Positions 1 to 49,741 of a DNA stretch of 49,741 nucleotides are shown here, in pieces. Within the stretch, counting starts at the first letter, position 1; each line of letters starts with the position of its first letter. The stretch covers positions 1 to 49,741 of the forward strand of contig JAUCBJ010001891.1 of assembly GCA_032718475.1 (NCBI GenBank), given 5' to 3'. The stretch is from Nemertoderma westbladi (taxonomy: Eukaryota > Animalia > Xenacoelomorpha). The notes under the pieces are model-generated. The model saw only the letters and a list, made by a program, of their open reading frames with translations. It ran no database searches and was not told the origin of the DNA. Made by a program: the position numbers and the translations under genes.

Positions 1-1166
1 CTTTTGGGGGATAACTGATTCGTTTGCCTTGCCAACCAGTTCCCCCCCTGTCGCTGAATACTCTAAAAGGGATACCTAGCTAGAATAGTGTAAGCTACCA
101 GCTTATTGGCTGATGTGCTGTACGGAAGTATCTGGGCTCCGTTTAATCGGCCAACCAGCTTAGGGAGGTTGCCTCAGCCCTGCTGTCCGTATCGGCCAAT
201 AGAATTTGAGTGGGCGTTGATTTCGACCTATCCAGAGCTACTGAACTGAAATTTTCCTATCTCACTGCTCATCCTCTGTGTTGAACGGGAGCTTCGTGGA
301 ATAAGGGTAGTTGGTATCCTTGTATAGGGAGCTAGTCATATGATTCTGTTGTTGTGTTCCCATTTTTCGCCATAACACCGGCTTTTGGGAAGAACTCCAG
401 TAAAACTGCTTAAATTATCGAAAGTATAACTGTTACCTTACCTAACTCACTTAATTTAACTGCACTAATCATATTGTTTGTACTGTTATTTACCGTCAGT
501 TATTAATTGTATCGATTTGTTGATGAATTATTGCCCTTTGGAGAATACGGATAAATCACCCAAAATTCCCAATTTTCTTGATACACTACAGGTTAGAGAG
601 ACAGGCTATATATAACAATTGCGATTTATATCAATGTGGTGTGTATTGAATCTAATGTTATTTAGTAGACACTACATGAGTCAATTGCTGTTCTCTTTAT
701 GTGTGATCAAATTTACTGACGGTCGGCAGAATAGTGTGCATGATTGTGAGTGTGACTGGTAACAAAGCATTTCCTAAAGAATGCGCCTTATACTTTAATC
801 ATAAGCCCTATCGTTGCGTTTAGTATAAGTCCTAGCTCTGTTTAAATAGATAGAGCGCCACGTCCTAAAGGAACTGTTAATATTTCCCGAAAGCCAATAA
901 TATCTGTCAGAAATTAATTATTAACGATCAATTGAATAATACAGCAGATTTACACTGCAACCTTACACTGCAATAATAAAATTTAAGCATCCGAATTCAG
1001 CCTCCCGGGCGTAGCCATCGGGTGAATGATCGCGCATGGGCTGGCTTCGGCTAATGTTTTGTTTATTAGCATAAAATATTGTCGTATGCTAAAGGTGTGT
1101 TAATTAACAAAAAGACATATAAATTTTGGCAGGTTAAACTGCTAAAGGTCTTCAAAAGCGCGAACA
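1..1166 (+). repeat. 5' LTR (cut by the window edge)
   Basis: Matches 9629-10794 and ends gcgcgaaca, where the two copies diverge (gtaacag vs cgtttt). Confidence 0.95.
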
Positions 1167-1467
1167 GTAACAGTTATCGATCTTATTGCAGTAAGCAATA
1201 AGGTTGCAAAGTACCGGTCAACCGGTAAACCTGAATCGGTACTTCTGTAGGTCAGTAGGCCCAACTGTCATAACCGGTACCGGTACTGCTGTACAAGTAC
1301 ATTTAGTATTATTTCGATTGTGATAAGATATATTATATATTGTGGGCTGCCAGGGGAATAGGGATTGATCACCCCTCATTCTTTTGTATAGTTTACTTAT
1401 TTCTGTCGGTTTTATTTACATGTAAGTTAATATTGAGCAGAAGACGTGTAACCCTGCTCAGATTGTT

Positions 1468-2045
1468 CAGATAATTGTAGGCTTGACAGTTGTCTGGCTG
1501 TTATTGAGTCTGGAGGGACTGCGGCGTGTGTAGAGTCTGTCCAATAAAGTGCCAGTTAGTAAGTTGGGGCAACTTGTAGTGGTAAGGTCAACCCCCTCTT
1601 AAAGAATAAGTCGTACTACCGAGTAGAACGCATACTAGCTAACCGTTTTGGAATCTGCATATACTGTAGTTTATTTAGGCCTGATGGTGGTCTGCCAGCT
1701 TTTAGGTCTGTGTTTGTTTGTGTAGTCTGTTCAGGTACCGTAATAGTTATTACTCAGATATTTTGTAGGCTGGATTGTTGTCTAGCTATTATTAGGTCTG
1801 AAGAGATTGCTGCGTGTGTAGAGTTTGTCTAATAAAGTGCCAGTTAGTAAGTTGGGGCAACTTGTAGTTATAAGGTCAATCCCCTCTTAAAGAATAAGTC
1901 GTACTACCGTATTAGCACGCATACTAACTAACCATTTTAGAATCTGCACATACGGTAGTTTATTTAGGCTTGGTGGTAGTCTGCCAGCGTTTGGTTTGTA
2001 TTTTGTTTGAGTATTCTGTACGGGTAGCGTAATATTTATTATTCA
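1468..2045 (+). repeat. ~288-bp imperfect tandem duplication in the retroelement 5' leader
   Basis: aataaagtgccagttagtaagttggggcaacttgtag and its flanks occur twice (aagttggggc at 1561 and 1849). Confidence 0.85.
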
Positions 2046-3361
2046 GAGTTTACGCGATTATTCGCAACATTCATGTCCCTAAGTTTATTCCTACAGTAAT
2101 TGTGTTTGTTATACATACCGTTATAGTTAAATTAACCCCGGTACTACACGGGCTGCTTGGCGTAGGTAAAGACTGGTGACTTTGTGCCCCGGTCACTCCA
2201 GCAGATGCCGTGGTTCTTTTAACTGTTCAAGTATATTTAACTGCTAGTTAACTGTTTTAAACAAGTACTTGTACCTAATTTAGGGTTTAGTGTACAGTGC
2301 TTTCCGAGACTAATTAGTGTAGGCATTATTTTGTGTTGTAAAGTGGTTGATAGGCACATTCGTTAGCTCTGTTAACTTCTAGGTAGGAACACTCCGTGAT
2401 ACATAACGTAGTACCTATAGCGATACGGCTATAGGTCGTCAGGCGGTGGTATTTTCCTATCTGGACAACGCAGTGTATTTACTACTACTTATTATTTTCA
2501 AATACCGTAGTACCCTGTCCATTGTAATAACCAGAATTCTAACCCTTTGTTAGGCTGGTTTGTAGACTTCCTATAAAAATTACCCTAAAAATTCGTACGT
2601 AATATTTTTGTTGTGTTTAACTAGAGATTTAATCTCACCCGTATCGTAAGTAATTTGTAGTATTAAGTAACTTAGGTAAATTAGAATTATCTGTTTTAGT
2701 GTCCCATAGGTAGCACTTCACTGAGAGCGCACAGCTTCTGTGTAGTGACTCCCCCAGAAATAATAACATTTATTTCAAATATTGACAAAACCCTTTTAAA
2801 CGGGTATATAAATATTATAAATCAACTCAAACGATTTATAAATAGTAGGCCTGCCATACAACAACTAGGTCTCAATATCAGTTGGACTGCTGCTTAAATA
2901 ACGGTAATAAAGTAAGTTAAAGTAACCAAGTAACCCTAAAATATTCAGAAATTCAATTATTCTAAAATAATTGACATACCGGTATTTACCATAGGCTTAT
3001 TATATTTATTTCTATAAATTTGAGCTGAAATCATACCGGTATTCTGTAATTAATTCTAGTAATAATTATACTTATATATACTATAAGTGTCAGCTGTATA
3101 CCGGTATTCACGATAGGCCTATTATATATTTATATATATTTGTGCTAAAATTATATACCGGTACTCTGTGACAAATCTAGTCTGTAATAATACTTATATA
3201 TATATTATAAGCATACCGGTATTCTAATATATTATATATATATATCACGCTACATTGAGTAGCAGTATCGGTAATTAATTATTAGGCTAGCAGTGATACT
3301 GAATTACTAGACTTGCTTTAACTGTATATATAGTAGTAGGCATCCAACTGTATAAAGCGAA

Positions 3362-5155
3362 ATGTCTGACACAACACAAACATTGTCAGATAGTCTCTTA
3401 GAGGGTTTTAGAATGAGTCGTCGACTTGGACAGTGTCTTGAAAGGAGAGAAGACAGAAAAGAAGCGGAAAGAAAAGTAGCAGCGACAGAAGCAGAAAGAA
3501 AAGCGGCAGAGGCAGTGGCAGAAGCAGAACGGAAGACGTCTGAAGCGACTATCCAACTAGAGCTGGAAAACCTTCAGGCGAAACAAGATTACTTGAAGAA
3601 ACAAACCAGAAGACTACCTGTGCCCAGTAGGACTGTTCCCGAGTCCGAACCCGTCCTGGACGCCGAGCGAGGTATCAAGAATTTATCGCCCGTCGTCTCT
3701 CGCTCGCCCGCTACTACGTTGGCGACTCCCGCTTCGGCGGTTGAGTGGGTAGCTGAGGGACGACGGGAGATGGGTCTCCTGCTCGAGCAGCTGAGGGAAC
3801 ACTGTTTGTGCTCCTCTCAGCAGGTCAGGGAAATGGAAGAGACTGTTCAGCAGCTCAAGGGAACAGTAAGGGAAAGTAGGTTAGAGTTGCAAAAAGTGCA
3901 GCAAAGTATCGCACTAGAATGCGACAAATTAGTCAACCTACAAAAGGGAATACCAATAACCCCTGTAACAGTGTGTCAACCTGTTAGGTCTGAAGTATTA
4001 CATGCGCAAGGTGTGGAGCCTACACGCATCTATACTGCTAGTGAAGTAGAAACTCCTATAGCAAACCCTATTAAGGGTGATTATACGCCTGTTGTTAATG
4101 ACATTCCCAATAGACCTGATAATAATCCGAGAAATTTATATACCGATAACTCGATATTCAATAACACGATGGCCCAAGAAAGTTTTACGCGTCAAATGGC
4201 TAGAACCGAAGCCCGTCAAGCAGTAAAGGTTGGAGAGATAGTCAAGTTCAATGGAGATGAGATGAAATGGTTACCTTTTAATGAATATTATAAAGATAAC
4301 ATACAGAACTCTGTGTTATCCAACGGAGAGAAACTTAGATTCCTCATCGAGTGCTTGGAAGGACCTCCCAAGTCAATGGCGTTAAAATTTATTGGACATC
4401 CAGATGGATTAAGACAAGTTTGGGATACACTAAACATCAGGTTTGGTAATAGGAATAACATAGCTAGGTATTTATATGCGAAATTAATGGCCCCCCGAAA
4501 GTTTCTTAGCAGCGGGATTATAGAGTTTTCCGATGAGATTCAGGAGATCTGTAGACAACTAGATTGGTTAGGTAAGTCTCATGAATACCAGAATTCTATG
4601 GTTGTAGGAGCCTTAGCATCTACTTTGCCCAAGGGTAGAGTAGGTACACGCTGGGACAAGAAGGTGTTATATACGATGGAACAACAACAACGAGACCCTA
4701 CCATGGCTGATCTCATGTCATTCTTGGATGGCGAAGTGAAATTACAACTCCTAAAGCAATCCAGAGAGAAAACACCGGAAAATAAGGTAAGTGAGAAACC
4801 CGTTTCTAGGAGAAGAGTAACACCGGTGTGTTATACTGATGACGGCGAAAGCCAAGCTTCTCAAGAAGAAGACAGCGGGAAAGACACCGAGAAATTTTAC
4901 TATGTTAACAAGACCTCAAAGGACGTAAGTAAATCTAAAGCTCGAACCCATGACAGGAGAGAACAGGTTGCTAAGACTCCTCTTCAGTTTCCTAACAGAG
5001 TACACGGAAGAAAGCCCGAAGAAAGAACTAGAGTGCATAACGTCACCCAAAATAAGGTGAGTAACATTAAACCCAACTGTGCGCTGTGCGACGGGCCCCA
5101 CCGTTTGATTTGCGTGTGCGGAATTCCTAAAGAAATCCTTGGTAGACAGACGTGA
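3362..5155 (+). CDS. gag: Bel/Pao Gag (N-terminal coiled coil, DUF1759-like capsid region, start of first Zn knuckle)
   Basis: 597-aa ORF with KFNGDEMKWLPF...LSNGEKLRFLIECLEGPPK...WDTLNIRFGN, typical of Pao gag. It ends in CALCDGPH just before a +1 frameshift. Confidence 0.9.
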   Translation: MSDTTQTLSDSLLEGFRMSRRLGQCLERREDRKEAERKVAATEAERKAAEAVAEAERKTSEATIQLELENLQAKQDYLKKQTRRLPVPSRTVPESEPVLDAERGIKNLSPVVSRSPATTLATPASAVEWVAEGRREMGLLLEQLREHCLCSSQQVREMEETVQQLKGTVRESRLELQKVQQSIALECDKLVNLQKGIPITPVTVCQPVRSEVLHAQGVEPTRIYTASEVETPIANPIKGDYTPVVNDIPNRPDNNPRNLYTDNSIFNNTMAQESFTRQMARTEARQAVKVGEIVKFNGDEMKWLPFNEYYKDNIQNSVLSNGEKLRFLIECLEGPPKSMALKFIGHPDGLRQVWDTLNIRFGNRNNIARYLYAKLMAPRKFLSSGIIEFSDEIQEICRQLDWLGKSHEYQNSMVVGALASTLPKGRVGTRWDKKVLYTMEQQQRDPTMADLMSFLDGEVKLQLLKQSREKTPENKVSEKPVSRRRVTPVCYTDDGESQASQEEDSGKDTEKFYYVNKTSKDVSKSKARTHDRREQVAKTPLQFPNRVHGRKPEERTRVHNVTQNKVSNIKPNCALCDGPHRLICVCGIPKEILGRQT

Positions 5156-6512
5156 AGTCATGTGGGATAAGCGGTTATGCTACAATTGTCTCAGACGCGG
5201 ACACCAGCGGCGAACCTGTTACTCCGACATAAAGTGTGCAAAGTGCGGTGCGAAACATCACATCTTGTTACAAAGTGAATTTGAACGAAACAGCCCGAGT
5301 CAGGTAAGTGAGCCCAAATCACATGTCCAATTCAGTGATGTGAACGACACTGACCAAAGTTCTGAGTGGGAAGGATTCTATACGGACGAATTCTCCGACG
5401 CCAACGAATCCTGTTACCTAATAAATACCCCAGTGTATCGAGCACTTACTTACGAAAAGGACACCGACAATGAGTTCCCCCCAACTACCTTCGACAGACA
5501 ACCATCCTGGAAACCTTCAACTTCCAACGTAGGAATCAGAGAATTTCCTGTAGTGCAGGTAAGAGTTCAGGGTCCTAACAAAAGTTACATAGTGAATGCC
5601 CTCCTTGACTCCGGCAGTACAGGAACATTCATCGATCAAGAACTAGCCGAAGACATCTTTGCTGGACAACCCAAATTCCGAACTAAGTTAAATATGTCAG
5701 GAGTTATACAGGTTTGGAAATCTACCATAACGGCAGATTACTATGTAGGTGCGTTGTCCACCCCACAGGATAAATTAGGAGAACAAAGTATAAGGTCAGT
5801 AAAAATGGTAGCTATAAAGAACTTCGCTAATACCCAAGTAGAGCCTTATAACTGGAACGAGGACAAGAGCATCCAACAACTTAAAATACCTCGATTCCAG
5901 ACGGATTATCCTGGAGTGCAAATACTTATCGGCCAAAACGCGCACGAGGCGCTCGAGACATTGGAAAAACGACCTGCTCAACCGCAGCCACTACAAACCT
6001 ATGCGGTAAGAACTAGAGTAGGTTGGTACTTTACTGGCCCTTCCCGCAGAACTCTCGAAGAGAGACTACCACCAGAAAGAATATGCCAGATAAATGGTTG
6101 GGAAGTGGAGAGCAGTGAAGTGGACGAACTAACTGAGGGAACACCATACTCCTCAGATAATGACGATATTAACTCCAATGAAGATCAATGGAGACATCGC
6201 CCCGAGATGATTAATCTAGCCGACATCGCTTCCAGAGGAGCGACTCCTCAAGAACGGATAGACACTCCCGGCTGGTTAGGTGGACCCGACTCCCTAAGTA
6301 AAGAAAAAGATGAATGGCCTCCTCATCTTACCACGGCGGAGGTTAGACAGGCCAAGGGAGCGGAGAAAGTAACACAACAACTCAATCGCCCAGCTAGTCG
6401 TTTATGTTTACTGGAAAGAGACCGAAAACTGTCCGGAAACTATGGAAGGCAAGATACTCTTCCTACGACTACTTCCCTAATCCGACAAATATCTAGGGAC
6501 TCCATAACATGA
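5100..6512 (+). pseudogene. pol: Bel/Pao Zn knuckles, aspartic protease and fused remnants of the RNaseH end and integrase C-terminus; RT and integrase core absent
   Basis: CYNCLRRGHQRRTC, CAKCGAKHHILL, ALLDSGSTGTFI (~5607), ILIG...AVRTRVGW, then QWRH..NLADIASRG..WLGGP..EWP (6186-6320) and RPASRLCLLE (~6387-6416). No YVDD or DDE motifs. Confidence 0.88.
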
Positions 6513-7064
6513 TAGCATGCGGAGTGGGCGTGTGACTATATCATTTTATATTTGTTTTTATTTTATATTTATGTATGTATTACTATGTAATTTTATTATA
6601 ATCGTTTTCTTTAATTTTATTTAGTAGAATGTTATTTTAGGGATTATTTAGTAGATTAGTGCAATATATTAGTGTTTATTACGTACGTAATTATTTATAA
6701 TATATATTTAGTGCGACGGCGAGAAATAATTATTTTTTCTCTTTCCTTACTGTCCGTATCATATTATAAATACGTGACTACAGTAAGATGAAATGTCCGT
6801 ACTTATTAAAGTACAATAAAGCCACTACTATATTTAAGTATTATTGGTAGGCAGAGTATTAGGAATGCAAAGTTCAGATCCTCGAGTCTCGGCTAAACCA
6901 AGCTCTGGGTAGACCTTGGAAACGACTTGCCTCTTCACACTGACATTGCTTCGTGCGATATTGCTCTTCTACCTTATAACAAATAATACATATAGTAGCG
7001 TGATGTCCCTCTAACAGTAGCGTAAATCGCAAATAAATCTGTTAAACTTTTTGACCATCTGTAA

Positions 7065-7325
7065 TTCTAGTCGATTAAGATATCGTGGCACCCACCGATA
7101 TACTTGAAAGACAAATTCTAGAATCAGTGGTTAACGTCCCCAGACAAGTTCTGGAATAAATCGGTGCCCATCCTAAATATTAATTTAATATTAATTAAAA
7201 TCTGTAAAATTCAGATCCTTTAAAATTTCTAGTCAATTAAGATATCGCAGTATTTACCGATATTCTTAAAAGGACGATTTCATAGAATTAAGGATCCTGA
7301 GTCCCCAGACATGCTCTGGAATAAA
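7065..7325 (+). repeat. Imperfect direct repeat (~100 bp aligned, ~162-bp period) in the element's 3' internal region
   Basis: ttctagtc(g/a)attaagatatcg...gtccccagac..(t/c)tctggaataaa at ~7065 and ~7227. Confidence 0.75.
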
Positions 7326-8138
7326 ATTTGTGTCAATTTAACATCAAATAATAAAATTCACGGGAATAAATTTAAATTCATATTTAAATGAATTTCATAA
7401 ATTGTCATTTTGTGCAATTTATAACATTCCCAAAATTCCAGTAATTAATAGATCATGGGAGCGGAGATTCATATTGAATGTGTTAGAGTGCGAGAATCTC
7501 CAACATATAGTCAATAGCCGATAAAATTTATAAAATCATGCATAAAGAGGATATTGACACTTAAAGAATTACTATTAAATAACATCCCAGATCTGTATGC
7601 ATGAGAATTACCCTAATTCTACCGCTAGTTTTCCATAATGTCACCATGGCAACACCCACGCTAGAATTAGAAGCAAGTTAAAAGAACAATAAAAGGCTTG
7701 CCCCATTGCGTAGCATAAGAGGATACATAGCGCACTATTAGTATCAAAGGATACATAGTAATAACGTGACATTCTGGAAGACACTGACTAACGGACAAAT
7801 GGCCTGCATGTGTGCAGTAAGTAATGATTGTATGGAATTTGTGCGTTTATAGGTGAATGTTACTACTAAAGTGTGTTTACAGTAGCTAATCGCAATTGTA
7901 AAGTAGCCCTAACTCTACCGAGATAACCTCAAGTGGATTCAAGCCTTTGGGACGGACAGTGGTGGGACTTGTGCCGGTTGTCGTTGTCGTGTTGTTGCTA
8001 CATGTTGGCGTGAACACCGCGACAACGGTACATCGGCGCTGAGAAACCCACTGTCCGGGGGCAAAGCCTAGTAGGCAGCGACGCCCGCTTGCCTAAAATA
8101 TTAACTCATATTGATATTAATAAACTCAGATAGCAGAT

Positions 8139-9097
8139 ATGACGGAATTGATAGAAGATGACCTTGGTATTAGAGAGCGATATACTCTACCTTTACAAGC
8201 GTTTGTGGATAGCTTGATACGCGGTGAAGCCGATCCGACTATTACGGAGGACGATGGTCGTTATATCGAACCGCCGATGTCCCAGGAACAACTTACGCGT
8301 GAATTGGACTATAGAAAATTCACCCTCGCTATACGAATCGTAATGGTACATATATGGACTTCTTAACTACCGGCCATCCTACCGATTTACATGATACGGA
8401 AGATGTAGACACCGAAAGGGAAATGGTTTTATTTAAATATCATGCCCAGCGGAATCGTAATGATAAACCGAGAATAGAACACGAGAACTCTATTCGCAAC
8501 CTACTCGACAGAGAAAACGTTGAAGAACCCGATAAGCGTATCAACTTCAACGACTACTTGGAATTTTTGAGAGAAACCTATCTCAATATTGCCAGTCAAC
8601 AGAACCTAGAGACTCGATATCCTCAAGGTATACATCACGATCCCATGGTAGAACTCAAACGACTCTATTTCACCATGATGTATCTTACCGCAGATCGTCC
8701 GCTGCCTGTTGTCCCGGACAGCTTTGAACAAATGGAAGAGTATTGCAAAACTGGAGAACGATCACCCGCGTTTCCTCTGCAGGACGTACGTCTTTGGTAT
8801 TATTGTGACTCATGTCCTAGACCTAACCAGCAAACGGAAAGACATAAACATCCGCAGAGACGTTACGCTAAACACAGTTTTACGCATTATACTTACGGGA
8901 GTTTCGAGCGAAACCTGTTCGACGTATCACCTACGATCGCTCGTCTCGAACGATCACTAAACAAACCCATGATCGGAGTTCCGGAATACTCGGTCAGACC
9001 TCCTCATTCCCTAGTGAGATCTCAGACTCTTGATCCTATTGGTATGACGGATCCTCCCGAGCTGTATTCACTTTTCAAAGATCTAGTGTTACCCTAA
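8139..9097 (+). CDS. Orphan extra ORF in the retroelement 3' region (75 aa and 247 aa halves, probably one ~318-aa frame split by an AT slip)
   Basis: Overlapping ORFs 8139-8366 and 8354-9097. Removing one AT from catatatgg (~8350) joins them. Complex, protein-like composition with WYYCDSCP; no family recognised. Confidence 0.55.
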
Positions 9098-9620
9098 CAA
9101 TTAATCGGTAACACTCCAGCAGTAAGCTCTAGCTAGTCACCAATCTTATCTAGCCGTATTGAGACGCGGACACCTAAAACCTGCGTTTGTTCATATAAAC
9201 GTAAGTTGTAATGGCAAGTCCAAGCGATAAACGAATTGGATTTATCTCAGTTCGATTGGGAAATCCAGAATCTCTAAGACGATATCGGACTTGGACGATT
9301 CTATTCTCGGCGAGAGTTTTGGACGAACGTTTTCAACAATGAGCGGAGTAAAATCAGCTCGAGGAGAAGCATATCGAAACGGCGGATATACCGATCGTAA
9401 TCCCATACCTTCTGATGCAATCATATTGCACCCTTCACCCAGGAGTTATAGCCCTCCTTGTAAAGTGGCTCGCCCCAAAGAGAAAAAGACTCTTGCTAGC
9501 TTTAAAGAACTGCGTAAACGCCGTCCGCGCATGAAAGACTAACTGTTTAGAGTATTTTCGTATTTGAGAAACTGTGATTTTGTATATTTTATAGACTTAA
9601 ATCCCATTTTCTGGGAGCGG

Positions 9621-10794
9621 TGTAAAAGCTTTTGGGGGATAACTGATTCGTTTGCCTTGCCAACCAGTTCCCCCCCTGTCGCTGAATACTCTAAAAGGGA
9701 TACCTAGCTAGAATAGTGTAAGCTACCAGCTTATTGGCTGATGTGCTGTACGGAAGTATCTGGGCTCCGTTTAATCGGCCAACCAGCTTAGGGAGGTTGC
9801 CTCAGCCCTGCTGTCCGTATCGGCCAATAGAATTTGAGTGGGCGTTGATTTCGACCTATCCAGAGCTACTGAACTGAAATTTTCCTATCTCACTGCTCAT
9901 CCTCTGTGTTGAACGGGAGCTTCGTGGAATAAGGGTAGTTGGTATCCTTGTATAGGGAGCTAGTCATATGATTCTGTTGTTGTGTTCCCATTTTTCGCCA
10001 TAACACCGGCTTTTGGGAAGAACTCCAGTAAAACTGCTTAAATTATCGAAAGTATAACTGTTACCTTACCTAACTCACTTAATTTAACTGCACTAATCAT
10101 ATTGTTTGTACTGTTATTTACCGTCAGTTATTAATTGTATCGATTTGTTGATGAATTATTGCCCTTTGGAGAATACGGATAAATCACCCAAAATTCCCAA
10201 TTTTCTTGATACACTACAGGTTAGAGAGACAGGCTATATATAACAATTGCGATTTATATCAATGTGGTGTGTATTGAATCTAATGTTATTTAGTAGACAC
10301 TACATGAGTCAATTGCTGTTCTCTTTATGTGTGATCAAATTTACTGACGGTCGGCAGAATAGTGTGCATGATTGTGAGTGTGACTGGTAACAAAGCATTT
10401 CCTAAAGAATGCGCCTTATACTTTAATCATAAGCCCTATCGTTGCGTTTAGTATAAGTCCTAGCTCTGTTTAAATAGATAGAGCGCCACGTCCTAAAGGA
10501 ACTGTTAATATTTCCCGAAAGCCAATAATATCTGTCAGAAATTAATTATTAACGATCAATTGAATAATACAGCAGATTTACACTGCAACCTTACACTGCA
10601 ATAATAAAATTTAAGCATCCGAATTCAGCCTCCCGGGCGTAGCCATCGGGTGAATAATCGCGCATGGGCTGGCTTCGGCTAATGTTTTGTTTATTAGCAT
10701 AAAATATTGTCGTATGCTAAAGGTGTGTTAATTAACAAAAAGACATATAAATTTTGGCAGGTTAAACTGCTAAAGGTCTTCAAAAGCGCGAACA
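9621..10794 (+). repeat. 3' LTR, 1174 bp, TGT...ACA
   Basis: Starts tgtaaaag after purine tract 9613-9620. One difference seen versus the 5' LTR (A10656 vs G1028). Confidence 0.95.
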
Positions 10795-11780
10795 CGTTTT
10801 CAACATTGAAACTATTTCAATACAACTAAATAGTACAGTAATAATTTTACGGAGCATTTCTAACGTTCTAAAATGAGAAATTTCTTCCTGACTGAAAACA
10901 AAGATTAGTTCTAGAGGCCTTTGGGACTCAATGTATCTCACCTTAATATATCGAAGATTCAACTCCTTAAATAATTCGGATTGTTGGTCTAGTTGGAATA
11001 TAAGATATGTTGCCGACATCTCAATGTTAAATAATAACCTGTCCGAGTTGAACTGAAGTTGTTGATTTAGAAGTCAAGAGTTGATACTTGTCTGGAAAAT
11101 AGCAAAACGGAAATGATTTCGTATAAAAATTGATTAGCTTATCTAATAATTAATTTTTAACGAATTCGTTTTTTTAATTTTTCACTCACCAAAATGTAAA
11201 ATAATCGTAATTTTTATCTTAAGTATTTCCCTAAGTTCTAAACAGAGACGTTATTTGTGAAAAATGGTTCTGGGGTTGGTTATTCAACTCAATGTAACTC
11301 ACCGACGACATATCGAAGCTTGTCTTACTGGATCTTTCGGAGATTTTGAGCTAATTTCATTGAGTTGTAGATTTGGGAACCTTCTAGATAATTGTCTGAA
11401 ATATAAAAAAAATGAAATATTATGATTACATAACTTTAATTAGATCATCTAAAAGGTTAGTTTAACAAACTCTGCAACAAATTATTAAACACTTAGTCTG
11501 TTGTTGTTATTTAATAGCAAAAACCAATACCGGTACCATTATAGAGGTAGGACAAGTAACTAAGTCATTGTATATGTTATGCCCAACTGCTATACTTACT
11601 TTAGTATTTATTTAGTTAGTGGCGAACAACTGGGTTTCTTCATTAAATTTACTAAATTGTGTTTTTTTTGCGGCAGACTTAATCTATAAATAAATTAGGA
11701 ATAATAAATGTCTAAATGGCAGTTTAATGGAAAATTAAATCATTAGCTAAACATCAGCTTGAGAAAACAAACTAACAAAC
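10795..11780. repeat. Segmental duplication block, paralogous to 27079-27395 plus 28865-29470
   Basis: tcaacattgaaact...aaatagcaaaacg is nearly identical at 10800-11110 and 27083-27392. 11230-11780 aligns more loosely to 28870-29470. Confidence 0.9.
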
Positions 11781-14139
11781 GCCGAGCTCTATGGTACTAT
11801 ACCACCTGTATCAACCACCCTCCGTGAACGCCGAGCTCTATGGTACTATACCATCTGTATCAACCACCCTCCGTGAACGCCGAGCTCTATGGTACTATAC
11901 CATCTGTATCAACCACCCTCCGTGAACGCCGAGCTTTATGGTACTATACCACCTGTATCAACCACCCTCCGTGAACGCCGAGCTCTATGGTACTATACCA
12001 CCTGTACCAACCACCCTCCGTGACCGCCGAGCTCTATGGTACTATACCACCTGTTTCAACCACCCTCCGTGAACGCCGAGCTTTATGGTACTATACCACC
12101 TGTATCAACCACCCTCCGTGAACGCCGAGCTCTATGGTACTATACCACCTGTACCAACCACCCTCCGTGAACGCCCGAGCTCTATGGTACTATACCACCT
12201 GTATTAACCACCCTCCATGAACGCCGAGCTCTATGGTACTATACCATATGTATCAACCACCCTCCGTGAACGCCGAGCTCTATGGTACTATACCACCTGT
12301 ATCAACCACCATCCGTGAACGCCGAGCTCTATGGTACTATACCACCTGTATCAACCACCCTCCGTGAACGCAGATCTCTATGGTACTATACCACCTGTAT
12401 CAACCACCCTCCGTGAACGCCGAGCTCTATGGTACTATACCACCTGTATCAACCACCCTCCGTGAACGCCGAGCTCTATGGTACTATACCACCTGTATCA
12501 ACCGCCCTCCGTAAACGCCGAGCTCTATGGTACTATACCACCTGTATCAACCACCCTCCGTGAACGCCGAGCTCTATGGTACTATACCACCTGTATCAAC
12601 CACCCTCCGTGAACGCCGAGCTCTATGGTACTATACCACCTGTATCAACCACCCTCCGTGAACGCCGAGCTCTATGGTACTATACCACCTGTATCAACCA
12701 CCCTCCGTGAACGCCGAGCTCTATGGTACTATACCACCTGTATCAACCACCCTCCGTGAACGCCGAGCTCTATGGTACTATACCACCTATACCAACCACC
12801 CTCCGTGAACGCCGAGCTCTATGGTACTATACCACCTGTACCAACCACCCTCCGTGAACGCCGAGCTCTATGGTACTATACCACCTGTATCAACCACCCT
12901 CCGTGAACGCCGAGCTCTATGGTACTATACCACCTGTATCAACCACCCTCCGTGAACGCCGAGCTCTATGGTACTATACCACCTGTATCAACCACCCTCC
13001 GTGAACGCCGAGCTTTATGGTACTATACCACCTGTATCAACCACCCTCCGTGAACGCCGAGCTCTATGGTACTATACCATCTGTATCAACCACCCTCGGT
13101 AAACGCCGAGCTCTATGGTACTATACCATATGTATCAACCACCCTCCGTGCACGCCAAGCTCTATGGTACTATACCACCTGTATCAACCACCCTCCGTAA
13201 ACGCAGATCTCTATGGTACTATACCACCTGTATCAACCACCCTCCGTGAACGCCGAGCTCTATGGTACTATACCACCTGTATCAACCACCCTCCGTGAAC
13301 GCCGAGCTCTATGGTACTATACCACCTGTATCAACCACCCTCCGTGAACGGCGAGCTCTATGGTACTATACCACCTGTATCAACTACCCTCCGTGAACGC
13401 CGAGCTCTATGGTACTATACCACCTGTATCAACCACCCTCCGTGAACGCCGAGCTCTATGGTACTATACAATATGTATCAACCACCCTCCGTGAACGCAG
13501 ATCTCTATGGTACTATACCACCTGTATCAACCACCCTCCGTGAACGCCGAGCTCTATGGTACTATACCACCTGTATCAACCACCCTCCGTGAACGCCGAG
13601 CTCTATGGTACTATACCACCTGTACCAACCACCCTCCGTGAACGCCGAGCTCTATGGTACTATACCACCTGTATCAACCACCCTCCGTGAACGCCGAGCT
13701 CTATGGTACTATACCACCTGTATCAACCACCCTCCGTGAACGCCGAGCTCTATGGTACTATACCATATGTATCAACCACCCTCCGTGAACGCAGATCTCT
13801 ATGGTACTATACCACCTGTATCAACCACCCTCCGTGAACGCCGAGCTCTATGTTACTATACCACCTGTATCAACCACCCTCCGTGAACGCCGAGCTCTAT
13901 GGTACTATACCACCTGTACCAACCACCCTCCGTGAACGCCGAGCTCTATGGTACTATACCACCTGTATCAACCACCCTCCGTGAACGCCGAGCTCTATGG
14001 TACTATACCACCTGTATCAACCACCCTCCGTGAACGCCGAGCTCTATGGTACTATACCATATGTATCAACCACCCTCCGTGAACGCAGATCTCTATGGTA
14101 CTATACCACCTGTATCAACCACCCTCCGTGAACGCCGAG
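11778..14139. repeat. Minisatellite, 49-bp unit, ~48 copies
   Basis: Unit gaacgccgagctctatggtactataccacctgtatcaaccaccctccgt, head-to-tail with no spacers. Confidence 0.97.
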
Positions 14140-14326
14140 TCAACACACCAGTCGGGATTCCCTCGCCAACTCGGGGGACCCGTCGCAAGATATATAAATC
14201 GTATTAGCAATACTTAATTAAGAAGCAATTAATAGTCAATCAAATAATATAGATTATTTGTTGGAATTTGTAAAATATCACATTTTGTTAATTTACCACT
14301 CACCGAAAATAGGAAGTCCCACACCC

Positions 14327-15722
14327 GTGTTCTGAGTTTGGTCGGTTCTCATATCGTGGATTCGAGTTTGGTTGGTTCACATATCGTGGTTCACAGTTTG
14401 GTTGGTTCTCATATCGTGGATTCGAGTTTGGTTGGTTCACATATCGTGGATCAGAGTTTGGTTGGTTCACATATCGTGGGTCAGAGTTTGGTTGGTTCAC
14501 ATATCGTGGTTCAGAGTTTGGTTGGTTCTCATATCGTGGATTCGAGTTTGGTTGGTTCACATATCGTGGGTCAGAGTTTGGTTGGTTCACATATCGTGGA
14601 TTCGAGTTTGGTTGGTTCACATATCGTGGTTCAGAGTTTGGTTGGTTCACATATCGTGGGTCAGAGTTTGGTTGGTTCACATATCGTGGTTCAGAATTTG
14701 GTTGGTTCTCATATCGTGGATTCGAGTTTGGTTGGTTCTCATATCGTGGGTCAGAGTTTGGTTGTTTCTCATATCGTGGTTCAGAGTTTGGTTGGTAACA
14801 TATCGTGGATTCGAGTTTGGTTGGTTCACATATCGTGGTTCAGAGTTTGGTTGGTTCACATATCGTGGATTCGAGTTTGGTTGGTTCACATATCGTGGAT
14901 CAGAGTTTGGTTGGTTCACATATCGTGGTTCAGAGTTTGGTTGGTTCACATATCGTGGATTCGAGTTTGGTTGGTTCACATATCGTGGATCAGAGTTTGG
15001 TTGGTTCACATATCGTGGATTCGAGTTTGTTTGGTTCACATATCTTGGATCAGAGTTTGGTTGGTTCACATATCGTGGATTCGAGTTTGGTTGGTTCTCA
15101 TATCGTGGTTCAGAGTTTGGTTGGTTCACATATCGTGGATTCGAGTTTGGTTGGTTCACATATCTTGGATCAGAGTTTGGTTGGTTCACATATCGTGGAT
15201 TCGAGTTTGGTTGGTTCACATATCGTGGTTCAGAGTTTGGTTGGTTCACATATCGTGGATTTGAGTTTGGTTGGTTCACATATCGTGGATCAGAGTTTGG
15301 TTGGTTCACATATCGTGGTTCAGAGTTTGGTTGGTTCACATATCGTGGATTCGAGTTTGGTTGGTTCACATATCGTGGTTCAGAGTTTGGTTGGTTCTCA
15401 TATCGTGGTTCAGAGTTTGGTTGGTTCACATATCGTGGTTCAGAGTTTGGTTGGTTCACATATCGTGGTTCAGAGTATGGTTGGTTCTCATATCGTGGTT
15501 CAGAGTTTCATTGGTTCACATATCGTGGTTCAGAGTTTGTTTGGTTCTCATATCGTGGCTCAGAGTTTGGTTGGTTCTCATATCGTGGTTCAGAGTTTCA
15601 TTGGTTCACATATCGTGGATTCGAGTTTGGTTGGTTCACATATCGTGGTTCAGAGTTTGGTTGGTTCTCATATCGTGGTTCAGAGTTTGGTTGGTTCTCA
15701 TATTGTGGTTTAGATTTTGGCT
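14327..15722. repeat. Minisatellite, 30-bp unit, ~46 copies
   Basis: Unit gttggttc(a/t)catatcgtgg(ttca/attc/atca/gtca)gagtttg, with a 1-bp deletion at ~14797. Confidence 0.97.
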
Positions 15723-16030
15723 GATTCCCACATCGTTCACATATCCTATATAATTATCAGCTTATGAGGTTTTGCTGGAATATATTCGACTATATTTAGT
15801 AGATTTCGGTAGTTGAATTCGGAAATGATTCTCGGTGTTATACCTATTAGAACAATAATTAAATAATTTTAATTTAAAAAAAAAGTTACAATGAAGTTTG
15901 TACAAAATAAAATAAAGTTACAATGACAATGACGATGAGATGGACTGATCTGATTAGAAAATAATTTGTAATATAAAATCAAATTAATAACCTTATAATA
16001 TATTATATTTACAGTCCACTATACTATTTC

Positions 16031-18493
16031 CTAACTGTCTTTATGTTTTTTTCTAGTTAGTAATTTAACTAAGTGGCTCTGGTTAGTTTCATTCAATAAT
16101 TCACAGAATACAATAAAGTCATCATAAGGTCTCCTTTTAATGGCTTCTATTAGTTCGCTGTTCCTTTGTAAACCAGTCGGCTGATATTTGATCTGCTCAA
16201 TAAGATTTTCAGTAAGAATATTTCTACTTCTCAATAGCGGTAACAATTCACTCAGCTCCATGTTATAAACCAGTTCAACTTTATTCCTCATAAGAATATT
16301 TTCAAATTCTACATCAATATTTCCTTTTATCATATCTACTAAATGTTGTTGGTTTGTTTGTGTTAAACTATCCATAAATACTTTCATAATGGACTCTGAT
16401 TTCCCTTTTAGAGATTCTATAATGGCTCGGCTCTTTAGTATTTTAGTTTCTCTTGTTTCTATAAACTGAATCTGATCATTGTTTAGTATAAAACTTTTTT
16501 CGATATATAGTAATAACTCAGTTGGTTCAAGTTTTTCTTCAATTTTTTTTGTTTCAACTTTTAAATATTCCCGATCCTTTGATTTAACTAAAAACCAAGT
16601 TTTATATTCCTGAGTTTCTATACTTGCATTATTCTCACAGGTAATTATTGGTTTACTCAAACAATCTGATAGTAGAATAAAGTGGATACAGGATTCATTG
16701 TGGCATTTATATAGGCCATGCCTTTCACATTTATATGAACAAGGACATGTTACTTTCAATTGAAAATCAACAATATTGTTTATTTTTCCAGCTGATATAA
16801 GTTCTCCCAAGCTGTCAACAATGTATTCTTTTACTCTGTTTGCAAAATCAGAATCTGGAGGACTTATAATATTTTTGTTGCTATCAATATTATCTTTAGG
16901 TTTCATAAGAACTTTTCTTACAATTTGAACTTTTATTCTAGAAAAATGCCTTGGAGACACATATAGAATTATATCGTGATCAACATCACAGTATATAACT
17001 ACAGACCGGTAGTAAAGAGTTGGTTCAGATTTAATATCTCCAATGAGATACGACCATTCTATAAGGCGTTTTACTAGTCGATAAAATAGACCCTCAGGTA
17101 AAAAACCATTAAAAGCAATAAAAAATTCAATATCATTTGCTTTAATAGGGTAAATAGGCTGATTGGCATTTTTAAGTCTACAAGGTACATAATATGATTT
17201 ATTCATTTTTGACTTTTTTAACAATGGTTCTGATTCGTTTCCATTACCTGGCACAGTTTCTCCTATTCTTTCACATATTAAATCAAAACGCTCTAGGATT
17301 TTTAACATAAAATTTTTTTTGAGTCCCATATTACCCCAGATATCGTCCAGTAGATCCCAGTGCAATATACCCTTGTCATCCAAATCCTCAAAATATTTCA
17401 AATTTTTCCAATTGATATGTTCTTTGACTGTAATTATACTGGCAAACATTGAACTTAACCACTCTGGTTTCAATATAATTGTATCACGCAACGATTCTTC
17501 ATCAAAATACATAATTCTACCTCTATCATGGTAAAACTCTAACATTGTCTTTAAACCGGGGTATTCAAATTCTACTTTTATTTCCTTTAACTTACATTCT
17601 AAATCTATAATATCAATATAAACGTCATCATTTTTAAGTAATTGAGTTACAAGTTTTTCAAATTTTAAATAATCCAAAGGAATTTCTTCCTTAAATTTGT
17701 CCATTTCTTTAACAATTTCTAGCTGTAAGTTTTGAAGTTCTTCATCTGAATCTGATCTTGCCTCTTTGCTATTTTCCACAGCAAATGCTGCTTTAACTAA
17801 AATATTGCAATGCATTGTGGACTTTAATAGTCGGAAAATTTCTATAAACTTTTTACGAGCTAAAATGTTCTGAGTTTCTGGATCTTCATGCAAACTGGCT
17901 TTCTTTGTTCCAACTAAGAATACTGGAGAACCAGAAATGTTTGCGCCACTTTCGGAATTATTTTTACCAAATGTAAATATATTGCGCAACCAAAAATCAA
18001 TAAATTCTATATTAGTCATGTCGCTATATATCTTATTTATATTCTCTTCATCGGCTCTGAATATAATGTTGGCTGTTTTATCAGCATCTTGGGTAAGATC
18101 AAAAACAACTATATAAATAGCCCGTCTACTTAGAAACATCTGATGGGTTGTGTAATAAATACATTGGCCACCAAAATCGAGGGATAGGCGGGACAATAGA
18201 CGGGACAATAGGCGGGACAATATGCGGGACAATGGGCGGGACAATAGGCGGACAATAGGCGGGACAATAGGCGTGACAATAGGCGGGACAATATGCGGGA
18301 CAATAGGCGGGACAATAGCCGGGACAATTGGCGGGACAATAGGCGGGACAATAGCGGGGACAATTGGCGGGACAACATGCGGTACAATAGGCGGGACAAT
18401 GGGCGGGACAATAGGCGGGACAATAGGCGGGGCAATAGGTGGGACTAGTACTACTACTACTTCTAGGATCGCCATGCTGCATTGCAGCTGCAT
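16031..18493 (-). CDS. Roco copy A: 5'-deleted ROC (G3 onward)-COR-Cys/His motif-2xCARD, with an open chimeric N-terminus made of LINE 3' UTR and 12-bp repeat; probable pseudogene
   Basis: 820-aa ORF. Roco similarity begins at DFGGQCIYYTTHQMFLSRRAIYIVVFDL (18180), then VFLVGTK, LEFYHDRGRIMYF..IILKPEWL and YYVPCRL. CARD-like ILMRNKVELVYNMELSELLPLLRSRNILT..FCELLNETNQSHLVKLL. No P-loop. Confidence 0.8.
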   Translation of the reverse strand: MQLQCSMAILEVVVVLVPPIAPPIVPPIVPPIVPPIVPHVVPPIVPAIVPPIVPPIVPAIVPPIVPHIVPPIVTPIVPPIVRLLSRPLSRILSRLLSRLLSRLSLDFGGQCIYYTTHQMFLSRRAIYIVVFDLTQDADKTANIIFRADEENINKIYSDMTNIEFIDFWLRNIFTFGKNNSESGANISGSPVFLVGTKKASLHEDPETQNILARKKFIEIFRLLKSTMHCNILVKAAFAVENSKEARSDSDEELQNLQLEIVKEMDKFKEEIPLDYLKFEKLVTQLLKNDDVYIDIIDLECKLKEIKVEFEYPGLKTMLEFYHDRGRIMYFDEESLRDTIILKPEWLSSMFASIITVKEHINWKNLKYFEDLDDKGILHWDLLDDIWGNMGLKKNFMLKILERFDLICERIGETVPGNGNESEPLLKKSKMNKSYYVPCRLKNANQPIYPIKANDIEFFIAFNGFLPEGLFYRLVKRLIEWSYLIGDIKSEPTLYYRSVVIYCDVDHDIILYVSPRHFSRIKVQIVRKVLMKPKDNIDSNKNIISPPDSDFANRVKEYIVDSLGELISAGKINNIVDFQLKVTCPCSYKCERHGLYKCHNESCIHFILLSDCLSKPIITCENNASIETQEYKTWFLVKSKDREYLKVETKKIEEKLEPTELLLYIEKSFILNNDQIQFIETRETKILKSRAIIESLKGKSESIMKVFMDSLTQTNQQHLVDMIKGNIDVEFENILMRNKVELVYNMELSELLPLLRSRNILTENLIEQIKYQPTGLQRNSELIEAIKRRPYDDFIVFCELLNETNQSHLVKLLTRKKHKDS
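18184..18444. repeat. 12-bp minisatellite (aataggcgggac)n, continuing as a remnant at 20436-20473
   Basis: About 21 tandem units; the same unit occurs at 41590-41808. Confidence 0.95.
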
Positions 18494-20435
18494 TTTTAAG
18501 AATGCTGTGCCGGCTTTTCAACAAAATTGCACAGCCACAACTCCCTATCACCCATGACATTGGCTATATCATGCGCATCTTCAAGGCCAGTGTCCTTTAA
18601 GATGCATCTCAAGAAATTCATGGGCTGTCCACCATGCTTATTCACTCCATGAGGCTGCCAAAGTACAAGATTATGCACTGCCTGGTCCTCACGGCGAAAG
18701 CAATATCCTGCAAAGCGGAGGCGATTTTGTTCTATTGTCAAGCTTGGGGGAACCAATGAGACACCTCCAATGTTATATAGTGTCTGGTTGGAGATATGTG
18801 CATTGTACTTGACACAATGAACCCGGCGTAGCATTCTTGCGAATGTGCCATCCTGAGATTTGGTGTCCTCAGACTGGAACTACCGCTGCTCTAAATAATC
18901 GGACCTTAAGTTTCCGATTAATTCTCGGTGACTTCCAAATCCTGGAAAGCCTATTCAAGGCTGCCCATGCCTTTCCCTTACGTATTCGAAGGTCCTCACC
19001 TGACTTCCGGATCCATGATCCCAGGTAACAGAAGTCGTCCACATGCTCAAGCATACCATCCTTTGAGCTTATGCTCATCCGATCAGAGACTTTCTGGGGA
19101 CTTTCAAAGATAACTGTCAAAATTTTGGTCTTTCTGGAGTTAATAAAAAGATCAACACTAGAAGCAGCATGTTCTAATGAGCTGGGGAGCCGTTGGGCTC
19201 CCTCTAATGATTCTGAGAGTACTCCTAAGTCATCAGCAAAGTCTAGATCAGTTAGGTACTTGGCAGGATTTCCACGACTTCTGGAGTCAGTACGTGGAGT
19301 TATCATCACCCCATCATCATTATGATGATCTAAGGACATGCGTAGAACATAGTCAACCACAATAATGAACAAGAATGGTGCAAGTGTGTCTCCTTGGAGG
19401 ACGCCCCATAACACTTCAAATGGTTCTGTGTCACCGTCAACAGTAGACACAAATGTTGTCGAACCAACGTATACTGATCTGATTGCTGCAATAATTTCAT
19501 CAGGAATCCCATATAATGAAAGTATGCTGAACATACGTGAGCGAGAGACTGAATCAAAGGCCTTGAAGAAGTCAACAAAGATAACAGCCAGATGCCTGTC
19601 TTTCATTTTTGATAATTCTTCAATTATCCTTCAAAGTGCCAAAATGGGCTCCATGGTCCCACGACCTTTACGGAACCCATTCTGATTTCCACGGAGTAGT
19701 CTCTCAATGGGATCCCTGATGCGATTTAATAGAATCCTAGTGTATAGCTTTGCAGCAATCGAGATCAATGAGATTCCCCGAAAAGAACCATAGAGTGTTA
19801 GGTTGCCCTTCTTGGGAACTGACACCAACTTATTTGTTTTCATTTCTTGTGGGACTCGTGTTGTTCGGTACATGTCTACTATGATGGGATATATGAGCTT
19901 TAAACACTCAGGTATTTTAAAGACCTCAGGGGGAACACCATCTACTCCACTGGCACGATTGGTCTTAATGCTCTTTGCAGCAGCATTCACTTCTGCAAAG
20001 GAGATATCGCCAATGGGAATATCTGGGAGTACAGACTCAGACACTTTTACTTCTATAAAGTTATCAGGCAATACCCTGTCATTATTGGGGAGCTTTTCAA
20101 AGTGGGCTTTCCAACCATTGAGGCGATCGGCTGGTGATTCAGCCTTGACCTTGGTGGTTGGTTGGCTTTTCCGCCCAGTAAGCAAATTGATCGATTTCCA
20201 TGCCTGGGATGATTGCCTGCTGTCGTCAGCATCATTGATGGCATCAACCTGTTGGTTTACTAGCTCCTGTAGATTAACAGAGTACTGCTTGTTCAGGGAC
20301 CTAGATGCAGCCTTAACTGCATTCTTTGCCGCTGTAGTCTGTTTGAGTCGGGACTCTTTCTGCGCCTTATGAAGGTCATTTCAGCACTTCTGAATTTTGT
20401 TGTCAGTCCAGGGGGCCCTTTTCCTGTTTCATTTG
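18445..20435 (-). mobile_element. RTE-clade non-LTR retrotransposon, 5'-truncated and degenerate (RT and C-terminus)
   Basis: FRGISLISIAAKLY, QNGFRKGRGT, FVDFFKAFDSV, GVLQGDTLAPFLF, DLDFADD and RLRFAGYCFR, split by stops and frameshifts. (GTA)n tail at 18445-18460. 11-bp TSD aataggtggga at 18434-18444 and 20436-20446. Confidence 0.93.
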
Positions 20436-20571
20436 AATAGGTGGGAAAATAGGCGGGACAATAGGGACAATATGTATTTCGTGGTTAGTTACATTTGAGA
20501 CAGAATTACACATTATACAAATTTCTCGTAAATTACTGAACTAAATTACTCAACTAAATTACTCAACTAAA

Positions 20572-23500
20572 TTACTCATTATCAGAAATATCTTGAAATA
20601 GATTTACCAAATGTCCCTGTTCTGTATCAACTAATCCGTCACAGAATATCTTAAAGTCACTATAAGGACGTTTTTTTAGTTGCTCAATAAGTTCGTTATT
20701 CTTTTCTGTATCAGTTGCCTTAGAATTAATATTCTCAATAACAAATTGGTTTAAAACGAATTTAGCTTGTAGGTATATAATTAGTTCTGGTAGAATAAGC
20801 ATTTCAGATAATTCATATTGCTTTTTTGTTAACATAATTTTGTGGTGGTGTCGGTCGAATTTAATTTCAGATTTAATGTCTTCTGAAAACAAAAATAATT
20901 CAGCTATATGTTCCTGTCCTGTCTCCATCAAACTATTACAGAATAGTTGGAAATCTTTGTAAGGTCGTTTCTTTATGAAGTTTACAAGTTCGCTGTTTCT
21001 TTCTATTGAAGTTGTCTTTGAATTAATTGATTGTACCATAAAATCATTCACAACAAATTTACTATATAAAACAATAAGCAATTCATCGAGTTCAATATTT
21101 TTTGCCAAGACATATTGAAGACGAGTCAGCATATATTGGTGTTGTCTATTAAAAGATACTTCCGTTTTTGAGTTTTCCAGAAATAAAAATAGTTCAGCTA
21201 AAGGTCTCTGATTGGTCACTTTCAGTCCCTCACAGAATATCAGAAACTCACTGTAACTACGACCTTTAATTTCATTAATTAGCAAATTGTTCCTATCAGC
21301 TGTTTTTCGTTCGGATTGTATTAAATCCACAACTGATTTTTTCAGAACAGATTCACTCTGTAAATATATCAATAGTTCGCCAATCTCTAAATCTTCAGCT
21401 AGTCTATGTTGTAGTTCATTGAGTTTGCTACAATGGAATGGTTCTATTTCTTGGGTTAATTTAGTTTCTGTAAACCATTTTTGATACTGGCTTGTTTCCA
21501 CTTTTAGACGACTTTGGTCACAAAGAACCTCATTATTTGTTAGACAATTCTCGAGGCAAAGAAAATGAATACAAGACATATCCCCACAATCGCTTAACTT
21601 GTGACTTACACAACATGCATTACAATAGCATCTCACTTTCAAACTAAACCCTATGTTACATTGCTTACCAATAAAATTCGTTAAAATTTCTTTTATTTGC
21701 TCTTTAAATCGAGTAGCTATTTCTCGGTCAGGACCTGAAATAGACTCAACTTTATGGTGAATCAAAATAATTGGTCTTCTTATTAATTGAACTTTTATCC
21801 TGTAAAGATGAGGCGGAGCCTTTTCAATAACAATTTCGTGATCTAAATCCAAATATATTTGACTAAATCTATGGAACAATTTTGGTTCAATTTCTCGGTC
21901 ACCATTTTTGCATAACACCATTCTATAGTGTGTTTTACCAACTTAAAGTATAAACTCTCTGGAAGGAAACCATCAAATTCTATATAAAATTCAACGTCAT
22001 TTTCTGTGATTGGAAATCCATCTATTTCCTCCATAGGTTTAAGTCTGCAAGGTACATAGTATGATGACATCATAGCAACACCCGTTGTTGGTGAAGTGTT
22101 TTTATTTGTAATTGCAGGAATTCTCTCACACAATAAATCAAATCGTTCTAGAATATTTAACACAAACAGAATTTTAGATGGTTCAGTAATATCCCACCAT
22201 ATATAATCAACAAGTTCCTTGTGTAATATTCCTCTATCGTCTAGATCCTTCCATAATTTAATATGTTCAGGTTTTATTTTGTCTACTACCGTTATTATTC
22301 TTTTAAACATACCGCTCAACCACTCTGGGCTCAATATAACTGTATCTCTCAATGATTCGTCATCAAAGTAAATTATTGTCCCTAAATCGTGGTGGAAATT
22401 CAACATTGTTTTCAAACCTGAACCTTCAAAAACAACTCCGATCTCCGTTAATAAATTATCCAATTATCCATTATTATCAATTAGTCCATCACATCAACAC
22501 AAATTTTATCACGAGCTAATAATTTAGTGACCAGCTGTTGAAACTTAAGATATTGTAAAGGTATTTCTTCCATAAATTTAACCATTTCTTTTACAATTTC
22601 TTTCTGTAGCGCTTCAAGTTCCTTATCACCAACAGACCTCAGTTCCGGATCATTCTCAATAGCAAAATAATTTCTAACAAGTTTTTTATACGACATTTTA
22701 TTTATAAAAGTTAAAATATTAGTGAATTGATTTCTTGCAAAACCAGTTTTTATTTTTGGATCGCATTTATTGGTTCCAACAATAAATACTGGAGGTGCAG
22801 TAGTTTCAGGAACGCAAAATAATTTGTTGCTAAATGTGAAAATATTACGGAACCAAAAATCAATAAAATCTATATTCTTCATATCACCATAAACTTTATG
22901 AATATTTTCATCTTCAGCTCCCACTATAATTTCAGCCTGATCAGAAAGTTCATGCGAAAGATTAAACACAACGATATAAATAGCCCGTCTACTTAGAAAC
23001 ATCTGATGGGTTGTGTAATAAATACACTGGCCACCAAAATCGACTATCTGTAGAGAAAAGCGACTGTCTTCCTCATTAAATTTAGCCAGAATATCTTGAG
23101 GTTTACCAGATAACAATATATCCTCTATACCTTTTGTGACTTCTGAAGGGATATCATATTTATTGTCCTCAAATTTTGATTCATATGGCGTTACGACTTT
23201 TCCGATATCAGATATATTCCCTCTTTCGCTATCTACTGAAATATCTTCTCTAATTTCCTTGCTGCTTTCTATTTTAACAGGCTTATCATAAGAACTGGTG
23301 CTTTTATTCATGTCTCTATCGCTATTTTCACCAGATATTACTGATAAAGTTGACTGGATGCCATCAGTGTATATTTTTTCACTGTCCACATTAGAAGCAT
23401 CTTCTTGAACTTTGAATTCTAGAACACTTTTTGCAACTTTCTTTGCAACAGCATTGTCTGGATCAGCCTCTAAAATATCAACATTCTTTAAATTAGTCCA

Positions 23501-23943
23501 GTCTGTGTGTTTATCAGTATCTATAACACAATTAGCCAATGAATCAATACCATCTGTTATTGGTTCATTAATATCAAACGGTTGACCAATAAGGGCCTTC
23601 TTCAAACTAGTTTTACCAGCCCTCTCTTGTCCCACTAACATTAACCGGGTTTTCAATATCCATGTAGTCCCTTTAGAAAGAGCTGCTTTATAAGCAGCCA
23701 ATGCTTCTGGGCCTCTCGCCAGTATCTCTAGTGGCAGTTTTTGTTCTTTAATATAATTAATTAAAAATTTTGGACGTTTCAGTGTATTTGATCCACTTAT
23801 ATTCATAATCATAAGTCCCATGTCTCTGAATTTATTAACAATTTCTATTGTTGAAATTTCATTTAAACCCCAAATACTAACCAGATTCTGGGTTGTTAGC
23901 TCAGAAATATCTGCATCCAGTCTAAAGTAAAGTTCTTTCTCTT
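20572..23943 (-). pseudogene. Roco copy B: partial winged helix-ROC-COR-Cys/His motif-3xCARD, disrupted and 5'-truncated
   Basis: ORFs 22481-23821 (GQERAGKTSL, TDGI, DFGGQ, VGTN), 21843-22463 (COR) and 20572-21921 (COR end and three ~84-aa CARD-like repeats). Lesions at ~22460-22485 and ~21907. Identity to copy C stops at 23943. Confidence 0.88.
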
Positions 23944-25198
23944 AAGTTCTTTTTTTTCTCTAGCTGCCTAGTGTAAATTCAGAAATTTGTCCAAAGATAT
24001 TTCTGTATTTCCTAAGTGTAAATAACTAAAACTATTCTCCGCTATGCAGCGTACGAAGTCCTTATTTTATTCTAAATACTATCATACATAAACTACATTT
24101 ACTCCTCAAATGTACTGGGTTGCGAACTAATTATTAGGTATTCCAGAATTTGTAACGCTAATTAGTTACGTTACTGGGCTACACTAAAGACAGCCTAAAT
24201 ACCGTATTATTGGAGCTAACAGTAATTTAACAAGCATAAATAGAAAACAGAAACAATCAAGGTACGGTATATAGCACCTATCTAAAACATTACACATAAA
24301 TAGCATTAGCATTAGCGTTAGCATAGCATTAGCATAAGCGTAAACGGCTAAGGTCACCCCAGATCAATGTGATCTTTCTACCTAAACCTAGCTAGCCTAA
24401 TAGCAAATCTGAGAGACAAGATCTAGGTCGCCTTGCCCCTTACAACCTTAATGGCGACCGGCCCTCGGTCCTAAACTTAATTCAGCCAACCTGCCAACCG
24501 CAGCCACCAGCCCCGCCGGTAGTGCCGTGCATTGGATCCTCCAACTTCTCCCGTCGCTTCCAAACAGTGAGCCCGCGGCGCCTACCCCTACACTAGCCCA
24601 ACATGTTAAAGAGGGCAGTTACCGTACAGCCGTAACGGCGCAAACATAGTAAAAACCAATCAGACAGTCGAAGGAAACAAACGTTGATTTTGGTTCACTA
24701 CATTGCGGCAATTATATTTGCAATCAGAAATATAAAATCAACAGTCAGACTAAGCAGTAATCATATTCAAAAGTCACAAATGTATGAAGAAAAGCAGCAA
24801 CATTTACAACCAACGGAAGTGCAAAAAACGAAGAATAAAGATGGCTACTGCTAAACTGTAGGAATGACGCAAAGTCTAAATTTGCTCACATAATCAGGCG
24901 ACATCCAGGGTTGTCTCAGCTGGATTTTCGACCAACCAGTGGGCAAAACTCAATTTAGGATCATTAATGCACGTAATCGCCTCAACTTAATTTGGCGATT
25001 ATTAAAAGCACAATTTATGCGTTATTTTAGCACAAACATCGATTTATAGGGATATGTAAATAAAATTAGCACAAATGTATTAGATTCGATAGATATTGAA
25101 AAACGGCAAAATTCATATTTTGTGACGTGATTTTGTGATTTTGTGTTATTGTGACGTCACAAGTATAGCTACCCCCCCCCCCCCCCCCCCCCCCCCGG

Positions 25199-25363
25199 GA
25201 GCTACACTGTCTACCTATCAGCAGAAGGATTGATTTTAAGATCGCAACACTAGTTTATAAGTGTCTACACGGTTTGGCGCCAGACTACCTAGCGAATCTA
25301 CTCGATAAATATGAGCCTTGTCGTACCCTGGGATCACGGAATCTGAATTTATTGTATGAACCT
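25199..25363 (+). mobile_element. L2/CR1-group LINE ORF2 C-terminal fragment
   Basis: Manual translation ELHCLPISRRIDFKIATLVYKCLHGLAPDYLANLLDKYEPCRTLGSRNLNLLYEP matches the LHWLP..RI.FKI....YK.LHGLAP.YL motif. Confidence 0.85.
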
Positions 25364-27078
25364 TGTTTATTTATTTATTGTATGTTATTGTATGTTATCA
25401 GCTTGTAAATTTATGGTCAATATAGGTCTAATATACGTTGATATAATGACACAAATGTAAAATATATATTGTATATTTTTCCACTTGAGTTTATCGTTAA
25501 AATAAAAGTTATAACTAATTTAATAAAATTATACATTTATAAATTACAGGCAAAATTAATTGGACTATAAATAAATAAATTAATCAAAAGTCTTTCAGAA
25601 ATTTATAAATATATTTTTAGAAAACATTACTTACTTAACTAAATATAGAATAATAACTGGAACACAATTCAATTAAATCACATCAATTCAACAGAATATA
25701 CAAATAAATATTAAAAAGTAATGAATAGGGTTAGCTCACAATAATAATGCTACAATAATTATTAGCTGAACATCTGACTTGGTTTCCTGTCACCGTTCCA
25801 TATCTGTGTTACATAATGAATGTAAGTATAGGAACGAACCCCCTGTGTATCCAATACAGAACCCCGAGGTTTACCTAGTCTGTAACCAATCCACTGATCG
25901 CTGTAATTAATGCTAAATATATCCTTTATAAGGATATAAATAGCTGAAGTGGTGATTTTGGGTGCAGAATGGAGTGCGATTATCCAAACAGAATTGATAG
26001 TTTAGTAACACTGACGGACGTACAATGACATAGGGTTGTCGGGTAACTTTAGGGAAACCACAACCAGCCACAGTGGGACCGAGATAATTCGAATAGATTA
26101 GATAAACATATAACATTATAGTAGTTCTGAATGGGAACCAACTCCGTTACACTCATTGTAAACCAATGTTTTATTGGTTAAAGAATATAACCAATGGGAA
26201 CCTCTGAGTTATAATTAAAACGTTTTATTAGTAGATGGTCAAGGTTTGTGTCTACCAAAGGGACGTAGCAGATACACAGGTATTACTCGAATACTCAATA
26301 CAGATAATATGGGACCAAAATCGAACAAAAACTAATTAAAATGAAAATCAATTGAGGGAAATTTATATCATTTATGTATTTATATCTGATATAAATTAAT
26401 TATTTTAGATCTAATTTTGGCGAAAATTGCGAGCTCTCCCTATGCAAAATAGTCATTAAATCTTTGTTATTATTTATAAAATTAATATAATTAAAGGTAT
26501 AAAATTCCCATAATATAAATTATTACATAAACCTATTTATAATACTGGCCCTCAACATCAATACTATTAAATATTTTCGGTAACTGAATATAATATTCTG
26601 TAAGATACGGGATTGAACTGGTGTTATTCAATCAATTGATCTGATCTTCTTTTGAATACTTAGGAGAGTTTGAGTTTAGAACATCGGAACTACTGTCTGT
26701 CTGTAGGGTTGGATTACTTTATTGGGATGTTATTTGTTAATTTGTTGATTTGTTATAATTAAGTTTCTCTTCTCTGATATTCCAATATTATATATATAAT
26801 AATCTGCTTCTGTTTTCTTATAATCCAAATGGCATCTTGTTTGGTTTGCGATTATTCTGTAAATATAGAAATGAAATAGGTCCATAAAATTTGCATATTA
26901 TTGAAACTTTTTTTTATGTTACATTTTTTTATATAATATTTAATTTATTTCGAGTATGCACCAAACAATACCCCCCACCAACAGACAACATGTATTAATT
27001 GACCAAGTAGAAAAGGGCGGGAAATTTAAAACTATCAGTATGATAGGCCCTAGTGATATAAGGCGGGAAATTTAAAAC

Positions 27079-29470
27079 GATGTCAACATTGAAACTAATT
27101 CAATACAACTAAATAGTACAGTAATAATTTTAAGGAGCATTTCTAACATTCTAAAAGGAGAAATTTCTTCCTGACTGAAAAACAAAATTAGTTCTAGAGG
27201 CCTTTGGGACTCAATGTAACTCACCTTAATATATCGAAGATTCAACTCCTTAAATAAATCGGATTGTTGGTCTAGTTGGAATATAAGATATGTTGCCGAA
27301 ATCTCAATGTTAAATAATAATCTGTCAGAGTTGAACTGAAGTTGTTGATTTAGAAGTCAAGAGTTGTTACTTGTCTGGAAAATAGCAAAACGAAAAAATA
27401 GTATTATGATTTCATATTAAAAATCCCTCCCAGCCCAGTGTAAAAATTGAAATTTGCATCAGCAATATATATTTAAATTTGACGTTCGTACGAGTTAGTA
27501 ATTCATTCATATGAGTTTGTAAATAGTATTTCTTTCTTTCATGTCCCTTTAGGGGATACGTAAATAAAGATTAGCTTATCTAACAATGAATTTGAATGAA
27601 TTTGAGAGACTTCTCCGTGGAAATCAGAATGGGTTCCGTAGAGGTCGTGGGACCATGAAGCCAATTTTGGCATTGAAGAGTTATCAAAAAAGAAAGACAG
27701 GCATCTGCCTGTTATCTTTGTTGACTTCTTCAAGGCCTTTGATTCAGTCTCCCGCTCACGTATGTTCAGCATACAGTACTTTCATTATATGGGATTCCTG
27801 ATGAAATTATTGCAGCAATCAGATCAGTATACGATGGTTCGACAACATCTACTGTTGACGGTGACACAGAACCATTTGAAGTGTTATGGGGCGTCCTCCA
27901 AGGAGACTCACTTGCACCATTCTTGTTCATTATTGTGGTTGACTATGTTCTACGCATGTCCTTAGATCATCATAATGATGATGGGGTGATGATAACTCCA
28001 CCTACTGGCTCCAGTAGTCGAGGAAATCCTGCCAAGTACCTAACTAATCTAGACTTTGCTGATGACTTAGGAGTACTCTCAGAATCACTAGAGCGAACCC
28101 ATCGGCTCCTCAGATTATTAGAACAGTTTGCTTCTAGTGTTGGTCTTTTTATTGACTCCAAAAAGACCACAATTTTAACATTTAACTTTGAAAGTCCTCA
28201 GCATGTCTCTGACCGGTTGAGCAAAAGCTCAAAGGATGGTATGCTTGAGCGTGTGGACGTCTTCTGTTACATGGGAGTATGGATCCAGAAGTCAGTTGAG
28301 GACCTTCGAATACCTAAGGGAAAGGCATGGGCAGCCTTGAATAGGCTTTCCAGGATTTGGAAGTCAACGAGAATTAATCGGAAACTTAAGGTGCGATTAT
28401 TTCGAGCAGCAGTAGTTCCAGTACTCCTCTACGGGAGTACTTGTTGGGCTCTAACTGCTGAGGACACCAAACAACAAGAATGCTACGCCGGGTTCGTTTT
28501 ATAAAGTACAATGCACACATCTCCAACCAGACATTATATAACATTGGAGGTTCTTTCAATGGTTCCCCCAAGCTTGACACTAGAACAAAGTTGCCTCCGC
28601 TTTGCAGGACATTGCTTTCGCCGTGAGGACCAGCCAGTGCATAATCGTGTGCTTCGGCATCCTCATGGAGTGAATAAGTATGGTGGACAGCCCATGACTT
28701 TCTTGAGAAGCATCTTAAAATATACTGGCCTTGAAGATGCGGATGATCTAGCAAATGTCATGGGTGATAGGGAGTTGTGGCGACGCAATTTTGTCGTCAA
28801 GCAGGCACAACATTCTTAAAAATGCAGCTGCAATGCAGCATGCCAATCCTAGTAGTAGTATCCGAAGAATTTCTAACGTTCTAACCAGAAATGTGTGAGA
28901 AATAGTTGTGGGTGTTGGTTTTTCAACTCACCTGAATATATCGAAGCTGCACCACCAAATAGGTGGGGTGATATAGTTTATGTGCTGCTGGCTGTTCTGA
29001 GAATTTGAGCTAATTTCATTGAGTTATAGATTTAGAAACATTCTAGATAGTTGTTGTCTGAAATATAACAAAAATTAAATATTATGATTTCATATAAATA
29101 TTTTCATTAGCTAATCTAACAGATTAGTTTAACAAACTATGTGGAACTTAATAAACTCTAGTCTGCTTTTGAATCTTAATAGCAAAAACCAATACCGATT
29201 ATTAACACGTTAACGTTATTTTTTTACGTTTAATTTTAAGTTGTTTTAAAGTATAATATGTTGTTTGCTGCAATTTTAAGTTCATATTGTCGACATTTAT
29301 AATTTTTCGAGTTTTATATTTTACACCCAGCTGCTATACTTACTCATTGAATTCACAAATTGTGTTTCTTTTTGCAGCAGATTTAATTTATAAATAATAA
29401 ATTAGGAATAATCAATGTCATTTAATACAGAATTGAAGCTAAACATCAGCTGGAGACAACGATCTGACAA
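27079..29470. repeat. Second copy of the duplicated exon-bearing block (paralogue of 10795-11780), interrupted by an RTE LINE
   Basis: Direct alignment by eye; splice-like sites are retained (actcacc at ~27220 and ~28927, tgtctg at ~27372 and ~29055). Confidence 0.85.
27601..28860 (+). mobile_element. RTE-clade LINE fragment of the same family as 18445-20435, in opposite orientation
   Basis: RGNQNGFRRGRGT, GVLQGDSLAPFLF and NLDFADD; same 3' UTR (cattcttaaaaatgcagctgcaatgcagc) and (AGT)n tail; frameshifted. Confidence 0.93.
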
Positions 29471-30375
29471 ACGCCGGTCTTTATGTTACAATAACTACCA
29501 CCTGTATCAACCACCCTCCATGAACGCCGGTCTTTATGTTACAATAACTACCACCTGTATCAACCACCCTCCATGAACGCCGGTCTTTATGTTACAATAA
29601 CTACCACCTGTATCAACCACCCTCCATGAACGCCGGTCTTTATGTTACAATAACTACCACCTGTATCAACCACCCTCCATGAACGCCGGTCTTTATGTTA
29701 CAATAACTACCACGTGTATCAACCACCCTCCATGAACGCCGGTCTTTATGTTACAATAACTACCACCTGTATCAACCACCCTCCATGAACGCCGGTCTTT
29801 ATGTTACAATAACTACCACCTGTATCAACCACCCTCCATGAACGCCGGTCTTTATGTTACAATAACTACCACGTGTATCAACCACCCTCCATGAACGCCG
29901 GTATTTATGTTACAATAACTACCACCTGTATCAACCACCTTCCATGAACGCCGGTCTTTATGTTACAATAACTACCACCTGTATCAACCACCCTCCATGA
30001 ACGCCGGTCTTTATGTTACAATAACTACCACCTGTATCAACCACCTTCCATGAACGCCGGTCTTTATGTTACAATAACTACCACCTGTATCAACCACCCT
30101 CCATGAACGCCGGTCTTTATGTTACAATAACTACCACCTGTATCAACCACCCTCCACGAACGCCGGTCTTTATGTTACAATAACTACCACCTGTATCAAC
30201 CACCCTCCATGAACGCCGGTCTTTATGTTACAATAACTACCACCTGTATCAACCACCCTCCATGAACGCCGGTCTTTATGTTACAATAACTACCACCTGT
30301 ATCAACCACCCTCCATGAACGCCGGTCTTTATGTTACAATAACTACCACCTGTATCAACCACCCCCCATGAACGC
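29468..30375. repeat. Minisatellite, 53-bp unit, ~17 copies, homologous to the 49-bp array
   Basis: Unit gaacgccggtctttatgttacaataactaccacctgtatcaaccaccctccat. Confidence 0.97.
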
Positions 30376-31828
30376 TTACTAGCGTTCAATATTGTTCAGT
30401 GGGCAGACTGCTGGATAAGTACACATGACGTCCGTCCAGATCTACTTATCTAGGGAGACCTCTAGAATTGACTCCGTTGTTGTTGTTGTTGTTGTTGTTA
30501 ATTTCATCTTAGGTTTTGGTATTAGGGATTGATACGGGTCCAGTAGCTCAGGCAGAATACCTAAGGACTGTGGTAAATCTAAGGTTGAGAGTAGGCTAGA
30601 GCTAAGGTCACGAGTAGCGTGGAGGCGAGGAAGGGAGTAGCTTGCTTAGGTGGATGGTAGGAAAAGCCCGGCTTTCTTTTGGCTGTTATAAATAGCTTAC
30701 ATAGTTTAAACTACTGCAGCTATAGTAGTTCCCCTGGTTGAGGAGATGGGAAATCATGTACTGGGATAGGCTGCAAGTTAACCCAACAAAACAACTAAAC
30801 TTTTAATTAATTATTGATTACAGGCAAGGATTAGTAAGGAATTTTTAAATTTCATTAAAGGTTTACGTTTAATTAAACGAGTATCAGTTAATCGTGTTAT
30901 ATTGACAAATAAATTATATAGTTGTCTATACTTATGAGTAAAATAATAAACTTTCAATAATGTGTCATGACTTCAAATGCATCCACGAGTACCGTGTTTT
31001 GATAAGGGAATTAGCAAACGAAGACCTGCAATTTAGCGGGGAGGGGGGGGGGGGGTTTCCGGTCATTTTTGGGGGTTTTAGAGCATGTAGTTGTAGGCCT
31101 AGGTTTTAGTACTACATGGTGTTGATCGTGTGGGTGGACCACCGAACAGTTGCGAATTTTAGACTAAAGAAGACAATTGTTTAAAATTTATTGTTATTTT
31201 GTAATCCGATACTCACATTGCACATATATAGTAAGATATACAGTATATTGTATAATCGCAATATTAAAAGTTAAGTTACAATAATACTTTGGACAATGGC
31301 GTGGCTAGTATTATAGCCCAATGTATTGTCTGGGAGTGCCGAGCAGGTAGGGGTGGTGTGCAGTGCTTGCAAAAAAAAAGACGGGGGGGGGGGGGGTATT
31401 ACTATTATGTGAATTGTGAGGTGTGAGATTGTTACTGTTGTTGCTGATAGGGAAATAATTAATTATCCTAAGTTAATCTACAGCGCAATCAATTGTTGCA
31501 CTGGAGTTCCGATGCTGATCCAGGTATATAAAACTAAACTAATGAGTCGAGATAGGAAATACATAAAATATAAAATATTGGATGGAAAAGGTTATGGAAA
31601 ATTGGTAAAATCTATGTTTTATTGATTGTTTACAGTGTACTTTAATTTAATATTTTAGAAGGTGACCTATTTCGAAAAGGGTACTGTATTTTAGATTTTT
31701 TATGTTTTACGTCAGCAGAGGAATCAGAGTTCCATATCGTTGGCCCTGAAAAATAATTATTACTGATTGGAAATTGTTGGAAAACTAATGGATCTTTGAG
31801 ATGAGCAATGAGCATATCCTTGCCTTAA

Positions 31829-31921
31829 GGCCTGTTTACACGTGGCAACTTTTAGAGCAACTTTCTCGGCAACTTGTAGAGCAAACAAGGTTGCCGATCA
31901 AGTTGCTCCTTGTAAACACGT
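31829..31921. mobile_element. PIF/Harbinger-like transposon terminus (one end only)
   Basis: TAA followed by GGCCTGTTTACACG, with an internal inverted copy aagttgctccttgtaaaca at ~31900-31918. The partner end was not found. Confidence 0.5.
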
Positions 31922-32110
31922 AAAAAAGTTGTCGTAAAAGTCAAAATATTGATGTTTCAATATTTACAAAGTATAATAATTCTAATAAAAATATGTATGG
32001 TAGAAAAACACACTATTGCGTTTTTCCTTTCTCTCTGCGTTTTTCCTCCCTCTCTGGTCATTTTTCCGCGTAATTCTTTTCCCCCCTTGTTTACAGTCTG
32101 TTTTACCCCA

Positions 32111-32175
32111 GCCCTAGCTCAGTTGGCAGAGCGTGTGACTGGAATCTCTAGGTACTGAGTTCAATCCCCCCATTC
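32111..32175 (+). other. tRNA-derived sequence (SINE head or tRNA pseudogene)
   Basis: A box tagctcagttggcagagc and B box gagttcaatcc at tRNA-like spacing; stems pair poorly. Confidence 0.6.
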
Positions 32176-32444
32176 CGGTGAATGTTTTTTTGTTGTAAGA
32201 TTGGTAGTAAGACGTTCAAGGAGACAGTTCATGCGTTAGTAAAACCTGACCAGTAATTAAGTTCAATTTCAGTTCCCAGATAGGGGTTCCTAGTGCCTAC
32301 AGGTAATTATTGTACTTACCAGTAATTATAGTTCCATTTAAGTTCTCAGAATGCGGTTCCAAATCTAACGTAACGTATAGAGTCTTTTATTAATTCCTGA
32401 ACGATACCAGCTTCAAAGTTGTTTCAAAGATCTGCAGGTTTAGG

Positions 32445-35400
32445 TTAGAGTTTCACAGTCTGGCAGTCTTCTGTTAGAGTTTCACATTCTGGCAGTCGTC
32501 TGTTAGAATTTCACAGTCTGGCAGTCTTCTGTTAAGTTTCACAGTCTGGCAGTCTTCTGTTAGAGTTTCACAGTCTGGCAGTCTTCTGTTAGAGTTTCAC
32601 AGTCTGGGAGTCTTCTGATAGAGTTCTCACATTCTGACAGTCTTCTGTTAGAGTTTCACAGTCTGACAGTCTTCTGTTAGAGTTTCACAATCTGGTAGTC
32701 TTCTGTTAGAGTTTCACAGCCTGGCAGTCTTCTGTTAGAGTTTCACAGTCTGGCAGTCTTCTGTTAGAGTTTCACATTCTGACAGTCTTCTGTTAGAGTT
32801 TCACAGTCTGGCAGTCTTCTGTTAGAGTTTCACAATCTGGTAGTCTTCTGTTAGAGTTTCACATTCTGGCAGTCTTCTGCTAGAGTTTCACAGTCTGGCA
32901 GTCTTCTGTTAGAGTTTCACAGTCTGGCAGTCTTCTGTTAGAGTTTCACAGTCTGGCAGTCGTCTGTTAGAGTTTCACAGTCTGGCAGTCTTCTGTTAAG
33001 TTTCACAGTCTGGCAGTCTTCTGTTAGAGTTTCACAGTCTGGCAGTCTTCTGTTAGAGTTTCACAGTCTGGGAGTCTTCTGTTAGAGTTTCATAGTCTGG
33101 CAGTCTTCTGTTAGATTTTTACAGTCTGGCAGTCTTCTGTTAGAGTTTCACAGCCTGGTAGTCTTCTGTTAGAGTTTCACAGTCTGGCAGTCTCCTGTTA
33201 GAGTTCTCACATTCTGACTGTCTTCTGTTAGAGTTTCACAGTCTGGCAGTCTTCTGTTAGAGTTTCACAATCTGGTAGTCTTCTGTTAGAGTTTCACAGC
33301 CTGGCAGTCTTCTGTTAGAAGTTCACAGTCTGGCAGTCTTCTGTTAGAGTTTCACATTCTGACAGTCTTCTGTCAGAGTTTCACAGTCTGGCAGTATTCT
33401 GTTAGAGTTTCACAATCTGGTAGTCTTCTGTTAGAGTTTCACAGACTGGCATTCTTCTGTTAGATTTTTACAGTCTGGCAGTCTTCTGTTAGAGTTTTAC
33501 AATCTGGTAGTCTTATAGTTTAGAGTTTCATAGTCTGGCAATCTTCTGTTGGAGTTTCACAGTCTGGCAGTCTTCTGTTAGAGTTTCACATTCTGTTAGT
33601 CTTCTGTTAGAGTTTCACAGTCTGGCAGTCTTCCGTTAGAGTTTCACAGTCTGTCAGTTTTCTGTTAGAATTTCACAGTCTGGCAGTCTTCTGCTAGAGT
33701 ATCACAGTGTGGCAGTCTTCTGTTAGAGTTTCACAGTCTGGCAGCCTTCTATTAGAGTTTCACAGTCTGGCAGTCTTCGATTAGAGTTTCACAGTCTGGT
33801 AGTATTCTGTTAGAGTTTCACAGTCTGGCAGTCTTCTGTTAGAGTTTCAGAGTCTGTCAGTCTTCTGTTAGATTTTCACAGTCTGGCAGTCTTCTGTTAG
33901 AGTTTCACAATCTGGTAGTCTTCTGTTAGAGTTTCACAGTCTGGCAGTCTTCTGTTAGAGTTTCACAGTCTGTTAGTCTTCTGTTAGAGTTTCACAGTCT
34001 GGCAGTCTTCTGTTAGAGTTTCACAGTCTGGCAGTCTTCTGTTAGAGTTTCACAGTCTGGCAGTCTTCTGATAGAGTTTCACAGTCAGGCAGTCTTCTGT
34101 TAGAGTTTCACAGTCTGGCAGTCTTCTGTTAGAGTTTTACAGTCTGACAGTCGTCTGTTAGAGTTTTACAGTCTGGCAGTCTTCTGTTAGAGTTTCACAG
34201 TGTGGCAGTCTTCTGATAGAGTTTGACAGTCAGGCAGTCTTCTGTTAGAGTTTCACAGTCTGGCAGTCTTCTGTTAGAGTTTCACAGTCTGTCAGTCTTC
34301 TGTTAGAATTTCACAGTCTGGCAGTCTTCTGCTAAGAGTATCACAGTGTGGCAGTCTTCTGTTAGAGTTTCACAGTCTGACAGTCTTCTGTTAGAGTTTC
34401 ACAGTCTGGCAGTCTTCTATTAGAGTTTCACAGTCTGGCAGTCTTCTGTTAGAGTTTCACAGACTGGCAGTCTTCTGTTAGAGTTTCACAGTCTGGCAGT
34501 CTTCTGTTAGAATTTCACAGTCTGACAGTCTTCTGTTAGAGTTTCACAGTCTGGCAGTCTTCTGTTAGAGTTTCACAGTCTGGCAGTATTCTGTTAGAGT
34601 TTCACAGACTGACAGTCTTCTGTTAGAGTTTCACAGTCTGGCAGTCTTCTGTTAGAGTTTCACAGTCTGACAGTCTTCTGTTAGAGTTTCACAGTCTGGC
34701 AGTCTTCCGTTAGAGTTTCACAGTCTGGCAGTCGTCTGTTAGAGTTTCACAGTATGGCAGTCTTCTGATAGAGTTTCACAGTCAGGCAGTCTTCTGTTAG
34801 AGTTTCACAGTCTGGCAGTCTTCTGTTAGAGTTTCACAGTCTGACAGTCTTCTGTTAGAGTTTCACAGTCTGGCAGTCTTCTGTTAGAGTTTCACAGTCT
34901 GGCAGTCTTCTGTTAGAGTTTCACAGTCTGACAGTCTTCTGTTAGAGTTTCACAGTCTGGCAGTCTTCTGTTAGAATTTCACAGTCTGACAGTCTTCTGT
35001 CAGAGTTTCACAGTCTGGCAGTCTTCTGTTAGAGTTTCACAGTCTGGGAATCTACTGTTAGAGTTTCACAGTCTGGCAATCTTCTGTTAGAGTTTCACAG
35101 TCTGGCAGTCTTCTGTTAGAGTTTCACAGTGTGGCAGTCTTCTGATAGAGTTTCACAGTCAGGCAGTCTTCTGTTAGAGTTTCACAGTCTGGCAGTCTTC
35201 TGTTAGAGTTTCACAGTCTGTCAGTCTTCTGTTAGAATTTCACAGTCTGGCAGTCTTCTGCTAGAGTATTACAGTGTGGCAGTCTTCTGTTAGAGTTTCA
35301 CAGTCTGACAGTCTTCTGTTAGAGTTTCACAGTCTGGCAGTCTTCTGTTAGAGTTTCACAGTCTGGCAGTCTTCTGTTAGAGTTTCACAGACTGGCAGTC

Positions 35401-36182
35401 TTCTGTTAGAGTTTCACAGTCTGGCAGTCTTCTGTTAGAGTTTCACAGTCTGACATTCTTCTGTTAGAGTTTCACAGTCTGGCAGTCTTCTGTTAGAGTT
35501 TCACAGTCTGGCAGTCTTCTGTTAGAGTTTCACAGACTGACAGTCTTCTATTAGAGTTTCACAGTCTGGCAGTCTTCTGTTAGAGTTTCACAGTCTGACA
35601 GTCTTCTGTTAGAGTTTCACAGTCTGGCAGTCTTCTGTTAGAGTTTCACAGTCTGGCAGTCGTCTGTTAGAGTTTCACAGTCTGGCAGTCTTCTGTTAGA
35701 GTTTCACAGTCTGGCAGTCTTCTGTTAGAGTTTCACAGTCTGACAGTCTTCTGTTAGAGTTTCACAGTCTGGCAGTCTTCTGTTAGAGTTTCACAGTCTG
35801 ACAGTCTTCTGTTAGAGTTTCACAGTCTGGCAGTCTTCTGTTAGAGTTTCACAGTCTGACAGTCTTCTGTTAGAGTTTCACAGTCTGGCAGTCTTCTGTT
35901 AGAGTTTGACAGTCTGGCAGTCTTCTGTTAGAGTTTCACAGTCTGGCAATCTTCTGTTAGAGTTTCACAGTCTGGCAGTCTTCTGATAGAGTTTCACAGT
36001 CAGGCAGTCTTCTGTTAGAGTTTCACATTCTGGCAGTCTTCTGTTAGAGTTTCACAGTCTGGCAGTCTTCTGTTAGAGTTTCACAGTCTGGCAATCTTCT
36101 GTTAGAGTTTCAGGGTCTGGCAGTCTTCTGATAGAGTTTTACAGTCTGGCAATCTTCTGTTATAGTTTGGCAGTCTTCTGAT
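32445..36182. repeat. Minisatellite, 29-bp unit, ~128 copies
   Basis: Unit agagtttcacagtctggcagtcttctgtt with scattered variants. Confidence 0.97.
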
Positions 36183-36957
36183 TCAGAATTTTATCCCATC
36201 ACTTTTCTGAAAGAGTTTCCAGTCCGACGGATTTCGCATAGATTTTCGTTTCTGGCAGTTTCCGAATAGAATAGTTTCTACCATGGTGTTGTACTTCGTC
36301 TCCACTTCTCTACAAATAAGATGATAAATTGTTAAATTTTATCGCGTCTATCATCTAACACTACTAATATTTATCACTCAGTTTTTTCAAATTTTTCAAC
36401 CACAAAAAATGAATTAATTAAAAAAAATTCCTAATGCAATTTAAGTCAACAACTGTGCTATTATTAATTCAAACAACTGAAGTACTAACTAAACCAGAAG
36501 GTGGAACATAAAAACTGGTAACAATAAATTAAATATTATATTTATTTTGCATGTAATCATTGATCGACAGATGGTCTTTGCTGACCAAGTTTTTGTGATA
36601 TTCTCGAGAAAAAAGGCCAGGAAGTGACACAAAGTATGAATTCTTACCGTCAATCTGTGTAATTTGTTAGCTTGAGCTAAGTGAAAGCCTTCAACTGATA
36701 GGTAAATCTTTCCAGTCTGCTGACCACTATATAAAACTTATAGTTTATCGTTTATTTAAATTACTAGCTATTATTGAATCTACAATTAAGGTTTTAATGA
36801 CACCTGACTTTATATTTAATAATTTTAATAATATAACCACTTTAATAGCAGTCTGTATCGTCTTCAATTAATTAGAGTTCTTATACAAAATTCAATTTTA
36901 TTAATTAGATGTTTTTATAAAACTATAATTAGAATTGTCTACAATGCATTTCCAGAC

Positions 36958-37830
36958 ACATTGATTGGTAACATCAATAACAACAGCTACATTATATTGA
37001 TTGGCAATGTCTATAACAGCAGCCTCTCCACCGGTTGATTGGTAACATCTATAAGAACAGCTGCATTACATTGATTGGCAATGTCTATAACAGCAGCCCC
37101 TCTACCTTGATTGGTATCGTCTATAACAACAGCTACATTACATTGATTGCCAATGTCTATAACAGCAGCCTCTCCACCGGTTGATTGGTAACATCTGTAA
37201 CAACAGCTACATCACATTGATTGGCAATGTCTATAACAGCAGCCTCTCCACTGGTTGATTGGTAACATCTGTAACAACAGCTACATTACATTGATTGGCA
37301 ATGTCTATAACAGCAGCCTCTCCACCGGTTGATTGGTAACATCTATAACAACAGCTACATTACATTGATTGGCAATGTCTATAACAGCAGCCTCTCCACC
37401 GGTTGATTGGTAACATCTGTAACAACAGCAACATCACATTGATTGGCAATGTCTATAACAGCAGCCCCTCCACCGGTTGATTGGTAACATCTGTAACAAC
37501 AGCTACATTACATTGATTGGTAACATCTATAACAACAGCTACATCACATTGATTGGCAATGTCTATAACAGCAGCCTCTCCACCTGTTGATTGGTAACAT
37601 CTATAACAACAGCTACATTACATTGATTGGCAATGTCTATAACAGCAGCCTCTCCACCGGTTGATTGGTAACATCTATAACAACAGCTACATTACATTGA
37701 TTGGCAATGTCTATAACAGCAGCCTCTCCACCGGTTGATTGGTATCGTCTATAACCCCAGCAGCCTCTCCACCTTGATTAGTATTATCTATATCAGCAAC
37801 TTCATCAGGTTGATCGGTAATGTCTACAAT
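36958..37830. repeat. 36+38-bp (74-bp higher-order) repeat overlapping the 3' end of Roco copy C
   Basis: Alternating ttgattggtaacatctataacaacagctacattaca and ttgattggcaatgtctataacagcagcctctccaccgg. Diverged in-frame units encode the last ~40 aa. Confidence 0.92.
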
Positions 37831-40800
37831 ATCCGCATCATAACCTTTGGTAGCTTCCTCTAGAGTATCAGCTAAATGATGTTGGTTGGTGACCTTGAGA
37901 CATGTACAAAAAGATAGAAAATCCTTGTAAGATCTTTTCATTACTGCGTTTATAAGTACAACATTTTTATCATCTATCGATTCTTTACATTCGATTATTT
38001 CTATGATAGATTTACTTATAACTTGTCTGCTAACAAGAAGCTGTGCGACAAGTTTAGTTTGTTCTAAATTATTCATTAACATATATTTATACTTTGTTAG
38101 AATATCAGGGAACATTTGGTCTTCCTTTTTGATTTTTCCGTGCAAAATTTCAACCAAAAGCGGTTGATTGGTTACATATAATGCTTCAATAAATAGTTTG
38201 TAATTAATTTCTGATCCCCATCTAATTGACTCCAACAAAATCTTATTCTTACTCAACAAATTCGACTTAGATTCAATAACAGCTAAAACTTCCTTTGATA
38301 TAGCCCCCTTACTTGCTAAGTATACAAGTAATTTTGAGATTTCCATTCTATCAATAAGGTCGTCTCGGTTAGTTGTAATGTTTAACCAATGTGAGCTAAA
38401 TCTCCCAACAACAGGGAATTTTCCACTAATATATCGACTTCTAACAGAGTTATTAAATTGACATTCAAGAAAATCATTTGATAGAATATCAGCCAGTTTT
38501 ACAAAGTGAAAACATCCTTCTTCATTGCAGTCAAGTAATCTATGTTGATCGCATTTAGCATTACATTCACATTTTATTTCGAACTCAAATGAAATATTTT
38601 TAAATCTCATTTGGGTAATAATTTCCTTCAATGAAGTATTAATAAAATGATTTACTTTATTCACAATATCCGGATCTGGTGCAAGTTTTCTTTCAGTTTG
38701 TTCATCGCCCGAACTCAACATCTCAGATCTAATTACCTGAACTTTAATCCAATTTAATGAAATAGAAGATCTTTCCAAAATTACCTGATGATTAAAATCT
38801 AAAAATATTTGAGCAACTCTGTGGTAAAGTTTAGGTTGAATTACTCTATTACCTACAATGTAGGACAAATCAATAGTTCTCTTAATTAAACGGTAGTACA
38901 ATCCTTGCGGTAAGAAACTCTTGAATATAATATAAAATTCAACTTTACATTGTCTTGGTGTGAATGGAGTATATCTAACAGATTTAAGGCGGCAAGGTAC
39001 ATAATAAGCCAACTTTACATCATCTTGCAATGTTCTTTCGGTTCTTGGTAAAACTCGTTCACATAATAAATCAAAACGTTCTAGAATATTCAACATAAAT
39101 TGTTTTTTATCAAGAACGCCTTCCCACAGATAATTAAGGAGTTCTTCATGTAATATACCATTGTTATCCAGGTCCTTCCAGAAAGTAAAATGTTGTTTCT
39201 TTATTTTGTCTTTAACAGTTATTATTTTGGTAAACATTCCACTCAACCATTCTGGGCTCAGTATAACAGTATCCCTTAGAGATTCATCGTCAAAGTAAAT
39301 TATTCTACCCAAATCGTGGTAAAATTCTAACATGGTTTTCAAACCAATGTTATCCATTTCTACATCAATATCCTTTAATTTAATTTCTAGCAAGTCAATG
39401 TCAATATAAACTTTACCATCCATGATTAATTGAGACACAAGTTGGTCAAATTTTAGATATTGCAAAGGTATTTCCTCCTTAAAATTTACCATTTCCTTGA
39501 CAATATCGGCCTGTAAATTTTCAAGTCCTTTCTCTCCACTATTTATAATCGCTATATTATTCTCTATAGCAATGTAATCTTTAATTAGATTATCTGTATA
39601 TGAAGATTTACCCAAATGGGTCTTAATCCTTTCAAATATTTTACTTGCTATTACAGATTGAGTATCAGGATCAGCATGTAAGCTGCCTTTATGAGTTCCA
39701 ACTACAAAAACAGGTGGACAAGAATTTACTTCTAGTTTTGTACCAAATGAATAAATATTTTTTAACCAAAATTCAATAAACTCAATATTCTTAATCTCAC
39801 CGAAAACAAACTCATTAATATTGTTTTCATCAGATCTGAAAATAATATCTGGAGTTTTTTCAAGATTTTCCAAGAGATTAAATACAATTATATAAATAGC
39901 TCGTCTACTCAAAAATATCTGATGGGTTGTGTAATAAATACATTGGCCACCAAAATCGACTATCTGTAGAGAAAAGCGACTGTCTTCCTCATTAAATTTA
40001 GCTAGAATATCTTGAGGTTTACCAGATAACAATATATCCTCTACTCCCTTTGTGATGTTGTCAGGAATATCATTTTCCATAGCTTCCCTTATGGGTTGCC
40101 TAGAAAGATTTTCTTCAATAGGTTTACTTTCATTCTCAGCAGTTAATAAAGTTGTACTAGATTTTTTAGTTATTTTACTTCTATTATATTTTGACTTTAA
40201 ACCAGGTAATACTGAAACTACCCGCCTCCACAAACTATCCTTTTGAACTTTCTCAGCACCATAACTTGAAGTTGAAGTAGCAATCTTATGTTGATCATCA
40301 GTAGAAGATGAAGATGTTGCAACTGAGGGTGTCGCAATACCAATACCCATTGCTGAAGTTCCAGAAATATCAGACTCATCACCTGCAACTTGTTTTCTTT
40401 CTAGAACTGTTTTTGCAATTTCCTTAGTAATGACGACATCAACAGCTGTCTCAGGCCCTTCTTTCATGTTGGTCCAATCTGTGTTTTGTCCGGTATTTAT
40501 AATACAGTTAGCAGATGAGTCAATACCATCAGTTATTGGTTCATTTATATCAAACGGTTGACCAATAAGGGACTTCTTCAAACTAGTTTTACCAGCCCTC
40601 TCTTGTCCCACTAACATTAACCGGGTTTTCAGTATCCATGTAGTCCCTTTAGAAAGAGCTGCTTTATAAGCAGCCAATGCTTCTGGGCCTCTCGCCAGTA
40701 TCTCTATTGGCAGTTTTTGTTCTTTTATATAATTAATTAAAATTTTTGGAAGTTTCAGTGTATTTGATCCACTTATATTCATAATCATAAGTCCCATGTC

Positions 40801-41181
40801 TCTGAATTTATTAACAATTTCTATTGTTGAAACTTCATCTAAACCCCAAATACTAACCAGATTCTGGGTTGTTAACTCAGAAATATCTGCATCCAGTCTA
40901 AAGTAAAGTTCTTTCTCTTTATCTGAAAGAACATCAACAGTAGATATAATTATATTAGTTATCTTACCCTGGAGTGGTTTATTTATGGGACCAACCCATC
41001 CAATATACTCAACAATTTCCTTTAATTCTTCAGCTTTCTTCAATATACTTTCCACCTGTTTGATACTTTTCTTTCTTTCAGTTTGATCTTTACTGAACGT
41101 ATCAATTATTCTAATTGTGCCGCCCTCATCTCCTGTATAAAGTATAATTATCGTTAAGCTGTCTTTCCACTGAGTTGACAT
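37711..41181 (-). CDS. Roco copy C, intact: APAF-1-like winged helix-ROC GTPase-COR-Cys/His motif-2xCARD-acidic repeat tail (1156 aa)
   Basis: Uninterrupted ORF. G1 RLMLVGQERAGKTSL, G2 TDGI, G3 IVDFGGQ, G4 VVGTHK, G5 IENN; COR LEFYHDLGRIIYF..VILSPEWL..YYVPCRL; two CARD-like repeats ending ALYVTNQPLLVEIL and CLKVTNQHHLADTL. Confidence 0.92.
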   Translation of the reverse strand: MSTQWKDSLTIIILYTGDEGGTIRIIDTFSKDQTERKKSIKQVESILKKAEELKEIVEYIGWVGPINKPLQGKITNIIISTVDVLSDKEKELYFRLDADISELTTQNLVSIWGLDEVSTIEIVNKFRDMGLMIMNISGSNTLKLPKILINYIKEQKLPIEILARGPEALAAYKAALSKGTTWILKTRLMLVGQERAGKTSLKKSLIGQPFDINEPITDGIDSSANCIINTGQNTDWTNMKEGPETAVDVVITKEIAKTVLERKQVAGDESDISGTSAMGIGIATPSVATSSSSTDDQHKIATSTSSYGAEKVQKDSLWRRVVSVLPGLKSKYNRSKITKKSSTTLLTAENESKPIEENLSRQPIREAMENDIPDNITKGVEDILLSGKPQDILAKFNEEDSRFSLQIVDFGGQCIYYTTHQIFLSRRAIYIIVFNLLENLEKTPDIIFRSDENNINEFVFGEIKNIEFIEFWLKNIYSFGTKLEVNSCPPVFVVGTHKGSLHADPDTQSVIASKIFERIKTHLGKSSYTDNLIKDYIAIENNIAIINSGEKGLENLQADIVKEMVNFKEEIPLQYLKFDQLVSQLIMDGKVYIDIDLLEIKLKDIDVEMDNIGLKTMLEFYHDLGRIIYFDDESLRDTVILSPEWLSGMFTKIITVKDKIKKQHFTFWKDLDNNGILHEELLNYLWEGVLDKKQFMLNILERFDLLCERVLPRTERTLQDDVKLAYYVPCRLKSVRYTPFTPRQCKVEFYIIFKSFLPQGLYYRLIKRTIDLSYIVGNRVIQPKLYHRVAQIFLDFNHQVILERSSISLNWIKVQVIRSEMLSSGDEQTERKLAPDPDIVNKVNHFINTSLKEIITQMRFKNISFEFEIKCECNAKCDQHRLLDCNEEGCFHFVKLADILSNDFLECQFNNSVRSRYISGKFPVVGRFSSHWLNITTNRDDLIDRMEISKLLVYLASKGAISKEVLAVIESKSNLLSKNKILLESIRWGSEINYKLFIEALYVTNQPLLVEILHGKIKKEDQMFPDILTKYKYMLMNNLEQTKLVAQLLVSRQVISKSIIEIIECKESIDDKNVVLINAVMKRSYKDFLSFCTCLKVTNQHHLADTLEEATKGYDADIVDITDQPDEVADIDNTNQGGEAAGVIDDTNQPVERLLL

Positions 41182-41182
41182 C

Positions 41183-41535
41183 CAATATTACGATGAAAAA
41201 TTCTGGGTTGGAGCAAGTTAAATATTATTAATCAAATTACAAATATAATTATAAATATATTTCGTTAGGCTCTCCAGTATGCACCTACGGTCCCTATACG
41301 TTTCCCTGCCTATGTCTTCTGTTTTTTGGTTACAACATTTATTCTGTTTTTAGTGCAATTTTCAACAGATATCAAGTCGTTCATTACGTTAGTCAATTCT
41401 GCAATTTATATTAGAATTTGTACTTTATTGATAAAGATAGCGCTGAGCTACCGAAATATATATGTAATTATATTTGACATTTGATTAATAATATTTAACT
41501 TGCTCCAACCCTGAATTATTCATCGAATATAACTG
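41183..41535. mobile_element. MITE inserted at the apparent start codon of Roco C
   Basis: 47-bp inverted repeats with 2 mismatches (cgatgaaaaattctgggttggagcaagttaaatattattaatcaaat at 41191 and its complement ending 41525). Flanking direct repeat tgacatc at 41176-41182 and 41534-41540. Confidence 0.8.
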
Positions 41536-41589
41536 ACATCTCAAACTTTCTTATAGTTAATCCAAAATTACGCATTATAGCAAGGATAA

Positions 41590-41808
41590 ACGGACAATAG
41601 GCAGGACAATAGGTGGGACAATAGGCTGGACAATAGGCGGGACATTAGGCCAGACAATAGGTGGGACAATAGGCGGGATAATAGGCGGGACAATAGGCGA
41701 GACAATTAATAGGCAGGACAATATGCGGGGCAATAGGCGAGACAATAGGCGGAACAATAGGCGGGACAATAGGCGGGACAATAGGCGGGACAATAGGCCG
41801 GACAATAG
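41590..41808. repeat. 12-bp minisatellite (aataggcgggac)n upstream of Roco C
   Basis: About 18 imperfect units, the same unit as 18184-18444. Confidence 0.93.
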
Positions 41809-41960
41809 GATGGTTACAATTATAAAAATATGTTTTTTGCAATATTTCTGAGCCGAAGTATGAAGCTGAAATACAATATCTCACTGATACTGTATACTGT
41901 TAATATAAACAACAACCCGCGATACTGTATATACTGTTAATATAAACAACTACCCGCGAT

Positions 41961-42891
41961 GGTGTTCGGACACTTCCCCCCCGGACACTTCCCCCCCGGA
42001 CAGTTCCCCCCCCGCTCAAGTAGGACACTTCCCCCCCGGACACTTCCCCCCCGGATACTTCCCCCCAGACACTTCCCCCCCGCGGACACTCCCCCCCCCC
42101 CCCCCGACTGTTCTTAACTTCGCACATTCGTATTTTTCATTTTGTAAGGTAAACGGACCGCTTGTATCCAGATAAGTTGTATCCAATTTTCCTTTGGTAG
42201 CTCAGAAAGTGATCTTTTGCATCCCGATTTTACATTTTATATCCAAGTTTTATTGATGGGTTTTATCAAGGCAATTCCATCGTATTGTTTGCTAATCTTT
42301 AAACAATTAATTATAGTAGATGACCTATAAATTCCATCCCCCGAATAATATACTGTTTTTATTAACTATAGAATTATAATAATTAATTGTTTTAATTATA
42401 GGTATTTTTATGTAATAGTCTTCTTCAAATTGTAGCAGATGGGGATGAATATTATTGATGCAATCAAAATTATACCTCTCCAGGGTAAAATCGACATGCA
42501 TCGACCTGTATTCTGTGTTCAGCATTACATATTGATATACATATTACTACTATACATACTATATATATATTATACACACAACATATCAAATTTCCTGGTT
42601 ACTTGCAATATTTTTAATAGGATTTTGTTGAATTATATAATATTGTAGTAATTTATATATTAAATTGGTTAACATTCAATACAACTCCTACTTTAGGCTT
42701 AGTCAATTTATTATCTGATGATACAATTTTAATTTTAACACTTTAACTGGGGGGGAAGTGTCCGGGGGGCAAGTGTCCGGGGGGGGGGGGGGTGAAGTGT
42801 CCGGGGGGAAGTGTCCTACTTGGGCGGAGGGGAAGTGTCCGGGGGGAAGTGTCCGGGGGGGAAGTGTCCGGGGGGGAAGTGTCCTAGATCC
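41961..42891. mobile_element. Non-autonomous Mutator-like (foldback/Rehavkus-type) element
   Basis: GG...CC ends, inverted subterminal arrays (cggacacttcccccc)n and (ggggggaagtgtccg)n, and a 9-bp flanking repeat acccgcgat (41952-41960, 42892-42900). Confidence 0.8.
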
Positions 42892-43148
42892 ACCCGCGAT
42901 ACTGTATACTGGTAATATAAACAACTACCCGCGATACTGTATACTGTTAATATAAACAACTACCCGCGATACTGTATATACTGTTAATATAAACAACTAC
43001 CCGCGATACTGAATACTGTTAATATAAACAACTACCCGCGATACTGTATACTGTTAATATAAACAACTACCCGCGATACTGTATACTGTTAATATAAACA
43101 ACTACCCGCGATACTGTATACTGTTAATATAAACAACTACCCGCGATA

Positions 43149-43538
43149 GTAGGGTAATACAGTTTCTGTGTGAAACTGTACTGTTGTGGGGCGTAGCGTT
43201 TTTCTCGCGTGCTGAGTATTTCACCGTCCAATTTTTCAGGCTTATATCAGAATGGGCCCTTTTTTCCACAACCATCTTCAATTTGTACTACTGGGACAAT
43301 CTATAAGTTCACTTGTCTGTCTCAATAGTACACCATCCAAAAACAAGAGACTTAGTTTACTTTACTTTACTTAGTTTACTTTACTTTACTTAGTTTACTT
43401 TACTTTACTTAGTTTACCTTATATGTTTCCCATTTTTGTGTTATATACCGGTATAATATTAGGTTTTCTATTATATAAATATGATATAACATAATAATTA
43501 ATTATAGGCTGGACGGGCCACACAACCGTTCCGAAATA

Positions 43539-43570
<32 letters not shown>
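43149..43570 (+). mobile_element. Unclassified insertion with a 5' hairpin and a 3' poly(A)
   Basis: Interrupts the 35-bp array. Stem-loop tacagtttc-tgtgt-gaaactgta at its start, (cttagtttactttacttta) repeats inside, and ~30 A at 43541-43570. Confidence 0.5.
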
Positions 43571-43573
<3 letters not shown>

Positions 43574-44046
43574 GGTATACTGTTAATATAAACAACTACC
43601 CGCGATACTGTATACTGTTAATATAAACAACTACCCATGATACTGTATACTGTTAATATAAACAACTACCCGCGATACTGTATACTGTTAATATAAACAA
43701 CTACCCGCGATACTGTATACTGTTAATATAAACAACTACCCGCGATACTGTATACTGTTAATATAAACAACTACCCGCGATACTGTATACTGTTAATATA
43801 AACAACTACCCGCGAGATGTGGTCGAGAATAGTCTCCAACACTCCGCCAGCTCCAACAGTAGCTCCCAAACCTACTGACGATACTTATTGTGTTATACGA
43901 TTTGTACCAACAGTCTCCAAAGCTATAAAAACAATCCTTGATCAGATTGGATTGCACACATTTAATTTCGAACGTAGGACTCGGTCAAATATATTGGACC
44001 AGACGAACTACCAATTTAAACTTCGGTCTAATAGCAGTCAATAGTG

Positions 44047-44502
44047 CTGGTTTACAAGGCTGAGATACTGTAACTCCCTCTTGAAATGACTCCCCAATCG
44101 TCTCAGCCTAGGCTGAGAACACTCCCCACCCCCAGTTATCGTAGTCTAGGCTTAGAACACCCCCGTTAGGCTGAGATGACTCCCTTTAGGCTGAGATGAT
44201 TCCCCTTAGGCTGAGATGACTCCCCTTAGGCTGAGATGACTCCCCTTAGGCTGAGATGACTCCCCTAATTGAGTTATTATTCATATCCGTACCTGTGCTA
44301 TTTTCGTATATTGCAAAAATTAAACTGTTACCTATGTTAATGAGTTGTCGTTTATTGTTTTGGTTAGAAAAGCCTGCCACTGTAACCTGCTCCTTTCCGT
44401 TAATTAAGAAATCTAGGAAGAAAACTGGGGGTGTTCTCCGCCTAGACTGAGAAGACTGGGGAGTCATATTTGGTGGGGAGTTATCTCAGCCTGTTACATC
44501 GG
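44047..44502. mobile_element. MITE with ~75-bp imperfect terminal inverted repeats and internal 20-bp repeats (ttaggctgagatgactcccc)
   Basis: Left aggctgagata..actccc..atgactcccca..tctcagcctagg matches the complement of the right end, cctagactgagaagactggggagtcat..gagttatctcagcctgttacatcgg. Confidence 0.7.
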
Positions 44503-44518
44503 ACGAACTACCAATTAA

Positions 44519-45244
44519 GGGGGGGGGGGGGGGGGGGGGGTACAGCATTTTCGGACAACTCTTCGATTTATCACTCTCAGCGTTTCAAAATTGTTTGGTT
44601 TTGGCTAAAATTTGGCATATAGGTGCCTAAGATGCTATTCTACATGACAGGTCAAAAAAATTTTTTTCGCTATTTAATATTAGTTAATACTAGTTAACAA
44701 CAAAAAAAACTTGGTTGCGCTTAAAACCCTAACACTTTTACAGGCAATCTAATCACATGAAAGTTTTTTGATGTGATAGATCAAAGATGGGGCAACATAA
44801 CTATCAGGCGAAATTTTGTGAAAATAATTCTGCACCGCTAGGTGGCGCTGCAAATTTATGCAAATTTTTAGGTTTGTTATAAATAGTATTAAATTTTATT
44901 AACAAATAATTTCGCAAAGTTGTCTGATGCAGCTGTTTTATGCAGGGTGGCTATGTAGACACCCACAGGAAGTTTCAGACTAATTGCTCAAAAATTGTAG
45001 AAGTAGTAGCGTTTTGAAGTTGACAATTTCATAAAAAAAATATTTGGAGATAATCGACCTTTCAGTATACATAGTAATAGTAATTTCAATAGGAATTCCT
45101 AAATGGAAATTGTTATAACTTGAAAACTAAAAGAGCTATGAAATAGCGGTTATCAGATTTGGAAACACCATTCAATGGTGCATTATATTAATAGACCATA
45201 AAAAAATTTCGACATATTTTGGACCAAAATGGTGTATCCCCCCC
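44519..45244. mobile_element. Non-autonomous Kolobok-like DNA transposon
   Basis: TTAA at 44515-44518 and 45245-45248. Purine start and pyrimidine end, gggggtacagcatttt versus aaaatggtgtatcccccc. Confidence 0.7.
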
Positions 45245-46174
45245 TTAAATTTTTTTTACAAAGTTTAAGTTGACTCGTTTTGAAACTGTTTCGAAAATTT
45301 CAACAAATTTGCTCCGATTTAAAGAGGGTTGGGAAAGAAGGTTAAACTCATGCATGCAATATGTAAAATAGACTGTAATGCCTGAACTGACCATAATTAC
45401 ATTGGAAAACTTAAACGAAAACATGTAAAACGCCACAACGAACATTATTTATGGAGAGTGTTAGAGTTTTTACTGACAGTGTTGGTGGTGGGCTTAAAAT
45501 TTGAATGTAAATAATGGTAATTGGTAAATAAAATGTATCGATTTATAGTTTTAAGCGGTCTTATATAATGGCTATAAACGTTGTGGAATAACACAACACT
45601 GTATCGACAATGGCCACTTATTCGACGAATATAACGTGTCAGTTCTAGACTCCCATATATAGATCCAACCGATTTGGCAACTCACGAAACTATTCAAATA
45701 CGAACTAATTTATATACATATATTTTTATAATAATTTATTTTACCAGGAATAAAACGACATTAAAAATTATACTTTCTTTGATGAGTGACACTTATATAC
45801 TTATATGAACTTACATTACTATTTTTCCACACTCACTGTTCTGTACACTCGTAATTTTTGAAAAAGACACTTACTCTGCTATAAACAGTACAATAATTCC
45901 ACACTTATTGTAACATGAGAAAACCTACCAAATCCAATGATACATTTCTCTGTTTGTGGGAAAGTTGTTTGTTTGTGGTGGTGGGAAATTTCAAAAAGGT
46001 CAGAGTATCATATTCTGTATCAATACCGGTCTAAATACAATAGTGTCAAGTTGTTCCAAACAGTATTCCATACAGTATGAGTCAAAAATCATCTCCCTAC
46101 TGCACGAGAATTTAACTCGCAGAAATAAGCTGTTTCCTTATTAAAAATTGTATTAGTTCAACTCAGAGAAGAGG

Positions 46175-46790
46175 ACCCCATGTAACCGGAATTTTCAATT
46201 TTACATTTAAATTTTTACGTTAACGTTTTATAAAAGTGTCTTTTACGAAATTGTTGCCTTCGTTTTGCTGCCATTTTTCTCATCAATAGTGATTTATTTT
46301 TTATATATTTGAAAGCTTGCATTGTGAGGATTCCAAATATGCATCAATGTCTAAATTTCGTTGATAAACAAATGAGATATGGGCGTTCTAAGATTGCAAG
46401 AATTATCTTTCATTATGATATACCAGTTATTTATGTGTGTAGCTATGCATACATAAATATAATAATATATAATAAATAGGATAAATAAATAGGATTTTTA
46501 TCATAAAAATGATAAAAATAATAACCCGTTCTAGAATGTTGTGTTTATATTAATTATAATAAATGACTTCCAGCGAATGATAATTTATCACAATCTTTGA
46601 ACGCCAGTATTATATCTCAGCTGTTTCTCAACGAAACTCAAAATATATTTATATTTGGAATCCTTACAACTCATGCTTTCTAATAATATGCCATTGTGGC
46701 TAATAATATGATGCAATGATGCAATGAGGGCGATATCGCAAACGTTAAAAGTCTATAAATTCAAAAAAGAAAATTCTATGTAGCTCCATG
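46175..46790. mobile_element. Old degenerate MITE-like inverted-repeat element
   Basis: gaaagcttgcattgtgaggattccaaatat (~46311) versus atatttggaatccttacaactcatgctttc (~46651). The outer arms match only weakly. Confidence 0.4.
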
Positions 46791-47416
46791 TTAAATAAAG
46801 TATGATAAAGATTGTATAAAAATAAGGTGGGGTGTGGGTTAGGGATGTCCCTTCTTATCTAAAATGACAGGTGTAATATATTATTATAATAAGCCTTTGT
46901 TGTAAGTAATGGGACTGTGTGGCAGACTTGAAAATGAAAGTTTTTATTATACATTACCGGTTGTATTCTCTGTACAGTTACTTTACTGCATTGCAGTACC
47001 GGTACGCCTATTGGTACCATTATAGTTTGTTTATTTAAGTAGAACTACCAGTTGGTTAAAACGCCATTGATACAAACCAATAACAAACAACCTAACAGAT
47101 AACTGAATACATAATATTATTAAGCTAATTACTGGTTTATTAGTTTATTTTTATGTTACATTATTACTGGAACCAAACCGCACCTAAATCTATCCGACTA
47201 CAGGGACTATGTTGTAATGGTCTATATTCTGATACCCCTAATTAGACTAATTTTAATTTCGTTCCCATGGTACCCAATATTGGCAGGAGGGAGTGAAGGT
47301 AATGTTCAGTTAATCCGCATCATATCGGTAAGTAAATTATTAATTAAATAAAATTAAATTAAATAATAATAATTAATGTAATTAATTCATTTAAGTGTTA
47401 TAATGATTATTACTTA

Positions 47417-49611
47417 TAGTCGAGTCAATCTAGCAAAAACCCATAAGTATTTCGCAATCAATCCGAACCACACAATTTTGATTCTATATTACCTTATTAA
47501 TGACCAAAAAAAGTCTACCAAATTTTATTTTGCGGATCATATGTTTATTCATGGAAATTCTGCGTAAATTTGTATAACACAAGCCAAACAAAAGGAACAG
47601 TAGGGAAAAGTAAGTAGCAAATGTTCCAGAATAATTTAATTAATTTCACAATAAGCTGTGATTCAATGGGAAAATAGTAATATTTACACTGGCGTGTTAC
47701 ACATTAATTGTTATATCTCGGAAACTAGAAGTCGCATCAAATTTTTAAATATGTGGCTGGCCACGAGAAAAGGGACCTTATGTTACCGGAGGTCGATTTT
47801 GAGTTATTAGGCCTATGAGATGCCGAATTTTCCAGAGATTTTAACAAAAAAAACGGTGTCTCAATATTTATTCCAAAAAAAGTTATAGCGATTTATGTGA
47901 AGGTGATTCGGGTAGCTCTTTTCAAATTAATTTTGTTTTAAAAAAAAATTGAAAAGGTTAATATCATAGCAATTCTTGCTATATAGTTAGGCAGGTCAAT
48001 GTTATTCGGCTTTTTATCAAACTTATAACACTTTGAAACTATTAATATTGTTAATGAACTATTAAAAAAAAAATTTGCAAAATTTTCAAAAAAACATGGT
48101 AGGCCCCTAACCAAAAAAAATTTTTTTGTTAATGTAAAATTCTTTTCATAAAATATTTTTTTTTCAAAAAATAAATTTTTTTTCAAAAAAATAAATTTTT
48201 TTTTCAAAAAATTTTACATTCTAGAACATTATCGCCCCTAGCGGTAGACTATTGAATATTACAGGCTAGAATTCATTCTCCAGTGTCATTTTATATTGTA
48301 GGTGTCTACAAAATTTCAAAACAAACGGACAGGAATTACCAAAATGACAATCAATTTACATTCTAGAACATTATCGCCTCCTAGCGGTAGACAATTGAAT
48401 ATTACAGTCTAGGATTCATTCTCCAGTATCATTTTATATTGTAGAAGGTGTCTACAAAATTTCAAAACAAACGGACAGGAATTAACAAAATGACAAGCAA
48501 TTTACATTCTAGAACATTATCGCCCCCTAGCGGTAGACTATTGAATATTACAGTCTGGGATTCATTCTTCAGTGTCACTTAATATCGCAGTAGGTGCTTA
48601 CAAAATTTCAGAACTAACTGAACAGAAATTAACAAAATGACAGCCGATATTACATTTAAAAAATAACTGTAGGCCTACCTACCCGTATTAGTACAATTTA
48701 TTAAAGTCCTAAATTCAGACATGAAAACCCTAAAACAGTGTTATATACAACACTGCAACATCTTATATTGCTTCCTGTAATTAGTTATTTCCTAGGTATC
48801 TTGAATATCAGAACCAATTTGAATTTCCCTCATCGTTTTATACATTTCTAAATTGATAATCCAATTAAATTTGTTCAAAAATAGAGGGAAACTTTAAACG
48901 CATTATCCAGAATCAGGTTTTGCGACATAAGGTCCCTTTTCTCGTGGCCAGCCACATATATCAAAAACTTCACGATATATTAAGGTAACCGTTGTAAAAA
49001 AAATTGTACAATTCCACCACAAGGAAATTTCATAATTTCCATTAATGTTAGTGAAGATTTTTCACATGATTAAATTGTTATTGCTCTATTGATTTTAGAT
49101 GTAATTTATTTATTTGTTTTAGTTTGAAAACCGCAATAGTTTATCATATAACAAATAAATTTTTTGGGGATAAGGGTTTTTGAGGTCGATAAATACGATG
49201 GGCGAGGTTACATCCACCCGTTTAGTAGAGAAGTTGTGTAAATAAGGTCCTTATATTGTACCAGCAAAATTGCTATTAAAAATGGTTAAATTATTAGACT
49301 AATTTCCGTTGCTCTGGAAACTAAATTGGTAACCATATAGAAGTGCATACTTCTGTCAATCGATAGTCATTAGAGTAAAGTTTGTCTGTACCAAATTTGG
49401 AGAAAATCCCACTAATAGACCCCTTGTTGCTATGTAAAATCCATGTTGCTAAGGAAAGAAACAGGAAATTGATGGTGATCCGCATAATATATTTTTATAG
49501 ACTTTTTGTGGGGGTATTAACAAGGTAATGTAGAATAAAATAAAATTGGTTTGGATGAATTGCGAATTTGTTATGGGTTGACCCCCTTTTTCGGCTAGAT
49601 TGACTCGCCTA
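47417..49611. mobile_element. Non-autonomous Academ-like DNA transposon with a nested insertion
   Basis: TAG...CTA ends, tagtcgagtcaatctagc versus gctagattgactcgccta, and a 3-bp TSD tta (47414-47416, 49612-49614). Confidence 0.75.
47749..48959. mobile_element. Non-autonomous DNA transposon with perfect 35-bp inverted ends, containing three ~143-bp tandem repeats (48212-48655)
   Basis: atatgtggctggccacgagaaaagggaccttatgt at 47749 and its exact complement ending 48959. Repeat unit ttacattctagaacattatcgcc..ctagcggtagac. Confidence 0.85.
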
Positions 49612-49741
49612 TTATCTATGGTACGTGGTACAGTACTGAATTAGACCCTACGCCTAATTAATTAATTTAACGTGTTTTAATAAAAGAGGTCTATTAATTA
49701 ATTACCTGTAATAATATGCCGGTCATCTTTACAGAAATCGA

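What the first reader, a model, noticed from the sequence alone, without database searches (positions are those of the whole stretch)
16031..41181. Tandem cluster of intronless Roco GTPase genes with 2-3 C-terminal CARDs: a candidate innate-immune/cell-death switch family
Seen: three same-strand paralogues with ROC motifs, COR, a Cys/His motif and then 2 (A), 3 (B) or 2 (C) CARD-like repeats. No kinase, LRR, ankyrin or introns are visible in the ORFs. One copy is intact and two are damaged. Established: ROC-COR is a GTP-dependent dimerisation module (LRRK2, DAPK1, MFHAS1), and CARDs recruit caspases or adaptors on oligomerisation (APAF-1, NOD2, RIG-I). Invertebrate Roco expansions with death-fold domains are known, so the novelty of this exact order is unverified. 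Inference: an apoptosome- or NLR-like device in which a Roco GTPase rather than a STAND ATPase drives CARD clustering, evolving by birth and death.
Basis: partly seen in the sequence, partly recalled or inferred. Interest (0 to 1): 0.85.

Follow-up and report, generated by a model that had tools for sequence, protein, structure and literature searches.

The report
Roco GTPase genes with tandem CARDs
Three related genes in an invertebrate animal join a Roco-type GTPase to two or three CARD death folds and likely act as nucleotide-controlled scaffolds for immune or cell-death signalling; similar pairings occur in other invertebrates, but this family also carries a likely APAF-1-type winged-helix piece at its front.

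Summary
Three minus-strand paralogues carry Roc-COR and 2, 3 and 2 CARDs, all 7 at or above Pfam's cut-off; the fold matches LRRK/CtRoco and the APAF-1 CARD.

Corrections: (1) 'Intronless' is unproven; A's reading frame starts at a good splice acceptor. (2) B's two frameshifts look haplotype-specific: contigs from other runs are shorter by exactly 20 and 2 bases there. (3) A and B begin with a likely APAF-1-type winged helix (0 of 2000 shuffles; two broader profiles were weak). No NB-ARC core lies in the window. (4) The order Roc-COR-CARD is not unique: bivalve, amphioxus and brittle-star proteins have it, apparently by convergence. Roco plus CARD is published for Trichoplax (PMC4104024), and this scan noted a Trichoplax cluster earlier. 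(5) In the one Roco for which I read such data, GTP binding breaks the dimer (PMC6337361), so CARD clustering more likely occurs without GTP.

Verdict: a real, lineage-specific family inside a known, domain-shuffling class of invertebrate Roco proteins. An immune or cell-death role is inferred from architecture only. New variant of a known kind.

The parts
37711..41187 (-). Gene A: open frame of 1158 aa stop to stop; winged-helix-like segment, Roc with insert, COR, Cys/His motif, 2 CARDs, satellite-derived tail. Coding exon probably starts at 41132.
41133..41160 (-). Candidate 3' splice site of A (branch-point-like TTAAC, pyrimidine tract, AG at 41134-41133; phase 1)
   Evidence: sequence; resembles the acceptor at 26857 used by the X4 joint; not shown spliced
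41185..41530 (.). MITE-like element with 84-bp inverted ends (90% alike) directly upstream of A's only in-frame ATG
40723..40971 (-). Likely APAF-1-type winged-helix domain of A (residues about 70-152), no ATPase core in front of it in the window
   Evidence: for; weak or blank
39499..40722 (-). Roc GTPase of A: G1 at 40608-40582, G3 at 39957-39946; disordered variable insert about 40458-40084
38461..39498 (-). COR-A, COR-B and the Cys/His motif (38571-38461) of A
38137..38382 (-). A CARD 1 (34.2 bits)
37855..38100 (-). A CARD 2 (30.4 bits)
20572..23943 (-). Gene B: partial winged helix, Roc, COR, Cys/His motif, 3 CARDs; likeness to A stops abruptly at 23943
22455..22495 (-). B lesion 1: 20-bp insertion (local duplication) with frameshift; contigs of X1 and X3 (one sample) across it have 20 gap letters
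21900..21915 (-). B lesion 2: 2-bp insertion with frameshift; contigs of X1, X2, X3 (two studies) across it have 2 gap letters
20596..21429 (-). B CARDs 1-3 (21429-21193, 21129-20896, 20835-20596; 26.1, 33.5, 23.9 bits)
16031..18180 (-). Gene C: 3' part only (from the G3 strand on), 715 codons without a stop; COR, Cys/His motif, 2 CARDs (16564-16325, 16300-16052)
18184..20472 (.). 12-bp satellite (20472-20436 and 18445-18184) with a non-LTR reverse-transcriptase fragment inside it; stands where C's 5' half would be
24688..29060 (-). Separate spliced, apparently polyadenylated transcript without a long ORF between A and B (exon-like pieces 29057-28931 and 27374-27225, then 26856 to about 24688); an RT fragment sits at 27602-28860
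   Evidence: (joint 26856/27225 with GT-AG ends on the minus strand; poly-T loose end at 24688, run X4)

Best explanation
These are three members of a lineage-specific, multi-copy family of kinase-less Roco GTPases with two or three C-terminal CARDs, which likely work as nucleotide-gated scaffolds that would cluster their CARDs to recruit a CARD-bearing caspase or adaptor in innate immunity or cell death. SHOWN: the domains, intact G motifs in A and B, purifying selection on Roc, COR and CARDs, one clade for A, B and C, and recent sequence exchange between the 5' parts of A and B. INFERRED from the tree: descent from the conserved NHR-Roc-COR-death-TIR gene, with the death-TIR tail replaced by CARDs and the NHR head by an APAF-1-type winged-helix piece. 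INFERRED by analogy with CtRoco and LRRK2: the protein cycles between a GTP-bound monomer (CARDs apart) and a GDP-bound or empty dimer held by COR; the dimer would present 4 CARDs (A, C) or 6 (B) side by side and seed CARD-CARD assembly, as tandem CARDs do in RIG-I and NOD2 (recalled). The input is unknown; candidates are a module on an unseen upstream exon, or the disordered, fast-changing insert within Roc.
For: Domains. G motifs. dN/dS 0.18-0.47 in Roc, COR and CARD comparisons, 0.83 in the insert; dS between A and B is 0.03 in the winged helix, 0.23-0.24 in two Roc tracts and 0.9-1.8 elsewhere. A+B+C one clade with support 100, sister to NHR-Roc-COR-death-TIR orthologues at SH-aLRT 96 (46 rows). 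Homologues carry death folds, TIR, caspase, HEPN, GT4, NACHT, NB-ARC or RLR helicase. Multi-copy hint: in run X2 single A-type contigs have depth 460-1020 and B-type contigs 165-445, most near 200-250; the tracts shared by A and B reach 10-20 times B's level in X1 (summed depth is no copy number). Run X4, which shows a GT-AG joint and a poly-T end, holds pieces of A and B. Nucleotide cycle: PMC6337361 section 10.
Against: No binding, GTPase, cell-death or challenge data. No caspase or adaptor gene was recognised among the 12 ORFs scanned in the window. The sister position rests on a long stem (0.92), a quick LG+G4 tree and rows I chose; the 201-row FastTree did not resolve it as firmly. The 5' end of the gene is unresolved, so a sensor or other exon may change the picture. 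The direction of the switch is taken from a bacterial Roco and is still debated in the review itself. X4 is listed as 'DNA?', so expression is a hint. The winged helix passed only the third of three profiles tried.
Confidence: 0.6

Rival explanations
1. The ORFs are the last large exon of longer genes, and the full protein is NB-ARC-winged helix-Roc-COR-CARDs: an APAF-1/Roco fusion with both an ATP and a GTP switch that would form a ring.
For: Phase-1 acceptor at 41133. APAF-1-type winged helix directly before Roc. An NB-ARC-Roc-COR protein exists in Actinia tenebrosa (XP_031560399.1) and NACHT-Roc-COR proteins in cnidarians.
Against: An APAF-1-type ATPase-core profile finds nothing in 1569 open frames of the window (best E 5), including the 8.6 kb upstream of A. 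The 50 residues before the winged helix do not match the helical domain that precedes it in these ATPases by my reading of the alignments. B shares only part of the winged helix.
Confidence: 0.15
2. The genes are GTP-insensitive decoys or dominant-negative CARD sinks (like CARD-only proteins) that dampen caspase activation; truncated copies such as C could do so too.
For: No enzymatic effector in the ORFs. C keeps 715 open codons with both CARDs though it lacks G1 and G2. CARDs are diverged, 21-49% identical to each other.
Against: G motifs are intact and Roc is under purifying selection in A and B, which a pure decoy would not need. C's open tail is also explained by a recent break.
Confidence: 0.12
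3. A non-immune role: trafficking, cytoskeletal or developmental signalling like other Roco proteins, with CARDs as generic docking domains.
For: Folds match LRRK1 and LRRK2. PMC4104024 links Roco expansions to chemotaxis and phagocytosis as well as immunity. The sister gene looks like a conserved orthologue across bilaterians.
Against: The sister gene itself carries death and TIR domains; relatives carry conflict-type effectors; tandem copies with polymorphic lesions and gene conversion fit immune gene families better.
Confidence: 0.1
4. The cluster is decaying debris (processed or duplicated pseudogenes) in a repeat-rich region.
For: Satellites and retroelement pieces surround all three copies; B and C are broken in this sequence; the coding part is a single exon.
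Against: A is open for over 1100 codons; dN/dS is well below 1; B's lesions are missing from other runs; RNA-like run X4 holds A and B pieces.
Confidence: 0.03

Closest known systems
Trichoplax adhaerens ROCO repertoire (Civiero et al. 2014, PMC4104024; passages and section 5 part 1 of 2 read)
   Same: Expanded, largely kinase-less Roc-COR genes 'surrounded by' CARD and death domains, TPR, LRR and AAA ATPase; Roc-COR proposed as a nucleotide-dependent dimerisation device.
   Different: The figure is not held, so I could not see whether any Trichoplax CARD is C-terminal or tandem. No winged-helix piece is mentioned in the text I read.
'Neuralized PATS1' NHR-Roc-COR-death-TIR proteins (e.g. Saccoglossus NP_001161599.1; Aplysia Roco-TIR genes in PMC9334734, passages read)
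   Same: Best sequence hits (about 33% identity), same Roc insert and Cys/His motif, sister clade.
   Different: NHR head and death-TIR tail instead of winged helix and tandem CARDs; conserved orthologue rather than a tandem family.
Unstudied Roc-COR-CARD proteins: Sinanodonta KAL3889163.1 (2 CARDs), Branchiostoma C3ZT52 (1 CARD), Amphiura XP_072045430.1 (CARD_2)
   Same: CARD placed C-terminal to Roc-COR.
   Different: Each sits in its own lineage's Roco clade; AU tests reject grouping with A, B, C (p 1.6e-70, 1.5e-88, 0.031). Different N-termini (propeller-like by eye, CARD-like by eye, Ras).
DAPK1
   Same: Roc-COR followed by a C-terminal death fold; linked to cell death (PMC6337361 figure legend).
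   Different: DAPK1 has a kinase and one death domain (ankyrins recalled); here no kinase and 2-3 CARDs.
APAF-1 / NB-ARC apoptosome
   Same: CARD fold match (rmsd 1.3 A) and a likely APAF-1-type winged helix.
   Different: No NB-ARC ATPase or WD40 found in the window; CARDs are C-terminal and tandem; the switch is a Roco GTPase.

Membership tests
Roco (Roc-COR) GTPases | Roc domain with G1-G5 motifs | tested here: met
   A and B: Pfam Roc above cut-off, motifs conserved. C lacks G1 and G2 in this sequence.
Roco (Roc-COR) GTPases | COR domain directly after Roc | tested here: met
   Pfam COR-A in all three; Foldseek to CtRoco RocCOR and LRRK1/2 at E about 1e-17.
Roco (Roc-COR) GTPases | GTP binding and hydrolysis; nucleotide-dependent monomer-dimer cycle | not testable with these tools
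   Needs biochemistry.
CARD death-fold proteins | Six-helix CARD fold and profile match | tested here: met
   7 of 7 repeats at or above Pfam cut-off; model of A helical with pLDDT mostly 70-90 in the CARDs; APAF-1 CARD TM 0.86.
CARD death-fold proteins | Homotypic CARD-CARD recruitment of a caspase or adaptor | not testable with these tools
   No partner identified; no genome held.
LRRK / DAPK1 / MFHAS1 subfamilies | Kinase and/or LRR/ankyrin domains | tested here: inconclusive
   None in the ORFs, and the frames end in stops after the CARDs, so no C-terminal kinase; upstream exons are unresolved.
NHR-Roc-COR-death-TIR ('neuralized PATS1') orthologues | N-terminal NHR and C-terminal death plus TIR domains | tested here: not met
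   CARDs and no death or TIR match at the C-terminus; no NHR match in the ORFs. Sister group only.
APAF-1-like AP-ATPases (NB-ARC STAND) | NB-ARC ATPase core | tested here: inconclusive
   Not found in 1569 frames of the window; could lie in exons outside the window or be split in small exons.
APAF-1-like AP-ATPases (NB-ARC STAND) | Winged-helix domain after the ATPase | tested here: inconclusive
   APAF-1-type profile 9.1 bits, 0 of 2000 shuffles and 0 of 1775 control windows reach it; atlas look-alikes are STAND winged helices at 0.82-0.86; broad profiles 57 and 24 of 1000; Pfam blank; no usable fold. Likely, not proven.

The most novel reading that the evidence does not exclude
The family is an APAF-1/Roco chimera: a Roco GTPase has taken over apoptosome parts (an APAF-1-type winged helix in front, tandem CARDs behind), and either replaces the NB-ARC ATPase as the switch that fires an initiator caspase or, through an unseen upstream exon, works beside it in one protein with both an ATP and a GTP switch. 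It would be a GTP-gated apoptosome or inflammasome equivalent, one of several that invertebrates evolved independently.
Probability: 0.2. Interest if true: 0.8.

Novelty: new variant of a known kind. Interest (0 to 1): 0.5.

Why it matters
Kinase-less Roco proteins with death folds are widespread in invertebrates, yet the papers I read describe them only from sequence. Gene A is a compact case: one GTPase switch and a CARD output that standard caspase or reporter assays can read. It could show which nucleotide state of Roc-COR is the signalling one, a question the review PMC6337361 still calls open for LRRK2. The repeated, independent gain of C-terminal CARDs suggests that Roc-COR is a general alternative to STAND ATPases in animal immunity. 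The winged-helix piece, if confirmed, would record exchange of parts between the two switch families.

Tried and rejected
No whole genome is held, so paralogues could not be counted. No RNA holder was listed. Laying X4 and X2 on 37830-49741 did not show A's 5' joint: repeats filled the cut tables; X4 cover falls upstream of A, which I do not count as evidence. A second candidate acceptor at 40923 was rejected because an X4 contig runs through it unbroken (40586-40997). Homologue searches with the CARD region and the N-terminal region alone found nothing; the metagenome scan with the N-terminus found nothing. PDB sequence searches with these two regions gave no significant hit. The one plasmid hit of the N-terminus (E 4, Nostoc) has no Pfam family and was a chance match; following it up led nowhere. 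Two broad NB-ARC winged-helix profiles were weak (57 of 1000 and 24 of 1000 shuffles as high), and BLASTP against the single best APAF-1-like protein found nothing. The known NB-ARC-Roco protein P0049 also scored near zero on the winged-helix profiles, so they are insensitive. The single-sequence fold of the N-terminus had pLDDT 37 and its structure search was uninformative. The complex job on two copies of COR gave 'no answer'. The idea that the small exons upstream of B encode LRRs was dropped: all frames stop early, and the transcript seems to end before B. Literature searches that did not turn up this architecture; the library lacks most subscription journals, including the Marin Roco papers (recalled, not seen).
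Full report
WHAT IS THERE. The window is AT-rich animal DNA full of satellites and retroelement pieces. No genome is held for it; its best protein matches are from marine invertebrates. Three related reading frames lie on the minus strand: A (37711-41187, 1158 aa stop to stop), B (20572-23943, three frames) and C (16031-18180). Pfam finds Roc, COR-A and CARD. Scanned singly, all 7 C-terminal repeats (2, 3, 2) reach the CARD cut-off. The AlphaFold model of A from a 68-row alignment has mean pLDDT 72, with Roc-COR and CARDs well modelled and residues 1-147 and the insert 272-368 not. Foldseek matches LRRK1, LRRK2 and CtRoco at E about 1e-17, the APAF-1 CARD at rmsd 1.3 A over 86 residues, and RIG-I and MDA5 tandem CARDs more loosely. 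The G motifs are intact in A and B, and the Cys/His motif is shared with most of 64 homologues, so it is a family trait.

STATE OF THE COPIES. C is cut inside its G3 strand by a 12-bp satellite that encloses a reverse-transcriptase fragment; its 5' half is not in the window, and its remaining 715 codons are open. B has a 20-bp and a 2-bp insertion relative to A and C. Contigs from public runs that span these places show exactly 20 gap letters (X1 and X3, one sample) and 2 gap letters (X1, X2, X3; two studies) with few other differences (pieces 5, 6, 11, 19, 20). The table does not place the gaps, and a near-identical paralogue cannot be excluded, but the simplest reading is that other haplotypes lack these lesions. 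B's likeness to A stops at 23943, partway into the N-terminal segment. dN/dS is 0.18-0.47 for Roc, COR and CARD comparisons and 0.83 for the insert. Synonymous distance between A and B is a mosaic: 0.03 in the N-terminal segment, about 0.24 in two Roc tracts, 0.9-1.8 elsewhere, which points to recent gene conversion. Contig depths hint at further copies elsewhere, though the tool warns that they are no copy numbers.

INTRONS AND EXPRESSION. The Roc-COR-CARD part is a single exon. 'Intronless' does not follow. A's frame has a branch-point-like motif, a pyrimidine tract and AG at 41134-41133, much like the acceptor at 26857 that run X4 uses. The one in-frame ATG (41181) has a weak context and touches an 84-bp inverted repeat. 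The joint itself was not seen. No run is on record as RNA. Run X4, guessed as DNA, shows a joint that skips a 368-base GT-AG stretch and a poly-T loose end, so it behaves like RNA; it holds pieces of B with 8-10 differences over 520-640 bases and pieces of A. I take this as a hint of expression.

Residues about 70-152 of A, most of them shared with B, looked to me like the winged helix of APAF-1 (recalled). The ESM atlas lists only STAND winged-helix families among named look-alikes, at 0.82-0.86, which is lead level. Two broad profiles from 29 cyanobacterial NB-ARC proteins were weak (57 and 24 of 1000 shuffles as high). I then took the top NB-ARC hit, confirmed it as APAF-1-like (E 3e-47 to APAF-1), gathered relatives and built a 22-row profile. 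A's N-terminus scores 9.1 bits; 0 of 2000 shuffles and 0 of 1775 windows of other Roco proteins reach that, and A is the top frame of 1569 in the window (E 0.68 there). This was the third profile tried, Pfam and folding gave nothing, so I call it likely. The matching ATPase core is not in the window (best E 5). An NB-ARC-Roc-COR protein exists in a sea anemone.

RELATIVES. Two searches gave 229 distinct homologues (the second lists the best 150 of 5597). Domains were read from precomputed Pfam for 88, from my scans for 89 of the other 141 (top five families shown in two of these), and from a profile of the window's CARDs for all 229. The same Roco core is fused to death domain, DED, TIR, caspase, HEPN, GT4, OTU, Macro, NACHT, NB-ARC, Bcl-2 and an RLR helicase. 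A C-terminal CARD was found in 3 of 229, a lower bound: Sinanodonta KAL3889163.1 (two CARDs), Branchiostoma C3ZT52 and Amphiura XP_072045430.1. In a 201-row FastTree (of 238 hits) and a 46-row IQ-TREE of rows I chose, A, B and C form one clade; in the second it is sister to the conserved NHR-Roc-COR-death-TIR orthologues (SH-aLRT 96, long stem, quick LG+G4 search). AU tests, run after I had seen the trees, reject joining them with each of the three other CARD-tailed proteins (p 1.6e-70, 1.5e-88, 0.031). The order Roc-COR-CARD therefore arose more than once.

HOW IT LIKELY WORKS. Shown: an intact Roco switch tied to tandem CARDs, kept by selection, in a family that turns over and exchanges sequence. 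Inferred: Roc-COR cycles between monomer and dimer with nucleotide. The review PMC6337361 (passages and section 10 read) reports CtRoco as mainly monomeric with GTP and dimeric when empty, with COR at the dimer interface, and calls the mechanism debated. On that model the GDP-bound or empty dimer, not the GTP state, would bring four or six CARDs together and seed recruitment of a CARD caspase or adaptor. That tandem CARDs nucleate such assemblies is recalled from RIG-I and NOD2. The input is unknown. I put this at 0.6; rivals are an NB-ARC-Roco fusion through an unseen exon (0.15), a decoy (0.12), a non-immune role (0.1) and debris (0.03).

WHAT IS KNOWN. PMC4104024 (passages and section 5 part 1 of 2) describes at least 17 Trichoplax Roco genes with CARD, death, TPR, LRR and AAA domains; its figure is not held, so the CARD position is unseen. 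PMC11378527, PMC9334734 and PMC5094078 (passages) describe Roco expansions or Roco-TIR/death genes as candidate immune genes in brown algae, Aplysia and anemones. Passages of PMC12373286 and PMC2575513 do not mention Roc. Eight searches did not turn up a Roc-COR-tandem-CARD family or a winged-helix-Roco fusion; the library lacks most subscription journals, and I looked at no supplements. This scan noted a Trichoplax Roco-CARD cluster before (e1-7319092) and nothing like this sequence. The exact 1156-aa protein is not in the 15-billion collection.

VERDICT. A real feature and a true Roco and CARD protein family; not a member of LRRK, DAPK1, MFHAS1 or the NHR-Roco orthologues as far as the visible exon goes, and not shown to be an APAF-1. 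It is a new variant of a known, domain-shuffling kind. Interest 0.5: tractable and probably unstudied, with one odd feature (the winged helix) that could raise it.

Noticed in passing
window 1-10794: BEL/Pao-type LTR retrotransposon with LTRs 99.9% alike (1-1166 and 9629-10794), so very recent. It has gag (DUF1759) and protease but no reverse transcriptase or integrase core among its ORFs of 100 aa or more, and an extra 260-aa ORF (8315-9097) without a Pfam match.
   Followed up: partly
window 24688-30375 and 10791-14139: A block of 49/53-bp satellite plus two small related exon-like pieces follows both A and C, which suggests tandem duplication of a gene-plus-spacer unit. One copy is seen spliced and with a poly(A)-like end in run X4 and has no long ORF: a possible multi-copy non-coding RNA.
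   Followed up: partly
window 18455-20380 and 27602-28860: Two copies (89% alike) of a non-LTR retrotransposon fragment with RVT_1 and DUF6451; one sits inside the 12-bp satellite, the other in an intron-like position of the small transcript.
   Followed up: no
window 18184-18445, 20436-20472, 41592-41809: The same 12-bp satellite stands at C's break, just after B's stop and upstream of A; it may belong to a mobile element that drives rearrangement in the cluster.
   Followed up: no
window 23944-24300: Sequence upstream of B's 5' break is multi-copy and has a boundary near 23983 in other contigs, next to CTAG; possibly the end of a Helitron-like element (the label is recalled).
   Followed up: no
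window 37711-37826: A's last 40 or so codons and its stop are formed by the 74-bp satellite.
   Followed up: no
proteins P0028, P0049, P0106, P0125, P0164, P0200: Striking Roco fusions among homologues: CARD-RLR helicase-Roc-COR-death (Amphiura XP_072025888.1), NB-ARC-Roc-COR (Actinia XP_031560399.1), Roc-COR-caspase (Lingula, Exaiptasia), Bcl-2-Roc-COR-caspase (Owenia CAH1786849.1).
   Followed up: no

Follow-up and report, generated by a model that had tools for sequence, protein, structure and literature searches.

By examining a window of 49,741 nucleotides from Nemertoderma westbladi (contig JAUCBJ010001891.1, the whole stretch of DNA that was analyzed), we found a Roco gene, here called copy C, in which an Apaf-1-like winged helix appears to have been grafted onto the front of a ROC-COR-CARD-CARD protein. 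Since the winged-helix assignment holds on sequence and the segment is in frame with ROC-COR-CARD-CARD, the gene is likely to be a chimaera of a winged helix and a Roco-CARD protein. The reading that we prefer, and to which we give about an even chance of being right, is that copy C represents a large exon, still intact, from an invertebrate Roco gene carrying an Apaf-1-like graft, and that this graft is probably not a nucleotide sensor. Death and immune signalling in animals has two nucleotide switches, the STAND ATPases and the Roco GTPases (PMC8195603). An Apaf-1-type piece joined to ROC-COR-CARD would show these two families trading parts.

The window is AT-rich and repeat-rich and holds three tandem Roco paralogs, all on the minus strand. 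The peptide that an earlier note on this DNA had placed before the ROC domain is indeed encoded there, at 40953-40786 on the minus strand and within the copy C frame. In this single frame, without an intron, winged helix, ROC, COR, CARD and CARD follow one another in that order. The features of the three copies are as follows.

37711..41187, minus strand: copy C, an uninterrupted frame of 1,158 stop-free codons, the terminal ~35 of which extend into a 74-bp satellite.
41132..41158, minus strand: predicted 3' splice site of copy C, with a CTTAAC branch-point-like hexamer at 41158-41153, an AG ending at 41133 and the first exon base at 41132, phase 1.
40951..41132, minus strand: about 60 predicted coding residues separating the acceptor from the winged helix, as long as the second half of an HD1 but unlike it in sequence.
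40714..40950, minus strand: putative degenerate Apaf-1-type (STAND) winged-helix domain, residues ~80-158, by profile match.
40744..40752, minus strand: position of the LHD/MHD motif (residues 146-148) by profile alignments, reading L-P-K in copy C and R-P-K in copy B.
39478..40710, minus strand: ROC GTPase (Pfam Roc, E 3e-11), beginning at the P-x-E-I-x-A-R-G junction of its clade.
38470..39477, minus strand, left boundary approximate: COR region (Pfam COR-A, E 5.6e-12, residues 606-708).
38137..38382, minus strand: CARD 1 (Pfam CARD, E 3.9e-8 alone).
37855..38079, minus strand: CARD 2 (Pfam CARD, E 2e-6 alone).
20572..23941, minus strand: copy B, a paralog broken up over three frames, in which most of the winged helix remains along with ROC, COR and three CARD stretches.
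16031..18178, minus strand: copy A, a paralog running from G3 of ROC through two CARDs.

Copy C has the makeup of a Roco protein, with ROC followed by COR and with the G1 (GQERAGKT), G3 (DFGGQ) and G4 (GTHK) motifs all present; G4 resembles that of its relatives, and a long insert separates G2 from G3. The frame aligns to the crinoid Roco P0165 as far as residue 887, and the two CARD stretches together reach a Pfam E-value of 4e-13. ROC adjoins the winged helix directly, as the winged-helix match stops one or two residues short of the junction motif and no HD2 or WD40 sensor was found after it in copy C by Pfam. The location given for the segment in the earlier note was right, while the match extends to about 40714 (residue 158), past the left limit of 40780 proposed there.

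The winged-helix assignment was assessed with a profile of bacterial Apaf-1-like proteins, gathered by means of a sequence motif. Among the 120 loci collected, 66 had 150 residues downstream, 58 had the histidine motif and 48 were Apaf-1-like; 29 Apaf-1-like sequences were left after an 80% identity filter, and the alignment has 28 rows. With this profile, human Apaf-1 (317-449) is recovered at E 3e-27 and Dark at E 0.004; of the 1,569 six-frame segments in the window, copy C comes out on top (E 0.033), followed by copy B (E 7). A full NB-ARC profile, run window-wide, gave E 0.3 for the copy C segment. Residues 74-160 score 16.7 bits with the Apaf-1-like profile. Not one of 5,000 shuffles (best 8.8) or of 1,357 decoy tiles cut from other proteins (best 9.7) came up to this value. 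As the profile was made after the hypothesis had been chosen, such controls speak to the score, whereas the choice of family lies outside their reach. With hhalign, the segment matched the same profile at E 6e-4 and a probability of 28%, the real score being equalled by none of 200 shuffles. A short-loop subset of seven rows, picked afterwards on account of its fitting spacing, gave 19.0 bits and brought the tryptophan into register. The segment likewise agrees in register with the Apaf-1-like profile at its tryptophan, in its helix spacing and at its terminal tyrosine, and a nine-row profile of AfsR-like bacterial NB-ARC proteins reached 0.5 bits, as against 16.7-19.0 for the Apaf-1-like ones. 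Judged by these matches, the segment is very probably a STAND winged helix, and, with somewhat less confidence, one specifically of the Apaf-1 type.

A source other than Apaf-1, i.e. a winged helix or HTH of another STAND class or protein, or a chance helical pattern, is in our judgment unlikely, and the database searches bear on it in both directions. When the 84-residue segment was compared with 24,736 Pfam models, the sole match was Dark_WHD (E 0.13; 13 bits, the cut-off being 27), with no match to APAF-1-like_WHD (PF21296). The curated cut-off of neither family is passed, which favors another source, but the only family to appear among all these models was a STAND WHD family; the register of tryptophan, helix spacing and tyrosine and the AfsR-like score also speak for Apaf-1. 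The best match in the ESM Atlas (0.91) was an unnamed cyanobacterial cluster, and seven of the eight named families shown were HTH or winged-helix families, including ROQ1, NWD1, MalT, DRP and TANC1 (0.75-0.84, scores below 0.9 being leads only). The winged helices of these five we take to belong to STAND proteins, and the scatter of the matches over them counts toward another source, as does the late construction of the profile. A phmmer search of the PDB with residues 17-166 and 76-159 returned no STAND protein at E <=10; acyl carrier proteins (E 0.5), whose fold is a different one, were put down to chance.

Two single-sequence AlphaFold models are of low confidence (pLDDT 38.6 and 46.6), and in the 88-residue low-confidence model four helices lie at winged-helix positions. 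With these low-confidence models, Foldseek gave nothing at E <=0.001 (best E 2.0), and the human apoptosome ranked 13th of 74 with a non-significant E of 4.3. In a wide structural search, also with a low-confidence model, the best Z was 3.5, many generic HTH proteins were found and Apaf-1 was absent among the best 50 matches, so that the return of generic HTH proteins alone (Z <=3.5) is a further point for a source other than Apaf-1. The naming of an APAF-1 winged helix in the earlier note is thus backed by profile scores far above those of shuffles and decoys, and not by Pfam, which stays below its cut-off, or by the low-confidence models, which have no significant fold match.

Within the segment, the motif position proved informative. 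L-H-D-L is found in at least 90% of the profile rows, where copy C reads L-P-K-I and copy B R-P-K-F, and the nucleotide-contacting histidine of the LHD/MHD motif is absent from both. In autoinhibited Apaf-1, His438 of the LHD motif binds ADP, and the pocket is closed off by the winged helix (PMC4691890). Because copies C and B have no histidine equivalent to His438, the nucleotide latch has likely been lost in the graft, and by its alignment we regard the segment as a degenerate winged helix. With this residue lost, the earlier note's reading, by which the gene links two nucleotide-switch immune families, is weakened as regards two working switches.

Upstream of the winged helix, the exon of copy C likely begins at a splice acceptor. 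The CTTAAC hexamer lies 21 bases above the AG at 41133, and a codon model gives residues 1-18 a non-coding score (-0.125 per codon) and residues 19-88 a coding one (+0.212), the same as the winged helix. The frame at 41132-40923 stays open in just 25 of 20,000 base shuffles. The exon holds no ATG before residue 131, so that earlier coding exons are needed, and the gene start is likely to lie outside the window. A translation start at the ATG at 41181 was disfavoured, with its weak context and the non-coding score of residues 1-18. The same holds for a second acceptor-like AG at 40922, above which the frame is open, coding-like and carries the first conserved helix.

No resemblance to an NB-ARC was found in this upstream sequence. 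The roughly 60 residues ahead of the winged helix have no similarity to HD1 (127 of 200 shuffles were equally good) and do not match a sensor-I/GLPL profile (426 of 3,000 shuffles as good), and the ~75 residues upstream of the winged helix match no NB-ARC part. Residues 10-70, by eye a shortened sensor-I/RNBS-C/GxP stretch, were rejected as such, being equalled by 648 of 3,000 and 426 of 3,000 shuffles. The 8.5 kb of window sequence above copy C yielded no upstream coding exon; the best coding-like stretch there scores 5.8, as against 14.9 for 70 real codons, the full NB-ARC profile gives no match, and short exons could escape detection. No P-loop, sensor I or GxP was identified in the exon or in these 8.5 kb. 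Upstream on the coding strand in the window, no P-loop or GLPL occurs except for a chance GK[ST] in a 25-codon frame, the remaining P-loop motifs on that strand being the ROC P-loops only. The earlier note's remark that no P-loop or GLPL precedes the winged helix is therefore correct within the window and uninformative: the acceptor at 41132 is the likely beginning of the exon, and the search of the window sequence above it turned up no further exon. A missing P-loop says little under these circumstances.

It is possible, if doubtful, that a full NB-ARC is encoded by exons outside the window. The protein would then be an NB-ARC-ROC-COR-CARD-CARD receptor, with an Apaf-1-type ATP switch for oligomerisation and a GTP switch controlling the output of the CARDs. 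Upstream exons are needed in any case, given the phase-1 acceptor and the lack of a usable start before residue 131, and the 60 coding residues ahead of the winged helix equal the GxP-to-WHD spacing of the profile; the NACHT-Roc-COR proteins P0142 and P0150 offer analogues. Weighing against such a receptor are the lost LHD histidine, the HD1-length stretch without GxP or HD1 similarity, and the lack of any NB-ARC signal in the 8.5 kb upstream of copy C and the 13.8 kb upstream of copy B. Were it nonetheless made, which we doubt, a Roco GTPase would stand in place of HD2 and the WD40 sensor, with the CARDs outward from the C-terminus, and the GTP state, not cytochrome c, would gate an apoptosome-like platform. 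Without the ADP-latching histidine, its STAND part might then be permanently unlatched, with control passing to ROC. The importance of copy C hinges on these exons outside the window. If they encode a nucleotide-binding domain, the gene would be a test case for the gating of an apoptosome-like assembly by a GTP cycle. Otherwise it is another N-terminal swap in a clade where such swaps are familiar, remarkable chiefly in that a defective piece of a switch was grafted.

Turning to relatives, 142 out of the 164 proteins compared, the query included, carry the P-x-E-I junction motif and a P-loop no more than 60 residues from it. No matching winged helix was found in the other 163, apart from an artefact, i.e. 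a repetitive bacterial Ig-domain protein, the only one among the 150 listed of 180 representative matches to have its best stretch over most of the winged helix. One homolog search gave 14 matches out of 1,294 candidates, at the ROC start only, while the N-terminal 141 residues matched none of 765 candidates and residues 400-1120 matched one of 7,997 at E 1e-20; no relative with the same winged helix-Roco fusion was found in these searches. Pfam scanning of the N-termini of relatives (4 of the 14 matches of one search, 23 of the 150 listed of another) revealed a diverse assortment including Neuralized, DED, Macro, CARD-FN3, SH3, HEPN, OTU, TAZ, zinc fingers and kinase, with NACHT in 2 of the 23 (P0142 and P0150). 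The ROC of copy C belongs to an invertebrate Roco clade in which N-terminal domains are swapped at this junction. A metagenome relative, L121, has an acceptor-like sequence just ahead of the junction, a position that would fit exon shuffling at this point, and its frame stops within ROC; in contrast, the core of copy C is intronless and no intron is present at its junction. In a quick tree of 37 ROC-COR rows, which omits P0122 (without the anchor motif), P0040, P0096, P0165 and proteins shorter than 700 residues, the three window copies share a single long branch (support 100), separate from the branch holding both NACHT proteins. This suggests that the graft in copy C was a fusion event separate from that of the NACHT-Roc-COR proteins.

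Compared with the kinase-less invertebrate death-fold Rocos (the Trichoplax repertoire, the TIR/Death Rocos of Aplysia and database proteins of the "neuralized PATS1" type, P0002-P0015), copy C shares the ROC-COR core, the junction motif, the G-motifs, a death-fold output and a variable N-terminus, but differs in its Apaf-1-type winged-helix N-terminus and its tandem C-terminal CARDs. P0142 and P0150 resemble it in having a STAND-family part ahead of the same ROC junction, but theirs is a NACHT (NLR class) with a detectable NTPase domain. The winged-helix pattern and CARD output are common to copy C, Apaf-1, Dark, CED-4 and the bacterial Apaf-1-like NB-ARC proteins; unlike these, copy C has no visible NBD or GxP, has lost its LHD, is without HD2 and WD40, and carries its CARDs at the C-terminus with a GTPase downstream of the winged helix.

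Combinations of this general kind are on record. In Trichoplax, no fewer than 17 Roco models are described, among whose domains are CARD, death, TPR, LRR and AAA ATPase (PMC4104024), and AAA ATPase with ROC-COR models are thus already published. Other sources describe up to forty domain combinations among animal Rocos in one survey (PMC11378527), TIR- or death-domain Rocos in Aplysia and sea anemones (PMC9334734, PMC5094078), a ROC-caspase in Owenia (PMC11463336) and rearranged NB-ARC proteins in amphioxus, where the text does not mention Roc (PMC2575513). STAND NTPases and AP-GTPases are regarded as parallel, interchangeable switches in PMC8195603 and PMC7159879. No Apaf-1-type graft of this kind turned up in the databases searched, and in the accessible full-text literature no fusion of ROC-COR with a piece of Apaf-1 type or of NB-ARC was found described; Figure 2 of PMC11378527 could include NB-ARC. 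The chimaera of a STAND winged helix and Roco-CARD proposed in the earlier note is likely, the parts sharing one frame, but STAND-plus-Roco fusion as such is already known from the NACHT-Roc-COR proteins and Trichoplax, and the Apaf-1-type graft is a new variation on it.

As to how the preferred protein, a Roco with a graft that senses no nucleotide, may have arisen and may work, an Apaf-1-like gene was likely cut just after the winged helix and grafted onto a Roco front end. There, the graft would fill the slot held in relatives by Neuralized, DED, HEPN, Macro, TAZ, FN3 or NACHT. Lacking the histidine, it would offer a cap or binding surface, not a nucleotide sensor; winged helix, the ~60 residues and the product of the missing exons may together form a structural cap or protein-binding module. 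A GTP-linked monomer-dimer cycle is described for bacterial Roco and LRRK2 (PMC6337361). By analogy, the ROC-COR GTP cycle would be the working switch in copy C, its dimer state changing as in other Rocos. From what CARDs generally do, ROC-COR switching would presumably bring the tandem CARDs together so that a caspase or adaptor is recruited.

Both paralogs in the window are broken. Copy A has a microsatellite and a reverse-transcriptase element in place of its 5' half, and copy B is likely a pseudogene. The earlier note's observation that the peptide is partly present in copy B was confirmed, the winged-helix peptide being there from the equivalent of residue 91 onward (23941-23735). Copies B and C differ in the winged helix by four amino-acid and two silent changes over 69 codons, and they reach 94% identity solely within 40459-40919, most other parts being at 41-76%. 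This block suggests a recent gene conversion, a pattern because of which copy B is no independent evidence of conservation.

That copy C, too, is the non-functional product of a recent rearrangement in this tandem cluster rich in repeats, a decaying locus that never makes protein, strikes us as improbable. The broken state of copies A and B, the mobile elements and satellites around copy C and the entry of its 3' end into a satellite would all agree with decay, as might the four replacement versus two silent differences from copy B in the winged helix, which are too few for a test. However, at ~32% GC the frame of copy C is still open over about 1,140 codons and retains the G-motifs as well as both CARDs, while its protein identity to copies A and B has fallen to 43-60% across ROC-COR, and the upstream 60 residues have coding-like codon use. 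Copy C is flanked by mobile elements and satellites, one of which lies just above the predicted acceptor.

41191..41525, no strand assigned: MITE-like element of 335 bp with 78-nt inverted arms, ending ~60 bp above the predicted acceptor.

Between copies C and B of the tandem Roco paralogs, sequence identity is distributed very unevenly. It reaches 94-98% from the winged helix through the G2 block of the GTPase domain (40459-40919 in C, 23484-23943 in B), and again in a second patch around G3, at about 39881-40031, with the same 94-98% identity, while elsewhere most 150-base bins are only 41-76% identical. Since such highly similar patches lie amid bins of mostly 41-76%, patchy gene conversion between C and B on the GTPase core motifs is likely, as judged from the sequence comparison.

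Among the database relatives sharing the ROC junction of copy C, the unnamed proteins P0142 and P0150 have a NACHT domain preceding Roc-COR, and P0142 ends C-terminally in a trypsin-like peptidase. No paper on either was among those listed by the literature searches. The motif-based collection of bacterial loci (L001, L007, L027 and others) contains Apaf-1-like NB-ARC proteins that carry WD40 or TPR repeats and range over Cyanobacteria, Chloroflexota, Acidobacteria and other groups.

The mobile and repetitive elements around the paralogs are as follows.

3356-6512, plus strand: two overlapping frames, by domain content DUF1759 (gag-like) and aspartyl protease
18496-20380, minus strand: broken copy of a non-LTR reverse-transcriptase element (RVT_1 and DUF6451)
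27642-28819, plus strand: second broken copy of such an element (RVT_1 and DUF6451)
36957-37826: 74-bp satellite adjoining copy C
41967-42884: element of ~920 bp; inverted arrays of a 15-bp unit, rich in G/C, form its borders

The final codons and stop of copy C are derived from the 74-bp satellite, and the real 3' end of the gene, going by the sequence, may be a different one.

The DUF1759 and aspartyl protease frames are typical of a Bel/Pao LTR element. Downstream of them is a 260-codon open frame (8315-9097, plus strand) without a Pfam match at E 0.01. One of the two broken non-LTR copies separates copy B from the truncated copy A. A single 12-bp microsatellite is common to three sites, namely upstream of C (41592-41809), at the truncation point of A (18184-18445) and just downstream of B (20436-20472). 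The ~920-bp element is inserted in a 35-bp satellite.
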